Below, in pieces: positions 1 through 64,000 of a stretch of DNA of 64,000 bases. This DNA is from Macrostomum hystrix (taxonomy: Eukaryota > Animalia > Platyhelminthes). The notes beneath the pieces are model-generated. The model was not told the DNA's origin and searched no databases. It was given only the letters and a program-made list of their open reading frames with translations. Position numbers and translations under genes: made by a program. The stretch is from positions 1,116,001 to 1,180,000 of the forward strand of contig CATNEN010000033.1 in the NCBI GenBank assembly GCA_950097015.1, read 5' to 3'. Each line of letters starts with the position of its first letter. Positions within the stretch are counted from its first letter, which is position 1.

Positions 1-1828
1 TGGCTGCCTTTCTTCAACGCAAGTTTCTACGCGCCCGGAAGCCAAGTGCTGGTGAACTGCACTTTTATCGAGCAGGTGTCAGAGATTTTGAATTGCAATG
101 ACACTGGTGCATGGGTGCCGTTTCATTGTAGCTCAAACGGAGGCGGCAACTTCAGCTTATGCTTCGGACAGCACATTAATTGCACGACGGTCGTGCCGTA
201 CACGCCTTGCCCACGAAATGGGTCCTGGTTGAACGATTCGAGTCTAGAAATCCTGGAGACGATCGACTCGCAGTGGTCCGGCGGCTTCGACAGTCAGTAC
301 TACCTGGCGCCGAACGCCAGCCTTCGAGTCCGCTGCCGGCTGCCAAGAACAGGCGGCCACTTCACGGCTGGCTTAAACCTTACTGGCAAGCTTCGGTGTC
401 CCCTGAGCATCGCGGGCAATAATCAGCTGGTTTGGGATGAGCCGGGGCTACAATGTGCCTTTAGTGTCTGCCAGACAGTTTTCGACGAGTTGCCGCCTCT
501 ATCCATTGCCACTGGAATTAAGGTGAACCAATCTGAGCAATGGCTGCCTTTCTTCAATTCAAGCACCTACCCACCTGGAAGCCAGGTGTTAGTCAACTGT
601 ACCACATACGAGCAGGTATCTGAGATCATATACTGCAATGATACCGGCACTTGGGTACCGGTGCAGTGCAGCAGGGATGATAGTGGAAACAAGACCTTCT
701 GCATTGGGCAGCACATCAACTGTCTAGTCACAACAACTGCACCGATAGAGTACGCGCCGTGCCCAAGGAATGAGTCCTGGCTTAATGAAACGGGCTTAGA
801 AATCCTGGAGGTGATCGAGTCGCAGTGGTCGGGAGGCTTCGACAATGCCCAGTTTTTAGCGCCGAACGCCAGTCTGAGAGTTCGCTGCCGCTGGCCCAGG
901 ACCGCTGGCCGCTACCCAGCCAGCCTCGAGCTGACCGGGACACTCCGCTGTCCTATGAGAACTGCTAGGAGCGAACTCGCCTGGGACGAACCTGCACTGA
1001 ACTGCGCTTACAGAGTGTGCCCGCCCGTGTTCGACATGTTTCCGCCGCTGTCCGTTGCTACTGGAATTCGGGTGAACCAGTCTGACGTGTGGCTGCCGTA
1101 CTACAATGCCAGCTTCTATCCTAGTGGAAGCCAGGTGCTAATCAACTGCACCACCTACGAACTGATCTCCGAGATCCTGTACTGCAATGACTCAGGTTCG
1201 TGGGTCCCTGTCCAGTATAACACGGACAGCACGGGCAGCATCAGCATCTGCATCGGGGAGCACATCAGCTGCTTCGAGACGACTCAACCGCCTACCACCA
1301 CGCCTGCCCCTCCCGAGACTGTTCTCAGTACACTAATCACCGAGGTGCAAATTACCACAAATGGAGTGATCAGCACCGATAAAACCACGGTTACCGAGAC
1401 TCAGAACACTGTCACTGTAGAGATGGTCAGCACCACGGGGAGCTATCAGACGTCTCGGTTCCTGATGACGACGACAACCGTGTCAATATCGACGGTCTCC
1501 ACCACAGAAGGTGTCACGCAGTCAGCCGAATCGACCCTGCCTTCACTTTCAAACAGCTCAGAAATTAACCTCGGTTCCGTGTCATTGGAGAATACGCCAT
1601 CGCCTGCGCCATTGTTAAACACTTCAGGGCCCAGCATCGATGTGGCATCCTCAGCAAGCTTGCCATCGCCTGCGCCATTGTCTAACACTTCAGAGCCCAG
1701 CATCGATGTGGCATCCTCAGCAAGCTTGCCATCGCCTGCGCCATTGTCAAACACTTCAGGGCCCAGCATCGATGAGGCATCCTCAGCAAGCTTGCCGCCA
1801 TTGATAAACGTGTCTGTGCCAGGATTGG
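1..1828 (+). CDS. Partial exon of a secreted/surface protein: ~180-aa Cys-rich tandem repeats (sushi/CCP-like pairs) followed by a Ser/Thr-rich mucin-like stalk; 5' end outside window
   Basis: Frame +1 is open from base 1 (WLPFFNASFYAPGSQVLVNCT). The motif WLP(F/Y)(F/Y)NxSxYPxGSQVLxNCT recurs at 1, 541 and 1090. Many NxS/T sequons. T/S-rich tail with 3 x 66-bp repeats at 1597-1794. Candidate donor G|gtgagc after 1828; otherwise the stop is at 1870-1872. The sushi-like call rests only on Cys/Trp spacing. Confidence 0.75.
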
Positions 1829-3004
1829 GTGAGCTAATCAGAACAAGTTTCAAAACAATTACTTTTATCTAAATAACGCCTCGTTACCAGAAATTTTCCG
1901 GAGATTTTCAGTCGCTGCTCACATGAAGGCACCTCCATTGGGAATATAGTTTTCGTAAGTAATTAACTTGATATTTTATTTTACTATTTTTTCGATCGTA
2001 ATTTTTTATTGTATTGACGCTTTGAAGTCAGACATTTCCTATCGGTAAGTAAAAGCAGGTAAATAATACATAGTTTTTTCGATACACCAAAATGATCAAA
2101 ACCCTAAATATCTAATATGTGTTGCTTGATCGGTATTTCAGTCATAATATGACTAAAGTACACATTTAATCAATGAAATATAGCAATTATAATGTAGCGT
2201 ATTTTCTAATTCACAGCATTATTTTTGTTGTTAATTGCATTATTATTTATCGTTTAGAAATAAAATAGAAATATAATTTAGAGTTTCTTCAGGAAATTTA
2301 CCTAAAAAGCGTAAACTTAATATTCGCTGTTTTTCTAGAAAATTCTGTTTAGTACCATTCTTTTTATCAAATATAGTTTTAAGTAGTTTAAAAAATGATT
2401 AATAATGTGCTCCATATATGCAGTTTAATTTATTTTGCATGAAATTATCATCATCTAGATTGCTTTGTTATACCGTTCGCATTTTCTTAGAATTTCCTCT
2501 TATTACGCAATGTGTAAATGCACGCTACCACATGCCTAAACTTTTCAACGTTTTACTCAATCAATCGATGGACTTCCTCAACCAATAAAATAACCACCGA
2601 GTTCGCTCAATTCCTTTAAACTAAAAGTCTTTACAATAATACAAACCCACGCATGCGGTGGCCTACGACTGAGCTATAAATTGATAGAATGAGGATGTAT
2701 AACTAATAATTGTTGTTTGGCTTCTTAATTTGATAATATTTATGCTCGTATTTCCTAAATTGGCTAGCTTTTGTCTGATTGATGATATTAAAAAACATTT
2801 AAGCCTGCTTATTAAAGATTAAGTCCATAGCAACAAGATTGTGTAAATAAACGAAATAAAACATTTTTGTGGTTGTGTACTTTGAATATTAGAGATTAGG
2901 CAATAGCTATAGTACTCATCTGAGTGCAATAAAAGGCAGTATAGCATTTTACTTCCAATAATGAGCCTTAATTGTTACCAAGGCACATAAAAAAACTTCT
3001 ACAA

Positions 3005-3465
3005 GCCGTTGTCTGTCATGCATCCAGTCATTGAGTTGTCAGTCATGCATCCAGTCATTGAGTTGTCAGTCATGCATCCAGTCATTGAGTTGTCAATCAT
3101 GCATCCAGCAGTCATTGAGTTGTCAATCATGCATCCAGTCATTGAGTTGTCAGTCATGCATCCAGTCATTGAGTTGTCAGTCATGCATCCAGTCATTGAG
3201 TTGTCAGTCATGCATCCAGTCATTGAGTTGTCAATCATGCATCCAGTCATTGAGTTGTCAATCATGCATCCAGTCATTGAGTTGTCAGTCATGCATCCAG
3301 TCATTGAGTTGTCAATCATGCATCCAGTCATTGAGTTGTCAATCATGCATCCAGTCATTGAGTTGTCAATCATGCATCCAGCAGTCATTGAGTTGTCAAT
3401 CATGCATCCAGTCATTGAGTTGTCAGTCATGCATCCAGTCATTGAGTTGTCAGTCATGCATCCAT
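3005..3465. repeat. 27-bp minisatellite (GTCATGCATCCAGTCATTGAGTTGTCA), ~17 copies
   Basis: Direct reading; occasional 3-bp GCA insertion. Confidence 0.95.
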
Positions 3466-3914
3466 GTCAAATGTAGAGGGCAAGCCAACTGATTCATTAG
3501 AAGTGTAAGCTATAAATGTTATGTGGTGAGATATAAGGCCACAATTAGTGTCGCTAATCTAAGCAATAAACATAGATTGTACGAGTACATGGGTAAAAAT
3601 GACAATAAAATGATTAAAAGTCTTCTATTGTGGAAAAGACACTGAACTCAGAATATTTTGGCCAAAACAAAAGTCAACAAATCAAAAAGCTATCAGAAAG
3701 CAGGCAGGCCTCGTGAGAAGCTATTGAAGAGATCAACTTTGAGTGGGGCTACAAGTAGATAAAATACCTGACCAAATTTGTTAAATCATATGTTGTTTTA
3801 AACTCACTAGTATGAGTAGTCTGTTTCAGTAGCTTTTTCCAGTAGCTTAGCTGGCGCAAACGAGCTGCTACCTTTTAATTCATAGATCACTCAGTCTGTG
3901 TAACGCTACAATCA

Positions 3915-4150
3915 TTGTGTCACTCTGTACGTCACTCTGTATGTCACTCTGTACGTCACTCTATACGTCACTCTGTACGTCACTCTGTATCTCACTCTGT
4001 ACGTCACTCTATATGTCACTCTGTACGTCACTCTGTACGTAACTCTGTACGGCACTCTGTATGTCTCTCTATACGTCACTCTGTACGTCACTCTGTACGT
4101 CACTCTGTATCTCACTCTGTATGTCTCTCTATACGTCACTCTTACTCTGT
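3915..4150. repeat. 12-bp minisatellite (TCACTCTGTACG)
   Basis: Direct reading. Confidence 0.95.
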
Positions 4151-4269
4151 ATCTCGCTTTATATGACTACTGAAACACCTCTGTTTTTAGGCACAAGATG
4201 TGAAGTCAGCAAAGATTAGTAAAAATGATGAAACATCGGGGATCAAGGTCACCCCAGACTAAACTGCCT

Positions 4270-5777
4270 TCAAAGCAGACTGCAGGCTCGGCTCCTCTGG
4301 CTTGGCCCAGCCGGCGCGCTGAATGGACGCTTCTTAACACCGCCCAGCCCTTCGCTGGCGTCGCCGACGTGTCGACGAGTCGCAGCCGCGGCTACAGCAG
4401 CAGCAGCCGCCGCGGACGAAGCGGCTGAATTAGCCGGCTCCGGCGACTCGGCAGCTTCATCAATGCGGCCCAGTGTGACAGTCAGGCGGCGTTTCAGGGC
4501 CGCCGCAGTCTCAGCCGCCGCCTCGGCCGCCTCCTCAGCCGCGGATTCGGCAGCCACCGACGTGGCGGCGCCGCTGCCAACAACGGCGATGACCTGCGCC
4601 AGCAGCTCCTCCTCTTGATCATCGTCAACATGAACAGCTTCAGGGGCAGCGGCTGCCGCTGCGGTTTCGGCCAGCACGACAGTCCTTGGCTGGCTCTGGT
4701 GCTCCGGGCATAGCCAGAGAATCTTGCCAGACGGCAGGTGGCATCGGCGAAGTCCGCTGGCGATGCTCGGATCGCGACGGCGCAGATACTCGCGCAAGGC
4801 GGCGTGCAGCTGGCGAAGATCGACCTCGGGACCGGCCCGCTCCGCCCCCGAGCGCAGGTGGTCGAGGAGGCGACCGCCGGCCAGCGGGTCGGCCGCGGTA
4901 TCCAGGCCGCTGCGCCGGCTGTGTCGAATGACGAGCATCAGGCGAAGCAGCAGCGGCGCCAGGCCCGCCAGCAGCTGCAGTGCGGCGTCGCGGCCGAGTC
5001 TGATTGGCAGGCCGGCGCCGGGGGCCGCGTGCCAGCCGCCCTCATGCTCGCACAGCAGGCGGAAGCGGTACAGGAAGCTGCTGGGCCCTTCGTCTTCTGG
5101 AAGAGGAAGATCGACATCGGGGGCGTCTTCAGCGAACGGCATCGTGCCGTCATCCGGGGTGCCCGCTCTGCTGGTCTGAAAGTGGAATGTTAGATGGGGG
5201 GTAGAATGTTCGAAGGGTGGAATGAAAAATTCTAATAATTGCATGAGGGCTGCAGGCAATGGCATCCATCATTTGGTGGAGCTGCAGCCAGCAGGAGGCA
5301 ATTCTGTTCATTTCGCTGACTCCTGAGCACACAGATACTTTACGCAGGCACACGCTCACACAGGTGCGTACATCTGCCCTGACTTTCTCATCGTCAGGCA
5401 GTGTACACTTCACTGTGCCTTGGAGGTCGGCCCTCAAGGGCGTAAATTGCACGACAAGCCCAAAAGATTTCCCTGCGCGGCTGCGTCCCAAATGATTGTG
5501 GCCTCGCCTCGGAATCGAGCTCAGGGACCTTGGTGCGAGAGGCGAACGCTCTGCCACTCACCCCCTGGTAAAAGGGTAGAACGGCAGAACGGTGGAATCA
5601 CAGAAAGGTGGAATGGCAGAGGAGAAAGGAGCTTCAGTCAGACGAGCACCCACAACTGAGGTCACTCACCGAGTCCGCATAGATGTCGGGCACGATGAGG
5701 CAGGGAAACTGCTCGGCCGGGTCCAGAAAGCCCGCGTACTGCCTGTAGACCTTGCGCTGCGCCAGCTCGATCAGCTC
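4270..5777 (-). CDS. Roco exons 37-38: C-terminal module and Ala-rich tail, stop TGA at 4270-4272
   Basis: [11 protein letters not shown]...[39 protein letters not shown]; acceptor tttcag|ACC at 5175. Confidence 0.8.
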
Positions 5778-8700
5778 CTGCCAGTTGGACAGTTCTTATC
5801 ATCTTACTATGAGTAGGATATTTGCTAGGAATACTTATATCATTTAAATTGCGTGTGATACTGGAGATTGATTAGAATGACTTAAAAGAGATTGATTAAA
5901 ATCTCCATGAGATAGATCTGTGTGACCTTCAAAAGATTTATCAGTGTGATCTCCAAGAGATTGATCAGTGTGATCTCCAAGAGATTGATCAGTGGATCAT
6001 TACCTGGAACATGGCTCCCCCAGCACCCGCAATGCTGCTGCTGCGCCGCTTTCGCAGGCTGTCTTTGCTGTCGGCCCTCCGGCTGGGGTAGTACTTCTCC
6101 AGGCACTCTGTGACGCTGTTGAGCAGCGTCTCGAAGCAGGAGTCGGTGCCTGCTTGGAAGTTCACCTTCGGATGGCCGAGCGACATCATGCCGATCTGTG
6201 CGACGGAGGATTGGGGATTTAGAAATTATTGAATGGGAAAATTCGTGATTTTTATAAGAATTTCGGTATCAAGAGATCGACAATGGAAGATTGGAACAAT
6301 AGAGGATCGGAACAATGGAAGATTGGAACAATGGAAGATTGGAACAATGGAAGATTGGAACAATGGAAGATTGGAGCAGCGTATGATGAGATTATTGGGG
6401 AAGATTTGGGGAAGAGGGATGTAAAGAAAAGTTTAGATAAGAGATTATATGGAAAATAAGTTATTATGGTAAAATACAACCTTGAATTCATAAATAGGAA
6501 TCTTATAAATTGTAGCCTAATATTTTGCTGTCAAATGCAGTCCTGAAGCAAGTTCAATTTTTTAAACCAATTAACTACAAACTCATTTCGGAGCAGTTGA
6601 TTGTCTTTTTGGTGCAGGCCAACCAATCAAAAGAGTGCTAATGTAAATAAACGACAGTGCTTTCACAATCTCCATAAATTTGATTACATTTCTCCTAGTC
6701 TGATAAAGCATACATCTTTTGGCGGCCTGTGTGTTTTTATACCTTCAACTGCATTAAATCTGCAGCCACTTTAAGCCGGCTTCACGCCACGAATCATAGT
6801 CTCGAGTGTTTGTGTTGTCTGATCCTCTTTTTTCCCTTAGTCTCCCAGCACAAATAAATGATTAGCCGCACGGCCCCCCAGGGCGAAAAAGAGGCTGTCT
6901 GTCAGTCAGGCTGTCTGTTTCGCACGGTTTGTGCGGCTGTAGTGATAGTACGAGCTGCATGGAATCATGCTGTTCTCAATGTGCATTTCAAATCAGGGAC
7001 TGCCCAAATATTGGAGAGTCCAAATATGAATTTACTATATCGATGATATAGTCAGGCTTATTCTCATTTTTTATCATACTGATGTTTATGCTACTCATAC
7101 TTTTGTTTGTTACTGCCTAATAGCAGTAATTCTATTCCTTACAATTCTATTTTTAATTTTTACTCGTTTGTCTAGCTGTACTTTTACGTTTGATTTGTAT
7201 TTTTCTGTGGCAATTTTAAGGGTGTACTTTTACCTCGAAATTTTATGCACTTTAATAATTCATTTGTACTTTTCTGTTGCTGTGTCGTGTACTTTTATGA
7301 ATTGTGAACCTTTTTGTGTAAAAAATTATCAATGAAGTGAACTTTTTCTCTATTCATTCAATAATCCCAAACAAGGTCATAACATTTGATATTTTTTACA
7401 TGCAGGCAACAAGCATGGTGACATTTTTTGAGTCGCAGGGTGTGGCTGGTGGGTGAAGTTTCACAGAATTAGCTCGTTGCAGAAAACCGACTTCAACTTA
7501 AGCCAGACTAACTGCAGACTGAAATCGAAACCAATCTGAGAAGTGTATATAGCTAGCTGCCTAGCCATGCCGCAACCTCGGCTTGGGAGCTGGAAACGGG
7601 CTCACTTTCGTTCCCAGTCTTGTATCGGCCGTACAGGATCGATTTCCCTTTCTCCCAAAAGGATCTATTTTCCCCTAAAACTGCAGCGCTGTATTTAAGC
7701 CGGCTACTACTCGCGCAGCTAAATGAATCCTTGAAATTCTTGAGCACTCGCCGCGCGGGGCCACCGGCTGTGGCTACTGGCTACTGAAATCCGCTTCCCA
7801 GCTTTAGTAGCACACCTGCGTGGGAGTGTGAGTAGAGGATTTAAGCCGTAGATATCGACGTATCACAAAATGCCTCCCCAGTTTCGCTTTTAACTTCCTT
7901 TCGTAGAATCTCGGCTGATCGCTTCTGCTACAGTGGCTCGAATTGAAATCAGACTGAGGTCCCTCACACATTAGAGCTGTTCGAATGTTTCAACTGTCCG
8001 CCAGTTATTCAGTTTTAGACATGTACTTTTGTTTGTTTAATAAAAATTTTTATTCAATGCGGCTCCTTATTTGGTAATATTTGGTCGCGGCTCAGCCACC
8101 GAGTTCGCTGATTGGCTGACGCTCTCTGCAGGCGAAGCCCAACCCCATCAAGCCGACTCTGATTGGCTGGGGGCCCGTCACAAATTAACGCAGCTTTTCT
8201 ATCGCTGGGTTTCTGGGTTTCTAGCACACTTCACTCCACAGATTTATTAGATCCAAAAATGATAAATCCATAGATTCCTTATCTGCCCAACTGTAAATAT
8301 AATGTGCCAAAAATTACCTTAACTATTCTCTCATTGGCTGAAACGAAAAATCGATTCTACCTACTGCAACTAATACTATTCATGCTTGCTAAGTTGCTCA
8401 TTTAGTTGCTCAGCATCATTCGATCTTTGAATGTCTAGATTGGCTTGGTTACCTCCGTGGACTCCCACAGCACTCCGGTGCCGACCACGCAAATGATCAT
8501 CGGCCTGTTGAGCGTCAGGTGAGCGAACCTGAACTCCATCTGACAGTTCTTGGAGGCCACGTACTGCAGTGAGATTGCGATGGGGTGTAGTTAGCTAGCT
8601 TAATGATAACAATAATAATAATATAACAATAATAATTTCTGGAGGGCTGCGTTCAACGGCACATTGCTGGTGACAGTATAACAGAAATTTCGATGACTCC

Positions 8701-11700
8701 TGAGCACGCACGCACACAGATACCGTACTCAGGCACACACTCATACAGGTGTGTACATCTGCCCTGACTTTCTCATCGTCAGGCAGTGTACACTTTCACT
8801 CTGCCTTGGGGGTTGGCCCTCAAGGGCGTAAATTGCACGACAAGCCCCCAAGCCTTGTCTCGGCGGCTGCACTTCAAATAAATGTGGTCTCGCCACGGAA
8901 TCGGGCTCAGCAACCTTGGTGCGAGAGGCAAACGCGTTAACCGCTCTGCTACTGACCCCCTAGTTAACTAACTTGCGTGGGAGCATTCTTTTTTCTGTCC
9001 ATTTTGCCCATTAACGTGGCGCTCCCACGATTTAGTCGCGTCACACTCACGGTCCGGTGCGGACTATGGCGCTAATGGAGGCTAAGTCAGTGCTATAAAT
9101 TTTCATCCACACAATGGCTAGGTGACTTTGATTTGCAAACGCAATTCTTAGAATCCCATTAGCCAAATATAGAAACATGAATGCACTTTAGTTCCGAGGA
9201 AGTCTGGAACCTGTTGCCAGTCACTCAGATGGCTTTCGCCGAAACAGAAACACATTTTTCCTGAGACCTACACCTAAGACAACTACGAGTATTAAGATAA
9301 ATTTCAAATCAATTCGATCTAAAACCTAAGACCAGCGAAATAATGGTAGAGTCAGTCTCACCTCATCAGATAGGCAAGCCACGACAACCTTGCAGGCCTT
9401 GAGTCCCTGGCAGAGGTCTTCGAACAAGCCTTTCTCTCCTAGCCGTTCCACGTCGATCCAGCAGGACAGTCCGCCCACCTCTTCCAGGTGTTTTTTAATC
9501 TTGCGCGGATCGCCGAAGCCCAAGGAGCGAGAGGTGGCCTTGCCGTGTCCGGCCTTCACAGCCTCGTGCGAGTTCGCCCAGCAGTAGCTGATGAACACGT
9601 CAGCGCGGCTGCTCACTCGCTGTGTGGTGTGGTGGCATGATTGTCAGGTTCAGTTAGCATTCACTTTCAAAGGCATACTTGATGGTAAAGACAGCACTGG
9701 AAGTTAGTCGGCTAAGTTTGATGTGCTTTGGTGTGTTGGGCATTTGATTTGAACTAAATCGCTGTGTCAGAATCTGTATTCCTATAATAATTTAGCTCTT
9801 GTTTTATAGAACACGTGTCACCTATTCATTATCAAAGCCTCTCAAAGAAAGCCAGCGGAACTGAAGTGCGAATCTCAGCAGCGTGTGTCGCAGAGCAGAA
9901 GATATTGATAAGAAACTCGACCCAGTCTCACTTTGATCTGCCACCAACAGCTTTGCTTGGGGACGGAAATCAAGGAAATCAAGGCTTCTGTTGATAGGAA
10001 CAGAAAATGTCTCAGAAAGAGTAAGGTTTCACATTATCGGCAAGCAAATTGGCCTTCTTAATTCGATAATAAGTTTAGGGAATATGAGTGCGGACACGTC
10101 GATTTTTTTTAAATACAATCTAATTTTAACTAAAATTCACATTTGAGCGTATTAGCTGCTGTCATACTACTCAGCAAGCGTACATTCAAGCAAAGGATTC
10201 ACCTTAACAAAATTAATCCCACTTCCAAATGAAGAGAGCAACGCGCCCATCCATATAAGTTTTCTCTCTTTCTCTTCTTAGTCCACTCATATTTTTTGTG
10301 CGAGATATCCATACGCCAGCCCAGCTGCAATCTGATTGGCTGGCGGGTTAGATCAGAGGGGCGAGAACCGGATCGGAGCGTGAGACGAAGTAGAAAAATT
10401 TCCGAGTTTAGGAAGAGAATACGCCAGGGACAGGGAGGCGGTGGGGCGAACTCGACAAAAGCGCCGCAGTTGTCAGAGAACACTATAATCTGCTCAAGCA
10501 TCACAATCTGCAGCAACAGGAGCTATGCTAGCCCACGTGGCTGTCAACGGCAGCTGTCTGAATGACTCCAACAGCTCGGCGGGTCCCGCCGGCGGCGCCG
10601 CCAATGTCTATCTGTACATTGCGTGCGTCCTGAGCTATCTGAATGCCCTAACCAACGGCTTCTCTCTTGTGGTGTTCGTCCTGGACAAGAAAAATGTCAT
10701 CATGGGCCGTCTGCTCCTGCTTCTATCGCTCTCTGAGACTGTGCTGAACATCGGCTTCGCAGCCAACCTCACCGTCATGCTCTCCGTCATGGCAGACGCG
10801 GGCAGGCAGACCTACGACAGCACGCTAAGACCTCAAATCCTCACCTGCACCTTCTTCCTCTCGTTCGTCGTCGCCAACGCCTTCATTATGGTGCGCAATT
10901 GGTGCCTCGTGATGATCGCCGGCAGCCGTTGCGAGGTGGTCAGCAACCCCTTCAGCACCCGCAGTGGCCAGCTGTTCAGTCACCGCCGCAGTCAGGTGTG
11001 CTACGCGGTGACTCTCATCCTATCACTGTTGGTGTGCGCCCCGCGCTTGTTTGAGTTCACCTGGACAATCTGCGAGTTCCCGCCGGCTGCTGGCGAGGAC
11101 AATTCAACTGGCACCGTTTACAGCCTGACCACCGCCACGCATCACATCCTGGACAAGAACCCGTCCTACAGCCACTACAAGACTCTGCTGGTGTTTCCGC
11201 TGCAGACGATTGCTCCAATTTTTCTCATTAGCGGCCTGTCGCTGGTGATCATCTTCATCTTGCGCAGGCGGCGTCTTCTCCAGCAGAACAGCGGCGGCGG
11301 AGCCGGTGGTGGCGGCGGCGGCGGTAACGTCAATAGCGGCGCCGGAGGCGGAGTCAGTGCTGGCGGCGGCAGCGGCAGCCGCAGCCAGGATGCAGCCACA
11401 AAGACCGTCATGATCCTGATGTTCTCGTTCATCATCTGCGAGCTGCCCACTTTTCTGTTCTTCATCCTGAACCAGACAATCTTCGCCTCCATGCGCGGCT
11501 TCACGGAGATCCGGATGCACACCACCTTCCTGGCCAACATCATGCTCAGCGCGGACAGCTTCACTAACTTCATCATCTACAGCAGCACCAGCAACACCTT
11601 CAGGGAGACGGTGCGTCGCATGTTCCACCTGCCCGATAGCCGGAGAGGCCGCAGCAACAACTACAATTATTACAACAACCACCTGCACAACAACAACTAC

Positions 11701-14700
11701 ACCATGCTCAGCAGGGACGCCAACGCCATGCGGCGCGCCGAGGCGGCCGCTGCCGCTGCAGCCGCAGCCGCCGCCGCCGCCGCAGCCACCGCTGTAAACA
11801 GCGATGACCCAGCGTTGGTGCCCCTGAACTGGCAACACCTGAGCTCAGAATGAGCACGAATTTCTGGTGTCTGCAAATCAAAACTGTTGCTTTTCTCTGA
11901 AAACCTTTAATTGATGATTTTTGTGACGAGATTGAGAAGGGCTGAACTGAGTTTCCTATTTAATATATAATTTAAGCTTTTTTAATTTTGCGCGAGTCGC
12001 TTTACGCTCCAAATCCACGCCACTCCGTGTTCGATGGCGTGGCGCTGAACAACAAGCACTATAAATAGCACCTGCTCGTCCATAATGCTATTACTCTTGC
12101 GCTTAGAAACAGTTTCTATGCAACATTAGCAATCATGGGATGCCTATCATTTGCTTGCGTGTCCCTTCTCTCTCTGTCTCTGAGCCATCTGCGTCACTGT
12201 GAATCGTCCGTCTGTATAATCGCAATGTTTATTGGTCCAGTTTGTTGTCTGTCTAAAGGCTGAAATTAGAGATTGCCCAACCGTGTACATTGACTGTGTC
12301 AGGAATACATTTCTAATAAAATAATCCCAAACGTTAACTAGCTTGTTAGTCGACCGTGAAAACTTTTCAATTTTTGCAAACTTTTATGCTTTATTTTTAA
12401 ACAAACTTCAGACAGGAAGACTCTCATAAAATTCAAGAAGTCCAGCATTGCACAATGTCCGTTGCAGTGAAGAATGCTGAGCTCAGTGTAGTGCTTTGCG
12501 CGTTCTGTTCAGAGTGCTCAGATGACTGCTCAGGGGAGTGCTCAGAAGACTGCTCAGAGGAGTACTCAGAAGACTGCTCAGAGGAGTACTCAGAAGACTG
12601 CTCGGGGGAGTATTAGGAATACTGCTCAAGGGTCGATGAAATGGGCCGAACAGAGCATTCATGCCGTATGTCCGACGTAGCTGTGAGACAGTGTCACCTT
12701 AGGCCCCGGGCACTTCTGCAGCCCCTGCTAGCAGCTAACCAATTTGAGCAGTTTTCCTTTTTCAATACGCACACCATGTCACTCGTAAACAAGAAGGAAA
12801 TAAAAGGAAGAAAAATTAGGAAATTAGCCGCCACACATTTCTTGAGCAATTCCTGCTGAGCGGCCGGTCGAAATCTAGGCGAATTTCGTTGCGGCATCAG
12901 GCCGGAGGATAAGCATGAAATAAATTGCGGCAAAGTCGCATCTCGTCTAGCTAAGCCGAGAGGGCGGGCAGCTAAGCCGCAGACGATGATGGAGCGGGCG
13001 CTGCCCGCCCCAGATGGGAGATTTCTGAGGATTTGGGATTTTGTAGACTGAGTGGCCAACAAAAAGCGTTCAAAGCCTCGTGGGGACTCGTCTGTGTGTC
13101 AGTGTCCGCCATGCGCTAAAAGTACCGAACAGGCTAATGCGTCTCGGGCCAAGGCTAGCGGAGCTGGTGAGAATGATTTCCAGGCTCGATTCGGGCCCTG
13201 ACAAGTGACATTTGTTGTGATTTGAAAACTGCAAAATCATCAAGTGTCACATTTTTGCCATTCCGCTGAACCCTGAGAACGCACACCGGCCATGCGGGTT
13301 GGCAGGACCACCTTCTCTCCATGGCTGCACAGCACATTAAATGGGCATGAGAATCGGACTCTAGCTCTCAGGTGCGCGTCAAGGGTAGACAGCTCGAGCA
13401 ACTATCCCAGTATTTTACATTGCGTAATGCCTCGTCATCTAATTAGTGCTTCTAACAAGTCGAAAACTCACCTCGCGCTTGACAGCGCCGCTCTTCTCCC
13501 TCACAGCCGAGACCACCTCAGCCAGCTTGTCGTCGAACTGCGCCTCCCGTTGGAAGTTGATGTACACCAGGCCGGAGAGGCGAGCGCCCAGGGCCGTCTG
13601 CTGCCACTCCTTGCCGTTGCCGACAAGTCCAAGGACGAACGGCTTGTTCAGGTGCTCCGTAGCCAGCGACAGGTGCTGCGAGCACGGCTCCGAGAGGACG
13701 AACTCGTTCGATATGAGGCACAGGCAGCAGCCGGACTGCTGCAGCAGCGACATGCTCTCGGACAGACTGCGGTCCTCCGCGCCCACTTCGTCGGAGAGTC
13801 GCTGGCTGAAAGAGTCGGCGGAGAAGTGCTGCAGCTAAATCGACGTGGATAAAACTAAAGGGAATTCTGATTTCCAGGAGTCGTTAGATTTCGCAACCAA
13901 ATTAAACCACGAGTAGAGATTGTGCCACCTGCGCTTGCCTCATGCTGGGCAGCTGGCACTGCAAAGTTGCTGGTTAGACCCAGCCCAGCCAGACCCAGCT
14001 GAGAGGGCTTAAGTAGAGGAAAATGCATTTCTGCCCTGCTCAGCGAAACAGTTATGGATGAGCCTCGACTAGAAAACACGGCTCTTATAGTGCAAGGTCA
14101 GCAACACAGGAAAATTGGTGCTTCACTCAACCTACTGATCTCAGCCTGAGGATCTGAGCAGCCTGAGGATCTGAGCAGCTCTTAAAATCCATAGTCACAA
14201 GCATTAGAAGAGTGAATTCAACAAAAGTGTACGACAGCCCATACATATCATGTCATGTACTGTTAACATGTTCAACTGTTCAACTGACGTTTTGACAACC
14301 AGGTAAGAGCGGGCAATCGAAGTCAAGTAGCAGGAAAATGAAAAAAATTAAATGCATCTTAAGTCGCTCATGGGTTTTGGGCTATCCAAAGCATCGCGTA
14401 GCAACTAGCCGGTCTAGAGCCTCTAAAAAGCCCCGCTTAATTAGAGCAAGGAGACTACGGCGGGAAACTGTAAGAAGCTGAAAGAGAAGGAAAGCGAGAC
14501 AGAGACAGACCGACTGAGTGAAGGGCGCGGGCTGATTACCGCTGATTCCCAGCTGATTCCCAGCATCCGGCTGCGGAACTAGAGCCCCGACCTCCCCACC
14601 ATCATTATCATTAGCGACTCACACTGACAGACCCGCTGACTCCAGGCTCGCCTGTATCCTGTCAATGATGCCGCCGCCAGTCCGGTTGGCCGAGCAGAAG

Positions 14701-17700
14701 ATCAGGGTGACGTCGTGTACAAGGTCAAGCCTGGCCGCTGACAGGTCGTTCACTGATCGCTCAAAGTGCAGCTCGAAGTCCGCTGGCGACTCTGGCGGCA
14801 TCACGGCTGTCGGTTGGGGCGGGGAGAAATGAGAATCGAGATTTCCCGTAGCTTGATGAGGCTGCAATGTCTTTTCTGGCTCCTTCATTAGGCCTTTGGG
14901 CATCGGGTTTGGCCGGCTTGCCCCCTTGAGCTCGGCCCTGTCATTTGACAGTCGAGTCTTAACTCCCACCCAATGCCCCGGGTGAGCTGAGCTGGGCTCA
15001 AAGTGGCGGCTGCATAATTTTAGGATGTATATTCGCATGCATACCTGTATATACCTGGTAAACAATGCTGGTGTTACTGAAATTCTAAATTCTGAATTGA
15101 GAAGCACGCATTTGAGACAGATAATAATTAAAAACAAATTCCAGTTTTGTAACTAAATCGCATGTACAGATAATGAGCATAGAGTGTGCTGGAATTCTAT
15201 CTATATGCGAGCTAAAGTTGAGAGCTGCAATTAAACTTTTGAAAATTCCAAGGATGAGCAGTGATCGACCAGTGAGGATAGATTGAGCTAATAGATGTGC
15301 TAATAGTTGAGCTGAAGGTTGAGCGCTGGTTGAACTAATGGTTGAGCGCTGGTTGAACTAATGGTTGAGCGCTGGTTGAACTAATGGTTGAGCGCTGGTT
15401 GAACTAAAGGTTGAGCGCTGGTTGAACTAAAGGTTGAGCGCTGGTTGAACTAATGGTTGAGCGCTGGTTGAACTAATGGTTGAGCGCTGGCTGAACTAAA
15501 GGTTGAGCGCTGGTTGAACTAATGGTTGAGCGCTGGTTGAACTAATGGTTGAGCGCTGGTTGAACTAATGGTTGAGCTGAATATTGAGCGGTGGTTGAGT
15601 TGAGGCTTGAGCGCTGGTTGAGCTAGAATCTGCTTGCTTAAGAGAGTTAAGATTTCAAGAACAACTAATCGTTGTGCCAAGCCTTGTGCTTACAATAACT
15701 TAGTCGCTGGGGCGAACAACGCCCACGAGTTTGCTGTGGACTTTAGCGAACTGTTGCCTGTAACAGTTGGCTAAATGCTCATTAATATAATCATGTTCTG
15801 ATTCCGTGAGACCGTCGAGGTCAGTTTTTCTCTTGGCACAGTATTAGCAGTTGGCCTAGCAAGGCGACTGCACTAGCGAATTGAAGGAGTGACGCGGCGG
15901 AAGGGTGAAGAGAAAGCAAACTCACCTTGCAGTGTTGGGATGGGAACGCAATGGAACATGGAATGGCACTGCAGGAACAGGGCCCGCATCTCGATGGCTC
16001 TGCGCAGCACCTGGCTGCTGAACATGGCCGGCTCCTGGATTTTCTGCGGAATTGCCGTGAGAAAATCTTAATCGTTACCTAAGGTAGATTATGCTTGTTT
16101 CTTTATTTTGAAATCTGAAATTGAATTTCGATTTGTCACTCGCCTGCCTGACGCAGTCGATGCATGGCACCTCGTAGACATAGGATACTCCGCCAAACGC
16201 TTCGGCGATTAGACCTTCGAACACTTCGTGGATCAGCATCAGCATGTTCTCCGGAGACGAACCCTGGACCTTAACTATGACCGTGCGCTCCCTTAAATAG
16301 AAGATGAGTACGATATAAAAGTACGAAATGGTAGGATATTAAAGTACAAAATAGTAGGATAATAAAGTACACAATGGTAGGATATTAAAGTAAAAAATGG
16401 TAGGATATTAAAGTACGAAATGGTAGGATATTAAAGTACAAAATAGTAGGATAATAAAGTACACAATGGTAGGATATTAAAGTAAAAAATGGTAGGATAT
16501 TAAAGTACAAAATGGTAGGATATTAAAGTACAAAATGGTAGGATATTAAAGTACAAAATGGTAGGATATTAAAGTACAAAAAGGTAGGATATTAAAGTAC
16601 AAAATGGTAGGATATTAAAGTACAAAATTGGGATGACATAAAAGAACGTGGGCAGGAAATTAAAGTACAAAATATAAAACTACAATAGGGGTACGATATT
16701 AAAGTGCAAATTGATAAGACACTAAAGTACAAGATGGGCAGGACAGCGGAGGACTGGGTGGGAATGACACTAAAGGAAAAAGGGTGGAACATTGAAGTAA
16801 AACGTGGGTAGGTCATTGAAGTAGAATGCGGGTAGGAGACTGGATGACAAGGTAGAGCACTCAGGCGAGCACAAGTGGGTGGGTTGCTCACCCCTTCTTA
16901 ACCATGAGAGCCCGATGATCTCCCTTGGACAGCAGTGAGCCACGCTGCCAGATGACCAGGTCGTCAGAGAACTGGCACAGGCGCACCTGGGCCCTATTGA
17001 ACAGGCCGGCGGGCAGGTAATCGAACACGTACTTCATCTTGGCCTCCTGTACCTCGCCCAGAGCGCTGACATCTTCCCATTCGAACTGCGGCTTCTTCTG
17101 CGGCAGGAGGCAGGGCACAACGCTGACGCCGGAGTCAGTCAGCGGGAAGGTCAGGTCGAAGGTCTCGGTGAGGGTCAGGAGCCACTCGTGCAGCTGTGCC
17201 GGGTAGTCCTTCCAGATGCTGTGAATGTCTTCGTGCTTGAACCTGCCCTCCTGCGGGGAGATGTCAATCATTTTGCTTTGTTGAAGGTCCAGGTGGAAAA
17301 CCAGTTAAATGTCCAGGTGGAAAACTAGTTAAAGGTCCAGGTGGAAAACCAGTTAAATGTCCAGGTGGACAATCAGTTAAAGTTCCAGGTGGACAATCAC
17401 TTAAAGGTCCAGGTGGAAAACCAGTTAAATGTCCAGGTGGACAACCAGTTAAACGTCCAGGTGGACAACCAGTTAAAGATCCAGGTGGAAAACCAGTTAA
17501 ATGTCCAGGTGGACAACCAGTTAAAGGTCCAGGTGGAAAACCAGTTAAATGTCCAGGTGGACAACCAGTTAATGGTCCAGGTGGAAAACCAGTTAAATGT
17601 CCAGGTGGACAACCAGTTTTTCATATCAAAACCTGGCAATCAAATTAATGATCTATGTCCTTCTATGGCGTTCTTCTCTGTCTCTGCTTGTTCATACCAA

Positions 17701-20700
17701 CCGCCAGGCTTTCCCGAAGCCATACGAAGGCGACCTTCTCGCGGCTCCGCACTTTGAGCTTCTAAATGGCCCGCACATAAAGCTGGTTGGCCCGCTAATA
17801 GACAGGTGAAATGGTTCGAACTGGTTGCGAACTAATTAAAAATAGTATTGTGCCAGCAAATGACAGCCTCAGCAGTCCGACAGGAGATTTTAAAATAATG
17901 AATATTATTTTTATTCAGGTAGATTCTGGGATTGCTTCCGCCGCTGCCGACCTAATAAAAGATGAAAATTGAGAACTGCGAGAGAAGAGAAGTCTGAGTC
18001 GAGACACTTGAGCCAAGAAAAACAGCAGAAGACGGAGTGCGGGAGAAAGGATTATGAGATGAGAGGCAGGCAGTTTTGGGCCAGCTGTTTTTCCAATATC
18101 CTCCAGCGGTGAGCCCCATCCAGTCGTCCTAACCCGGCCCCCCAGTCCCGGATCCGGCTGGACTAAGTCCGCTCGGCCGCCTGGTGGAAAAGTGAAAGCG
18201 GAGGGCTCTGTTTGACATTCCTTCAGCTTTAAACAGGTGGGCCCGCTGGTCTGGCCTCGCCCCTGGGTGGCCAAATATTTGAGCTTCGGCCAAATCTAAG
18301 CGCCGGTTCGGTTTAAAAACAAGAGGGTTTCCGCTCGCTCTCTGGAGAAAGGACTGACGCTTGAACAATCCTGCTGTGAGTCATCTGGGACCATTTTCAG
18401 TTGGCTTTTAGTGGCCTCACCTTTGAGGGGGCGAGTGGGTCAGCGGCTAACGTCGCTGCCTCGCACTCCAAAGGACGCTAGTTCGATTCACCCTTCAAGT
18501 CACGATTAATTTCGGGACTTGTTGGGAGGTTTGGACAGTAGCGACCGGCGGAGGTGCACCATATATTTCGTGCAATCAAAGCTTGAAATAATAGCTTCGC
18601 TCCTACCTTTCTGTGTGCCTGTTCTGCGTTGTGTGAGTTGTGTGCGTTGGCGCTGGGGCGTGAGACCTTGCGGGGGGTGGCTGGAGGGCGGGTGTACACC
18701 GCCGCGCGCTTTCTGGACTTCCGTCAGCGCGATTGGATAAGTGTACACTCATCACCCGGCCCCCCCTGAGGACTGATTTCTTATCAGCCTTCCGCCCCGG
18801 CTTGGTCTGCTATGTGCGTGTGGGGCTGGGGTGGGGGACACTGCTGCCTTTTCTGGGTGCCTCCTGCCCTCCCCGGCTGGTCTGTGCTGCTGTGTGTGGT
18901 GCCTGCGCAAAAGCGCCTAGTTCGCCGGTCTGGGGGCGTGCCGCTCCGTCGCTTGTGCGACAAGTGCCCCGAGCCCCCCTGCAAATAGATAGATAGATCT
19001 CACCTTAATCACGTGATTGTGCACGGTGACAACACAGGCCATGACGTCAACCAGCCATTGCGGATTGATGATCACAATGTCAAACAGTAGGTCGGAGTCG
19101 AAATGCTGCAGACTGCCCATGTCGTGAAGGAACTGCACGGCCTGCGGCACCTGCAGGTAAAGTAGACAAAGTAAACTCAGTTGACTGAGTAGGCTGAGTA
19201 GACAAAGTAGACAAAGTAGACAAAGTAAAATGATTCAAACAAGTAGATAAAGTAGAAAGCAGGGTAGACTGAGCAGACAAAGTAGACTGTTTAGACTGAG
19301 TAGACAGAATAGATAAATTATAAATTAGACAGAGAAGAAAGATGACAGTAGACAAAGTAGACAAGGTAGGCTGAGTAGACAAAGTAGACAAGGTTGGCTG
19401 AGTAGCGACAGTGGACATAGTAGACAGAGTAGGCAAAGAACGAAATAAGACAAGGGGCACCAATTATAGGCAGAAGGTGCAAATTGACACAGCGAGCCAC
19501 ACCTCGTCGCCGTAGATGCCGTTCTTCTTGCCGAGGCTCACCACCTCGCTCCATTTGAGCAGGCTGGTCGTGCTTCGATTGCTGTTATGGGGCAAAGGAA
19601 AATGTTTAATTTTGCTGTGTCTTTTTACCTTGATAAGTTGCACACCTTTAAGCGCAGCACTCACCTGATTATGGCCTTCTCAAAGTTCAGCCAGGCCTCA
19701 GGAACATGCTCGCCAATGTACGGCTGGCTCAGAGTTGTCTCCAGAATCTGCTTCAGCAACTGCTCAACTCCCTGGTGGAAGTCAGAGTTTCAGTTTGGCC
19801 AAGTTGGACTCATAGAAAGAGAGCTACTTGCTGGAGAGAGTGACGGAAGGAGGAGTGAGGGACGGAGGGAGTGAGGGAAGGAGGAGTGAGGGACGGAGGG
19901 AGTGAGGGAAGGAGGGAGGGAAGGAGGAGTGAGGGACGGAGTGATGGAAGGAGGAGTGAGGGACGGAGGGAGTGAGGGAAGGAGGGAGGGAAGGAGGGAG
20001 TGAGGGAAGGAGTGAGGGAAGGAGGAGTGAGGGACGGAGGGAGAGAGGGAAGAAGTGAGGGAAGGAGGAGTGAGGGAAGGAGTGAGGGAAGGAGTGAGGG
20101 ACGGAGGGAGTGAGGGAAGGAGGGAGGGAAGGAGGGAGTGAGGGAAGGAGTGAGGGAAGGAGGAGTGAGGGAAGGAGGAGTGAGGGAAGAAGTGAGGGAA
20201 GGAGGAGTGAGGGAAGGAGTGAGGGAAGGAGTGAGGGACGGAGGGAGTGAGGGAAGGAGGGAGAGAGCGAAGAAGTGAGGGAAGGAGGAGTGAGGGAAGG
20301 AGTGAGGGAAGAAGTGAGGGAAGGAGGAGTGAGGGAAGGAGTGAGGGAAGGAGTGAGGGACGGAGGGAGTGAGGGAAGGAGGGAGGGAAGGAGGGAGTGA
20401 GGGAAGGAGTGAGGGAAGGAGTGAGGGACGGAGGGAGAGAGGGAAGAAGTGAGGGAAGGAGGAGTGAGGGAAGGAGTGAGGGAAGGAGTGAGGGACGGAG
20501 GGAGTGAGGGAAGGAGGGAGGGAAGGAGGGAGTGAGGGAAGGAGTGAGGGAAGGAGGAGTGAGGGAAGGAGGAGTGAGGGAAGAAGTGAGGGAAGGAGGA
20601 GTGAGGGAAGGAGTGAGGGAAGGAGTGAGGGACGGAGGGAGTGAGGGAAGGAGGGAGAGAGGGAAGAAGTGAGGGAAGGAGGAGTGAGGGAAGGAGTGAG

Positions 20701-23700
20701 GGAAGGAGTGAGGGAAGGAGTGAGGGAAGGAGTGAGGGAAGGAGGAGTGAGGGAAGGGAGGAGTGAGGGAAGGAGGAGTGAGGGAAGGAGGAGTGAGGGA
20801 AGGAGGAGTGAGGGAAGGAGGAGTAAGGGAAGGAGGAGTGAGGGAAGGAGGAGTGAGGGAAGGAGGAGTAAGGGAAGGAGGAGTGAGGGAAGGAGGGAGG
20901 GAAGGAGGAGTGAGGGACGGAGGGAGTGAGGGAAGGAGTGAGGGAAGGAGGAGTGAGGGACGGAGTGACGGAAGGAGGAGTGAGGGACGGAGGGAGTGAG
21001 GGAAGGAGGGAGAGGGAAGAAGTGAGGGAAGGAGGAGTGAGGGAAGGAGTGAGGGAAGGAGTGAGGGAAGGAGTGAGGGAAGGAGTGAGGAAAGGAGGAG
21101 TAAGGGAAGGGAGGAGTGAGGGAAGGAGGAGTGAGGGAAGGAGGAGTGAGGGAAGGAGTGAGGGAAGGAGGAGTGAGGGAAGGAGGAGTGAGGGAGGAGT
21201 AGTGAGGGAAGGAGGTGTGAGGGAAGGAGGAGTGAGGGAAAGTGTGTGTAAAATCAGCTATGTGCTGACAGATGAGGACTAAATTTATGATTTTGTCTGT
21301 GGAAGGACATTAGGGGCCTGGCTCCAGGTGTTAATGTGATTCTAGATGGCAGAGCCAGCGAGTCAGCGGAGTCCCTGGAGCAGCTTTTATCGGCCTGTCT
21401 GCATATCTTAGACTGGGCTAGCAGAACCAGCAATTCATATTCGCACAAAAATTGGTTCAAAGTCCAGTAAAAGTGGTTCCCGAGATAGTCCACCAACTGG
21501 TCTCCGGGGGGTTGGGAGAAAAATATGAGATGGGGATGTTTGCGAATGGGAACAATAATTGCGCCATTTCGGTCTTTTTTTATCGTTGGCAAGCTGAGAG
21601 CAACACGTCTCAGAGCTGTGCTGGCGGATATTTTATTCATAAGCGGTCAATCGAACTGCTCTAATGGTCCGGTGGGGCAACGAGTTTCATAGTCGCAGCG
21701 GGAAAGTAAACAAGCATGCCCCCCATGCTCTCTCGCACGGTGTCTGCGAAGTAACCGGATATCAAGGCGAGATGGACGACTGCGAGCTCCGGCCGACTTG
21801 ACAATCATAGTTTTCAGGAATTGGAACGGGAGCAGCTGCCGCTTGGAGACCAAAGGGCAACTTGAAAACCTGAGAGCGACTCGCCATTTTTAGCACGGGA
21901 TTAGGACGCCCAGAAAATTGAATATTAATTTAATGAAGCGTCGAAAGGTCAGACGAAAAATGGGCAGCTTAAAACTAGAAGACAGTCTTCAGCGAGACGG
22001 AATTCGTTAGAGTTTTTGGAGATAATTGGACAGCCATCATCGACAGACTGTCCACAACGAGGACCATCCTGACTGTAAGCAGCGTCATTTTTATAACTAT
22101 TATATCCCCTCTACCTCCTCAGAAAGGAGGATTTCGACTAGTAATCACTAGATCATTCTTAGCAGTTAGGTGACAAGCAGGTAAACAATAAGAATTTCTA
22201 TTATGACTATTAATTTGCAGGAGGGTTTTGGGCAAGGGTACATCATTTGGCGATGACTGTAGACCCGCTAGACAATTCTGACTCCTAAGCACACAGGCGC
22301 ACTGTACGCAGGCACACGCTCCACAGGTGTGTACACCTGCTTTGACTTTCTCATCGTCAGGCAGTGTACACTCTCACTGTGCCTTGGAGGTTGGAGGTTG
22401 TAAATTGCACGACAAGCCCCTAAGCCTTCTCTCCGCGGCTGCGCCCCAATAAATGTGGCCAAAAATTGCGTGTCATTGTTCTGCACTTCAGTCAGATTCA
22501 AGAGACCAGAAAGATCCTATTGAAAAAAATTAATAATTAATCCCAGATTCGACCCCGGAACTGTCAGGCAGCGAGTTTCCGCCCGCTCGGTGACAAACTG
22601 CTTTCATTGTGCGGCCTTCCGTTGGGGTTGGGGAAGCCCCAGCGGCGGAGAGGCGCCGGCGATGTTCTAAAAATAGAAACAGACCCGGCTTGCGTGACTC
22701 CGCAACAATTCTGCCGCTAAAATGTCGACAGTCACCTGCCGCCTTCGCCATTCTCAATCATTTTTTGTTCTGCCTCGCTTTGCTTTGCTAAGCCAATTTT
22801 TTCCATAAATGTTTTTTAGACCGTGGCCATATTTTTCATTTCCAGTTCAACAGACTGGCCGTCTGCTAGTGCTTTACGATTCTAAAACCGTGTGTGCTTG
22901 AAAATGCCTGGGACCTGTTTTGACCCCTTCCTACGCTTGTTCCTCAGTCCGTCCGTCTGTTATTCTGTCTGTCTGTGCTGGGTGTCTGTCTGTGCTGGGT
23001 GTCTGTCTGTGCTGGGTGTCTGTCTGTGCTGGGTGTCTGTCTGTGCTGGGTGTCTGTCTGTGCTGGGTGTCTGTCTGTGCTGGGTGTCTGTCTGTGCTGG
23101 GTGTCTGTCTATCTGTCTGTGCTGGGTGTCTGTCTGTGCTGGGTGCCTGTCTGTCTGTGCTGGGTGTCTGTCTGTGCTGGGTGTCTGTCTGTCTGTCTGT
23201 GCTGGGTGTCTGTCCGTTTGTCTGTGCTGGGTGTCTGTCCGTTTGTCTGTGCTGGGTGTCTGTCCGTTTGTCTGTGCTGGGTGTCTGTCCGTTTGTCTGT
23301 GCTGGGTGTCTGTCCGTTTGTCTGTGCTGGGTGTCTGTCCGTTTGTCTGTGCTGGGTGTCTGTCTGTCTGTCTTTCTGTCTCTCCTATCCCAGCAGCAGC
23401 AAAACTGTCTATCCTAAATCCCTAACCTTGCTTTCGCTGCAAGAAACAGTCGCCGCTTTTCGATTTTTTCAATAGTGCATGCTGACTCGCTGCACTGCGG
23501 GTCGTGTTACCTACTGAGTGTGGGAAGGAGCCCCAAGGCCTCACAAATATTCTCCCAACTCCATATAAGAGCTCAAATAAGAGCTCAAATGACGCGACCT
23601 GTTCCCATAGCTGAGAAGTGAATCAAATTTGATGAAAACAATAAAGCTAATGGGAACTGGGGCGGAGTGTGACGCACTGGAGTCTCAATTTATTTCATCA

Positions 23701-26700
23701 TCATCAGCAGCAGCAACAGCAGCAGCAGCAGCAGCAGCATCCTTTGCCGGAATTAGTTTCTGAAGCAACACTAAAAATCCTGATCCTTTTAGTCAGATGA
23801 GACGGAAATCTCGGGCCCAAGACTGTTTAATTCCCCATCTCTTCCTGCCCTATGCTTCGCTGAGGAGATAATGCCGAGTCTAATAATCCGGGAGAGGAGC
23901 GGAAGCTGGGGTTAATCCGCCCCATTAGCCCTATTGGCTGCTTAGCAGCAACTCGGAGAATATCCGTGCTAGACAGAAATGCATCGAATGGCTCGGGTGC
24001 CACTGAAGCAAGCAATCAATCACTGACCTTTCCTGCTTAATACAATGAGCATAACTTGGCATAGCTGGAGCCAAGGGGCTGCTGCGAAAGTCTTCAATCA
24101 AATCGCGTCAGGAAATTTTGGGAATGAGGCATTTCGAATTCCAGTCAGCTTTTGATAGCAATGGTCTGTTGTTGCTTGCAGACTTTGATTTCTATTTTTT
24201 ATTTTTCCGAATTTGATTTATACCTCAGGACTTCAACCCCGCTTACCCTGATGACAACCCGCTTACCCCGATGACACTCAGCTTACCCTGATGACAACCC
24301 GCTTACCCTGATGACACCCCGCTTACCCTGATGACACCCCGCTTACCCTGATGACACCCCGCTTACCCTGATGACACCCCGCTTACCCTGATGACACCCC
24401 GCTTACCCTGATGACACCCCGCTTACCCTGATGACACCCCGCTTACCCTGATGACAACCCGCTTACCCTGATGACACCCCGCCGCTTACCCTGATGACAC
24501 CCCGCTTACCCTGATGACACCCCGCTTACCCTGATGACACCCCGCTTACCCTGATGACAATCCGCTTACCCTGATGACACCCCGCTTACCCTGATGACAA
24601 CCCGCTTACCCTGATGACAACCCGCTTACCCAGATGACACTCCAAGCACCAGTGTTTGATTCTCACCTCACCAGAAGCTGAGCTGACCGTAAAAAATCCC
24701 ACAATGCTGGGATATTTATCCCGCAGCTCCTGAACCGGCATGTCAAACTTGGCCACCTTGTCGCAATGAGTGCCAACCACAAAGATGGGAACTCCTGGCG
24801 CGTGGCAGGAGATGCTGTTCATCCAGAAGTCAAGTCCGGCGTGTTCAAAGCCCAGGCGCATGTTCCACACCAACAGGTACACAGCTCGCGAGGTCAGAAA
24901 GAACTGGTGCGTGTTGTAGTACAGGGTCTGGCCAGCGAAATCCCACACGCTGAAGGTGACGGACTGTCCAGATCTGTTGATGGTCCAGGTGCTGATATCG
25001 ATGCCGTCTGTGATGGCCTCCATGCGCAGCTGGGGCGCTTTGAAGTCTGGCGACATCAGGGCGCGCATGAGGCTGTGGCGAACGGAGTGGCGAAGGTGCT
25101 AGCAATTCCACAGGTGATTCTGCATTCAAAGCTAACACCATCGAGACAGACTTACCTGGTCTTGCCGGCGCCGCCCAAGCCGACGAACATGAGCTTAGTG
25201 CGGTAGCAGGCGACGCTGCCGCTAGCCAGGCGGCGCAGGTAGGCGATTGTGGCCAGCATGCCCTGTGCCAGAATCTCCTGCGGCGGAGTCTTCAAATTCT
25301 CGCAGCCCTGCATTGACAGCACTGCGGATTGAGGGTAGGGCTGCAATGCACATTCTACATCAACTCGATGCACATTCTACATCAACTCGATGCACATTCT
25401 ACATCAATTCGATGCACATTCTACATCAACTCGATGCACATTCTACATCAACTCGATGCACATTCTACATCAACTCGATGCACATTCTACATCAACTCGA
25501 TGCACATTCTACATCAATTCGATGCACATTCTACATCAACTCGATGCACATTCTACATCAACTCGATGCACATTCTACATCAACTCGATGCACATTCTAC
25601 ATCAACTCGATGCACATTCTACATCAACTCGATGCACATTCTACATCAACTCGATGCACATTCTACATCAACTCGATGCACATTCTACATCAACTCGATG
25701 CACATTCTACATCAACTCGATGCACATTCTACATCAACTCGATGCACATTCTACATCAACTCGATGTATGTATGTATGTATGTCAACTCTCGAGTGTCTT
25801 GTATGCATAAAGTTTGCTAGGTTGAGGATAGACCCAGTTGTGCCTGATCATGCGTACCGAGGCCAGACATATTATTTTCCTGAACGCCCGCCCCCCTCCC
25901 TCCAGAAAATGTGTTTATGCGTCAATTTTCAAGGGTAATAACAAAATTAATAACAGGTGAGCACTGCTTTAGCCTGATTAGGGATGGAAATGATTAAAAG
26001 GATGTACCAGCCAGGACTATTTTCTTCCCGATGACCTTTGGCTTAGTAATAGTTTCATTTAGCATTGCAAGGTAATCTGGCACGCGAGCGGGATGCACGC
26101 CATTTCGTGTTCTTTCGTAGCAATGTCTTTAAGCAGCCATTTTTGCCGCAGAAATCGATTAGTCTAATCTGGCCTGTCTCATGGCCAGCCGCAATTTCAT
26201 AACTAAAAATAACCCAAAAATACGGTGGAGTCTAAAAAAGTACAATTAGGAGTATTCGATAAGTTAGAAAGGACACACGAGATTTGGAAACCAGGAAACC
26301 TGGAAACCAGGAAACCTGGAAACCTGGAAACCTGGAAACCTGGAAACCTGGAAACCTGGAAACCTGGAAACCAGGAAACCTGGAAACCAGGAAACCTGGA
26401 AACCTGGAAACAAGAAAACTCAGAAACCTGGTCAGTTTTCGAGAGCCCTAACCACTGTGCTAAAATCGTTGTAGAAACGTTTCTTTACTGCGAAAACTTA
26501 ATGGAAAAGCATGAAAACCTGTTATTGACTCACCTGTGAGCTGCGGAAAGTTGCCCTGTACACTTTCCAGGTAAATATTGTGATCCAGGATGAGTGTGCG
26601 CAGCTGCTTGAGCGCCGAAATCTCAGGCGGTACTCGTCGAATGGCCTGGTTGCTGAGCACCAGGGTCTCAAGGCTGCGGCAGCCGAGGAGCTCCGAGGGG

Positions 26701-29700
26701 AATGCGTCCTCGCTCAGGTCGCCGCTCTCTTCAATGCAAAGCCGCGGCACGGTGATGAACAGCTCGGCGAGGAACTTCTGCAGCTCCTGCGCCTGCAGGA
26801 TCTTGTCGTTGTTGACATCGTGCCGGGCGAACAGCTCCTCGCCGATGCCTTTCAACGCTTTCTGCACTGCGAAGCCGTGGTTGCGGTACTCGGACCAAAC
26901 TTTGTAGGACATGATCGGCGCGCCACCGCCGCCGGCGACGCCGCCAGCTACGGCACCGCCGCCGCCAGCTCCGCCTGCGGCGCGTCTCCGATTTCGACCG
27001 CCGCGATTAGAACCGCCGCCGCCGATACCGGCGCCACTATCGTCGCCGATGACGTCACTACCTCCGGTGGCGACGCCACCCCGACTAAGCTTGGGCAGCG
27101 GCACTCCCCGTCAAGGACAGTTGGCGCAGCTTCTTCAGCCGGCCGAAGCCAGCGGGCAGTCGCTGAATCAGAGTCTCCTTCAGCATCAGGTTTGTCAGCG
27201 AGGACAAGCGGCCAATGTCCTCGGGCAAGCGGTTCAGCTGGGTCCCGCTGGCGTCCAACACCGACAGATTCGCCATCTCGCAGATGAAGTTGGGCAGGTA
27301 GCTGATTGGGTTGTTGCTAATGTTGAGAAATTTCAGCCGCTTCAGCCTGCTCAGACTGGGGTCGAGCTTCGTGATGAAGTTCTCCTGCAGCTGCAAGTTG
27401 ATCAGACACTCCGGCAGCTGACTGACCCAGCTGGTGTCGCGCATTCTGCAGCGCGACAACTCCAAGTTTGTGATGTTAGTGGCGGACAGCAGGGCTGCAT
27501 TTGGGAATGTCTCTGGCAGGATCTGGTTCCTCGCGCGAATGTTGCGCACGCAGTCAACGTGGCTGCCAAGGTCGCTCTGCTGGAGGAAATTCTTGGCGGC
27601 CGCGTGCGAGTCGCAGAGATCGCGGCTGTGAGAGTGCAGCAGCTGCGCAATCTGCAGCCCGCTGCCGCTCGCTGACTCGGGCCGCGCCTCCTGAAAACCG
27701 GCCGGGGAGACACGTCAGCAGTGAGCCTGTCCATCAGTGAGCTCTCTCTTCATCACCTGTCCTTCAGTGAGCTCTCTCTTCATCACCTGTCCTTCAGTGT
27801 GCCCTCCTTCCATCACCTGTCCTTCAGTGAGCCCTCCTTCCATCACCTGTCCTTCAGTGAGCCCTCCTTCCATCACCTGTCCTTCAGTGAGCCCTCCTTC
27901 CATCACCTGTCCTTCAGTGTGCCCTCCTTCCATCACCTGTCCTTCAGTGAGCCCTCCCTTCATCACCTGTCCATCAGTGAGCTCTCTCTTCATCACCTGT
28001 CCTTCAGTGAGCTCTCTCTTCATCACCTGTCCTTCAGTGAGCCCTCCTTCCATCACCTGTCCTTCAGTGAGCCCTCCTTCCATCACCTGTCCTTCAGTGT
28101 GCCCTCCTTCCATCACCTGTCCTTCAGTGAGCCCTCCTTCCATCACCTGTCCTTCAGTGAGCCCTCCTTCCATCACCTGTCCTTCAGTGAGCCCTCCTTC
28201 CATCACCTGTCCTTCAGTGAGCCCTCCTTCCATCACCTGTCCTTCAGTGAGCCCTCCCTTCCATCACCTGTCCTTCAGTGAGCCCTCCTTCCATCACCTG
28301 TCCTTCAGTGTGCCCTCCTTCCATCACCTGTCCTTCAGTGAGCCCTCCCTTCATCACCTGTCCATCAGTGAGCTCTCTCTTCATCACCTGTCCTTCAGTG
28401 AGCCCTCCCTTCCATCACCTGTCCTTCAGTGAGCCCTCCTTCCATCACCTGTCCTTCAGTGTGCCCTCCTTCCATCACCTGTCCTTCAGTGAGCCCTCCT
28501 TTCATCACCTGTCCATCAGTGAGCTCTCTCTTCATCACCTGTCCTTCAGTGAGCTCTCTCTTCATCACCTGTCCTTCAGTGTGCCCTCCTTCCATCACCT
28601 GTCCTTCAGTGAGCCCACCTTCCATCACCTGTCCTTCAGTGTGCCCTCCTTCCATCACCTGTCCTTCAGTGAGCCCTCCCTTCATCACCTGTCCATCAGT
28701 GAGCTCTCTCTTCATCACCTGTCCTTCAGTGAGCTCTCTCTTCATCACCTGTCCTTCAGTGAGCTCTCTCTTCATCACCTGTCCTTCAGTGAGCTCTCTC
28801 TTCATCACCTGTCCTTCAGTGAGCTCTCTCTTCATCACACTCCCTTTAATCCACGCATTGAGCCTCTAGCCAGCCAGCCCGCGGACTCACCGCTCGGCCA
28901 GACCTGATCCTAGTCAGCTGACCGGCTTTAGTCAGGCTGCTGTCTTTATAGCTGTCGAGTTGGAGCAGTCGCTTCAGCAGCAGCTGGTCCCTATAAAAGC
29001 GCAACACCGGCCAAATACCCTGCGTGATCTGCGACGGCGGAGGTTATGGAGGTTAGCGAATCAGTTTACATCTTAATAACTTACCAATCCCTCTCCTTCT
29101 CAATCTACCTGTCTGTCGTCCCTAATCCTTTACCTTCTCATCCAATCTACCTGTCGCTATATCCCCTCACTATCATACATTTCTACCTGTCTCTAATCCC
29201 TCTCCTCATTATCAAATCTACCTGTCTCTAATCCCTCTCCTTCTTATCAAATCTTCCTGTCTCTAATCCCTCTCCTTCTTATCTAATCTACCTGTCTCTA
29301 ATCCCTCTCCTTCTTATCTAATCTTCCTGTCTCTAATCCCTCTCCTTCTTATCTAATCTTCCTGTCTCTAATCCCTCTCCTTCTTATCTAATCTTCCTGT
29401 CTCTAATCCCTCTCCTTCTTATCTAATCTTCCTGTCTCTAATCCCTCTCCTTCTTATCTAATCTTCCTGTCTCTAATCCCTCTCCTTCTCATCTAATCTA
29501 CCTGTCTCTAATCCCTCTCTCCAGTCTCATTATTTTTTATCAATCAAACTTTGAAATAGTTCCCAGCAATACATTTGTACGAGTAAATTATACATATCCG
29601 AACTGTCACAATAGTAGAAGCTGTTAGCTTTCATCAGCAGAAGCAGTTAAGTCACCTGATTGACACCAAGGTCTCCGTCGACCCCTTGCAAGAAGCCCAG

Positions 29701-32700
29701 ATCGGCACGGGCGAGCAAGGACTGGAAATAAAGAAAATAAAAGCAAATTCAAACACATATACAGTCCAGAGGGGTGCATTGTAAAACAGATTCTGTTATC
29801 TCACGGTGTATCGCAGCAGGATGCTAATGACTTGAATGAGGCTTGTGTCGTAGTTCCTGACAACGAACTGGTATTCCTCTTCAGTAAGACTGACGCCCGG
29901 TTTGTCAAGCAGGTGCATGTCGCTTGTGTTGGAGCCTGGAGAGGTAATGCACTTAAGAATTAGAGATTTTGGGTCACAGAGAATTAGAGATTTCGGGTCA
30001 CAGAGAATTAGAGATTTCGGGTCATAGAGAATTAGTGATTTCGGGTCACAGAGAATTAGAGATTTTGGGTCACAGAGAATTAGAGATTTTGGATCACAGA
30101 GAATTAGAGATTTCGGGTCACAGAGAATTAGAGATTTTGGGTCACAGAGAATTAGAGATTTTGGGTCACAGAGAATTAGAGATTTTGGGTCACAGAGAAT
30201 TAGAGATTTTGGGTCACAGAGAATTAGAGATTTTGGATCACAGAGAGTTAGTGATTTCGGGTCACAGAGAATTAGAGATTTTGGATCATAGAGAATTAGA
30301 GATTTCGGGTCACAGAGAATTAGAGATTTTGGATCACAGAGAATTAGAGATTTTGGATCATAGAGAATTAGAGATTTCGGGTCACAGAGAATTAGAGATT
30401 TTGGATCACAGAGAATTAGAGATTTTGGATCACAGAGAATTAGAGATTTCGGGTCACAGAGAATTAGAGATTTCGGATCATAGAGAGTTTGTCATTTGTC
30501 AATTAGTCCTTTGTCATCCAAAGCATAGCAAATGGGTAACAATTTTTATTCTTGAGCTTCAGTTAACCCAATTGTACTCGTAAATTGGGTAGCAGCAATA
30601 GTTTGAGTAGAACTCAGTAGAAATTAGAGTGGGTGTGGCCGGTCCACGGACTGAAAAGCTGTACACAGCCTTTGGAACCGCTACGCTCTTAACTGGGTTA
30701 GGTATGGTTTCTATCTATCTGGATATAGTGTTTTGTGGTGTCATGAAGACGGAATTATTTAGTCGCATATTACTATTGTTATCAGTAGTACTATTTTACA
30801 GGTACATTATAATACTTCATAGGTTACGCGCACCAGACGTGTTAGAAAGCTAATCTCTTGCTAGCAAGTACTCAGACTCGGCTAATCCTGTGGGGCTGAT
30901 TGGCAATGAGAGTTGACGTTAACTGGCACAGTTTGGCCACTATTGAATTAGCCAGCAATTTGAGAGCACAAGTCGGCCCAATTAAGTTCAGGAATTATGC
31001 AGGTCCTGAGTGCCAGCCGAACTCCTTCTAAACATTTTCGCATCCTTCAGCAATCGGAATTAGTAAACAACAGGCCGAACTGCAAATCCAAGGTCTCTGA
31101 CGTCCCTGGAGGATTTGCTCGGAGGCCATTAGGCGGGACTGAACAGAGTAGAAGGATTAAAAAACAGAACTCCTGCATAATTACAAATGATGCTAAGCAA
31201 AGTCAAGTTTTGCTTTTGTTGTTTTATTCAATCGATAAAAAACTGCATCAATTTGACGTCTGCAAATATTTCCAGTACAATGTAAACAATAAATGAGTTT
31301 TTTAGTGTCTTAAACTCAGCATTGAGATGATGGACGAGGAAAACTTGTTCCCGTAGTCTATGGCCTTCTCTAGTTCTGTTCCGCTACTCATTTCCATTGG
31401 CCATTTTAAATATTGGAGACTAAAATTATAAACTGATGCTCAATCAGCACATGCTTGAAGGTGGAGGATCACATGTGTCTCAGATGGCCAGATCAACAGC
31501 AGCGCCATCATCAGCTGCAGCCGCGGCAGGAGAAGGTAGCCAGGGTCGACAAAGTGAAGTCTACTCGGCTAGACAAAAAGAGCAGCGATAGCCGCGTGAG
31601 AAATAGCAACCAGGCACCAGCAGCAGCATCAGTCACACCCTTTTCCGTCCCGGAAAAGCTGCTTCGCTACTTCGCCCAATCTCAGTCCGCCGATTTTCTA
31701 GCTTCGCAGCAGCTGCAATGGCTGCCCAGCGGCGGCTTTGTCTGCGCCTACAGCAACGGCGGCGCGGATGTGCGCGAGTTCTTCGCCCACCTCGGCTGGC
31801 CGCACCTGCTGGGCGTAGCTAGCGGCAAAATGTGCGGCCACGCTGGGAAGCGAAATCAGCCGGGAATCTGCGGCCCAAGCAATCGTCTGTGGCATTGTCC
31901 CTGCGTGCAGAACGCCTTGTCAGCGATGCCGGACTACGCCTTCTTCTGGGGCAGTCTCTCGTCGACTGCCTTCGCACTGTGCATGGCCGCCAGCCAGCAG
32001 CGCAGCCGGCCGCTGGTGATGAACCGGATTCCCTGGGTGACGCTCATCAGCAACAAGAGCCAGCTGGCGCTAACCTGCATGGCTCACAAGCACAGCGGCT
32101 CCGCCCTCTGCCTACAGAGCCACATCCCGGCTACGTTCATTTTGGACAGGGACACAGACCGCAACTCGCTGCGCCTAATGGCCCGACGCCTACTGGAGAT
32201 GCACCCAGTGTGGATTGTCAAGCCGCAAAACTTCGCCAAAGGCGAGGGTATCCAGTTGGCTTTCCGGGAAGACGGTGAGACCGCCATGGTGCGCAGCCTG
32301 GCCAGCGACCGCTGGGGCTTCAGCAAGGTTGTGCAGTGCTACATGACTGAACCGATGCTGCTGGGCGGAAAAAAATTCGACCTGCGCGTCTTCCTGCTGC
32401 TCGTGACGACCGGCTCCGGGCTGCTGGCTTTCTACCACACCGGCTACGTCCGGCTGGCCCTCAACAACTTCACAGTCTGCGAAAAAAAACGCTTGGACAC
32501 ACACCTCACCAACCAGGCCGTGCAGGCAAAGCAGTTTAACTACGAGGCTAACAAGGAGGACACGATCTGGACGGTGGAGCAGATGAACAGGTACCTCAAC
32601 AGGCAGTCGACTAGCGAGTTCAGCAACGACTGGACGGTGCGGCAACTGCACCCGACTGTCAAGCTTCTGGTGGGCACGTTGGTGGATGCGCTGGTTCAGC

Positions 32701-35700
32701 GGGTGCAAAACGATCGCAGAAGCAGCGCCGCCAAGCAGCCGAAGCCGCAGTGGGAGCGCCACCCGTGCCGCAACACCTTCAGCTTGCTGGGTCTCGACGT
32801 GCTGATCGACGAAGTCGGCAAGCCGTGGCTCATCGAGGCCAACGCTGACCCAGCGCTGAGCCGGCAGACCCTGGCGTTGGAACGGCTGCTGCCGTCCGTG
32901 ACCTCTGAGGCCTTCGGTCTGGCCATGGAGATCATCTACAGGTGCCACGGCGCTGATCCTCAGGCGCCGGCGCCAGCAGCGCAGGATTTGGCATTCCTGC
33001 AGAATTTCCAGCCCCTTGGCTACTACCAAATTGTTGACAACTGACGGACGCCACCTTCGCAGTTGTTCGAATTTAATTTTTTAAAACTGAACTCGAAGCA
33101 GCAGCTTGGCTTTTATTTATTCCAGCTGCCAGCCTGTGATCTTTGGTTTTTTTGCAACGCCTGCTTTCCGTTTTTTCAGGAAAATATTTTTTCTTTGAGA
33201 TATACTTCATCCTAACAGCGAAACATAGTGCAGAAAATTATTGTTACACTGCTTTGTTGCTGGTAGAGATGGATATAGTGGGCCCGCAGACTGCAATCAC
33301 GAACCAACGTTCAACAGTCATCATTGACTACCCACTCACACAGCAATGTACCAGCTGTGTCGCTGAGGAAGCTATAAGAATGCTCGAAAACTTAAGGAAA
33401 CAATATGGCACCTAATAATATAACTAAAAATGACAAAAAACATCTGCCCCAATTTGGGACAGATGTGCAGCCGACATCACAAATTGTTATTGCGCGACGC
33501 ACTTGAAGTCTGTGGAACGGCTGTTCAGTCCATGGACAGGGTGAGGCCACACCCACCCTCAATTACCACAGCTGCGTGAACTGAAACAATCCAGAGTTAA
33601 TTAAAATGTCTTGCTAAAGGTAAAAAAATTGTTCAGTCGAGTCGGGAACCGAGCCCACAACCATGATGTACAGCCAGCGGCTATTGCAAAGCGCATCTAA
33701 AAGCTGCGTACAGCCGTTCAGTCCATGGACCCGAATTTCCATCCCATCCCAGCTAATTTTAGTACCGATTTAGCAGACAAATCCTAATTCAAACAGTTCA
33801 AGCAGGGACACTCACTCCACTGCAGTCCGCGGCACAAGAAGTGCAAGCTTTGATTCTTCTCCGACTGCACTTTCATTCTCGGCGGTATGAACAGGTCCTC
33901 GGACTTCAGGTCGGCCGGCAGCAGGATGAAGTACACCGGATTGCGCGACGGGTTCCACTTGGTGGTCAAGGCGGCTACTAGGGAGGAGGGCGAGTTCGCG
34001 CTGGACGTGCAGTGCCTGGACTGCTTGTTTCGGATGGGCAGCGGCGTGTACTGCTCCTGGAAACGGGGAGAGAACACACGGTGAAAAGTGCGGCCCAGAG
34101 TGGAAGGGAGGCTGTCATTAGTATGCCAGTCGGATGCGACCGCGAGACCACAGTCTCAGTTCAGCCTGGCTGAATTGTGGTCTGCTAATATGATTTTATT
34201 TCGAGCAACCCATATATATTTCTTTTTTCTGTATCTTCTAAACTATTAAAATCAATCCCATGAAAATCCAGAAGCCAGACTAAACTTTTCCTCTTCATCC
34301 GATGAGAAAACTTCCAGAATCATAAAGAATTGGCATCGTCGTGATATTCAACGATTCTCGTCAAAGGGTCTGCTGGCAAAAACAAACAAAAAAAATTTAT
34401 TTTTGTGCATACAATAGTTCATCATGTAACAATTTCGGCTATTATTGTTGATTATATTGTTATTTTTTTATTGAACCAATATGGATTCGCCAAAGAGGTT
34501 TATACACAGCAATGTCAATTTTATTTGTCACCAGGGACTTCGTCAAGAAACGTCGAAAATCTCAACTATGCTGAAGTCGGACGGCTTTGAAAGTTGATTA
34601 ATTGCAAAGAGTGGAAAAGTTTGATTTATATGGTGGAATTTCACGGAAATTGGTCATTGTGTTTGGGAGCAATCGTCAAGTAGGCAGTTGGTATTTGGCA
34701 CACCCCGTGGTCTTTCCCGGGGGGGGATAGCGTGGTCTTTTCCGGGGGGGAATAGCGTGGTCTTTTCCGGGGGGGAATAGCGTGGTCTTTCCAGGGGGGA
34801 ATAGCGTGGTCTTTCCAGGGGGGAATAGCGTGGTCTTTTCCGAGGGGGAATAGCGTGGTCTTTTCCGGGGGGGAATAGCGTGGTCTTTTCCGGGGGGGAA
34901 TAGCGTGGTCTTTTCCGGGGGGAATAGCGTGGTCTTTCCAGGGGGGGGAATAGCGTGGTCTTTTCCGGGGGGAATAGCGTGGTCTTTCCAGGGGGGGGAA
35001 TAGCGTGGTCTTTTCCGGGGGGAATAGCGTGGTCTTTTCCGGGGGGGGGGAATAGCGTGGTCTTTCCCGGGGGGAATAGCGTGGTCTTTTCCGGGGGGAA
35101 TAGCGTGGTCTTTCCAGGGGGGGAATAGCGTGGTCTTTTCCGGGGGGAATAGCGTGGTCTTTTCCGGGGGGGAATAGCGTGGTCTTTCCCGGGGGGAATA
35201 GCGTGGTCTTTCTACTGTTAAAAGTTTTTCCGAAAGAACGAAGTCCTTCCACTGAGCCAGATTTCAGGGGGTGAGTGGGTCAGCGGCTAATGCCGCCGCC
35301 TCACTTTCCAATGGTCGCTGGTTCGTTCTTCCCTCCAAGTCACGATTATTTCGGGGCTTAGTTGGAGGTTTGCGGAGTAGTGACTTGCGGAGATGCACCT
35401 TATTCTGTGCAACCAAAGCTAATTTAAAATAGCTTAACCCCTGCCTTCTGCATGCCTGCTTGTTTGTGTTTGTGTTTGTGCGTTGGGCCGGGTGTGGAGC
35501 GTTGTATGCGGGGTGGGGCGGGTGTGCACCAATGTGTACTCTCGTCCCTACCCTTCAGGCATCTAAGTCCTCCCCTGATTTGGTCAGCTCTGTGCGTGTG
35601 CGGGCCTGGGGTGATGCCGTTCCTGTGTTTGTGCGTCAAGTGCCCCAGGCCCCCTGCAAATAAGAGCCAGCCTTCTACCAAGCTTGACCCGAGGAGATCG

Positions 35701-38700
35701 CTTACATCCAGGTATTGGAAGTTGCCGAACGGCACCGGACTGTAGGTGGGATGGTCGGCCAGGTAGTCGAACCACTGGTCGAAGCCTTTCAGTTGCTCTG
35801 CAAAATCAGGTGTTGGAGATTTTTTGGCTAAAATATTATTGCAGGGACTGTGGGTCTGACAATTTCACGCTAAGATCCCAAAGCCTTCTCTCCTTGATTT
35901 GAGCTAGGGCACTTTGGTCTGAGCTACAATTGCTGCCCTGCGATACCAATCCCGCTCCTTACTCTTATCGATCACCGCGTTAATCTCCTCCGGGTAGAAG
36001 CCCAGCGGTCTGATGTCGCCGGAGTCCACCGGGAACTGACGGCCAGCCTGCAGGTCCTCCGGCTGCGCCACCTCTAGCAGTCCGTCGCGGATGCTTGTGA
36101 CGACGCCTGGGAGCCAGGTCTGTCCCACCCCAGTGCGGAACAGCAGAAGCATGCCCGGGTGGAAGTGCAGGGTTGACACGTGCTGCGGGAGAGCGACAGT
36201 TTGAGAATTTTTTTAAACAGTGGCTATCGATTTAATTGTAATTAACCAATCATACTAATCGATAGCACCCGCACCATTTTGGTCAGATGTGCAGCCGACA
36301 GCACAGCCGCAGCTAATGCGCGGCTCATCTGAAGGCTGCGTACGGCTGTTCAGTCCATGGACTGGTGAGATGCCACAACCACCATAATTTACCCCAGCTA
36401 ATGATATTATCCGTTTAACAGCTGGGTGAACTGAAGCAATGCAGAGTTAAGTATCTCTTTAATTGCTTCAGTGTAGTCAAGAATCGAACCACTAACCTTC
36501 AAGTCATGAGTCCGACACTCTACACACTAGGCTAGAAACTCCCCATTCTTAGTTACTTCTTCACTTCAAGTGCATTTTCTACGGTTGGAGCCACTATTAA
36601 AAGTCCGGAAGTTGATGAGGCTGTACTGTGGAGAATCGCTGATTGCCGTACAGGATTACCCCCTTGGTACTTCTATTATTAATTAACAAGATGCGGGAGA
36701 ACTTCTTAATAACGAATCGCAAGTCTCACAGCGAATTCCGGACAGCCCAGAATGAGCAGATTCCGTCCACCAAGATCGGCCGGCTGCTGATCATCTTCAG
36801 GCAGCGGGTAGCGGGCTCGCACGAACGCGTGGAGATGATCCGTGATGGGAGCGCGCAGCAGGACCTCGCCGTTGACCAGCACCTCCAGCTGGTTGAAATA
36901 GCACTGGGAAAAGAGAGAAACCAAATTGCAGGTGGATTGTTAGTCTCAGTAGTGCATCGGCTGTGAACTATTGTCAATAGAACAGAATTAAGCTGTTTCC
37001 ATGCCATTGGGAGCATCTTCAGCTGGGAGGCTGCAAGATTCATTTATCAAACAAACTGCTATGCCAGGATCAACACACCTGACAAGATTCGCTTGGCTAT
37101 TTCAGAAAATAGTTTTATATGATCATCTTGCGATGCGAAATGCTTGCTATAAACAATCCTAATCCCAGATTTGATAAAAAGGCCAAAGCTTACATCGTAA
37201 TGCTCATTGTAGACGCAGCTCTCGATGCTGAAGACCACAGTCGTGATCGGGTCATCAGCCCGCAGACTGTTGTCCTCTAGCTGTCTGGCAAACTCCCACT
37301 CGTGCACTGCGCCGGTCTTCAGTGTGAACTTCAGTCGGCCATCGCACAGCGTCACGCCGATGATGACGTCATCGTCTGCGCCGGAGGCATCGCTCAGGGC
37401 CAGAAAGACGGCCAGCTCGCAGCCAGGGCGCCGCAGAAGGCCGACCTCGAGCTTGTCGAAGCTGGCGTGCCTCATCGGCTGGCGCGACCGGAGCAGCGTC
37501 TCCAGCGTCACCGTGCGCTGGTCATCCGAGCGCTCGTCGTCGAATTTCGGACGTCTGGCGGCCACCAGCAGGTTTCCCCGCAGCGAGGCTGGGAGGCCGG
37601 CGACCACTTCGAAGGCCTTCGTGGCGAATGTCGGATAGACGCGGCAGAAGTGGCGCCACAACTTAGTCACCGTGTTCTTCCACAGAAAACAGTGCTCGCA
37701 GGAGAAGGAGTTCTGGTAGCGATCCATCCAGTCGTGTCGTGGAAACGGCGCGATTCGATACCACATGAAGCGCCAGTCAGAGTCAGTCATCTGCTTGACG
37801 CGGCACTTGGTGCAGCTCTTGTGGCTAGTTAGAGTGCGTCCCACTTCCGGCACCGAGAATGTGTTCTTCAGGCCCGAGTGGAAGCACTCACCGCGGCAGT
37901 AGACTCGCAGCTAGTTGGCCAGGGTATATCAGACACTGTCCACTTCCTTCCCGGACCCTTGCAGCCACCTCACTCCAAGGCCGACACTTCAGACCCTGTT
38001 CACTTCCTTCCCGGACCCTCGCAGCCACCTCACTCTAAGCCCGATACCTCACACCCTGCCCGTTTCCTTCTCTGACCCTCGCAGCCACCTCACTCCAAGC
38101 CCGATACCTCACACCCTGCCCGCGTCCTTCTCTGACCCTCGCAGCCACCTCACTCTAAGCCCGATACCTCACACCCTGCCCGTTTCCTTCTCTGACCCTC
38201 GCAGCCACCTCACTCCAAGCCCGATACCTCACACCCTGCCCGTTTCCTTCTCTGACCCTCGCAGCCACCTCACTCTAAGCCCGACATCCTATTTAAATAC
38301 GTCCTATTAAAAAAGTACAAAAAACTATGACGTCACCACGTCTTGCTTACCTTGTGATGCAGATAAGGGTACTCGGCAGCGACAGACTCCAGAATGGTTA
38401 GTAAGTCACTGAAGCAGGACCACATGTACTCTTTCAAGACGTCGCTGTTGGCTCCGGGTATCATTTCGTTAACACGACACTCGAAGTCGATTGAAGACGA
38501 AGCCAAAGCTGGAGAAGAAATCAAGAATTATTTGGCTGGAGTGGCTAGAGTGGCTGATTTGGCTGGAGTCTGGAGTGGCTGGTTTGGCTGGGGGGTGGCT
38601 GGTTTGGCTGGAGTGGCTGGGGTGGCTGGTTTGGCTGGAGTGGCTGGGGTGGCTGGAGTGGCTGGTTTGGCTGGAGTGGCTGATTTGGCTGAAGTGGCTG

Positions 38701-41700
38701 GTTTGGCTGGTTTGGCTGGTTTGGCTGGTTTTGCAAGAGTGGCTGGTTTGGCTGGGGTGGCTGGTTTGGCTGGGGTCGCTGGTTTTGCTGGGGTTGGATG
38801 GTTTTGCTGGAGTGGCTGGTTTGGCTGGGGTGGCTGGGGTTGCTGGTTTGGCTGGGTTTGCTGGTTTGGCTGGGGTGGCTGGTTTGGCTGGGGTTGCTGG
38901 TTTGGCTGGAGTGGCTGGTTTGGCTGGAGTGGCTGGTTTGGCTGAAGTGGCTGGTTTGGCTGGTTTTGCTGGTTTGGCTGGGGTGGCTGGTTTGGCTGGG
39001 GTTGGCTGGTTTGGCTGGGGTGGCTGGGGTTGCTGGTTTGGCTGGTTTAGCTGGGGTGGCTGGGGTTGCTGGTTTGGCTGGGGTTGGCTGGTTTGGCTGG
39101 GGTGGCTGGGGTTGCTGGTTTGGCTGGTTTAGCTGGGGTGGCTGGGGTTGCTGGTTTGGCTGGGGGAGAGCTATTTGATGGCTCCCAGCTGTCCGTTTAA
39201 TAAACTCCAGGCACCCGGGCGCTCACTGGAGTGCAGGCCGTAAGTGCAGAGGATGTCGCACACGCCCCGCTGCACGTGCATGCCGGTGCGCCACAGCTGC
39301 ACCACTCCGCTGGCTGTCGGGTTCTGCATGCAGGCCGCGGCGAATCTCGCCAGCAGGTTGGCCGGGAAGCCGACGCGGAATTTGACGGAGAAAAGCAGGC
39401 AGAGATCCCCAGCCGGGAAGGCCTCAGACTGCAGGTCGGGCATGTACAGGCTCTTGTGGTGCCGCATTGACAGCTTCTCCTCGCTCGCGCTCAGCCGGAG
39501 CGACACCCGGGGCTCCAGGCGGGACCAGAGGAAATAACGACTGCTGGAGGCCGCGGCTGCGTGCAGCAGGCGGGCGACCCGGCCGGCCTGGGTTGACTCG
39601 CGCACCGTGTCAGTGCGGCCAAGCAGCCCGAAGCGCAATAGGATGCGGCGCAGGGCCTCTGCCTGATTGGGGGAGAGGGGAATTCAGGGAGGTTAGAAAA
39701 TAGGGAAATGGGGATTTTAGAAAATAGGGAAATGGGGAGATTAGAAAATAGGGAAATGGGGAGATTAGAAAATAGGGAAATAGGGAGGTTAGAAAATAGG
39801 GAAATGGGGATGTTAGAAAATAGGGAAATGGGGATGTTAGAAAAAAGGGAAATGGGGAGATTAGAAAATAGGGAAATGGGGAGGTTAGAAAATAGGGAAA
39901 TGGGGATGTTAGAAAATAGGGAAATGGGGATGTTAGAAAAAAGGGAAATGGGGAGATTAGAAAATAGGGAAATGGGGAGGTTAGAAAATAGGGAAATGGG
40001 GATGTTAGAAAATAGGGAAATGGGGAGGTTAGAAAATAGGGAAATGGGGATGTTAGAAAATAGGGAAATGGGGATGTTAGAAAATAGGGAAATGGGGAGA
40101 TTAGAAAATAGGGAAATGGGGAGATAGCTAAATTGTGAGATTAGGAAATTGGGAGATTGGGAAATTGGGAGATTGGGAGATTGGGAAATTGGGAGATTGG
40201 GAAATTGGGAGATTGGGAAATCGGGATATTGGGAAATTAAGAGATTAGGAAATTGGGAGATTGGGAATCTTAATGTCTTAATTACGTTATGAAGACAAGA
40301 CTTGAAATCGACAAAAATTTATTGTCAGACAAGAATAAGTACAATATCACAAAGTATCACAGAACCTCGTCTTCTGTTGCCTCAGCGGCGATGAGCTCAT
40401 TGCGCAGCTCTTCCCCGCTGAGCGCCGGCACGGAGCGACCCAGCACCCAGCAGCTGTCACCATTGCGGTAGTCGGCAATGGCGTCGAGACGAGCCAGGCA
40501 GGCCATGAACCAGGCGGGGTCCAGCACCACTGGCTGGCCGGACACGTTAGGAAAGAAAAGCAGCTTGCCCTGAACAAAATCAAATTGCCCAGAGTTTTAC
40601 TACTTGTAGTAGAAATACGCATTTTTTGCTTTGGTTTTAAAAAAAACAAAACAGACTCACCATCTGGTGCAGCTTCTTGAGCAGCCCGACTGTTCGCCTG
40701 GTGTCCTCAGGCGGTAGACCCAGTTCAGTCATCAGCACCTTCAAAGGAAAGAGCCGACGCCACTGCTGCTGCTGCTGCTGCTGCTGAGAAGCCAAGAAGC
40801 CGGCTAGTCTGTCAGCTAGTCTCCAGTTGGCTTCGGTGAGTCGGCGGGTCTCCCACAGCTGCAGCGAGTTGGCGGCCGTCCTGGCCAGTTGAGTAACGTG
40901 ATGCGCAAGGCGATTTCCCTGTGAAAAAATAAAAGCTTGGGCATTTTAGTAGTCGACAGGTAAAGTCCGAGGCATGTATGAATGAAAGTCCGATCAAGAG
41001 GATAGCACTGGATGAATGATCGATTAAAAAACTTCTCCTATACATATCAAAACTCTTATCACAACGCCTCACTTCATGCTCTAACCTTCATCACACCCAC
41101 CTCACTCCATACTCTAACCCTCATCACACCCACCTCACTCCATACTCTAACCCTCATGACAGCCACCTCACTCCATACTCTAACCCTCATCACACCCACC
41201 TCACTCCATACTCTAACCCTCATCACAGCCACCTCACTCCATACTCAAACCCTCATCACACCCACCACACTCATTCTCTAAGCCGTATCTTATTCATCCA
41301 AACACATCCATACAGTTACCTCTTTCTCGGCCCTAGAAGATTCCGTGGCCGCAAAGCTGGACGGGTTAAGCTCCTGCTCGTGCTCCTTCACCAGCAGCAG
41401 GTACTTGATTACGGCATAGACGTAGAGCCACATGCAGTTGGTGATGTTGAACAACTTCTTCGCCTAGCGGGTGAAGTAGAATTGTGAATTCTATATGATA
41501 TCAAAGTTCAGGCAATGCAAACTGGCCCTAACAGCAAAGAAAAAAATGCTCACCTGCTCGCCAAAAGTTTCCCACTCTGGAACCAAGGCAATCAGGCTGG
41601 CTAACAGCTCGCTGTGTCTGCCGGTAAGAGACTCGGACTGGAAATGAGTACGCGGGCTTGGTGTGGCGGCAGGTTCGGCTGGGTGGCTGGTTTGGCTGGG

Positions 41701-44700
41701 GTGGCTGGTTTGGCTGGGGTGGCTGGGGTGGCTCGGGTGGCTGGGGTGGCTCGGGTGGCTGGTTTTGCTAGAGTGGCTGGGGTGGCTAGGGTGGCAGGTT
41801 TGGCTTGTTTTTGCTGGCGTGGCTAGTTTGGCTGCGGTGGCTGGTTTGGCTGGGGTGGCTGGTTTGGCTGGGGTGGCTGGGATGGCTGGTTTGGCTGGGG
41901 TGGCTGGGGTGGCTGGGGTGGCTGGGGTGGCTGGTTTGGCTTGTTTTTGCTGGGTGGCTGGTTTGGCTGGGGTGGCTGGGATGGCTGGTTTGGCTGGGGT
42001 GACTGGGGTGGCTGGGGTGGCTGGGGTGGCTGGGGTGGCTGGTTTGGCTGGGGTGGCTGGTTTGGCTGGGGTGGCTGGTTTGTCTGGGGTGGCTTGTTTG
42101 GCTGGGGTGGCTGGGATGGCTGGTTTGGCTGGGGTGACTGGGGTGGCTGGGGTGGCTGGGGTGGCTGGGGTGGCTGGGGTGGCTGGGGTGGCTGGTTTGG
42201 CTTGTTTTTGCTGGGTGGCTGGTTTGGCTGGGGTGGCTGGGATGGCTGGTTTGGCTGGGGTGGCTGGGGTGGCTGTTGTGGCTGGGGTGGCTGGGGTGGC
42301 TGGTTTGGCTTGTTTTTGCTGGGTAGCTGGTTTGGCTGGGGTGGCTGGGGTGGCTGTTGTGGCTGGGGTGGCTGGGGTGGCTGGTTTGGCTTGTTTTTGC
42401 TGGGTGGCTGGTTTGGCTGGGGTGGCTGGTTTGGCTGGGGTGGCTGGTTTGGCTGGGGTGGCTGGTTTGGCTTGTTTTTGCTGGGTGGCTGGTTTGGCTG
42501 GGGTGGCTGGTTTGGCTTGTTTTTGCTGGGTGGCTGGTTTGGCTGGGGTGGCTGGTTTGGCTGGGGTGGCTGGGGTGGCTGGGGTGGCTGGGGTGACTGG
42601 GGTGGCTGGGGTGGCTGGTTTGGCTGGGGTGGCTGGGGTGGCTGGGGTGGCTGGTTTGGCTTGTTTTTGCTGGGTGGCTGGTTTGGCTGGGGTGGCTGGT
42701 TTGGCTGGGGTGGCTGGGGTGGCTGGGATGGCTGGGGTGACTGGGGTGGCTGGGGTGGCTGGTTTGGCTGGGGTGGCTGGGGTGGCTGGGGTGGCTGGTT
42801 TGGCTTGTTTTTGGTTGGTTTGGCTGGTTTGGTTGGTTTGGGGTGGCGGGGATGGCTGGTTTGGCTGGGGTGGCTGGGGTGGCTGGGGTGGCTGGGGTGG
42901 CTGGGATGGCTGGGGTGGCTGGGGTGGCTGGGATGGCTGGTTTGACTGGGGTGGCTGGGGTGGCTGGTTTGGCTGGGGTGGCTGGGGTGGCTGGGGTGAC
43001 TGGGGTGGCTGGGGTGGCTGGTTTGGCTGGGGTGGCTGGGGTGGCTGGGGTGGCTGGGGTGGCTGGGGTGGCTGGGGTGGCTGGGGTGGCTGTTGTGGCT
43101 GGGGTGGCTGGGGTGGCTGGTTTGGCTTGTTTTTGCTGGGTGGCTGGTTTGGCTGGGGTGGCTGGGATGGCTGGTTTGGCTGGGGTGGCTGGGGTGGCTG
43201 GGGTGGCTGGGGTGGCTGGTTTGGCTTGTTTTTGCTGGGTGGCTGGTTTGGCTGGGGTGGCTGGGGTGGCTGGTTTGGCTGGGGTGACTGGGGTGGCTGG
43301 GGTGGCTGGTTTGGCTGGGGTGGCTGGGGTGGCTGGGGTGGCTGGGGTGGCTGGTTTGGCTGGGGTGGCTGGGGTGGCTGGGGTGGCTGGGGTGGCTGGG
43401 GTGGCTGGGGTGGCTGGTTTGGCTGGGGTGGCTGGGGTGGCTGGGGTGACTGGGGTGGCTGGGGTGGCTGGTTTGGCTGGGGTGGCTGGGGTGGCTGGGG
43501 TGGCTGGTTTGGCTTGTTTTTGCTGGGTGGCTGGTTTGGCTGGGGTGACTGGGGTGGCTGGGGTGGCTGGTTTGGCTGGGGTGGCTGGTGGCGGATTTGG
43601 CAGTGGTGATGGTTTGGAGAGGTGGATAGACACACAGGGCTCACAATATACTGCATGTCCTTGAAGCGCAGCAGGAAGCGAGTCTCAGAAACAAGCTTTT
43701 TTACGGTAGGCCAGGCGTCGTCCTCAGTGAAGGGAATGTCGAAGATCAGCATGACGCATTTCATTGTTGTCAGGACAATCGTTGGCGGCACGGACAATGA
43801 ACGCAGCTAAAGTAAATTAATTGTTATGCTATGAGCTTGTTCTGAAATCTGGTCACCAGTAAAGGCTTTGCTTCAGCACTAGCTTACCTCTGAGAAGTCC
43901 GCCTTTGTGCAGCGATCTAGGGCATCGATGGCATACATCTACACGGATGAGTAAGAAGTAGCATTGATTTTTAGTGACGTAGAAAAATACTTGATTTGTG
44001 CAATGAGCACAGTGATCGCAGGGAATTCGTGACTACTCACATAGTCGTGCTCAGCCCAGTATTGCATCTGAGCCTGCACATTGGAATCTATTTTTACTTC
44101 GCGTAGAACAGCTTCGAACACCTGTAATCAATTGAGCCAATTGTTATTAATCAATCACTCCATCCTCTAACCAAGACACACCTCACTCAATCCTCGGACC
44201 CACAACACACCCACCTCACTCTCTTTTCTAACCTGAAACCACCAATCTCACTCAATTCTTTGACCCCAAGACACCCACCTCAATTCATCCAATACATCCC
44301 AAGACCACCACCATTCGCTGACTCACAGCACACCCACCCCACTATAACCTCTAACCCCGACGCACCCCACCTCAATCGTTTTCTAACCCCCAACACACCC
44401 ACCTTACTCCTTTTTCTAACCCCCAACACACCCACCTACTTTAATGTTTTGACCCCTAGACACCCACCTCACTCCATCCGCTGACTCACAACACACCCAC
44501 CTCACTACATCCTCTAACCCCCAACACACCCACCTACTTTAATGTTTTGACCCCTAGACACCCACCTCACTCCATCCGCTGACTCACAACACACCCACCT
44601 CACTACATCCTCTAACCCCCAACACACCCACCCTACTCCATTTTCTATTGATCTTTTCAACCGTTTGCATTTCAAAATCGGCACTGACCCAGTCCTGCTT

Positions 44701-47040
44701 GAATCCGCCCACCGGCACAGCAATCAAACTAATTGGGAAGTGCGTGATATCGGCGCACTGAATCGACTGCACGTAGCGCCACTGGTGTGGAAAATCTTTG
44801 TCGTAGCAGCTGAAGATCGGCAGGGCGGTTAATTGTACTTGATTGTATGTTTTTAATTAATAATTGATGATTGCCTGGAGATCGGCTCGTGCAACCAACC
44901 TATTTAGATGCTCCTTCTCCAGGTGTTCTTTCATGTTCTCAACCTGATCTTTGAGCATATTCTCCAAGTCGGATTTCAGCGAGGCCACATTCTCGACGCC
45001 CTTCTCGCTGCTGACGGTGGCCACGAGGAGGAGCGGCGCTTCAAACACCTGCGATTAAAGTCCAGTAACCCGTGTGCATTCTTCTCCCATTCTAATGACT
45101 TATCTTTGTTTGGCCCTTATTAGGGCCGTTTTGATTGTTACTTGTCTTCTGTGCTTCTTTAGTATGGCGGATTTTAAAATAATATACAGCTGCCCCTTAT
45201 TGGCCCGGGAAATATATGTGATCTCTTACTGTCGGGTGTCTAACTTTCTAGTTCTGATTTGAGAGTTCAAACTCTGAGTTTTCTGCTTGTGCCCAGCGAC
45301 TAAAGCTTCGGACCTGCTGGCTCCCGATTGCTTCAGTACACTTAGCTGTAGACTGGGTTCCAATATTAGCGCGGGGCTGCTTCGCCAGTCCATGGACTGC
45401 AAAGCTGTACACAGCCTTTGGAAGCATCGCGCAATAGCTGCGTTTTCAATATCACCGTTTTCACTCAGACTTTCACGAGAAAGAAAGTAATTATGAGCAG
45501 ACTTGTCACGTGACAGTTCAGATTTGATTGGACGGCCTGGCTGGCCACTCACCGCTCCCCGCACAGCGTCAATCATTCGCATTATCTCTAGCTGGGGATT
45601 TTCAGTGCGCTCCGCGTCAATCACCAGCACAAAGCCGGCGGTGTTGGACATGAACAGCGAGCTGTACACCTGCAGGGCCATTGTGTAAGAGAACCCGTTA
45701 AAAGTTTGAAGAGTTAAGCAGAGTTCAGGAAGCAATTAAAGAGCTAGTGATCGGCTCACCAAATCGGCACGCATTTCGAAAACATTCATATCCAGATTGC
45801 CGAAAATGCCTGAGAGCACCTGAAAAGACGGCTGCTGCTGCTGCGTTACCTTGGCAGCTGACTTCGATGACGGCCTTGAAGACGACGCCGAAGAGATGGC
45901 TGAAAGCGCCATAGACGCGATGCTGACTGGTACAGCGGGGTCGCAGATGACCGCCAGCTTCACAGGGAGGTTTGCCACGGTCGACACGGCACCTGACAAC
46001 ACAGGTGAATTTGGATGAAGGGGCTGGATGGAATGCCAAACAGTGGGGACTCTCGGCAGCTGTTTTCACTCTTTTTTTCGTGTATCGATCGGATGCCGGG
46101 AGTTGAAAGCCTCTGTGATTTATAATTTGTACGCAACTTGGCGATTTCGAAAGGTCAGGCTAGTGCATGAGTAATGATTATTTTCATTTCCGAGGGTTTT
46201 TTAGCTTTTAGCGAGGAGACAATTCCACTGACCAATGATCATACACAGGCACACTCACACAGGGTGTGTACATCTGCCCTGACTTTCACTTTCACTTTTC
46301 CCTGCGTTTTGAAGGCTGGCCCTCAAAGGCGTACACCACTGACACCACTGGGCTGGCGAAAGGGCCGCAGTCGGGAACTGTTTCTCACCGTCGATAAACT
46401 GGAAGGCCGGGTCGAACTGAACAGCAAAGTTCAGCTGCCTGGAGCCGCAGTGGGTCAGCTGGGTGCCCAGCATGCTGACGGACTGCAGGTCGCGGCAGTG
46501 CTTGCCCAGGTAGTGCAAGCTCCGCTCAGTCAGCTGCTCGCAGCCGTCCAGACTCAGCAGCAGGAGGCGCGGGAAGGCGCGGGCCAGGTGAGCCACGCCA
46601 TCGTCGCGAAGGTGCCGACAGCCGACGCAGGAGACTCGGGTAACTCTAGCTCGAGCCTCATCCGGCACAGCTGTCTCCAGCAGGTGGAAAACCTCGTCTG
46701 TCAGCTGCTCGACGCCATCGAACTCCAGGTGAAACTCAACGCCCTTGTCGGCAAACCAGGTTGGCAGCTTTGCCTTGTGAATGGTGATGAGAGTTTCGTT
46801 GGGTATTTCGTTGGGCACTTACATGCTGCAACGACGCATCACAAGCTTCATACTTATGCAGGGCTTCACAAAGACACACAATGAAGCCAAATGTATTTCA
46901 TATGCGTGTAATCCGTTCAAAGAACCGAATTATGACTTAAATGACGGGAAGCTTACCAGCAGCTTGCGAAGCGGAATTTGCTCCTGAACCTCCAGCTCAT
47001 TGTAGAAATTTTCAAATGTCAATCGTTTCACAGCGGACAT
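4270..47040 (-). CDS. Giant tandem Roco protein, 38 exons, ~3030 aa: LRR-pseudoRoc-MTBD-like-COR-linker-LRR/EF-Roc-COR-TIR-TIR-Cterm
   Basis: Hand-built exons (minus): 47040-46957, 46773-46389, 45992-45760, 45669-45553, 45048-44900, 44809-44689, 44121-44041, 43938-43888, 43806-43645, 41637-41554, 41463-41320, 40918-40661, 40569-40366, 39662-39227, 38508-38351, 37910-37194, 36903-36730, 36182-35963, 35797-35706, 34056-33816, 29935-29805, 29721-29656, 27690-26534, 25321-25156, 25072-24667, 19771-19665, 19581-19503, 19150-19004, 17250-16892, 16291-16144, 16043-15926, 14806-14623, 13805-13472, 9619-9362, 8563-8453, 6195-6004, 5777-5670, 5175-4270. Donor and acceptor phases match at every junction; there is one extra base within exon 23. 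Confidence 0.8.
5317..5565 (-). mobile_element. tRNA-derived SINE, family A
   Basis: Minus-strand head GGGGGTGAGTGGCAGAGCG...GCTCGATTCC; homologous to 8694-8960, 22279-22460 and 46245-46330. Confidence 0.8.
5925..6380. repeat. Two short arrays flanking Roco exon 36: 24-bp x3 (5925-5995) and 16-bp GGAACAATGGAAGATT (~6280-6375)
   Basis: Direct reading. Confidence 0.8.
6004..9619 (-). CDS. Roco exons 34-36: second TIR domain (TIR_2/SARM1-like)
   Basis: [50 protein letters not shown]. Confidence 0.9.
8694..8960 (-). mobile_element. tRNA-derived SINE, family A
   Basis: Head GGGGGTCAGTAGCAGAGCGG...GCCCGATTCC; body shared with the 5317 copy. Confidence 0.8.
10525..11853 (+). CDS. Intronless class A (rhodopsin-like) peptide-type GPCR, nested antisense in Roco intron 33 (9620-13471)
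   Basis: Seven hydrophobic segments; N-terminal sequons (NGS, NDS). [13 protein letters not shown] at the DRY position, APRLFEF after TM4, ICELP in TM6, DSFTNFIIY in TM7. FMRFamide-receptor/Srw-like by recall. Confidence 0.9.
   Translation: MLAHVAVNGSCLNDSNSSAGPAGGAANVYLYIACVLSYLNALTNGFSLVVFVLDKKNVIMGRLLLLLSLSETVLNIGFAANLTVMLSVMADAGRQTYDSTLRPQILTCTFFLSFVVANAFIMVRNWCLVMIAGSRCEVVSNPFSTRSGQLFSHRRSQVCYAVTLILSLLVCAPRLFEFTWTICEFPPAAGEDNSTGTVYSLTTATHHILDKNPSYSHYKTLLVFPLQTIAPIFLISGLSLVIIFILRRRRLLQQNSGGGAGGGGGGGNVNSGAGGGVSAGGGSGSRSQDAATKTVMILMFSFIICELPTFLFFILNQTIFASMRGFTEIRMHTTFLANIMLSADSFTNFIIYSSTSNTFRETVRRMFHLPDSRRGRSNNYNYYNNHLHNNNYTMLSRDANAMRRAEAAAAAAAAAAAAAAATAVNSDDPALVPLNWQHLSSE
13472..14806 (-). 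CDS. Roco exons 32-33: first (degenerate) TIR domain
   Basis: DVTLIFCS...[12 protein letters not shown]...[22 protein letters not shown]...KPFVL gives a TIR_2-like layout; His sits where Glu is usual. Confidence 0.7.
15315..15600. repeat. 23-bp minisatellite (GTTGAGCGCTGGTTGAACTAATG)
   Basis: Direct reading. Confidence 0.95.
15926..19771 (-). CDS. Roco exons 26-31: second COR domain
   Basis: [68 protein letters not shown]: classical COR motifs. Confidence 0.9.
16310..16630. repeat. 23-bp minisatellite (AAAATGGTAGGATATTAAAGTAC)
   Basis: Direct reading; degrades toward 16860. Confidence 0.95.
17285..17620. repeat. 24-bp minisatellite (CCAGGTGGAAAACCAGTTAAATGT)
   Basis: Direct reading. Confidence 0.95.
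18427..18998 (+). mobile_element. tRNA-derived SINE, family B, copy 1
   Basis: Head GGGGGCGAGTGGGTCAGCGG (A box) ... AGTTCGATTC (B box); (AGAT)n tail; flanking CTCACCTT duplication; near-identical to 56868-57460. Confidence 0.88.
19155..19430. repeat. Degenerate 9-bp AGTAGACAA array
   Basis: Direct reading. Confidence 0.75.
19840..21240. repeat. ~1.4-kb purine-rich satellite (GAGTGAGGGAAGGA variants)
   Basis: Direct reading. Confidence 0.97.
22279..22460 (-). mobile_element. SINE family A, 5'-truncated copy
   Basis: Shares TGACTCCT..GCACAC..CAGGCA, CTGACTTTCTCATCGTCAGGCAGTGTACAC and TAAATTGCACGACAAGCCC; head absent. Confidence 0.75.
22965..23375. repeat. TGTC-rich 18/22-bp minisatellite (TGTCTGTGCTGGGTGTC)
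   Basis: Direct reading. Confidence 0.95.
24235..24640. repeat. 20-bp minisatellite (CCGCTTACCCTGATGACACC), ~20 copies
   Basis: Direct reading. Confidence 0.97.
24667..25321 (-). CDS. Roco exons 24-25: intact Roc GTPase domain
   Basis: [15 protein letters not shown] (G1), TDGIDI (G2), WDFAGQ (G3), [19 protein letters not shown] (G4). Confidence 0.95.
25345..25765. repeat. 22-bp minisatellite (TGCACATTCTACATCAACTCGA), ~19 copies
   Basis: Direct reading. Confidence 0.97.
26280..26430. repeat. 9-10-bp GGAAACCT(G) array
   Basis: Direct reading. Confidence 0.9.
26534..27690 (-). CDS. Roco exon 23: typical bacterial/SDS22-like LRR array interrupted by a Gly-rich loop and an EF-hand; carries a +1 frameshift
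   Basis: LxxLxLxxNxIxxLP repeats ([38 protein letters not shown]). EF loop [12 protein letters not shown]. The exon is 1157 nt, one base longer than the flanking phases require. Confidence 0.85.
27725..28840. repeat. 30-bp minisatellite (CATCACCTGTCCTTCAGTGAGCCCTCCTTC), ~37 copies with higher-order variants
   Basis: Direct reading. Confidence 0.97.
29170..29520. repeat. 35-bp pyrimidine-rich minisatellite
   Basis: CCTGTCTCTAATCCCTCTCCTTCTTATCTAATCTT, period 35. Confidence 0.93.
29656..36903 (-). CDS. Roco exons 17-22: linker between the two Roco modules, including a Tudor/Agenet-like beta-barrel
   Basis: [31 protein letters not shown] in exon 36182-35963. Phase-consistent splicing from 36903 through 29656, including across the TTLL-containing intron (TGG A|gtgagt ... 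ctccag|GC). Confidence 0.65.
29955..30485. repeat. 24-bp minisatellite (CACAGAGAATTAGAGATTTTGGGT), ~22 copies
   Basis: Direct reading. Confidence 0.97.
31473..33044 (+). CDS. Tubulin-tyrosine-ligase-like ATP-grasp enzyme, most like polyglycylase TTLL10; nested antisense in Roco intron 20 (29936-33815)
   Basis: [84 protein letters not shown]. First in-frame ATG at 31473; an unrecognised 5' exon cannot be excluded. Confidence 0.85.
   Translation: MCLRWPDQQQRHHQLQPRQEKVARVDKVKSTRLDKKSSDSRVRNSNQAPAAASVTPFSVPEKLLRYFAQSQSADFLASQQLQWLPSGGFVCAYSNGGADVREFFAHLGWPHLLGVASGKMCGHAGKRNQPGICGPSNRLWHCPCVQNALSAMPDYAFFWGSLSSTAFALCMAASQQRSRPLVMNRIPWVTLISNKSQLALTCMAHKHSGSALCLQSHIPATFILDRDTDRNSLRLMARRLLEMHPVWIVKPQNFAKGEGIQLAFREDGETAMVRSLASDRWGFSKVVQCYMTEPMLLGGKKFDLRVFLLLVTTGSGLLAFYHTGYVRLALNNFTVCEKKRLDTHLTNQAVQAKQFNYEANKEDTIWTVEQMNRYLNRQSTSEFSNDWTVRQLHPTVKLLVGTLVDALVQRVQNDRRSSAAKQPKPQWERHPCRNTFSLLGLDVLIDEVGKPWLIEANADPALSRQTLALERLLPSVTSEAFGLAMEIIYRCHGADPQAPAPAAQDLAFLQNFQPLGYYQIVDN
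33440..33730 (-). mobile_element. SINE family C copy
   Basis: Homologous to 36270-36535 (CAGATGTGCAGCCGACA, CGGCTGTTCAGTCCATGGAC, AGCTG.GTGAACTGAA.CAAT); degenerate tRNA-like head near 33640-33690. Confidence 0.65.
34200..34705. mobile_element. MITE-like element, diverged copy 3
   Basis: Shares GGCATCGTCG.GATATTCA, GTCGGACGGCTTTGAAAG and TATGGTGGAATTTC..GAAA..GGTCATT...GTAGGCAG with the other copies. Confidence 0.45.
34705..35215. repeat. ~24-27-bp minisatellite GnAATAGCGTGGTCTTTTCC with variable G runs
   Basis: Direct reading. Confidence 0.95.
35267..35663 (+). mobile_element. tRNA-derived SINE, family B, diverged shorter copy 3
   Basis: Same head (GGGGGTGAGTGGGTCAGCGGCTAA) and 3' end (GTGCCCC..GCCCCCTGCAAATA); possible GAGCCAG duplication. 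Confidence 0.8.
36270..36535 (-). mobile_element. SINE family C copy with tRNA-like head
   Basis: Minus strand TAGCCTAGTGTGTAGAG...GGTTCGATTC (A/B boxes); related fragments at ~30640-30680, ~45385-45430 and ~57800-57945. Confidence 0.7.
37194..40918 (-). CDS. Roco exons 12-16: first COR domain and following Cys-rich/beta region
   Basis: [14 protein letters not shown]...[15 protein letters not shown] (COR-A signature). [15 protein letters not shown]...LWRTGMHV (COR-B). Then CxxxC, CxxC and CxxC Cys pairs. Confidence 0.75.
37920..38285. repeat. 60-bp minisatellite, ~6 copies
   Basis: CCCGATACCTCACACCCTGCCCG...CACTC(C/T)AAG recurs at the same position on successive 60-nt lines. Confidence 0.95.
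38535..39165. repeat. 9-bp GGCTGG(GGT/TTT/AGT) satellite
   Basis: Direct reading; same family as 41675-43590. Confidence 0.95.
39690..40265. repeat. 24-bp GAAAATAGGGAAATGGGG(A/G)(G/T)(A/G)TTA array followed by 9-bp GGGA(A/G)ATTG array
   Basis: Direct reading. Confidence 0.95.
41080..41275. repeat. 33-bp minisatellite (CACACCCACCTCACTCCATACTCTAACCCTCAT)
   Basis: Direct reading. Confidence 0.9.
41320..43938 (-). CDS. Roco exons 8-11: dynein heavy-chain stalk-tip / microtubule-binding-domain-like segment
   Basis: Spliced sequence [37 protein letters not shown]...[22 protein letters not shown]...[21 protein letters not shown] follows the dynein MTBD pattern ALDxLxxxDIxE(L/V)(K/R)SMxxPPxxVxxVMEAVCIL...WxxAKKLLxDxxFL...LCxWVxAMxxY (pattern recalled, not searched). 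Confidence 0.75.
41675..43590. repeat. ~1.9-kb 9-bp GGCTGGGGT satellite with higher-order GGTTTGGCTTGTTTTTGCTGGGT blocks
   Basis: Direct reading; fills Roco intron 9. Confidence 0.97.
44170..44640. repeat. Degenerate C/A-rich repeat (CACACCCACCTCACT / CTAACCCCCAA units)
   Basis: Direct reading. Confidence 0.8.
44689..45992 (-). CDS. Roco exons 3-6: degenerate first Roc (pseudo-GTPase) domain
   Basis: Roc-like order of elements: [15 protein letters not shown] (G1 position), [26 protein letters not shown] (G3/switch II), PLLLVATV (G4). Lacks GxxxxGK[ST] and DxxG. Confidence 0.65.
46245..46330 (-). mobile_element. SINE family A fragment
   Basis: CAGGCACACTCACACAGGGTGTGTACATCTGCCCTGACTTTC...GGCCCTCAAAGGCGTA. 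Confidence 0.6.
46389..47040 (-). CDS. Roco exons 1-2: start ([28 protein letters not shown]) and FBXL/AMN1-type Cys-containing LRRs
   Basis: ATG at 47040, 84-nt exon ending CTG|gtaagc. LRR units [40 protein letters not shown]. The exon 2 acceptor is uncertain. Confidence 0.7.
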
Positions 47041-49382
47041 TATGGCTGTACTTCTATTTTCATATCAGTATTGCTGTAAACTTTTTACAAAAAAACTATT
47101 GTTAGGAAATGTAATCTAAAAATACATTTCTGCAACATGGCTTTTACCTGTACATGTTTTTATAAAGTGAAACTCTTAAATAAGATTAAATGTTGCCAAC
47201 TTGCTATAAGTTAATGATGCATTGTAGAAGTAGACTATTATTTTATCAATTCTCTAAAGTTGCCAGATGTATTCAGACCAACAAAATGGATTTAATTAAT
47301 GCCTATAAAATTAGTCCCCGAAAAACAAGCAAAGATATAAGTATTAAAGAATTAATATTGGCAAGCAAAAAATTAATTTATTTATATTTTGGCTAACATT
47401 ATAAGTTCTAGGCAGGCAATTCAAATCAATGCAATTTAATTTATACTCCATTTCGCTTTTTATTACATGTCAATAAAATAGCTTTAAAAACTTGTCAGCA
47501 AAAATTACCGTGATAAAGTATATTATCTGTATATAAGACATAAGACACGATAATATATTTAAGGCATAATATTTAGATTTTAATTATCGCCAGTGTTTTA
47601 AGGCCGTAGGTAGTATTAAACAAGAATTTTCAAGAAAAGATGTCGTAAAAATTCTGATACTAAATTCCCAATGAAACTGATAGTTTATGCAGAATCATTA
47701 TGATAGAATTATAATATCATGGCCCTACCAGGCATTACACAATACACAGTAGTCAGTAGGTCGAAATAGTCTGAAAAGCAGAAATATGAATCAAGCGAGT
47801 CAAAATAAATAAAACAGCATCTTTGTGCGAAACTAAAAATGTGCTGAGAAAATCCACACTGCATTGTAAAATAAGCAAAATTAAAATTATACTTTATCGA
47901 ACCGCTATTAAAAAATATTTATTTAGTTTCTTTAGTTCTATAGGCTCACGTTTTGTTGTGTTCTTTCTATTCTGTCAGCTTTGTTTTAATTCTTAATTTT
48001 TTTGCTACGTTATCATGGGAATTTCATTTTACGGCAACTTTTTTCTGGTCAATCATATTACCTTCGTTGATGCGATATTTACCTGCATTCTGGACTGCTT
48101 TGAGCGGCCTTTTCTATTTTTGTTGTTTACATAAATAAGTAACGAATCTTATTACATATAGTTTAAGATATTATATTATAATTTAGTTTATTTAAGAGGC
48201 AAATCGCTGCTCCGATACACGTGTCTAAATGGATTCACTAAAAATAGCGGCAAATGTAATAAAAAGCGGTAGCGGTAAGAGCTAGTTAAATTGACGATCG
48301 TCGTGAACTCAAGCAAGCAACGATCTTCTGTTAGTAAATCTTTTTAGTCAGCATTTTAGAGGTTATGTACATCAAAACGCAGAAGCCATCCCTATAGTAC
48401 TCAACCTGCCATGGGAGGTGCGTGCCGCCAGCTCAAAGTGTTTTAGTGTGCGTTGCGTTCTATTTGTGTCTCTCTCTGCCTTTTCTTACCAAGGCAGAGA
48501 GAGAAGTTGTTAAAGCCCTGAAGATGACCTGTTAGGTCGAAATGCATCGGCATAACTAAATAAGCAACTACATGTTGGTGTTTACCTTCATTTATGATTA
48601 AACTTATTATTTTCTAAAAGGTAACACTGAGTATCATTATAAAGTTCTGGAGAAAAGATAAAGATAAAAGGTAACAGTTAATTTTGTTTACCGTAATGCT
48701 TATAATTATTTTATTACCGTATATTTACGAGTACCACGCCCACGCGTGCACAGTACAGCTCAGGTTGTACATGCATACCTTAACCCGAATGCAGATAGCA
48801 TACGAGTGTGCTCTCATGTGGGGTATAAAAAAGGGAATAACAAATATACGCTTACTAGTATTATACTCCATACAGTTTTTTTCGTCGACTGAACAAAATT
48901 GAACTAATGAAGGTTAGGAATGAAAGGACCGGATTTCGTGTAGACCCACTTTAGAAAGTTCATCTAAGCATGATGAAACGTTTTCTCGCAAAGCACGACA
49001 GGCACTTATATGATACGCTCGTACAACATTGACACAAAAGACACTCGTTTTTCAGCGCACTGCGGGTCGCATGCACTGACACTTTTTAACGTCTTTCTAC
49101 TGTATTTTTCTTACCTGTCTTTTCAGGTTGTGCTTCGTAGAATTCTGACTTGAGCACAAGCAGACAAATGTGCGCTCGTCGCATGTGTTTGTTTAGTGAC
49201 TCGAAGTGAAGAGTGTGTGGCCAGCGCTGCTGATAAAAACCTCTCTGGCAACGTTGTTTTAGATTTTGTGTGGTTTCGGTCAGACCTGAAGGGACATTGA
49301 ATAGTGTTCACAGCGGCACAGCAGCAAACGATTCGGTTTCCAGAGAGCCAGAAAGTTGGAAGAAACTTTCATTAGAATTATA

Positions 49383-49886
49383 ATGATCATGGCCCTACCA
49401 ATATGGCTCCATGCCTGTTCCCTGTGGTACTGCGTCAGCAACGCCATCATCGCGTACAAGTCCTGGCCCGCTCTGCCCACCTTCTTCGCCGCCTGCTACA
49501 CTGCCGGGCTTTTCGGAGGCCTTGGCGACCACCTGGAGCCCTACGTGCCAGTTGAGCACCACGCCTACACCACGCAGGTCATGGAGAATTACATCGGCCG
49601 CTTCCCCTTGCTGCTGTCCATCGTGGCCATCTTGCTGCGCTACTGCACGCTGGACAGCCTGTCCTCGGGCAGCAAGCTGCGCTCCCTGGCCATGATGGCT
49701 TTGCCGCTCACCGTGCTGCTGCTGCACAAGCCGGGGGACTACAACACGGACTTGGTGTGGCACCTGGTGCACTCAACGGTGGTGCACGGCTTTCTGCTGG
49801 CTGCCAATCTGCGCATTCTAGGCGCCATCACGCAGCACAACCAGAAGCTGGTCGCAACTGCGACCGTTGCTGACAAGGCGAAGTGA
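49383..49886 (+). CDS. Orphan small multi-pass membrane protein (~165 aa), single coding exon
   Basis: GC-rich coding-like ORF in AT-rich surroundings, with several hydrophobic segments. Acceptor-like tttcattag just before the ATG. No family recognised. Confidence 0.7.
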   Translation: MIMALPIWLHACSLWYCVSNAIIAYKSWPALPTFFAACYTAGLFGGLGDHLEPYVPVEHHAYTTQVMENYIGRFPLLLSIVAILLRYCTLDSLSSGSKLRSLAMMALPLTVLLLHKPGDYNTDLVWHLVHSTVVHGFLLAANLRILGAITQHNQKLVATATVADKAK

Positions 49887-50160
49887 AAGTGGCGTCGGCT
49901 GATGTTTTTTGGTATATTTATTTGCCCAGTTGAATCAATGAAATAAGTTTTCCAAAAAGCATTGCATCAACCAAGCATTGATCTTAATGCGTAATTTTCT
50001 CCGATACATATTTTAAATAAAATATACTGATTTATCTCAGGCATATTCAGACGAATGCCATGAAGCTTTGGCGGTATCAGTTGCACAACGCACTTTCAAA
50101 CTAGCTAAGGCCATACCAAATTGACATTTCTTGCGCTGCGATCATTACTTTTTTCGCAAA

Positions 50161-52390
50161 TTAATGTTGTTTTTGCAACACGCAGCAGCCGTCCTCTGGC
50201 AGGCGTTCCTTCGTGCCAGCCAGTCGGTCGTAGAAGGCAACCCGCCCCGGAAAAGCGCTGCTGAGGTTAAAGAGGCCCATTCGCTCGGAGACCGAAAATT
50301 CATAGCCCAGGTGCAGGAACCGGTGCACTCCCAGGCTATTAGACTCGCTGCTGACTTTATTCAATTTCCAGCCTTTCGCTGCCAGCTGCCGGCATCCGAG
50401 GCGTCGCCAACGGTCCATCTCGACCTCCTCCGGCGTGGTGGGCGTCGTCTCGTCGGTTTCTCGGTTCACTGTCTCAAAACGGATCAAGTTTCTTTAGTTA
50501 GCTAAATTGGTGCATAAATTTTCACCTTTGGCCCATTGGTATTTAGCCTTGCACTTTCAAAGTCTTCAGCGCTTTCCCTACGCTGTCTTTCTGAATCATC
50601 CTAGTTTGAGACTGAGTGAATTGGTTCTGCCCTACTCAGTCTCCATCGAGAATATACATGAGCTATACAACCTAAACTTAAGAGAAACCAATCCGTCTGC
50701 ATGTCTGCTTCCTGAGACGATGAACCCAATCAGTCTTTACCGGATGCAGCCAGTTTAGAAGACTTACACTCGCGAATGCACAACATGCGCCAGTTCTTAT
50801 TCGGGTCCATCCACGCAGAGAACATTTCGAATGGCAGCAGCGTCACGAGCGGCCGACGACCGGCCAGCGAGTACTCGATGTACTTTCGAGTGAGCAGCTG
50901 CGGACCCGTGCTGTGCACAATGGATTCTACTCCGCTCCATTCTGGCAGCGAATCCAGCATCAGGCGGAAGAACGGATGTCGCGGAGGCGCCGCCATGACT
51001 GAGTTCATGGCCAAGAACGCCCGGCCCCAAACAATGCGAGTCTGCTCCGGCCTCTCCTGGTCCAGCAGGGCAGCCGACTCACGCCAGGCTTTCGCAAGCA
51101 AAGGGGCCAATGGCCGTCGGCAGTGGACGTCCATGTCCAGATAGACACCTGCCCAGCAGTTTGTTTACAGGTGAATCTCTAAATAATGACACACTAAACT
51201 GATCTGTCTCTGGCCCAGTTTAAAGTTCTGAGGTAATCATTTGAGACAAAAATCTAGCAGCCGAAACTGCTTGAAAATAATGTGTTTCTACTGGCTCGTG
51301 CAGGAGAATAAAAGTTGACCATCTCTACGCCCAACTGCTCAAGTCTGATGACTTTCTCGATTGAAGGTACACTCAGCTCAGGCTAAAGTTGCTTACAGAT
51401 GCCCATGCCACTTACCACCGTACAGGTACAAAGCTGCGTATCTAATCAGATCTGAGCGCTGCAGTTCATTCCGGTAGCCTCGGTAGATTGGCAGGAGGTT
51501 GGGGAAATGGTCACTGAGCAGGCGCTCAGCGTCCGAGTTGCGCCACAGTACATAGGCGAAGTCCGGATTGACCGTCAAGCAGCTGTTGATGTAGGGCCTG
51601 TAGTTCTCGTAGACCATCTCGCTAGAGAAGGTCTGGTGCAGGAGTTGGGAATATTTCCCACCCGGAAGCGCATTTTGCAAACCCGTTCTGCTATCGGACC
51701 GTTGCAGAACGATGAATAGAAGGAGAATAAGCTGCGGGCAAGGAGTTTCACTGTTAGGTAATGAACCATTGAAACATGTATGCTCTGCGCGTTTTAAAAG
51801 TACATAATGAAACTTGTCTCATTCAGATCAATTCAAAATGGTCAATTGTTTGATCAATTCGATGGGACATTGTGTTCTCTCTAGTAAAGAGCTCAAGTGC
51901 TAACACTTGTGTTGGAGTAGAAACTGGAAAATGAACCATCTACATTTCCACAGAAGCTGGCTTGTCAGCCATTAGCCACGGGGTACTTCAAATCACTGCC
52001 TTCACGATAGCTTCCGAAAACGAATGACCGATTTTCGGGAAAGTCCACCATATTGATAAAAAATTCCATCCTTTAGGATTAACTAACTTTCAAAGCCGTC
52101 CGACGTCGGCATCGTCGAGACATTCAGCGATTCCTGTCGAAGACCCTGGTGACAAGGACAACTAACATTCCTCTGTATCCATACGAATGGAGCGGAAAAG
52201 TTTTGTTTGAGTTATGGACTTACATGGCGATTGGTTTCATATTTTGGGAGATACAAAAGGAAATGTGGGTATTTGAAATAGCCCCATGGCTCGCAAGACT
52301 CACGGCGAGGACAGTCAGCAAGGCAACGGACCACCTTGCTGATCGTCGAGATAGTTTGCAGAAGCTGCGATAAGTTGCCGACGCAGACAT
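50161..52390 (-). CDS. GT32-family (Gly_transf_sug, DXD) glycosyltransferase A, type II membrane, 4 exons, 363 aa
   Basis: Exons 52390-52304, 51731-51416, 51148-50768, 50468-50161, phase-consistent. The TM WSVALLTVLA|LILLLFIVL spans junction 1. Motifs LLHQ, RSDLIRYAALYLYGGVYLDMDV, NSVMAAPPRHPFF, STGPQLLT, HRFLHLGY. Confidence 0.9.
51979..52285. mobile_element. MITE-like element, copy 1
   Basis: Imperfect TIRs GGGGTACTTCAAAT / ATTTGAAATAGCCCC; inverted homologue at 54570-54908 and diverged copy at ~34200-34705. Confidence 0.6.
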
Positions 52391-52684
52391 TCTGTTCGCT
52401 ATTTCCGAAATATCAGTGCATTCCTGCTGAGACGGAGTCCGCTATGCACAAATATTCGTCTATTTATAGACAACACCAGATGCTTGTCTGCTCCAGTGGA
52501 AGCAAAGCTGTCTCATACGGGAAACATTTTTTAATCAAGTCAAGTGCCTGCCATGCGATGCAATCAGCTTTAAGCAGCTTGTCAATTATTTTCTGCTGAA
52601 TTCTCATTGGAATACCGAACATTTTTGGGAATTGTAGTGAAAAATGCATACTTAGCAGAGGAACAGAAAATGCTTTTAAACAGA

Positions 52685-52940
52685 ACTGCTCCTGCTGCGA
52701 TTCTAGATGGAACAGTTCCTGCTGCGATTCTAGATGGAACAGTTCCTGCTGCGATTCTAGATGGAACAGATGCTGCTGCGATTCTAGATGGAACAGATGC
52801 TGCTGCGATTCTAGATGGAACAGATGCTGCTGCGATTCTAGATGGAACAGATGCTGCTGCGATTCTAGATGGAACAGATGCTGCTGCGATTCTAGATGGA
52901 ACAGATGCTGCTGTGATTCTAGATGGAACAGATGCTGCAG
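52685..52940. repeat. 27-bp minisatellite (GGAACAGATGCTGCTGCGATTCTAGAT), ~9 copies
   Basis: Direct reading. Confidence 0.95.
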
Positions 52941-53646
52941 CGATTAATTTAACATTTGAGTGTTTATATAGTCTCTGATAGACATTTGGTACCTAAATAC
53001 GAGTATATTTATTTAAGCCTTTTCATGCTGGGTTGAAAGTTTTGAGCACAGTATTGTTTTTTCGCAGGCACATGGTCATAATAAGTTAAATAAAAATATT
53101 TAATTTGAAAGGGCTGCTTTTCAAAAGCAGAACAAGCATATCTAGGCTTGATTGGTCGTTATAATAAAGGAAAGTATGGTTCAAAAAGTGTCAGCAAAAT
53201 TAAATTAACAAACAAAAACTTTTTTTCAAACCAGTTTTAGCATAAAAAACAGAGAAAGGAAAAGTTACAAGAAAGTATTCGTAGTTTCATTCGCATTAAC
53301 AATTTCAGCGAATTTCGAAACCACGTTTAAGAGGAGGATGAGAAAACTTAAATCTCCTTATATTACACGTTTCTATAAAAACTCGCGCAAAGCTTAAAGC
53401 AGAAGCTGATTGGATAAGAATTATACTCGTAGATATGCCACGTCAACACGTGCTCACAGAACTGCGTAGGCACAATATTACGACGTCGTCATTAGGACAA
53501 TTCTAGTTAAAGTGGCTTGGAATGCTTGAATGCTGGAATCGCACACGTTATTTCATATTTGAGGAAATCCATAGGAGATTAGTTCTAAATTATTCTGACA
53601 AAGCAGGTTGCTTTTGATAGGAACGGGCCGTTGAATGGCGATCGCT

Positions 53647-56600
53647 TCACTTGTGGTAGCGCACCCGAGGCTTGTAGTAAGCCGTCATGTTGAAAAGCTG
53701 TTTGCGAGCGCCAGCTGCGAAGCTGTAGCCAAGGTGAAGAAATCGGTGAATGCAGACTGTGGAGTTGTCCGTGTCATCGTTGCGCCAGTTCTTCGACTCC
53801 AGCATGATGCAGCCGCGCTCCTTCCAGCTGCGCTGAGTCTCCGGCTTCGACTTCGCAGACGTTGCTAGATTATGTGTTCGGGATTGGTTTAGTCATGTCG
53901 TAAGATTGCTTAGAATTGTGCATGTACCCCACTACCTTAACAGTAGGACTACCAAGACATTTGCTGCCCGTTTTTATGTCAATGGGGGATCCCGCCCGAC
54001 AATTATTTTTGCTGCACCCAAACGGAGCAACTCAAACACACGCAACTCAAGAACACGGGCTAAATTTTTGTTTCGCATCTTCTGAAACAAGAATCAAGTC
54101 GCCAGCCCTTCGGACCGTCGAGATATTCATAGGTTCTGGCCGAAGGTTAGATTTTTCCTTGGCCGAAGGTTATTTCATACCCCTATACACGAATTTGCAC
54201 TGCGCCTCAGTGCGACCTTGCCAGGCCTTCAAAATTTATCTGCATGTCACCTGAATGAGCTCTATTGCTCTATTGACAATGGAATCCATCGTTTGATTTA
54301 CATTGTCGGTCGGGTGGTGCTAAACTAAAGTTACACTCATTTTAATGAACAGTGCACTCGTTTTTATCCTTCAAGAAAAACAATGCGTCAATCGCGAGCT
54401 GCTTATCTTGATTGAAAAGCCGTTTCAGTTTGCACAGCCATGCGCTAGCTGTGTTTGCCATGCGCTGCTGGGCTGAGCTGATAAGCACCGAGATGTGCGA
54501 CAGGCTATATTTAGCCATGAAATTCCAGAGCCTAGAGACAAATGACATATTAACACAAGAAAAACAATGGGGGTATTTCAAATACCCACACTTTTATCTT
54601 TTCTGTATCTCCCAAAATATTCAAACAATTATCCTGAACTCAGGCAAAAATTCCCCACTCTATTCAATGAAACACCTTCCAGAATCACAAAACATCGGCA
54701 TCGTCGAGATATTCAAGAATTCTAGTCGAAGTGTCATCATGTCACCGTGTTGGCTACTATTATTTATATATACGAGCGTATATATTCTTATATTGTCAAT
54801 TGCTTGTTCATCGTAAGGCGGAAAATTGTGATCCATATGGTTGAATTTCCCGAAAATGCGTCATTTGGTTTCGGGAGCTAACATGAAGTAGGCAGTTTTT
54901 GAAGTACCTTCGAAGGTCCTTCTGCTGTTAATGCAAAACATTTTTACTTAACAGATTCTAACAATAGTACTCGTAACAAGACCGCACTGCTGGATGAAAC
55001 GTCGACACAAAGACGGACGTGGTCAAAATAACGACATTATCGCTTTCGACAAACGAAAGTGAGTTTTTTACTCCTTGCTTTAGCGCTGCTTTCAATGAAG
55101 ACATGAGAAATGAGTTGTTCACTCCTTGCTTTAGCGCTGCTTTCAATGAAGACATGAGAAATGAGTTGTTCACTCCTTGCTTTAGCGCTACTTTCAATGA
55201 AGACATGAGAAATGAGTTGTTCACTCCTTGCTTTAGCGCTGCTTTCAATGAAGACATGAGAAATGAGTTGTTCACTCCTTGCTTTAGCGCTGCTTTCAAT
55301 GAAGACATGAGAAATGAGTTGTTCACTCCTTGCTTTAGCGCTGCATTCAATGAAGACATGAGAAATGAGTTATTCAATGAACTTCGCAGGATTAACAGCA
55401 TATTTTTTTATGAAATGAAACCGATCTTATGAGATTTCGCTCCCTAAGCTTCACATTCTTCGCGTGCTGCATCAAAATCATTTTGCATTGAGCATACAAA
55501 GCCATCTAGGCAGCGAGTACCTTCCACATCTAGTGGTTTGCCGGGACTGCTTCAATGCAAGCATCAATGATAACTCTAGGAGGCTATGCTCATTTGCTAT
55601 ATCTTTTTTTGGCTTTTCTGCAAATACATACCTTCTTCTTGCTTGCAGCAAATAGTTGGGTATGCATTGCGAGTCCATCTATTAGTCAACTGCTCAGGGT
55701 CTTTGTCGAAACTTGAGTAAGTTCAATGGTAAATTCGATCTTACTGTACTACAATTACGCTCTGGGTAGGATCAATACTAAAACATTTTCTCAAAATTTG
55801 TTAACACTACATGATTTACGCAATGCGTAAGTGGAAGGCTCGAGAAAAGTTTTGCATATGGCTGAAGAGGATTTTAATCGAATCGAATTGACGAATATAA
55901 GACAGACTTGGCTTAGCGGTTGTGCGTTCTTGCTACAACTCTGCTCCGACGGACCTTACAAGTAAAATGCGACCGTTTCTCTGGACACCCTTCCCCTGTG
56001 CTCTTGTTCGCACCAATGGCATTCACGTGGCCTGCAGCTCGCGCAGCTCCGGTCTGGCCACTGCCGTCTCCTCGCGAGCTACCAGCACAAGCTCGACCCT
56101 GGTGCCTGGTGCCGGGACTGGCCAGGGCCCGCTACCAAACACACACACGTGGCCTGTACATGCATCCAAGTGCACACACGTGGCTTGCACGTATTTTTTC
56201 GTCGCTGTGTTTCAGCTTTTTGTTTATTTTAATTTATCTTTCGAGCAAACAAGCAATGTTTCAAAACCTACGTCTATTTCCAATTGTAAGTTGCTCTCGA
56301 GAAATTTCGAGTAGTCTCTCCCGTAGACCTTATATTCACATAGATACGAGTAGGTATGAGATACAACGTCTATGGTATTTCCAAAGGGGAAAGATAGCTT
56401 TGTCTTTCTACTTCCAACATCGCTGCTTGTTGGATCCTCGAATAATTTGGAAGTTATGGAATCTGGGAGGTTTGTTATGGAGGCCTAGTATGATATGCTT
56501 CTCTTCTGGCTATTGTATAATAAAGGCAATCTGCTTAATGACTAGATTAATTGTAGTACCGCCTTACAGCTCCTGATGTTCACTCTTTCAAAAAGGCAGC

Positions 56601-59600
56601 GGTCCCAAGAATCCAGGTTTCATGAGACAGAAGTCAGCATGCCTTGGAGGCGTAAATAGCTATGATCTCTACAATTGCTGTGTTGTATTGTGTACAACAA
56701 TGCTAGCTGTTAATTAGTTCATCCTCAATGAACGTGTCGTCGCGAAATGAATCTCGTAGCGTAGTACTAAAAGCTGCTTGCCTTAGCTGCTACGCCGTTT
56801 AACTGAAATTTAGCTCCAGAGAGCATGTTTCGTACTACTTCGATGATTTCTGGGCTGGCTTAAACTCTATCTATCTATTTGGCAGGGGGGGCCGGGGCAC
56901 TTGTCGCACAAGCGACGGAGCGGCACGCCCCCAGACCGGCGAACTAGGCGCTTTTGCGCCCATCGCGCCGCCTCCCCTGAGCAGGCACCACACACAGCAG
57001 CACAGACCAGCCGGGGAGGGCAGGAGGCCACCCAGAATAGGCAGCAGTGTCCCCCACCCCAGCCCCACACGCACATGGCAGACCAAGCCGGGGCGGAAGG
57101 CTGATAAGAAATCAGTCCTCAGGGGGGGCCGGGTGATGAGTGTAAACTTATCCAATCGCGCTGACGGAAGTCCAGAAAGCGCGCGGCGGTGTACACCCGC
57201 CCTCCAGCCACCCCCCGCAAGGTCTCACGCCCCAGCGCCAACGCACACAACTCACACAACGCAGAACAGGCACACAGAAAGGTAGGAGCGAAGCTATTAT
57301 TTCAAGCTTTGATTGCACGAAATATGGTGCACCTCCGCCGGTCGCTACTGTCCAAACCTCCCAACAAGCCCCGAAATTAATCGTGACTTAAAGGGTGAAT
57401 CGAACTAGCGTCCTTTGGAGTGCGAGGCAGCGACGTTAGCCGCTGACCCACTCGCCCCCGTGGCTTAAACTCACTAAGTCGTTGGAACAGGGTGTGGGGT
57501 TATTGACCATGTCAAATGCACTTCTTAAGTTAGAACTCCTACGCTTTTTGCTGTCGATCAGAGTTGAAACAGTAGAAATGTGGTCGGAAGTTCGCTAGCC
57601 CATTATATATTCAGAGCTAGATGATGAGCACATGCAGATGCTATTTAAAGAGTTCGAATTCAGCTTCTGACTACAGAGTCCGAAGAAACAGTAAATTTGC
57701 TATTAGTTCGTTCATTTATTAGCCTTTAAGTAAATCATGAAACACCTGACGAGACCTTATTAAAACCCGGAAGTTTGGCAAATCTTACCTCGCCAAGTTC
57801 AGCTAACTGAACAGTAAGCTGTATGCAGTTAGCTGGGGGAACTGAAGCAATGCGGTATTAAGTGCTTTGCTTAAGGGTGAAATAGTAAATTGTTAAATTG
57901 TTAAATTGCTCGCCAAGGCTGAGTTTCGAACTCCCGACCTACCCTGCCTTTAATTGACGTTTATTGATTCTTTCTAGCTTAATGTTTAGATGATTTTTGT
58001 AATAGTAGTGTAACTAAGTTACTATGTATGTTAAACATTTTATATTCCTAAATATCAGACATTGTCCGACAGAGTGAAGTAGGGCCAAGATTTCCAGTTG
58101 ATCAAGAGGATGCTCCGTGTACGTGCACTGCGTTGCCCTCTCCCTCCCACGCTGGCATAGCGTCACTGTCAACGTGCACTGCTCTTGGCATGTACTTTGT
58201 GTTGCGCAATGCGCTCATGACTGGGCTGCACGTCGGCAGCCACTATGTGGCTGCGACTATATAAGAACTCAAATATACGGCCCAAGAGGCCACGTTCCTT
58301 ACTAACTCAACGGCACAACAATGGCATCGCAAGTCAGTATTCAAACCCCACCCGCACTGGACTTGCGCACGGACCCTAGCACAGCCCAAACAAAATGGAA
58401 GAAATGGCTCGCCCAGTTCCAGCTGTTCACGGTCGCCGCAGGCATCGACGATGATGCGCTGTACACCGGCGGCGAGGACCTGCAGGCGATCGTGGCCGGC
58501 CTCACCAACGAGGCGGCGGGCATGGACGTCGACACACTCGTTGCCGCGCTCAATCAGCACTTCGACGGCAAGCGGAATCTGCCGTTCACCCGCTACCAGT
58601 TCAGGCTCTGCACCCAGCGCCCCGGTGAGCCCATAGATGACTGGCTCCAGCGCCTCAAGGACGCCGCCGACTGCTGTCGGAGGCGCCTTCGGAGACCTGC
58701 GAGAGTCTCTGATCCGTGATCAGGTGATTGCCTGCTGCAGCTCCGACCATCTCCGTCGAAAGCTGCTAGCCATCGACAACGTGGACCTGGAGCAGGCGGT
58801 GCGGGCGGCCCGGGCCATGGAAGCGGCGGAGGCCCAAGCGAGCGTTATGGAGGCCAATGGTGCGTCTGTGCAGCGGCTCCGACGTCAGGAGGCCGGTGCA
58901 GCAGCCCCTGCAGCGCGGCGGCCGACAGGGCAGCCGCGAGACAAGCAGCCGAACGGCGGGCAGACCAGGTGCATCAGGTGCGGAGCCCCCGGCCACCGCA
59001 CGTGCAGCGCAGCCGAAGGCAAGACGTGCAACCGCTGCGGCAAGCGAAATCACCTGGCGAGGGCCTGCCTGTCCCGGCCGAAGGAAGACGTCCACGTCCT
59101 GCAGGCCGAGAGCGACAGCTCAGCGGCGGAGGACGGCGTGTTCTGCCTGACCGTGGCAGCCACAGGAACCGCGGCAGCCGGAGCCCAGACGTCGGTGTTC
59201 GTCGGTTCAACGCAGCTGCCCGTGCTGGTGGACAGCGGCGCTGACTGCAACATCATCACCGAGCAGGCCTGGCGGATACTGCCGGGACCCCCGCAGCTGC
59301 AGGCAACTCGCACGAAGATCTTCGCCTTCCGCTCGCCGAAGCCGCTCAGCACTCTGGGAGCCTGCAGCCTGCGGGTGTCAACGGGGCAGAACAGTATGAC
59401 GGTTCGCTTCATCGTCGTCCCCGGCGGCGGCACCAACATCCTGGGACGTGAGGCCTCGACTTCGCTCCGGCTCCTGAGCCTAGGGCGTCAGGTCCATGCG
59501 ATCGAGGCAACCGAGACGGAGGACCCCGCGATCCAGGCGGTCGTCAGGCAATTTCCCAAGCTCTTCAGAGGCCTCGGAAAGGTCAAGGATGTCTCTCTGC

Positions 59601-62600
59601 AGATCAACATCAAATCCGACGCCAGACCAATCTGCCACCCGCCCTCCCGCGTTCCGGTGCACCTCCGGGAGGCGCTGGACCGCGAGCTAGACGAGCAGGA
59701 GCAGCTGGGCATCATCCAGCCAGTAGAGGGCCCCACGCCGTGGGTCAGCAGCATCGTCGTGGTGCCGAAGGAGGACGGCAAGAGCGTGCGGATCACGCAG
59801 GATCTGCGCGACGTGAACAAGGCGGCGCTGAGGGAGCGACACCAGATCCCGACATTCGAGGAGGTGACATGCGACATGGCTGGCTCATCGATCTCCAGCA
59901 AGCTCGACATTTTCAAAGCATTCCACCACATTGAAATCAGCGAGGACAGCCGGAAGTACTTCGTGTTCTCAACGCCCCGAGGAATGCGGCAGTTGACTCG
60001 CCTGAGCATGGGATTCGCCTCCGCGTCGAAGATCCTACAGCGTGTGATGCAGCGAGTGCTGGAGAGCCTGACGGGTGTTAAGTGGATCCACGACGACATC
60101 ATCGTCCACAGCCGAGACCTGAAGGCTCACAAGACTCACGTGGCAGCCTGCCTGACCAGACTGCGAGAGCACGGCATCACCCTCAACGGCAGCAAGTGCC
60201 GCTGGGGGATCGGCAAGGCCAAGTTCATGGTGATGACGCTGTCCAAGTTTGAGATCCAGCCATCGCAAGAGAAGATCGCCGAGCTGCAAGCCTTCAAAGA
60301 CCCACAGTCCGTCAAGGAGGTCCGGTCGTTCCTCGGCCTGGCCAACCACCTGGAGAAGTTCATGCCGCAGCTAGCGGACAAGGCGGAGCCGCTCAGGCGG
60401 CTGACACGGAAGGGCCAGGAGTTCGTCTGGGACAGCGAGCAGCAGCAGGCCTTCCAGAACGTCAAGGACTGCATCTCGGAGAGCTGCACCCTGGCCTTCT
60501 TCGACAAGCAGCTGCCAACAGAGCTAGTGGTCGATGCATCGCCCGTTGGCGTCGGCGCCATCCTGCAGCAGCGGCACCCCGGTGGGCAGACCCGGCCGGT
60601 GGCCTACGCGAGCCGCACCCTCAGCGAGGTCGAGCGGCGCTACAGCCAGATCGAGCGCGAGGCCCTGGGCGTCAAGTTCGGCTGCCTAAAGTTCGCGTTC
60701 TACCTGGAGGGCTGTCCTCACTTCGACGTCTACACCGACCACAAGCCGCTGCTGGGCATCTACAGGCCAGACTCCCGGCCGCCGCCGCGACTCGAGCGCA
60801 TCATGCTACAGACGCAGCACTTCTCGTTCACGCTGCACTAACGCAAGGGCGAGGACAATCCGGCCGATCCCCTGAGCGGCCGGAGACGTCGCCGGGCAGG
60901 GACGTGGCCGCGGAGACCAGGCTGCTCAACGCCATGGTCCAGGCCGCGACACTGATGGGCCTGACGATAGACAGGATTCGCGCTGCAACCAAGAGGGACC
61001 CCGCTCTGACGGTCGTCATGCAAGCCCTAGCGACTGGCCACTGGCGCTGCGGCGCCGCGGCCCCGGCGCACAGCTTCCGGTCCCTGAAGGATGAGCTCAG
61101 CGTCCACAGCAAGATCATGATCCCGGCGGAGCTGCAGCAGCTGACCATCGCACTGGCGCACCAGGGTCACCTCGGCCAGAAGAAAACGTGCGACCGGCTG
61201 CAGCGGAAGGTCTGGTGGCCCGGCATGACACAGCAGGTCGAGGCCCGTGCCAGGCGGCTCGACCGGATGGCGCCGTCAAGCAGCCGCCGATGCAGCCGAC
61301 ACCGCTGCCCTCGGGGCCGTGGCAATCGCTGAGCGTGGACGTCTTGACTTTGACTTAGCGGCAGGGAGCCTCCATGACGGACGCAGCGAGGAGGCGGCTG
61401 ATGCCGCCCATATCGCTAACCCCTGGCAAAGCGTGGACGTCTGCGGACCGTTCCCGACTGGCGAGAACGTGGTGGTCCTGGTGGACTACTTCAGCCGGTA
61501 CCCGGACACCTACGTGGTGCGCAGCCTCACGAGCGCCAGCATCATCACCTGCGCCATGGCCTCGTTCAGCCGCTTCGGTGTGCCACAGCAGATCACCACG
61601 GACAACGCGACCTACTTCACGAGCGAGGAGTTTAAGGAGTTCCTCGACGGCCTCGGAGTCCAGCACCGCAGGGTCACCCCACTCTACCCGGCAGCGAACG
61701 GCGAGGTCGAGCGATTCAACCGCAGCCTCAACAAGTGTGTCAACGCCGCGGCAGCGGAGGGCAAGGACTGAGACGTGCGGCGGCACGTGACTGAGACCAA
61801 GCCGCTGCGTGAGTGTCCCTGGGAGCCGGACGAACCGCTGGACGGCCGGCCCGCTGATCCGCAGCCCGCCACAGACGGCGGCGCCACGGACGGTGCCATA
61901 GCGCAGAGGCCCCACCCCAGGCAGGCTGAGAGGCACATCTGCTATAAGGAGTGACTGTAGTGACAGGGTCTGACAGGCATCTTTCCATGCGAACTATTTG
62001 CGGTTTATTTTGCGTTCCGATTTTTCAAGACCCACTCAATGCACCGCGCGTTTGACCTTTTTTACTCTGAGGGGGAGAGATGTAGTGCACTGCGTTGCCC
62101 TCTCCCTCCCACGCTGGCATAGCGTCACTGTCAACGTGCACTGCTCTTGGCATGTACTTTGTGTTGCGCAATGCGCTCATGACTGGGCTGCACGTCGGCA
62201 GCCACTATGTGGCTGCGACTATATAAGAACTCAAATATACGGCCCAAGAGGCCACGTTCCTTACTAACTCAACGGCACTACACTCCGTAAAAGTACTCAC
62301 GCAGTGAGCCGCACATTGCTCGCCAATTCTTGCCAGTGTCCATCAGCGGAGACATTATCTTTGGCTCCAGCAGGCTAACGGGAACTGCCGGCTTAGCGGC
62401 CACGTAGCGAGTGTACACTCTGGTGAGGATGGCAGGGCCAGTCGTGGCGAACGCATTGCCAATGTGCTTCTCGCGCAGCATCTCGTCGATTACCTGGCGA
62501 AAGAACGGATGGCCGGGCGCGGAGCCCATGGCAGAGTTCATCACGCTGAATGGCCAGCCCCAGAAGATGTTGGTCTGTTCAATGCGCTCCTGGTCCAGGA

Positions 62601-63145
62601 AGCTGTTCATGTCGGCCAGGGCTGGGAAGAAGGGTTTGACGCACTCCACATCCATGTCGAGGTAAATGCCTGAATCAAGCGCGAAATTTTTTATAAATAT
62701 TTTTCAAGCAGGAACTACAGGAGCCCTGTTAGCTGCAAAGTCCTTGCACTTACAATGGAAAGATAGTTAAAAAGACAACTAAACAGTACATATCTTTGCC
62801 CGCAGGAGATAGTCAGAACCACTCACCTCCAAAGTGATGCAGCACAATGTAGCGAATGGAGTCGGCTCTCTCTAGCACGTCGCGATATTGCTTGTACTTT
62901 CCCAGAAACTCCGGATAAGCAGAAGAGATCAGTGCCTCGGCGTCGCTGTCCCGCCACAAGTAATAGGTCCAGTCGGGGTTGAGCGTCAGGCAGCCATTGA
63001 TGAAGGGCTTGTAGTTCTCGTAGACCATCTCAGATGCGAATGCTTGATGCAGAATTCGAGGGATGCGCGCGGATGCATTGAAGGCGGGTTCTGGTGGCTT
63101 CGACGGCTTACCATCAGCCAATGTAGTCACTGCCGGACTTAACAC
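53647..63145 (-). CDS. GT32-family glycosyltransferase B (paralogue of A); 5' end unresolved
   Basis: Exons ~63145-62827 (IPRILHQ...RADSIRYIVLHHFG), 62669-62301 (GIYLDMDV...NSAMGSAPGHPFF...TTGP) and 53864-53647 (WKERGC...CIHRFLHLGY, stop TGA). Intron positions and phases match paralogue A. The last intron is ~8.4 kb and holds the LTR element. Confidence 0.85.
54570..54908. mobile_element. MITE-like element, copy 2 (inverted relative to copy 1)
   Basis: GGGGGTATTTCAAATACC ... TTTGAAGTACC; the reverse complement of 54840-54908 aligns to 51979-52050. Confidence 0.6.
55065..55380. repeat. 51-bp minisatellite, ~6 copies
   Basis: TTCACTCCTTGCTTTAGCGCTGCTTTCAATGAAGACATGAGAAATGAGTTG repeated head-to-tail without spacers. 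Confidence 0.95.
56868..57460 (-). mobile_element. tRNA-derived SINE, family B, copy 2
   Basis: Reverse-complement of the 18427 copy; 12-bp TSD TGGCTTAAACTC at 56856-56867 and 57461-57472. Confidence 0.92.
58118..58320 (+). repeat. 5' LTR (203 bp)
   Basis: Matches 62081-62282 except one extra C near the start and A/T near the end; TATA-like CTATATAA inside. Confidence 0.95.
58321..61771 (+). pseudogene. gag-pol of the LTR element, disrupted
   Basis: Gag with CCHC knuckles (CNRCGKRNHLARAC), protease LVDSGA, RT WIHDD, RNase H DAS...TDHKPL, integrase VDVCGP/TDNA/NGEVERFN. Frameshift at ~58680, in-frame TAA at 60839-60841, and further shifts/rearrangement at 60880-61440. Confidence 0.92.
62081..62282 (+). 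repeat. 3' LTR (202 bp)
   Basis: Perfect 8-bp terminal inverted repeat TGTAGTGC/GCACTACA. Confidence 0.95.
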
Positions 63146-64000
63146 TACTGCGTGATAAGCTTGACTGTATTTTTGAATGCTGCTGCTGTGTCCGCCGCGT
63201 TTCTGCTAGTATTGCTTGCTGCGGTGGCTGCTGCAGTAGCTGCTGTTGCGGTTGCTCCGGCTGCTTCTGCGGCAAAATTCTCAGACTTTCTGGGCTATAA
63301 CCCGCAACCTTCCATATGGCCTGCATGGGTATCGAATATTGTTTTATTTGCAGCGCCACGAATGAATCTTAAGTACTTACTATGATCAAATAATCCCGAC
63401 TTCTTTTAGAAGATCTAAGAAACACAAACATGCCGAATCAGCCTCTTGGGTTTGCACAGACGCATGTTTATCTCGTGCCGAGCAGGAACTCAAAACGAGG
63501 TAGAGTCAGATGATAATTGGCACAGCACCCAGCAACTCAGGAAACTGTTGATCAATAGAGCTGCACTTTGTTTATTAATAATTTTGGCCTTGTATACAAT
63601 TGCTGAGTCTATGCAAATCAAATCAACACAGACGTCTTGCTACACCTGCTACTCGCAATATCCGGTAGACTGTCCTACCAACGTGTTTCCTCCTCATTCT
63701 ACAGCCGCCTTTAAAACGTTTTCTCAATTCGTAGGCTATTCGTGGACAAGTCAAGGATAAGGAGTTTTTATGATAAAACGTTACATCTGAGGTACAAAAA
63801 TCCGCTTTTAAAGCCCAAATGTTTTTCACATCACATTGCACTTGAACTTACATAGACAATACCGAACACAATAGATAGCCTGATGAACAACGACAGCTTC
63901 CTCATGGCAACAGTCCGTCGGTTCGCCTTCTCTGCGTTTTCCTGGAATGCAAAGCGCAGCGCCCGTCAGTTTTAACAAATTTAAGAAAGCATTCTACCCA

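What the first reader, a model, noticed from the sequence alone, without database searches (positions are those of the whole stretch)
4270..47040. One ~3030-aa protein with two Roco modules in tandem, ending in twin TIR domains
Seen: 38 exons join with consistent splice phases, including the junctions between the N-terminal LRR-Roc-COR module and the C-terminal LRR-Roc-COR-TIR-TIR module, with no intervening stop or new start. Established: characterised animal Roco proteins (LRRK1/2, DAPK1, MFHAS1) carry a single Roc-COR, and Roc-COR activity is regulated by dimerisation. Inference: this is a covalently fused pseudo-dimer in which a dead Roc-COR partners an active one and controls a TIR effector. 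That would be a kinase-free Roco signalling/immune machine with possible microtubule and Ca2+ inputs. I do not recall a description of this architecture, but did not search.
Basis: partly seen in the sequence, partly recalled or inferred. Interest (0 to 1): 0.92.

Follow-up and report, generated by a model that had tools for sequence, protein, structure and literature searches.

The report
Flatworm double-Roco, twin-TIR giant protein
This is one real, expressed flatworm gene for a protein of about 3,070 residues, a member of an uncharacterised invertebrate LRR-Roc-COR-TIR-TIR family, and its N-terminal half hides a second, dead copy of the Roc-COR GTPase switch.

Summary
The observation largely holds. 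A 39-exon gene on the minus strand (47040 to 4270) encodes about 3,073 residues.

**One transcript.** Spliced RNA contigs from three runs join the exons between the two halves. One 6,347-nt contig runs from the N-terminal half deep into the C-terminal half. Macrostomum lignano and the monogenean Cichlidogyrus casuarinus have collinear loci. A 2,414-aa M. lignano database protein already joins both halves.

**One flaw.** Exon 24 has a 1-base frame break at a GGGG run (27109-27106). It is probably an indel variant or an assembly error.

**Domains.**
- The C-terminal half is LRR, EF-hand-like, Roc (intact motifs), COR, TIR, TIR and a conserved unknown C-terminal domain.
- The N-terminal half is LRR, a Roc-like fold lacking all GTP-binding motifs, a dynein stalk/microtubule-binding-like insert, and a divergent COR. 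Profile-profile and structure comparisons support this.

**Novelty.** The LRR-Roc-COR-TIR family is already described in silico in anemones, Aplysia and placozoans. My searches found it in many spiralians. I found no description of the hidden N-terminal pseudo-Roco module.

The parts
4270..47040 (-). Whole gene: 39 coding exons, about 3,073 codons (one X at a frame break). ATG at 47040-47038, stop at 4272-4270.
   Evidence: Exon table with phases and splice sites. Collinear with M. lignano locus L001 and proteins P0001 and P0009.
46389..47040 (-). Exons 1-2 (47040-46957, 46773-46389): N-terminus and F-box/RNI-type LRR domain (aa 1-156).
   Evidence: Pfam LRR_At5g56370, E 3.6e-4. P0009 starts with the same MSAVK... 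sequence and the same exon 1/2 join. The model matches FBXL proteins. The domain is conserved in at least 8 mollusc family members.
44689..45992 (-). Exons 3-6 (45992-45760, 45669-45553, 45048-44900, 44809-44689): pseudo-Roc, a Ras-like fold without P-loop, DxxG or NKxD/THxD motifs (aa about 158-363).
   Evidence: hhalign against the canonical Roc profile: probability 92%, E 6.3e-7, 82 columns. The pseudo-Roc HMM hits the canonical Roc of an unrelated Roco protein at 5.5e-6. The AF2 model of the M. lignano orthologue aligns to the LRRK2 Roc domain (6vno) at Z 12.0, rmsd 2.5 A. Roco proteins are the top Foldseek hits. Motif scan finds none of the three motifs.
40661..44121 (-). Exons 7-12 (44121-44041, 43938-43888, 43806-43645, 41637-41554, 41463-41320, 40918-40661): insert resembling the dynein stalk and microtubule-binding domain (aa about 364-600).
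   Evidence: Orthologue P0001 residues 32-185 match axonemal dynein heavy chain 6 residues 2780-2927, E 3.1e-7. Pfam MT stalk is sub-threshold, E 0.0077.
38351..40918 (-). Exons 12-15 (40918-40661, 40569-40366, 39662-39227, 38508-38351): divergent COR1, with COR-A-like and COR-B-like parts (aa about 590-890).
   Evidence: hhalign of a cleaned COR1 alignment against a cleaned COR2 alignment: E 9.1e-6, 187 columns, A and B parts in order. The COR2 profile itself recruits the N-terminal COR1 of nine family proteins, most of them molluscan. Sub-threshold Pfam hits at the expected places: COR-A, E 0.0013 and 0.00095; COR-B, E 0.08.
35706..37910 (-). Exons 16-19 (37910-37194, 36903-36730, 36182-35963, 35797-35706): Cys-rich segment and middle domains of unknown fold (aa 890-1290).
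   Evidence: Exon 16 found only 3 relatives among 1.84 billion representative proteins. The segment is conserved in M. lignano, C. casuarinus and the annelid Paralvinella.
28891..34056 (-). Exons 20-23 (34056-33816, 29935-29805, 29721-29656, 29028-28891): conserved linker between the two modules (aa 1291-1482).
   Evidence: RNA contigs from runs X9, X10 and X2 carry all three internal joints. Their loose ends match 35706-35735 and 27660-27689. The linker profile finds 42 family proteins.
26534..27690 (-). Exon 24: LRR2, a Gly-rich low-complexity tract, an EF-hand-like loop, and more LRRs.
   Evidence: Pfam LRR_14 5.3e-14, LRR_8 2e-11, EF-hand_6 0.0051 (below cut-off).
27088..27110 (-). Frame break: GGGG at 27109-27106. 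The LRR frame ends at TAG 27090-27088, and the downstream frame is open from 27110.
   Evidence: Three-frame translation. DNA alignment with M. lignano shows one extra base here. M. lignano protein P0008 reads the tract in one frame. No fitting intron exists.
24667..25321 (-). Exons 25-26 (25321-25156, 25072-24667): Roc2, with [12 protein letters not shown] and THCD motifs.
   Evidence: Pfam Roc 1.5e-16 and Ras 5.1e-10. Motif scan. 95-96% identical to M. lignano.
15926..19771 (-). Exons 27-32 (19771-19665, 19581-19503, 19150-19004, 17250-16892, 16291-16144, 16043-15926): COR2. The intron after exon 31 is GC-AG.
   Evidence: Pfam COR-A 1.2e-9; COR-B 2.4e-9 and 1.1e-8. The GC donor is homologous to a GT donor in M. 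lignano.
13472..14806 (-). Exons 33-34 (14806-14623, 13805-13472): TIR1, with His at the position of the catalytic Glu (PCSQH).
   Evidence: Pfam TIR_2 4.7e-5. Motif read from model2.
6004..9619 (-). Exons 35-37 (9619-9362, 8563-8453, 6195-6004): TIR2, with Glu kept at the catalytic position (NCQME).
   Evidence: Pfam TIR_2 1.7e-6. Alignment to the MyD88 TIR places this Glu opposite MyD88's Gln. Two TIR hits per protein across the family.
4270..5777 (-). Exons 38-39 (5777-5670, 5175-4270): conserved C-terminal domain (aa about 2790-2960) and an Ala-rich tail.
   Evidence: The profile finds the domain after the twin TIRs in 52 family proteins. Invariant residues are C, E, W, H ... W, L, C, H. 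AF2 model pLDDT 75.7, with no significant fold match.

Best explanation
**What it is.** One gene of a macrostomid-like flatworm encodes a cytosolic-type protein of about 3,070 residues. Its domain order is:
1. F-box-type LRR
2. pseudo-Roc (a G-domain fold with no nucleotide-binding motifs)
3. a dynein stalk/microtubule-binding-like insert
4. a divergent COR
5. a Cys-rich middle region and a conserved linker
6. LRR, then an EF-hand-like loop, then more LRRs
7. Roc with intact P-loop, DFAG and THCD motifs
8. COR
9. TIR1 (catalytic Glu replaced by His)
10. TIR2 (Glu kept)
11. a conserved domain of about 165 residues with unknown fold

It is the flatworm orthologue of a widespread invertebrate LRR-Roc-COR-TIR-TIR family. 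In that family the N-terminal LRR, pseudo-Roc and COR are also present at least in molluscs, and the N-terminal COR in an annelid.

**How it likely works (inferred, not shown).** The live Roc-COR works as a GTP-dependent conformational switch, as in other Roco proteins. The switch controls how the two TIR domains associate. TIR2 supplies NAD-cleaving or cyclase chemistry, and TIR1 serves as its non-catalytic partner. The dead Roc-COR is a built-in regulatory or dimer-like partner, or a scaffold. The LRRs, the EF-hand-like loop and the microtubule-binding-like insert provide inputs or localisation.
For: **Single transcript.**
- Spliced RNA contigs from three runs cross the module junction.
- One 6,347-nt contig has 798 nt on the N-terminal side and 4,972 nt on the C-terminal side of the laid stretch.
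- The M. lignano locus is collinear.
- M. lignano protein P0009 has the same start and contains both halves.
- The Cichlidogyrus locus is collinear from the N-terminal LRR and pseudo-Roc through to Roc2.

**C-terminal domains.** Pfam hits and motif scan.

**Pseudo-Roc.**

**COR1.**

**Dynein-like insert.**

**Family spread, twin TIR and C-terminal domain.**

**TIR Glu.**. A preprint shows that Glu-bearing TIRs from animals make cADPR. Its figure legend lists LRR, Roc and COR among the host-protein domains (10.64898/2026.04.20.719644).

**Context.** Flatworms lack TLRs (PMC8609888).
Against: - The assembled sequence has a frame break in exon 24. Taken literally, translation would stop after LRR2.
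- Evidence for the N-terminal Roc-COR is profile-level and model-level only. Pfam finds nothing above its cut-offs. Direct BLAST of the N-terminal half against the C-terminal half is not significant. The pseudo-Roc model has only moderate confidence (pLDDT about 50-80).
- No experiment or model here bears on pairing of the two modules, GTP binding, TIR activity or microtubule binding.
- RNA evidence covers only introns 19-23. The other junctions rest on homology and splice signals.
Confidence: 0.65

Rival explanations
1. Two neighbouring genes. One would be an N-terminal LRR, pseudo-Roc and COR gene. The other would be a separate LRR-Roc-COR-TIR-TIR gene. They would be joined only by read-through, operon-type transcription or assembly chimeras.
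For: - A 3.9-kb intron between the halves holds an expressed opposite-strand TTL gene.
- M. lignano protein P0008 is a shorter prediction that starts within the equivalent of exon 21.
- From my own knowledge, M. lignano uses trans-splicing and operons.
Against: - The contigs are spliced at GT-AG sites in phase through five consecutive introns, in three runs.
- Exon 24 has no start codon near its 5' end.
- The linker exons are conserved in 42 family proteins that carry the C-terminal module.
- The same order is kept in Monogenea, an annelid and molluscs.
Confidence: 0.05
2. The copy in this window is a broken allele or pseudogene. The extra G is real, so this copy makes only a protein of about 1,680 residues that ends after LRR2. 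The Roc-COR-TIR-TIR part is not translated from it.
For: - The frame break is in the assembly.
- No intron fits.
- The M. lignano contig has its own break in the same tract.
Against: - The downstream 1,390 codons are open across 15 more exons. They are 87-96% identical to M. lignano in Roc2 and COR2.
- RNA contigs continue across the site.
- One RNA contig stops exactly after the third G, as expected if reads carry both run lengths (an inference).
- P0008 reads the tract in one frame.
- G-rich tracts are prone to errors in assemblies.
Confidence: 0.15
3. The N-terminal pseudo-Roc-COR is only an evolutionary relic or a passive scaffold. Regulation would then work as in other Roco proteins: two polypeptides dimerise through COR2, and there is no intramolecular pairing with COR1.
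For: - Characterised Roco proteins dimerise between chains (established knowledge).
- COR1 is highly divergent.
- About 1,170 residues of other domains separate COR1 from COR2.
Against: - The module has been kept, with recognisable profile similarity, in flatworms, an annelid and molluscs. This argues for a selected function.
- That function need not be pseudo-dimerisation.
Confidence: 0.35

Closest known systems
Invertebrate LRR-Roc-COR-TIR proteins: 'Novel Gene 1' of sea anemones (PMC5094078) and the Aplysia ROCO-type 'TLRs', one with an EF-hand (PMC9334734). Possibly also ecTIR-DC 14, the ~3,000-aa LRR+TIR proteins of placozoans (PMC6321704).
   Same: - LRR, Roc GTPase, COR, then TIR_2, with no kinase.
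- Very large proteins.
- F-box/LRR-like N-terminal repeats, as the BLAST hit of NG1 also showed.
- An EF-hand before Roc, as in Aplysia LOC101845043.
- The window's Roc region finds these proteins directly. Aplysia LOC101848126 is P0065 and Trichoplax TRIADDRAFT_58269 is P0072.
- The twin TIRs and the C-terminal domain are shared.
   Different: - Those papers list domains only. None that I could read mentions a second, degenerate Roc-COR.
- The papers I read do not describe a twin TIR or a conserved C-terminal domain in these ROCO proteins.
- Mollusc and placozoan members carry an MBT repeat where the flatworm has other middle domains.
- The dynein-like insert was detected only in Macrostomum.
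- The placozoan passage names LRR and TIR but not Roc or COR, so its link to this family is my inference.
- The defining paper for ecTIR-DC (Gerdol et al. 2017) was not available to me.
LRRK2, LRRK1, MFHAS1 and bacterial Roco proteins
   Same: - The LRR-Roc-COR core. The C-terminal module has all G motifs.
- The model of the N-terminal LRR plus pseudo-Roc aligns to LRRK2 residues 1176-1517 and to the LRRK2 Roc domain at Z 12.
- It also aligns to GbpC, roco10, TORNADO1 and MFHAS1.
   Different: - No kinase or WD40 domain.
- The output domains are two TIRs.
- There are two Roc-COR units in one chain, and the first has no nucleotide-binding motifs.
TIR NAD-consuming enzymes (SARM1, plant TNL receptors, bacterial Thoeris ThsB)
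   Same: - TIR2 keeps the Glu three residues after the conserved Cys.
- The TIRs sit at the output end of a nucleotide-switch and LRR protein, as in plant TNLs.
   Different: - The switch is a Roco GTPase, not a STAND ATPase.
- The TIRs are a covalent pair in which one lacks the Glu.
- Activity is untested.
Dynein heavy chain stalk and microtubule-binding domain
   Same: About 150 residues align to DNAH6 residues 2780-2927, E 3.1e-7.
   Different: - The segment is inserted between a pseudo-GTPase and a COR domain, with no AAA+ motor.
- Microtubule binding is untested.
- It is not detectable in the monogenean or in mollusc relatives.

Membership tests
Roco proteins (C-terminal module) | Roc GTPase domain with P-loop, switch II and G4 motifs | tested here: met
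   Pfam Roc 1.5e-16 on exon 26. Motifs [12 protein letters not shown] and THCD are present.
Roco proteins (C-terminal module) | COR domain directly after Roc | tested here: met
   Pfam COR-A 1.2e-9 and COR-B 2.4e-9 and 1.1e-8 on exons 30-31.
Roco-like module (N-terminal) | G-domain (Roc-like) fold after an LRR | tested here: met
   hhalign probability 92%, E 6.3e-7. The model aligns to the LRRK2 Roc domain at Z 12.0, rmsd 2.5 A, and to M. barkeri Roco2 at Z 11.6. Roco proteins are the top Foldseek hits. The model is of the M. lignano orthologue and has moderate pLDDT.
Roco-like module (N-terminal) | Nucleotide-binding motifs (GxxxxGK[ST], DxxG, [NT][KH]xD) | tested here: not met
   None of the three is present in residues 158-335. 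They are also absent in the aligned flatworm and mollusc sequences. It is therefore a pseudo-GTPase, not a Roc in the enzymatic sense.
Roco-like module (N-terminal) | COR domain after the G domain | tested here: met
   Cleaned COR1 profile against cleaned COR2 profile: E 9.1e-6, 187 columns. The COR2 profile recruits the N-terminal COR1 regions of nine family proteins, most of them molluscan. Pfam hits are only sub-threshold. COR1 is separated from the pseudo-Roc by an insert of about 230 residues.
Invertebrate LRR-Roc-COR-TIR family (NG1, Aplysia ROCO-TIR; possibly ecTIR-DC 14) | LRR, Roc, COR and TIR in one protein without a kinase, with sequence relatedness to named members | tested here: met
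   The Roc region retrieves 70+ such proteins, including Aplysia LOC101848126 and Trichoplax TRIADDRAFT_58269. Linker, TIR1, TIR2 and C-terminal domain profiles match them.
Invertebrate LRR-Roc-COR-TIR family (NG1, Aplysia ROCO-TIR; possibly ecTIR-DC 14) | Formal assignment to ecTIR-DC class 14 as defined by Gerdol et al. 2017 | not testable with these tools
   The defining paper is not held. The link rests on the description in PMC6321704.
Catalytic (NAD-cleaving) TIR domains | Conserved catalytic Glu | tested here: met
   TIR2 has NCQME, with the Glu opposite MyD88's Gln in the alignment. TIR1 has His at that place. The identity of the position as catalytic comes from my own knowledge of the WCxxE motif.
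Catalytic (NAD-cleaving) TIR domains | NADase or cyclase activity | not testable with these tools
   This needs expression and an assay.
Dynein microtubule-binding domain | Sequence similarity across stalk CC1, MTBD and CC2 | tested here: met
   P0001 residues 32-185 against DNAH6 residues 2780-2927, E 3.1e-7. Pfam MT is below its cut-off, E 0.0077.
EF-hand | Canonical Ca-binding loop scoring above the Pfam cut-off | tested here: inconclusive
   EF-hand_6 E 0.0051, 16.9 bits against a cut-off of 25. Similar weak hits occur in Mercenaria P0021. The loop reads [12 protein letters not shown].
Toll-like receptors | Extracellular LRR, one transmembrane helix, one TIR | not tested
   No transmembrane or signal-peptide prediction was run. 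The Roc-COR between the LRR and the TIRs makes a TLR topology implausible. Surveys report no TLRs in flatworms.

The most novel reading that the evidence does not exclude
The whole invertebrate LRR-Roc-COR-TIR-TIR family would be built as an intramolecular Roco pseudo-dimer. An ancient, nucleotide-free Roc-COR pairs with the live Roc-COR in the same chain. GTP turnover in one G domain would then set the geometry of a covalent catalytic/non-catalytic TIR pair that makes an NAD-derived signal. In macrostomid flatworms, an acquired dynein-type microtubule-binding insert would tether or gate this switch on microtubules.
Probability: 0.2. Interest if true: 0.85.

Novelty: new variant of a known kind. 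Interest (0 to 1): 0.62.

Why it matters
**For Roco biology.** Roco GTPases such as LRRK2 are thought to work through nucleotide-dependent dimerisation of Roc-COR. A natural protein that carries one dead and one live Roc-COR in a single chain would be a useful model for how the two halves of a Roco dimer talk to each other.

**For innate immunity.**
- Flatworms have no Toll-like receptors (PMC8609888). This family is therefore a candidate for a cytosolic LRR-plus-TIR sensor in these animals.
- It parallels plant TNL receptors but uses a GTPase switch.
- The covalent TIR pair has one Glu-bearing and one Glu-less domain. It is a ready test case for the recent claim that many animal TIRs are enzymes.

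**Practical points.**
- M. lignano is a transgenic and RNAi-tractable model, so the ideas can be tested.
- Database annotation of these proteins as 'non-specific serine/threonine protein kinase' is wrong, because they have no kinase domain.

Tried and rejected
1. A naive splice-site and codon-score chain over the region gave 53 exons. It included false ones in minisatellites and on the antisense strand of the nested TTL gene. I replaced it with a homology-guided and RNA-guided model.
2. Direct BLASTP of the N-terminal module against the C-terminal module was not significant. The best hit, E 0.13, was at the COR-A 'LHxMG...DPxW' motif.
3. My first hhalign of COR1 against COR2 gave E 1e-36. I rejected it as contaminated, because each jackhmmer alignment had pulled in segments of the other module. 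I redid it with cleaned alignments and got E 9e-6.
4. I enumerated GT/GC..AG pairs for an intron that would repair the frame in exon 24. Many pairs fit by phase. None has this gene's donor pattern or a pyrimidine tract.
5. Three word-indexed protein searches aimed partly at transcript-derived full-length proteins of the window's own species found none.
6. The C-terminal domain model has no significant match in the PDB or in Swiss-Prot models.
7. The flatworm middle 'barrel' against the MBT repeats of mollusc relatives was not significant, probability 1.7%.
8. The Cichlidogyrus N-terminus shows no dynein match.
9. Gerdol et al. 2017 could not be read.
Full report
**1. What is in the sequence**

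The window is eukaryotic. Short GC-rich coding blocks lie on the minus strand between introns full of minisatellites, and those repeats mimic ORFs of up to 771 codons. Pfam scans of single exon translations gave clear hits for the downstream half:
- LRR_14/LRR_8 at 27088-27714
- LRR plus a weak EF-hand at 26463-27110
- Roc (1.5e-16) at 24589-25098
- COR-A and COR-B at 16891-17304 and 16078-16338
- TIR_2 at 13442-13834 and at 9329-9643

The upstream half gave only an F-box-type LRR at 46258-46818.

**2. Relatives and organism**

Exon 16 (37062-37910) has only three relatives among 1.84 billion representative proteins.
- P0001 is from Macrostomum lignano assembly GCA_002269645.1. It is 79% identical to my model.
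- P0002 is from the monogenean Cichlidogyrus casuarinus, assembly GCA_045687925.

The window therefore comes from a flatworm close to, but not the same as, the sequenced M. lignano copy. P0001 aligns collinearly to the window from 44124 to about 26967, across the proposed junction. The M. lignano locus L001 is collinear with the model from the pseudo-Roc to COR2, where the fetched DNA ends. The Cichlidogyrus contig has the N-terminal LRR plus pseudo-Roc, an assembly gap, and then the rest through Roc2, all on one strand.

A later search returned P0009, a 2,414-aa M. lignano UniRef protein. It starts MSAVK...LRKLL|AKLPTWF, exactly like my exons 1 and 2, and it runs through both modules to the second TIR.

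**3. RNA evidence**

I laid four runs on 28101-34100. In X9, X10 and X2, which come from one study, contigs join 29028|29656, 29721|29805 and 29934/5|33815/6. All three have CT..AC ends, which is GT..AG on the minus strand.

The loose ends at 28890 and 34056 read on into sequences that occur once in the window, at 27660-27689 and 35706-35735. Five consecutive introns across the module boundary are therefore confirmed.

The X2 contig is 6,347 nt long. It has 4,972 nt beyond 28890 and 798 nt beyond 34056. One assembled mRNA thus reaches from exon 16 or 17 far into the C-terminal module.

The fourth run (X5, from another study) showed only the nested TTL gene.

**4. Gene model**

I combined splice signals, phases, M. 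lignano conservation and the RNA joints. This gave 39 exons from the ATG at 47040 to the stop at 4270-4272, 9,226 nt in all.
- 37 introns are GT-AG with a strong GT[GA]AG donor.
- The intron after exon 31 is GC-AG. M. lignano has GT at the same place.

**5. The flaw in exon 24**

Exon 24 (27690-26534) changes frame. The LRR frame ends at TAG 27090-27088. The frame that carries VPLPK, the Gly-rich tract, the EF-hand and all later exons is open only from 27110.
- Against M. lignano, the window has one extra base in a G run at 27109-27106.
- The M. lignano contig has its own break further along the same (GGN)n tract.
- M. lignano protein P0008 reads the tract in one frame.
- No intron fits. The only phase-compatible candidate has a GTGCCG donor and a G-rich acceptor, unlike all 38 real introns.
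- One RNA contig (X10, record 1) ends 583 nt beyond 28890. That is window position 27107, after the third G. This is where a de Bruijn contig would stop if the reads held both GGG and GGGG. This point is an inference.

I read the protein with an X at the break. I regard an indel polymorphism or an assembly error as most likely (about 0.75), and a truly broken copy as possible.

**6. The C-terminal module**

- Roc2 has [12 protein letters not shown] and THCD and is 95-96% identical to M. lignano.
- COR2 follows, then two TIR domains.
- In TIR2 the motif is [13 protein letters not shown]. The Glu aligns opposite the Gln of the non-catalytic MyD88 TIR. By the known WCxxE pattern, this is the catalytic position.
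- TIR1 has PCSQH there instead.
- After the TIRs comes a domain of about 165 residues with invariant C, E, W, H ... W, L, C, H. It follows the twin TIRs in 52 of 82 collected family proteins.
- Its AF2 model (pLDDT 75.7) matches no known fold. The one notable hit is a weak match to the C-terminus of the plant Roco protein TORNADO1.

**7. The N-terminal module**

*LRR.* Exon 2 is an F-box/RNI-type LRR.

*Pseudo-Roc.* I aligned residues about 158-330 with the equivalent regions of M. lignano, Cichlidogyrus and seven mollusc proteins.
- This alignment matches the family's canonical Roc profile at probability 92%, E 6.3e-7.
- The match is in register from beta3 to alpha4: MNVFEMRAD against FSVWDFAGQ, and [10 protein letters not shown] against [10 protein letters not shown].
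- An HMM of the region hits the true Roc of an unrelated Roco protein at 5.5e-6.
- I built an AF2 model of M. lignano residues 1-345 from a 13-row alignment. pLDDT is about 85 in the LRR and 50-80 in the G domain.
- The model aligns to the LRRK2 Roc domain at Z 12.0 and 2.5 A, and to Rab GTPases and M. barkeri Roco2 at Z 11-12. As LRR plus Roc, it aligns to LRRK2 residues 1176-1517.
- The best Foldseek hits in Swiss-Prot models are Dictyostelium roco10 and GbpC. TORNADO1 and MFHAS1 also appear, each aligned across both domains.
- No P-loop, DxxG or NKxD/THxD motif exists in any aligned species.

*Dynein-like insert.* P0001 residues 32-185 match the stalk and microtubule-binding domain of dynein heavy chain 6, E 3.1e-7.

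*COR1.* This covers residues about 590-890.
- Pfam gives only sub-threshold hits, but at the right places in four orthologues: COR-A 0.0013 and 0.00095, and COR-B 0.08 twice.
- The canonical COR2 profile recruits the N-terminal regions of nine family proteins, most of them molluscan.
- A COR1 alignment restricted to regions upstream of Roc, compared with a COR2 alignment restricted to regions downstream of Roc, gives E 9.1e-6 over 187 columns. The COR-A and COR-B parts are in order.

The tandem-Roco reading is therefore supported. It is a feature of the family, not only of this gene.

**8. The family and the literature**

The Roc region retrieves LRR-Roc-COR-TIR_2 proteins from these groups:
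- molluscs
- annelids
- nemerteans
- brachiopods
- rotifers
- a hemichordate
- the nematode Plectus
- Trichoplax

Many of them are auto-named 'non-specific serine/threonine protein kinase', although the window protein and the family members I scanned show no kinase domain.

The architecture has been noted in silico in several papers:
- 'Novel Gene 1' of sea anemones has LRR, GTPase, a low-scoring COR and TIR_2, with an FBXL-like BLAST hit (PMC5094078).
- Two Aplysia 'TLRs' have ROC and COR, one with MBT and one with an EF-hand (PMC9334734).
- The placozoan LRR+TIR proteins of about 3,000 aa are classed ecTIR-DC 14 (PMC6321704). That passage does not name Roc or COR, so equating them with this family is my inference.
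- A 2026 preprint shows that Glu-bearing animal TIRs make cADPR in E. coli. It lists LRR, Roc and COR among the host-protein domains.
- TLRs are absent from flatworms (PMC8609888).

I found no paper that mentions a second, degenerate Roc-COR. A search for Roco together with pseudoGTPase gave zero papers. The library is incomplete, however, and the key paper by Gerdol et al. (2017) was not readable.

**9. Mechanism**

Shown:
- the architecture
- intact motifs in Roc2 and dead motifs in the pseudo-Roc
- the TIR2 Glu and the TIR1 His
- conservation of every block across phyla

Inferred from established Roco and TIR biology:
- Roc2-COR2 acts as a GTP-dependent switch.
- TIR-TIR association forms the active site, so a covalent pair of one catalytic and one non-catalytic TIR could act as an asymmetric unit.
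- The pseudo-Roc-COR1 is a regulatory partner. Whether it pairs intramolecularly with Roc2-COR2 is open. I put that at about 0.2-0.3.

**10. Verdict**

This is a real, expressed, single gene. It is a flatworm member of a known but uncharacterised invertebrate Roco-TIR family. The hidden N-terminal pseudo-Roco module, and in Macrostomum the dynein-like insert, appear to be undescribed. The claim of novelty holds only for the tandem-Roco aspect. The pseudo-dimer mechanism remains a hypothesis.

Noticed in passing
window 31450-33434 (+ strand), inside intron 20: A nested, intronless tubulin-tyrosine-ligase-family gene lies on the opposite strand (Pfam TTL 3.7e-34). Unspliced RNA contigs of 1.6-2.0 kb cover it at depth 25-52. 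A 533-aa gene sits at the same nested position in M. lignano (L001 10242-11873).
   Followed up: partly
window 10525-11853 (+ strand), inside intron 34 between the TIR1 and TIR2 exons: A second nested opposite-strand ORF of 442 aa is a rhodopsin-family GPCR (7tm_1 9.1e-12, Srw-type 5.4e-11).
   Followed up: partly
window 30642-30681 and 33698-33730: Short pieces of RNA contigs with high depth (about 43-65) have loose ends on both sides. They lie within intron 20 and the end of exon 20. They may be a dispersed repeat or a shared motif from other transcripts.
   Followed up: no
window introns, e.g. 43640-41650, 40320-39700, 39220-38530, 35280-34640, 30490-29950, 28870-27720, 23420-22930, 21310-19800: Long minisatellite arrays are open in all three frames and imitate ORFs of 150-770 codons. 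A score-based exon chain picked several of them as false exons.
   Followed up: partly
L001 about 14340-14520 (M. lignano contig NIVC01003779): The M. lignano orthologue has its own frame break in the same Gly-rich tract. This break truncated the deposited gene model P0001 at that point. Database models P0008 and P0009 handle the tract in two other ways.
   Followed up: partly
window 4393-5175 (-), C-terminal domain: The only notable structural lead for the conserved C-terminal domain is a weak Foldseek hit to residues 1214-1380 of the plant Roco protein TORNADO1 (E 1.0, probability 0.25). If real, the domain would be an ancient Roco-associated module.
   Followed up: no
family proteins P0009, P0015, P0020, P0042 and others: Many members of this kinase-less family carry the automatic UniRef name 'non-specific serine/threonine protein kinase' or names such as 'LRRK1' or 'roco5'. 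This is very likely annotation transfer from Roco kinases.
   Followed up: no

Follow-up and report, generated by a model that had tools for sequence, protein, structure and literature searches.

Whether TIR domains of animals act as enzymes outside SARM1 has yet to be settled (Hurieva et al., 2026), and the question is raised again by a locus of Macrostomum hystrix that appeared to encode two of them. In the window, that is, the whole 64,000-nucleotide stretch of contig CATNEN010000033.1 analyzed here, a first-pass annotation had placed at 8453-14806 one TIR domain with Glu at the catalytic position (TIR2) and another with His at the equivalent site (TIR1). TIR2 was read as an NADase, TIR1 as its scaffold or inhibitor, and the whole as a SARM1-like pathway of a flatworm gated by Roc-COR. 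Do the two domains belong to one gene, which of them could be catalytic, and is SARM1 the right comparison?

On the minus strand of the window, a single open frame runs through exons 13805-13472, 9619-9362 and 8563-8453, as joined by two transcript-like contigs of 5851 and 5902 nt (runs X1 and X2 of one study) that share the joints 8563|9362 and 9619|13472. Both contigs align to the window with 0 mismatches, and the segments that they skip are bounded by GT..AG on the minus strand. The library type is absent from the record of these runs, which we took as RNA because exons are covered, introns are skipped at GT..AG and most intron bins are empty. Each contig adds 4.2 kb of sequence upstream of TIR1 and at least 925 further bases on the 3' side, past TIR2 exon 2. 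The features of the locus, in the order of transcription of the TIR gene, are as follows.

24667-25319, minus strand: Roc GTPase exons (25319-25158 and 25080-24667); Pfam Roc E 1.5e-16, THCD motif, 57-70% identity to relatives.
15924-19774, minus strand: COR-A and COR-B exons upstream of TIR1 (19774-19664, 19150-19004, 17253-16903, 16317-16138 and 16067-15924); Pfam COR-A E 1.2e-9 and COR-B E 1.1e-8, collinear tblastn HSPs with four relatives.
14623-14924, minus strand: TIR1 exon 1 (betaA to alphaA), with a provisional upstream end; tblastn with relatives P0015 and P0021 (HSPs 14924-14685 and 14927-14622).
13472-13805, minus strand: TIR1 exon 2 (alphaB to alphaE); contigs X1 and X2, open frame, Pfam TIR_2; His codon CAC at 13675-13673, the catalytic-Glu position.
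9620-13471, minus strand: TIR1-TIR2 intron of 3852 bases; joint 9619|13472 in both runs, GT..AG.
10525-11853, plus strand: rhodopsin-type GPCR ORF of 442 aa; Pfam 7tm_1 E 9.1e-12 and Srw E 5.4e-11.
9362-9619, minus strand: TIR2 exon 1 (betaA to betaC, insert and BB loop, ending in CLSDE); contigs X1 and X2, Pfam TIR_2; family-specific insert NS..AV..G.GDPR, BB-loop Asp codon at 9454-9452.
8453-8563, minus strand: TIR2 exon 2 (helix alphaC); contigs X1 and X2, joint 8563|9362; Glu codon GAG at 8536-8534, the catalytic position.
6004-6195, minus strand: predicted TIR2 exon 3 (betaE and alphaE, ending in AMFQ); bounded by a phase-0 acceptor (cacag|ATC) and a phase-0 donor (GTAATG), and alignable to relatives in the multiple alignment.
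4672-5103, minus strand: C-terminal tail domain (LCEHEGGWH...); tblastn HSPs 5103-4672, E 2.7e-14.

The proposed limits of the TIR region thus agree with the gene structure, with 8453 at a genuine exon end and 14806 within TIR1 exon 1. The joint between TIR1 exon 1 and 13805 is predicted: the donor GTGAGT begins at 14622 and the frame stays open across the joint, while the acceptor at 13805 is an exon end in the RNA contigs. The catalytic-site motif of TIR2 is itself split by a splice junction, with SDE closing exon 9619-9362 and the remainder opening exon 8563-8453. Upstream, Roc is followed by COR-A and COR-B as in the Roco family and, together with the contigs, these Pfam matches bear out the view that both TIR domains lie downstream of Roc-COR in one transcript. 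The exons are also collinear with single polypeptides of Branchiostoma, Haliotis, Tubulanus, Dimorphilus and other relatives. Region 8453-14806 codes for the greater part of the C-terminal output module in a giant Roco GTPase that lacks a kinase; for this protein the sequence predicts the order LRR, Roc, COR-A, COR-B, TIR1, TIR2 and a Cys/His-rich tail. In the alignment of this tail, C, E, W, H and W are invariant and L, C and H nearly so. It is part of the same polypeptide in relatives and was modeled by AlphaFold with a pLDDT of 79.8; no Pfam match was found for it, nor any match among PDB folds (best Z 4.9).

The GPCR ORF sits inside the TIR1-TIR2 intron on the opposite strand and is separate from the TIR gene; short unspliced contigs cover 10441-11081 and 11300-11691 of its region. 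An intron of 3.85 kb with another gene inside it, and a TIR1 exon that falls under the Pfam cut-off on its own, could suggest an artefact, with TIR1 and TIR2 in separate genes or the locus a pseudogene. This is hardly credible, however, given that the contigs of two runs each join TIR1 exon 2 to TIR2 exons 1 and 2 in one open frame, that they extend far upstream as well, and that the exon order is the one found in single polypeptides of many species.

Both domains are confirmed as real TIR folds and as old paralogues of each other. Pfam TIR_2 matched TIR2 at 9329-9643 (E 1.7e-6, 28.9 bits for a cut-off of 28) and TIR1 at 13442-13834 (E 4.7e-5, 24.3 bits, under the cut-off with a single exon scored). 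The alignment of the two window domains scored 111, compared with 29 ± 5 in 500 shuffles (z = 16), and is free of gaps from the SNEF/SDEY motif to the end of helix alphaC, where C-S-Q-H faces C-Q-M-E. The Glu of TIR2 and the His of TIR1 therefore occupy one column of helix alphaC in one spliced frame, as first proposed. The fold was examined on relative P0015 instead of the spliced protein of the window: in its AlphaFold tandem model (pLDDT 88.5), both halves read E-H-E-H-E-H-E-H-E-H, the TIR2 Glu is inside helix 255-267 (helix alphaC), and each half matches solved TIRs with Z of 15-17 (TIR1 half to RPV1, 15.7; TIR2 half to TRR-2, 16.8). Searched against PDB, the family profile of TIR2 found the NADase Cat1 (E 2.7e-8) as well as plant TIRs, Glu aligned on Glu, and that of TIR1 found Cat1 (E 3.2e-4) with Leu opposite its catalytic Glu. 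The TIR2 Glu and the TIR1 substitute thus stand in the catalytic-Glu column of Cat1, plant TIRs and TLR1, so that the placement survived alignment to TIR NADases.

We then compared relatives that share the order LRR, Roc, COR, TIR1, TIR2 and tail, 39 of them for the catalytic column and 32 tabulated for all four sites. Glu was present in TIR2 of 39/39 and in TIR1 of only three, one of these being the protist Thecamonas; the asymmetry expected of orthologues was accordingly found, with 36/39 lacking Glu in TIR1. At the TIR1 site, most relatives have Leu, Ile or Met, and His is restricted to the window among the 40 sequences compared. The betaA Ser, the BB-loop Asp and the Glu of TIR2 were each kept in 32/32 relatives, from apusomonad to chordates, and Gly occupied the two BB-loop columns in 22/32 and 21/32. 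In TIR1, the Ser was left in 8/32, the Asp in 2/32 and the Glu in 3/32; the first Gly column was gapped in 30/32 and the second had no Gly among the residues listed. Its core was better kept (betaC Ser 28/32, Cys 25/32, Trp 27/32). The tandem alignment has 16 invariant columns, every one of them in TIR2, and mean column identity was 39% for TIR2 vs. 24% for TIR1. One branch separated TIR1 from TIR2 in the tree (SH-aLRT 99), with end branches of 2.29 and 0.50 for TIR1 and TIR2 of the window. These data show that the pair arose by an ancient internal duplication, that TIR2 is strongly conserved with catalytic Glu, BB-loop Asp and Gly and betaA Ser all kept, and that TIR1 is fast-evolving yet well folded and has lost all of them. 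The description of TIR1 as dead is thus strengthened by losses beyond the Glu.

The same asymmetry was seen in molluscs, an annelid, a nemertean, a brachiopod, a rotifer, amphioxus and other flatworms, hence in seven named animal phyla, and again in two paralogues of the M. hystrix genome. Pfam recovered LRR, Roc, COR-A, COR-B and TIR_2 in each of three relatives, and N-terminal accessory domains differed (MBT in amphioxus, PLAT in Haliotis, SPRY in Tubulanus). The window gene is typical of an invertebrate Roco-TIR-TIR family that is already catalogued, and no flatworm novelty. Of the first-pass reading, the twin TIRs, the dead TIR1 and the position of the Glu stood; its SARM1-like pathway and its TIR2 as an NADase were unsupported or overstated, and the asymmetry is a trait of the family, not of flatworms.

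How far do these residues speak for catalysis? TIR2 lacks the Trp of the WxxxE motif that SARM1, AbTir and plant TIRs have: Asn stands four residues before the Glu, in the window as in 24/32 relatives. This Trp is frequent, though not universal, in active TIRs. TIR2 does carry the Glu on helix alphaC that is a hallmark of TIR NAD+-processing enzymes, where TIR1 has His, and the BB-loop Asp and Gly, of which TIR1 has the Asp in few relatives and the Gly sites deleted or replaced; Glu, Asp and Gly have been described as crucial to TIR NADase activity (PMC13732033). To call TIR2 an NADase would nevertheless overstate the case. In the only published screen with these domains (Hurieva et al., 2026, preprint), the TIR2-type domains from Rotaria sp. 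A0A818LFL5 and Dimorphilus A0A7I8VYT1 (our relative P0021), assayed in isolation, have a blank in the "Active" column (Table S4, rows 136 and 137), which stands for neither cADPR isomers nor NAD+ depletion; SARM1 E642Q is a dead enzyme in the same table. This negative assay is weak evidence, since just 12 among 61 animal TIRs with the Glu scored; moreover, domains were tested in isolation, a limit that the authors note, and several known products were unmeasured (Hurieva et al., 2026).

As the best explanation, to which we give an even chance, the gene would encode a Roc-COR-gated pair of a live TIR2 executor and a non-catalytic TIR1 partner. TIR2 would be the executor, most probably processing NAD+ as an enzyme that stays inactive when alone, and TIR1 a built-in non-catalytic partner, by analogy with the dead sensor and live executor of plant RRS1/RPS4. 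TIR1 could either complete or restrain an asymmetric TIR-TIR contact that opens the TIR2 active site, which leaves room for both the scaffold and the inhibitor that had been suggested. A bacterial Roco protein alternates between monomer and dimer in the course of GTP turnover (PMC5714945), and we speculate that such a nucleotide-dependent cycle of Roc-COR might set when the TIR pairs meet. A narrower proposal, which we consider rather unlikely, makes TIR1-TIR2 an obligate asymmetric enzyme unit, in which a TIR1 surface opens the TIR2 site and GTP-dependent Roc-COR dimerization joins two units. If true, it would explain the silence of isolated TIR2 domains in the published screen, and the protein would be the first case in animals of a heterotypic TIR enzyme that processes NAD+ under GTPase gating.

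The Asn in place of the WxxxE Trp speaks against an enzyme, as do the structural matches to the TIR2 half of P0015, where receptor and adaptor TIRs come first (Hydra TRR-2, Z 16.8; MyD88, 16.1; also IL-1RAcPb and MAL), with enzyme TIRs about 1-2 Z units behind. Both TIRs could thus be non-enzymatic, with the protein a GTP-switched adaptor or receptor that recruits TIR proteins in the manner of TLR/MyD88, and the Glu, Asp and Ser of TIR2 serving in binding or folding. We regard this as a real possibility that falls short of probable. The two silent TIR2-type domains fit it, Glu-bearing TIRs of TLR2, IL-1R9 and IL-1R10 are inactive in vitro (Hurieva et al., 2026, Discussion), an immunome study of Aplysia classed ROC-COR+TIR proteins as putative TLRs and adaptors (PMC9334734), and at least 33 other TIR_2 matches in the genome are possible partners. 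However, these three residues are invariant in TIR2 while TIR1 lost exactly those and retained its fold, a pattern that selection on catalysis fits better than a generic interface, and the assay behind the silence is a weak negative. Alternatively, TIR2 could be an autonomous enzyme and TIR1 a functionless, decaying relic, with no control by TIR1 or Roc-COR. The long branches of TIR1 and its lack of any nearly invariant column agree with decay, but its presence in 32/32 tabulated relatives, its confidently predicted fold (pLDDT blocks of 91-97) and its conserved core do not, and an autonomous TIR2 sits poorly with two inactive isolated domains; we find this quite improbable.

The family is a natural contrast, with catalytic hallmarks kept in one TIR for hundreds of millions of years and lost in its twin on the same chain. 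This argues for selection on catalysis and makes it worthwhile to assay the family again, as a tandem or together with the GTPase, in place of the isolated domain. Roco proteins are of interest through LRRK2, and a Roco protein with a TIR pair as output in place of a kinase would offer a simple system for effector control by Roc-COR. RNAi works in Macrostomum, which puts an in vivo test of the gene within reach.

Among known proteins, invertebrate Roco-TIR-TIR proteins have the order LRR, Roc, COR-A, COR-B, TIR1, TIR2 and tail of the window gene. Examples are Macrostomum lignano A0A1I8J1V0 and A0A1I8IUY9, Branchiostoma lanceolatum A0A8J9W0R3 ("MFHAS1"), Dimorphilus A0A7I8VYT1 and the Aplysia ROC-COR+TIR "putative TLRs". 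M. lignano A0A1I8J1V0, listed with an MT (dynein-like) domain, two COR, TIR_1 Tyr and TIR_2 Glu (Hurieva et al., 2026, Table S2), shows the asymmetry of the window gene with Tyr in place of His. LRRK2, MFHAS1 and the C. tepidum Roco protein share LRR and a Roc-COR supradomain with intact G motifs, whereas the window gene has no kinase and carries two TIRs and a tail domain at the output position.

SARM1 is a more distant comparison. Its TIR fold is shared (TIR1 half of the P0015 model, Z 15.3, rmsd 2.7 over 127 residues), its FISY and IDVEKLEAGKFED resemble the opening FISY of TIR2 and the TIR2 BB loop, IDVE+L..G.FED, and its E642 corresponds to the TIR2 Glu, as placed through profile alignments to other TIRs. 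The SARM1 TIR is also the best PDB match from TIR2 exon 1, but the similarity is weak (E 1.2 with the exon as query, E 0.23 with the family profile). Asn-Cys-x-x-Glu replaces Trp-x-x-x-Glu, each chain has one live and one dead TIR, and neither ARM nor SAM was reported by Pfam in the ten pieces of the window that were scanned or in three full-length relatives. As its order is LRR-Roc-COR-TIR-TIR-tail instead of ARM-SAM-SAM-TIR, the protein was rejected as a SARM1 orthologue, and a SARM1-like pathway in a flatworm goes beyond these data. A parallel in logic is plant RRS1/RPS4, where catalytic Glu and BB-loop Asp are both missing from one TIR and both kept in its partner; in such pairs, the dead TIR has been proposed to hold back the live one until activation (PMC13732033). 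At the sequence level, the window gene likewise joins a dead TIR to a live one. In plants, the two are separate polypeptides of STAND ATPases, whereas here they form a tandem fusion behind a Roc-COR GTPase.

The minus strand of this eukaryotic window carries a Roco-TIR-TIR gene. Its domain matches, obtained by Pfam scans of stop-free pieces, are listed below with the codons at the catalytic position, the site of the helix alphaC Glu of TIR NADases, and with an open reading frame on the opposite strand.

Features of the Roco-TIR-TIR gene and of the ORF nested within it
About 24589-25376, minus strand: second Roc domain (Pfam match 24589-25098)
16891-17304, minus strand: COR-A and COR-B (Pfam)
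16078-16338, minus strand: COR-B (Pfam)
13442-13834, minus strand: first TIR domain, TIR1 (Pfam TIR_2, E 4.7e-5, 24.3 bits; cut-off 28)
13675-13673, minus strand: His codon at the TIR1 catalytic position, in exon 13805-13472
9329-9643, minus strand: second TIR domain, TIR2 (Pfam TIR_2, E 1.7e-6, 28.9 bits; cut-off 28)
8536-8534, minus strand: Glu codon at the TIR2 catalytic position, in exon 8563-8453
10525-11853, plus strand: intact 442-aa ORF of a rhodopsin-type GPCR (7tm_1, E 9e-12, Srw-like)

The second Roc (24589-25376) has intact G motifs, including THCD. For the upstream piece read as a first Roc (45229-45735, minus strand), no Pfam match was found at E ≤ 0.1, which is consistent with a pseudo-Roc. 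We then compared the region 8401-14400 with transcript evidence from two public runs of one study, whose library type is not on record. Each run provided one long contig (5851 nt and 5902 nt). Both contigs matched 13805-13472, 9619-9362 and 8563-8453 with zero mismatches and skipped the intervening DNA, the ends of which were GT..AG on the minus strand. Once joined, the three contig-supported exons form a single open frame, reading (V)QRLSDEV...AVKRE, then ...ACLSDE and finally ...LWESTE, and the two TIR domains are located on one transcript. The contigs run on for approximately 4.2 kb upstream and at least 925 nt downstream of the compared exons, which fits a single Roc-COR-TIR-TIR transcript. 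Two additional junctions were predicted, one joining TIR1 exons 1 and 2 (donor at 14622) and the other TIR2 exons 2 and 3 (acceptor at 6195); both have consensus splice sites and a frame that stays open. Two separate genes for the TIRs were ruled out by contigs spanning both in one frame, and a pseudogene by the exon-joining contigs and the open joined frame. The two 14-residue strings on which the first-pass annotation had based its pair of TIR domains are both real, since the contig-joined exons form one open frame containing them; the second, which bears the Glu, crosses a contig-confirmed splice junction.

The GPCR ORF is nested in the TIR1-TIR2 intron on the opposite strand. Short unspliced contigs (10441-11081 and 11300-11691) suggest that it is expressed at a low level. 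Downstream of it in the same intron, 12060-12356 is matched in both runs by a transcript-like contig segment, some 250-300 bases long, which could correspond to the GPCR 3' UTR or to a separate small transcript. Another intron, which separates exons 1 and 2 of TIR2, contains a short interspersed repeat (8600-8950) with similar copies near 5153-5600 and 22120-22520, and its translations recur in the window. Its summed contig depth reached thousands in both runs, with many variant letters and rearranged joints, and the repeat is probably a SINE-like element with abundant transcripts.

A word search with the 111-aa TIR1 exon as query, which screens out proteins as long as the relatives described here, had no matches. 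To identify relatives, we ran a full HMMER search (E ≤ 1e-3) using TIR2 exon 1 (86 aa) as query and obtained 336 proteins, the best with 50-60% identity and many of 2000-3300 aa. Comparing each window exon with the hits by local BLAST revealed single polypeptides sharing the order LRR, Roc, COR-A, COR-B, TIR1, TIR2 and tail, the latter a Cys/His-rich C-terminal domain, and reverse tblastn indicated that the window exons are collinear with relatives. Pfam identified LRR, Roc, COR-A, COR-B and TIR_2 in three full-length relatives, which differ in their N-terminal accessory domain (MBT, PLAT or SPRY). Relatives were found in amphioxus (Branchiostoma lanceolatum, annotated 'MFHAS1'), molluscs (Haliotis, Pecten, Ylistrum, Sinanodonta, Bulinus, Physella, Pinctada), a brachiopod (Lingula), a nemertean (Tubulanus), an annelid (Dimorphilus), a rotifer (Rotaria) and flatworms (Macrostomum lignano and the monogenean Cichlidogyrus). 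Among unicellular organisms, Thecamonas trahens has a Roc-COR-TIR-TIR protein and Salpingoeca infusionum a shorter twin-TIR protein. The window gene is a member of a widespread Roco-TIR-TIR family. The genome also contains a paralogue 74% identical to M. lignano A0A1I8IUY9, which marks the source as a macrostomid-like flatworm, and, overall, at least 33 TIR_2 matches. The strongest come from five near-identical loci arrayed in tandem on C38 (17.955-17.996 Mb, L001-L010), each with a TIR_2 match of about 86 bits (338-348 aa frames) followed by one of about 70 bits (101-aa frame).

The first-pass annotation had described one TIR that retains the catalytic Glu and one that has lost it, and this asymmetry proved to be characteristic of the family. 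When the TIR-TIR regions of 39 Roco-type relatives were aligned with MAFFT, the catalytic position of TIR2 was Glu in all 39, while that of TIR1 was Leu, Ile, Met, Val, Phe, Ala or Ser in 36 and Glu in only three (Thecamonas; the eukprot transcriptome entry P0077; the ENA record P0119). The same split was seen at the other hallmarks.

Catalytic hallmarks in the TIR domains of 32 relatives
betaA Ser: TIR2 32/32; TIR1 8/32
BB-loop Asp: TIR2 32/32; TIR1 2/32
BB-loop Gly, two positions: TIR2 22/32 and 21/32; TIR1 first position gapped in 30/32, second without a listed Gly
Catalytic Glu: TIR2 32/32; TIR1 3/32

The tandem alignment has 16 invariant columns, every one of them in TIR2, and mean column identity was 39% for TIR2 vs 24% for TIR1. 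The asymmetry recurs at two other, paralogous loci of this genome, C9 and C25, where TIR1 reads C-L-N-S or C-R-G-M and TIR2 reads NCMMEF or NCMMEY. The division between a degenerate TIR1 and a TIR2 with all hallmarks is ancient and conserved. His occupies the TIR1 site only in the window protein among the sequences compared; its role as a replacement catalytic base was rejected, as other relatives have Leu, Ile, Met or Ala there. The Roc-COR-TIR-TIR proteins of T. trahens (XP_013756137, P0075), P0077 and P0119 keep Glu in both TIRs, which suggests that this is probably the ancestral state. TIR1 probably lost its Glu along the stem lineage of animals or early in their evolution.

TIR1 and TIR2 are true, mutually paralogous TIR domains. 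The alignment of the two window domains has no gap between the SNEF/SDEY motif and helix alphaC inclusive, sets C-S-Q-H of TIR1 against C-Q-M-E of TIR2, and scored 111 as compared to 29 ± 5 for shuffles (z = 16). A maximum-likelihood tree separated every TIR1 from every TIR2 by one branch (SH-aLRT 99), indicating that the duplication is older than the divergence of these proteins, Thecamonas included. The window end branches measured 2.29 substitutions per site for TIR1 vs 0.50 for TIR2.

The placement of the TIR2 Glu at the catalytic position, as the first-pass annotation had proposed, was supported by profile alignments and a predicted fold. Among solved TIRs, the TIR2 family profile best matched the CRISPR-associated NADase Cat1 (E 2.7e-8), followed by a plant TIR ADP-ribosyl cyclase (6.5e-4), TLR1, RPP1 and ROQ1. 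In the printed alignments, ...SenCkmEf... lies on SDWCWDEL of Cat1, SSWCLDEL of the plant TIR and SEWCHYEL of TLR1, so the TIR2 Glu aligns with the Glu at the catalytic position. The TIR1 family profile matched Cat1 (3.2e-4), TLR5 and RPS4, and its consensus Leu falls on the Glu of the Cat1 site; with the TIR1 exon alone, phmmer found no PDB match. A model predicted for the tandem of P0015, the amphioxus relative (residues 2594-2931; 32-row alignment), had a mean pLDDT of 88.5. Both halves of the model present the TIR strand-helix alternation, and in it the invariant TIR2 Glu (model residue 260) is inside alphaC (helix 255-267). VIA-align against the PDB gave Z values of 15-17 for both halves: Hydra TRR-2 (16.8), MyD88 (16.1) and SPARTA TIR (15.6) for TIR2, and RPV1 (15.7), RUN1 (15.6) and SARM1 (15.3) for TIR1, near-tied values that do not tell enzymes from adaptors.

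Between betaA and alphaA, TIR2 exon 1 encodes an insert of roughly 25 residues that is specific to the family (9520-9600, minus strand; CW.NS..AV..G......G.GDPR) and foreign to canonical TIRs; Asn, Ser, Ala, Asp, Pro and Arg are invariant in it. After TIR2, the tail domain (4672-5103, minus strand, inside ORF 4273-5268) is present in about 30 relatives and has invariant Cys-Glu...Trp-His and Trp residues, then a near-invariant Leu-Cys..His (LCEHEGGWH ... WLCPEH). The motif may form a metal site. No family was found for the tail in Pfam, no usable match in the ESM Atlas, and no fold match in the PDB with an AlphaFold model of the contiguous exon (pLDDT 79.8; best Z 4.9).

We consider the chances about even that TIR2 processes NAD+, as the first-pass annotation had inferred. 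Retention of exactly the catalytic hallmarks raises this reading, and Glu together with the BB-loop Asp and Gly was called crucial to NADase activity in all cases (PMC13732033). However, two negative assays and an Asn replacing Trp reduce it. Two TIR2-type domains of the family, from Rotaria sp. (A0A818LFL5, row 136) and Dimorphilus (A0A7I8VYT1, P0021, row 137), were expressed singly in E. coli, and their 'Active' entries are blank in Table S4, where active rows carry 'yes' (10.64898/2026.04.20.719644). In that screen, activity was recorded for only 12 of the 61 animal TIRs that bear the Glu, and the authors noted as limits isolated domains, absent oligomerisation and unmeasured products. Fig. 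3A of the preprint displays a cADPR-positive Roc-COR protein (10.64898/2026.04.20.719644), which we did not trace in its tables; both family members traced were negative. The chief rival is a purely adaptor role, which we regard as possible but less likely. TIR1 would be a non-catalytic partner, either activating or restraining TIR2, and the Roc-COR would govern assembly by analogy with a bacterial Roco, for which a monomer-dimer cycle is described (PMC5714945).

Plant paired TIR-NLRs couple an executor TIR possessing both the Glu and the BB-loop Asp to a sensor TIR devoid of them, and the dead TIR was proposed to block auto-activation (PMC13732033). The SARM1-like character proposed earlier holds only locally: FISY and the BB loop IDVE+L..G.FED of TIR2 resemble SARM1, but architecture and overall similarity do not back it, and the Pfam domain content of the ten window pieces scanned and of three full-length relatives rules out a SARM1 orthologue. 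ROC-COR+TIR proteins were reported in the Aplysia immunome, one of them carrying MBT repeats like those in amphioxus, and a 'novel GTPase TLR signaling cascade' was proposed for them (PMC9334734). The window gene matches the domain architecture of M. lignano A0A1I8J1V0, given in Table S2 as MT (395-519), COR, LRR, P-loop, COR, TIR_1 and TIR_2 (bioRxiv 10.64898/2026.04.20.719644), with Tyr 2225 at the catalytic position of TIR_1 (2148-2284) and Glu 2388 at that of TIR_2 (2299-2404).

What the first reader, a model, noticed from the sequence alone, without database searches (positions are those of the whole stretch)
41320..43938. Dynein microtubule-binding-domain-like module grafted between a pseudo-Roc and COR
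Seen: exons 8-11 splice in phase 0 to ...[69 protein letters not shown]...[30 protein letters not shown]. Established: the dynein stalk tip reads roughly ALAALDTLxxxDIxxVKSMKxPPxxVKLVMEAICIL...DFWxxAKRLLxDxRFL...LCKWVxAMxxY. The PP turn, the W-x-x-x-K-K-L and RFL motifs and the CC2 entry all line up by eye. No AAA ring is present. Inference: a motor-free MTBD recruited to dock a Roco-TIR signalling protein on microtubules, an independent route to the microtubule association known for LRRK2. This is the most novel feature in the window.
Basis: partly seen in the sequence, partly recalled or inferred. Interest (0 to 1): 0.9.

Follow-up and report, generated by a model that had tools for sequence, protein, structure and literature searches.

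The report
Motor-free dynein microtubule-binding domain in Roco-TIR gene
A flatworm gene for a large LRR-Roc-COR-TIR signalling protein carries, as four small in-frame exons, a copy of the microtubule-gripping tip of the dynein motor without the motor itself, a combination I found no report of and one that may anchor the protein on microtubules or cilia.

Summary
On the minus strand, exons 43888-43938, 43645-43806, 41554-41637 and 41320-41463 are all phase 0. RNA contigs from four runs show them spliced to each other and to the upstream LRR/G-like exons.

The homologous peptide of Macrostomum lignano (P0001, 82% identical, no gaps) matches axonemal dynein heavy chain 6 in the PDB at E = 3.5e-9 across the whole microtubule-binding domain (MTBD). 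Pfam MT (PF12777) is its only hit but falls below the gathering score. 92 of 100 language-model neighbours are PF12777 clusters. No AAA ring is present, so this is a dynein-derived MTBD in a non-dynein protein.

The two copies share exon structure and have dN/dS of about 0.05. The domain just downstream is COR. The "pseudo-Roc" upstream has no profile support.

Structure prediction was too shallow to test the fold. Microtubule binding is inferred, not shown:
- the module is acidic overall;
- the conserved CC2 proline of the dynein stalk is missing, and no proline is seen on the CC1 side;
- several basic residues on helices H1 and H3 that match DNAH6 are kept.

The scan also noted a stand-alone MTBD-like module on another piece of this genome (s1-327268), which I could not inspect.

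The parts
46958..47040 (-). Exon 1, coding part. ATG at about 47040; peptide MSAVKRL...RKLL. There is no dynein tail upstream.
   Evidence: The RNA loose end at 46774 equals window 46958-46983. An in-frame stop lies 8 codons upstream of the ATG.
46386..46774 (-). Exon encoding RNI-type leucine-rich repeats.
   Evidence: RNA contigs. Weak Pfam LRR_At5g56370 hit, E 1.6e-4.
44687..45989 (-). By eye an alpha/beta, G-domain-like pattern with degenerate P-loop and NKxD positions.
   Evidence: Joints are seen in RNA contigs. No Pfam or PDB hit for Roc/Ras. The label is unverified.
44041..44119 (-). Exon 7: a helix of about 26 residues leading into the module (a CC1-like stub).
   Evidence: RNA joints 44119|44687 and 44041|43938. 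Predicted helical. Not covered by the dynein alignments.
43888..43938 (-). Exon 8: MTBD helix H1 (…[15 protein letters not shown]).
   Evidence: RNA joints on both sides. Aligns to DNAH6 ALDSLDKADISE.
43645..43806 (-). Exon 9: end of H1, the PP turn, and H2-H4 (W-P-T-x-K and RFL motifs).
   Evidence: RNA contigs. Its only PDB hits are DNAH6 MTBDs. 85% identical to P0001.
41638..43644 (-). Intron of 2007 nt filled by a 9-bp tandem repeat (GGCTGGGGT, about 212 copies, 41677-43588). It is open in frame with exons 9 and 10.
   Evidence: Tandem Repeats Finder. Spliced out in RNA contigs. The same intron is 72 nt in the M. lignano copy.
41554..41637 (-). Exon 10: the H4-H5 region of the MTBD.
   Evidence: The RNA loose end at 43645 equals 41608-41637. 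Aligns with DNAH6.
41320..41463 (-). Exon 11: H6 (CMW motif) and the first turns of CC2 (…VKEHE…), followed by a helix break (NPSS).
   Evidence: Canonical AG/GT sites. Same 144-nt exon in L001. Aligns to DNAH6 CMWVRAMDLYSRVVKEVEP.
40661..40918 (-). Exon 12: a long helix that HMMER aligns to dynein CC2, a poly-Q run, then the start of the COR-A-like domain.
   Evidence: tblastn of P0001. Splice sites. Alignment to 8glv_Fm runs to query residue 219. COR-A: Pfam E 0.0028 and Atlas score 0.97.
8456..40596 (-). Rest of the gene: COR-like, about 600 aa unassigned, LRR, EF-hand-like, LRR, Roc (24589-25376), COR-A/B (16078-17304), TIR (13442-13834) and TIR (9329-9643).
   Evidence: P0001 and P0004 map colinearly and overlap each other by 316 aa. 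Pfam: Roc 1.5e-16, COR-A/B about 1e-9, TIR_2 5e-5 and 2e-6. No RNA check was made of this half.

Best explanation
Shown:
- Four phase-0 exons encode a domain that descends from the MTBD of a dynein heavy chain. Among solved structures it is closest to the single-headed inner-arm dynein DNAH6.
- It keeps helices H1-H6 and only stubs of the stalk, about 30 residues on the CC1 side.
- It lies in a non-dynein gene, directly in front of a COR domain.
- It is transcribed and spliced in frame.
- A second, deeply diverged Macrostomum copy keeps it under strong purifying selection.

Inferred:
- The domain was captured from an axonemal dynein gene by exon shuffling in the macrostomid lineage.
- It now works as a passive, motor-free anchor. 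It would hold the roughly 2,500-residue LRR-Roc-COR-TIR protein on microtubules, perhaps ciliary doublets, through the usual H1/H3/H6 face. It would do so without the helix-sliding control that a full stalk and AAA ring provide.
For: - Splicing and linkage to the upstream exons.
- Homology: phmmer of P0001:1-230 against the PDB gives DNAH6 at E 3.5e-9, 4.6e-8 and 7.7e-7, aligned from H1 into CC2. About a dozen more dynein heavy chains hit at their MTBD positions.
- Pfam MT is the only family hit, E 0.0034.
- Window exon 9 alone finds only DNAH6 MTBDs.
- 92 of 100 Atlas neighbours carry PF12777.
- Foldseek ranks dynein stalk/MTBD entries first for both models.
- The window peptide is 82% identical to P0001 without gaps.
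- The two copies have identical exon lengths, dN 0.13, saturated dS, and dN/dS about 0.05.
- No AAA domain is found anywhere in P0001, P0004 or the upstream exons.
- Basic residues matching DNAH6 are kept in H1 (K of KAD, R of E-L-R) and H3 (K after WPT).
Against: - Microtubule binding was not tested and cannot be tested here.
- The module core has net charge -4 (window) or -3 (M. lignano). The aligned DNAH6 stretch is about +5 (hand count).
- In the HMMER alignment the H6 arginine of DNAH6 (WVRAM) faces Tyr, and the lysine before the PP turn is lost.
- The position of the conserved CC2 proline is Q/R, and no proline is seen by eye on the CC1 side.
- The Pfam score is under the gathering cut-off.
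- The AlphaFold models are of low confidence (pLDDT 42 and 60). VIA-align Z of 3.2-3.7 for dynein MTBDs does not stand above unrelated helical bundles.
Confidence: 0.55

Rival explanations
1. The domain is dynein-derived but no longer binds microtubules. Its fold has been put to another use. One possibility is as a partner surface for one of the protein's own LRR domains, as the LRR protein LC1 sits on the outer-arm gamma MTBD. Another is as a rigid spacer between the N-terminal G-like domain and COR.
For: - Acidic net charge of the core, against a basic aligned DNAH6 stretch.
- Loss of some basic positions and of the CC2 proline position.
- The LC1-MTBD complex 6l4p_B is among the best structural matches.
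- LRR domains lie on both sides in the same protein.
- Strong purifying selection shows a function but not which one.
Against: Core-packing and several interface residues shared with DNAH6 are kept in both copies. No partner is known. The LC1 analogy is only a resemblance.
Confidence: 0.35
2. The resemblance is chance or convergence of a small helical domain, and there is no common descent with dynein.
For: Pfam MT is under its gathering score. Per-exon scans give nothing. Structural Z-scores are not above background.
Against: - E 3.5e-9 against 177,635 PDB sequences, with bias 0.1, over about 150 aligned residues in the order H1 to CC2.
- Nearly all further hits are dynein heavy chains at the same relative position.
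- Independent language-model neighbours are PF12777.
Confidence: 0.03
3. The chimera is an artefact. The exons would belong to a separate small gene or a dynein fragment, joined to the Roco gene only by misassembly or by read-through contigs.
For: RNA evidence comes from short assembled contigs of one study. Junctions 10/11 and 11/12 and the whole downstream half were not seen in RNA here.
Against: - Single contigs of up to 1585 nt run from the LRR exon through the G-like exons into exons 8-9 and beyond, in four runs.
- The frame stays open across all joints.
- An independent M. lignano assembly has the same exon order, and its annotated protein runs from the module into COR and LRR.
Confidence: 0.03

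Closest known systems
Microtubule-binding domain of axonemal inner-arm dynein heavy chain 6 (DNAH6; PDB 9fqr_Xz, 9d2f_T, 8j07_g5; Pfam PF12777 MT)
   Same: Same order of elements from H1 to CC2. Shared motifs: A-L-D..K-A-D..E-x-R, the PP turn, W-P-T-x-K, F-L, C-M-W and V-K-E. Significant sequence similarity.
   Different: - No AAA ring, linker or tail.
- The stalk is cut to stubs.
- The CC2 proline position is not kept.
- Four extra residues in the H2-H3 loop.
- The core is acidic instead of basic.
- Below the Pfam gathering score.
Laboratory seryl-tRNA-synthetase-MTBD fusions (PDB 3ERR, 6RZA, 6RZB; Lacey et al. 2019, PMC6629372)
   Same: An MTBD without the motor, held on a foreign protein by short helices. 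These fusions show that the domain can bind microtubules on its own when the stalk register is fixed.
   Different: The fusions are engineered, with 12 heptads of stalk in a chosen register and delimited by the conserved prolines. Here the flanks are natural, short and unequal, and binding is untested.
LRRK2, the human Roco protein that can decorate microtubules (abstracts listed, e.g. PMC9758056)
   Same: A Roc-COR protein with LRRs that associates with microtubules. The gene here also has LRR, Roc and COR.
   Different: As far as I know, LRRK2 has no dedicated microtubule-binding module and no dynein-like domain; the abstract describes its kinase and GTPase half bound to microtubules. The flatworm protein has no kinase domain in Pfam and ends in two TIR domains.
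Invertebrate COR-containing multidomain proteins (COR with Death, CARD or TIR; mollusc-rich Atlas clusters)
   Same: The stretch after the module is nearest to these COR-A/COR-B clusters, with scores of 0.95-0.97.
   Different: None of the listed clusters carries PF12777. A scan of 1.84 billion representative proteins with exon 9 found the module only in Macrostomum.

Membership tests
Dynein MTBD (Pfam PF12777 MT, homologous domain) | Significant sequence similarity across H1-H6 to known dynein MTBDs | tested here: met
   P0001:1-230 against the PDB: DNAH6 at E 3.5e-9, best stretch 32-185 against 2780-2927. Other dynein heavy chains hit at E 2e-4 to 4e-3. Window exon 9 alone: only DNAH6, E 0.32. 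The window is 82% identical to P0001 without gaps.
Dynein MTBD (Pfam PF12777 MT, homologous domain) | Score at or above Pfam's gathering cut-off (24 bits) | tested here: not met
   16.9 bits, E 0.0034. It is the only family hit.
Dynein MTBD (Pfam PF12777 MT, homologous domain) | Compact six-helix bundle fold | tested here: inconclusive
   AlphaFold from 2-sequence alignments gave pLDDT 42 and 60, with helices in the right order. Foldseek's first 19-32 hits are all dynein stalk/MTBD, but with TM 0.3-0.5 and E >= 0.005. VIA-align Z 3.2-3.7 is not above Bak/Bax at 4.1.
Dynein MTBD (Pfam PF12777 MT, homologous domain) | Domain delimited by the two universally conserved stalk prolines (PMC6629372) and carried on a long antiparallel coiled coil | tested here: not met
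   The CC2 proline of DNAH6 (VKEVEP) faces R in P0001 and Q in the window, with a Pro four residues later. No Pro is seen in the 26 residues before H1 (by eye). The Pfam match starts at profile position 87 with only 23 residues before it.
Dynein MTBD (Pfam PF12777 MT, homologous domain) | Binds the tubulin intradimer interface | not testable with these tools
   Only residue conservation and charge could be looked at.
Dynein heavy chain | Ring of six AAA+ modules, linker and tail around the stalk | tested here: not met
   No AAA family appears in P0001, in P0004's precomputed Pfam list, or in the upstream exons. The start codon lies about 370 codons upstream of the module.
Roco proteins | Roc GTPase followed by COR | tested here: met
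   This holds for the downstream unit only: Roc PF08477 at E 1.5e-16, and COR-A and COR-B at about 1e-9. That it lies in the same gene is inferred from the overlapping models P0001 and P0004.
Roco proteins | The unit around the module is a (pseudo-)Roc followed by COR | tested here: inconclusive
   COR is supported: Atlas scores 0.95-0.97 to COR-A/B clusters and Pfam COR-A at E 0.0028. Roc is not: no Pfam or PDB hit.

The most novel reading that the evidence does not exclude
A natural, motor-free dynein MTBD acts as a regulated microtubule or ciliary-doublet anchor for a TIR-bearing Roco protein. The flanking G-like domain and COR would take the place of the dynein stalk and AAA ring in setting its affinity. 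This would be an animal innate-signalling or cell-death protein that reads or guards the cytoskeleton through a borrowed motor part.
Probability: 0.3. Interest if true: 0.8.

Novelty: new variant of a known kind. Interest (0 to 1): 0.62.

Why it matters
The dynein MTBD is treated as a part found only at the tip of dynein stalks, and its affinity is thought to depend on the stalk and motor.

A conserved, expressed copy in a non-motor protein would show three things. The domain can be moved by exon shuffling like CH, CAP-Gly or TOG modules. It gives a natural counterpart to the engineered MTBD fusions used in structural work. It offers a test of what the domain does without helix-sliding control.

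For the Roco field it is a second, independent way for a Roc-COR protein to reach microtubules. Its TIR output links the cytoskeleton or cilia to a signalling or NAD-cleaving domain. Macrostomum lignano is, to my knowledge, open to RNAi and transgenesis, so the idea could be tested in the animal.

My searches of the held literature found no report of this architecture.

Tried and rejected
- Per-exon Pfam scans gave no MT, Roc or COR hit because the pieces are too short.
- An Atlas search with exon 9 alone was uninformative.
Only the upstream half could be laid, so joints 10/11 and 11/12 were not seen directly.
- A homologue search with the module alone found nothing. With P0001 region 1-230 it found only P0001 itself. 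So no deeper alignment could be built.
- A metagenome scan found no relative.
- The PDB profile search with alignment A1 scored worse than the single sequence, because misplaced fragment ends removed columns.
- Both AlphaFold jobs gave low confidence. The structural comparison is therefore not a valid test.
- The COR-like stretch had no PDB sequence hit, and no BLASTP similarity to the window's own downstream COR.
Its M. lignano homologue P0001 was used instead.
- I could not fetch any dynein sequence as a tool object, so I ran no profile-profile comparison, no tree among dynein classes and no intron-position comparison.
- Mapping of published cytoplasmic-dynein contact residues onto the module was dropped, because it would have rested on a sequence recalled from memory.
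Full report
**What is in the sequence.** The finding lies on the minus strand of what is clearly an intron-rich animal gene. The four exons are 43888-43938 (17 aa), 43645-43806 (54 aa), 41554-41637 (28 aa) and 41320-41463 (48 aa). Each is a multiple of three, in phase 0, with AG acceptors and GT donors.

**RNA evidence.** Assembled RNA contigs from four runs of one study were laid on 43600-46900.
- Every run shows the joints 44041|43938 and 43888|43806.
- Further joints link these exons to 44687-44809, 44900-45045, 45550-45666, 45757-45989 and 46386-46774.
- Single contigs of up to 1585 nt cross all of them.
- At 43645 every run has a loose end whose 30 letters equal window 41608-41637. Exon 9 is therefore spliced to exon 10 across the 2007-nt intron.
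- The contigs run at least 306 nt beyond exon 9, more than exons 10 and 11 together (228 nt).
- One detail differs from a naive reading: the preceding exon ends at 44041 (…WAEHDY), and the open frame after it is intron.
- A further loose end at 46774 matches 46958-46983. That defines a first coding exon with an ATG at about 47040. The module thus lies about 370 codons from the N-terminus, and there is no room for a dynein tail or AAA ring upstream.

**Relatives.** I scanned 1.84 billion representative proteins with exon 9. The only real hits were two Macrostomum lignano models: P0001 (1371 aa, 85% identical over the exon) and a messy fragment, P0002.
- P0001 is a partial "hypothetical protein" at the end of contig NIVC01003779.1.
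- It maps colinearly onto the window from 44124 to 27106.
- Over the module the window peptide and P0001 are 82% identical with no gap.
- The exon lengths 51/162/84/144 nt and their phases are the same in both loci. The large intron here is 72 nt there.
- Synonymous sites are saturated (dS about 2-3) while dN is 0.13, giving dN/dS of about 0.05. The two copies are old, and the module is under strong purifying selection in both.
- I cannot tell whether the copies are orthologues in two species or old paralogues. Other notes of the scan call this genome a flatworm, and one of them (s1-327268) reports a stand-alone MTBD-like module on another piece of it. I could not inspect that locus.

**Is it a dynein MTBD?**
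- Sequence evidence says yes. phmmer of P0001:1-230 against all PDB sequences puts three DNAH6 chains first, at E 3.5e-9, 4.6e-8 and 7.7e-7. One aligned stretch runs from residue 32 to 185 against DNAH6 2780-2927, that is from H1 through H6 into CC2, with negligible composition bias.
- Below them come a dozen other dynein heavy chains (inner-arm, I1, outer-arm, trypanosomatid), each hit at its own MTBD. The few non-dynein hits all have E above 0.6.
- The window's exon 9 by itself finds only three PDB sequences at E <= 10, the same DNAH6 MTBDs.
- Pfam MT (PF12777) is the only family hit, at E 0.0034. Its 16.9 bits are under the gathering score of 24.
- An independent language-model search places 92 of the 100 nearest Atlas clusters in PF12777, with top scores of 0.90.

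**Structure.** This test failed for lack of depth. With only two real sequences, AlphaFold gave pLDDT 42 for residues 1-235 and 60 for the core.
- The helices come in the expected order and number.
- Foldseek ranks dynein stalk/MTBD entries first for both models: 5AYH, 6RZA, 6L4P, 3ERR, 8I3J, 6KJN and many in-situ dyneins. But TM is only 0.3-0.5 and E is at least 0.005. Foldseek also uses the amino-acid letters, so this is not independent of the sequence evidence.
- VIA-align gives Z of 3.2-3.7 for dynein MTBDs, no better than unrelated Bak/Bax bundles at 4.1.
- I count the fold as untested, not as contradicted.

**Context.** There is no AAA module anywhere in P0001, in P0004 or in the upstream exons.
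- The stretch right after the module (P0001:225-540) is COR. Atlas neighbours at 0.95-0.97 are COR-A/COR-B clusters, and Pfam COR-A hits weakly at E 0.0028. It has no PDB sequence hit.
By eye they alternate strand-like and helix-like segments with degenerate nucleotide motifs, and a Roc is what normally precedes COR. The label remains a guess.
- Further downstream on the same strand lie LRRs with an EF-hand-like stretch, a bona fide Roc (E 1.5e-16), COR-A and COR-B (about 1e-9) and two TIR domains.
- A second M. lignano model, P0004 (LRR-Roc-COR-TIR), overlaps P0001 by 316 residues at 92% and maps on the window from 29948 to 8456. One gene of about 2,500 codons is therefore likely, though I have no RNA proof for that half.
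- A TTL-family gene (E 3.7e-34) sits on the opposite strand inside an intron, in both loci.

**How it may work.**
- Shown: a dynein-derived domain, in frame, expressed, selected, without a motor.
- Inferred: it was captured from an axonemal, DNAH6-type dynein gene. All four exons are symmetric phase-0 exons, as expected for shuffling. It would serve as a passive anchor on microtubules, perhaps ciliary doublets given the donor class.
- For binding: the lysine of K-A-D and the arginine of E-x-R in H1, and the lysine after W-P-T in H3, all match DNAH6. H1, H3 and H6 are, from my own knowledge, the helices that face tubulin. The paper read (PMC6629372) says only that its interface agrees with earlier mutagenesis.
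- Against binding:
  - The core carries net charge -4 (window) or -3 (M. lignano), while the aligned DNAH6 stretch is about +5 by my hand count.
  - The lysine before the PP turn is lost, and the arginine of W-V-R-A in H6 is not matched in the HMMER alignment.
  - The CC2 proline position is Q/R, and no proline is seen on the CC1 side. The paper describes these two prolines as universally conserved and uses them to delimit the MTBD.
  - The CC1 side is only about 30 residues long. Helix-sliding control as in dynein is therefore unlikely.
- My estimates: about 0.5 that it binds microtubules; about 0.35 that the fold has been put to another use, for instance as a seat for one of the protein's own LRR domains, as LC1 sits on the outer-arm gamma MTBD (6L4P was among the best matches); very little for chance resemblance or for an assembly artefact.

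**Comparison and novelty.** It works like, and descends from, a dynein MTBD. It is not a dynein, and it fails Pfam's curated threshold and the proline/stalk criterion.
- The nearest functional analogues are the engineered synthetase-MTBD fusions.
- LRRK2 is, in the broad sense, the closest natural case. As far as I know it reaches microtubules without any dedicated module.
- Four literature searches found no report of an MTBD outside dynein heavy chains or in a Roco or TIR protein. The library is incomplete, so this is absence of evidence only.
- I class it as a new variant of a known kind: a known domain in an unreported host architecture, so far confined to Macrostomum.

Noticed in passing
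window 41638-43644: The intron between exons 9 and 10 is almost entirely a 9-bp tandem repeat (GGCTGGGGT, about 212 copies). On the minus strand it is open in all three frames, and it is in frame with both flanking exons (a 771-codon open frame). Retaining it would insert about 670 Pro/Gln/Thr/Ala-rich residues inside the domain. The same intron is 72 nt in the M. lignano copy.
   Followed up: partly
window 38545-39222 and 39700-40320: Other introns of the same gene hold related short-period repeats that also read as long open Pro/Gln/Thr-rich or Phe/Pro/Ser-rich frames. The gene's introns seem to be a preferred site for satellite expansion.
   Followed up: no
window 31455-33044 (+), and L001 10242-11873 (-): An intronless TTL-family (tubulin ligase-like) gene lies on the opposite strand inside an intron of the MTBD-bearing gene. 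The nesting is the same in the M. lignano contig. So a tubulin-modifying enzyme and a tubulin-binding-like domain share one locus in both copies.
   Followed up: partly
window 44042-44040 region (44041 donor) to 43990: After the true donor at 44041, the frame stays open for 17 more codons (VSSHEF…AQIK). This looks like coding sequence but is intronic in all four RNA runs.
   Followed up: yes
P0004 (M. lignano, maps to window 29948-8456): UniRef names this LRR-Roc-COR-TIR protein 'non-specific serine/threonine protein kinase', although no kinase family is among its precomputed Pfam domains. The name is probably transferred from LRRK-type Roco proteins.
   Followed up: no
window 50733-51818 (-) and 62281-63205 (-): Two similar pairs of open frames share motifs such as SEMVYENY and YLDMD. 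By eye they look like DXD-type sugar transferases, and they may be tandem paralogues upstream of the Roco gene.
   Followed up: no
window 40740-40770 (-): A run of eight glutamines (six in M. lignano, with flanking S/Q) separates the CC2-like helix from the COR-A-like domain. This may be a flexible hinge between the two.
   Followed up: no
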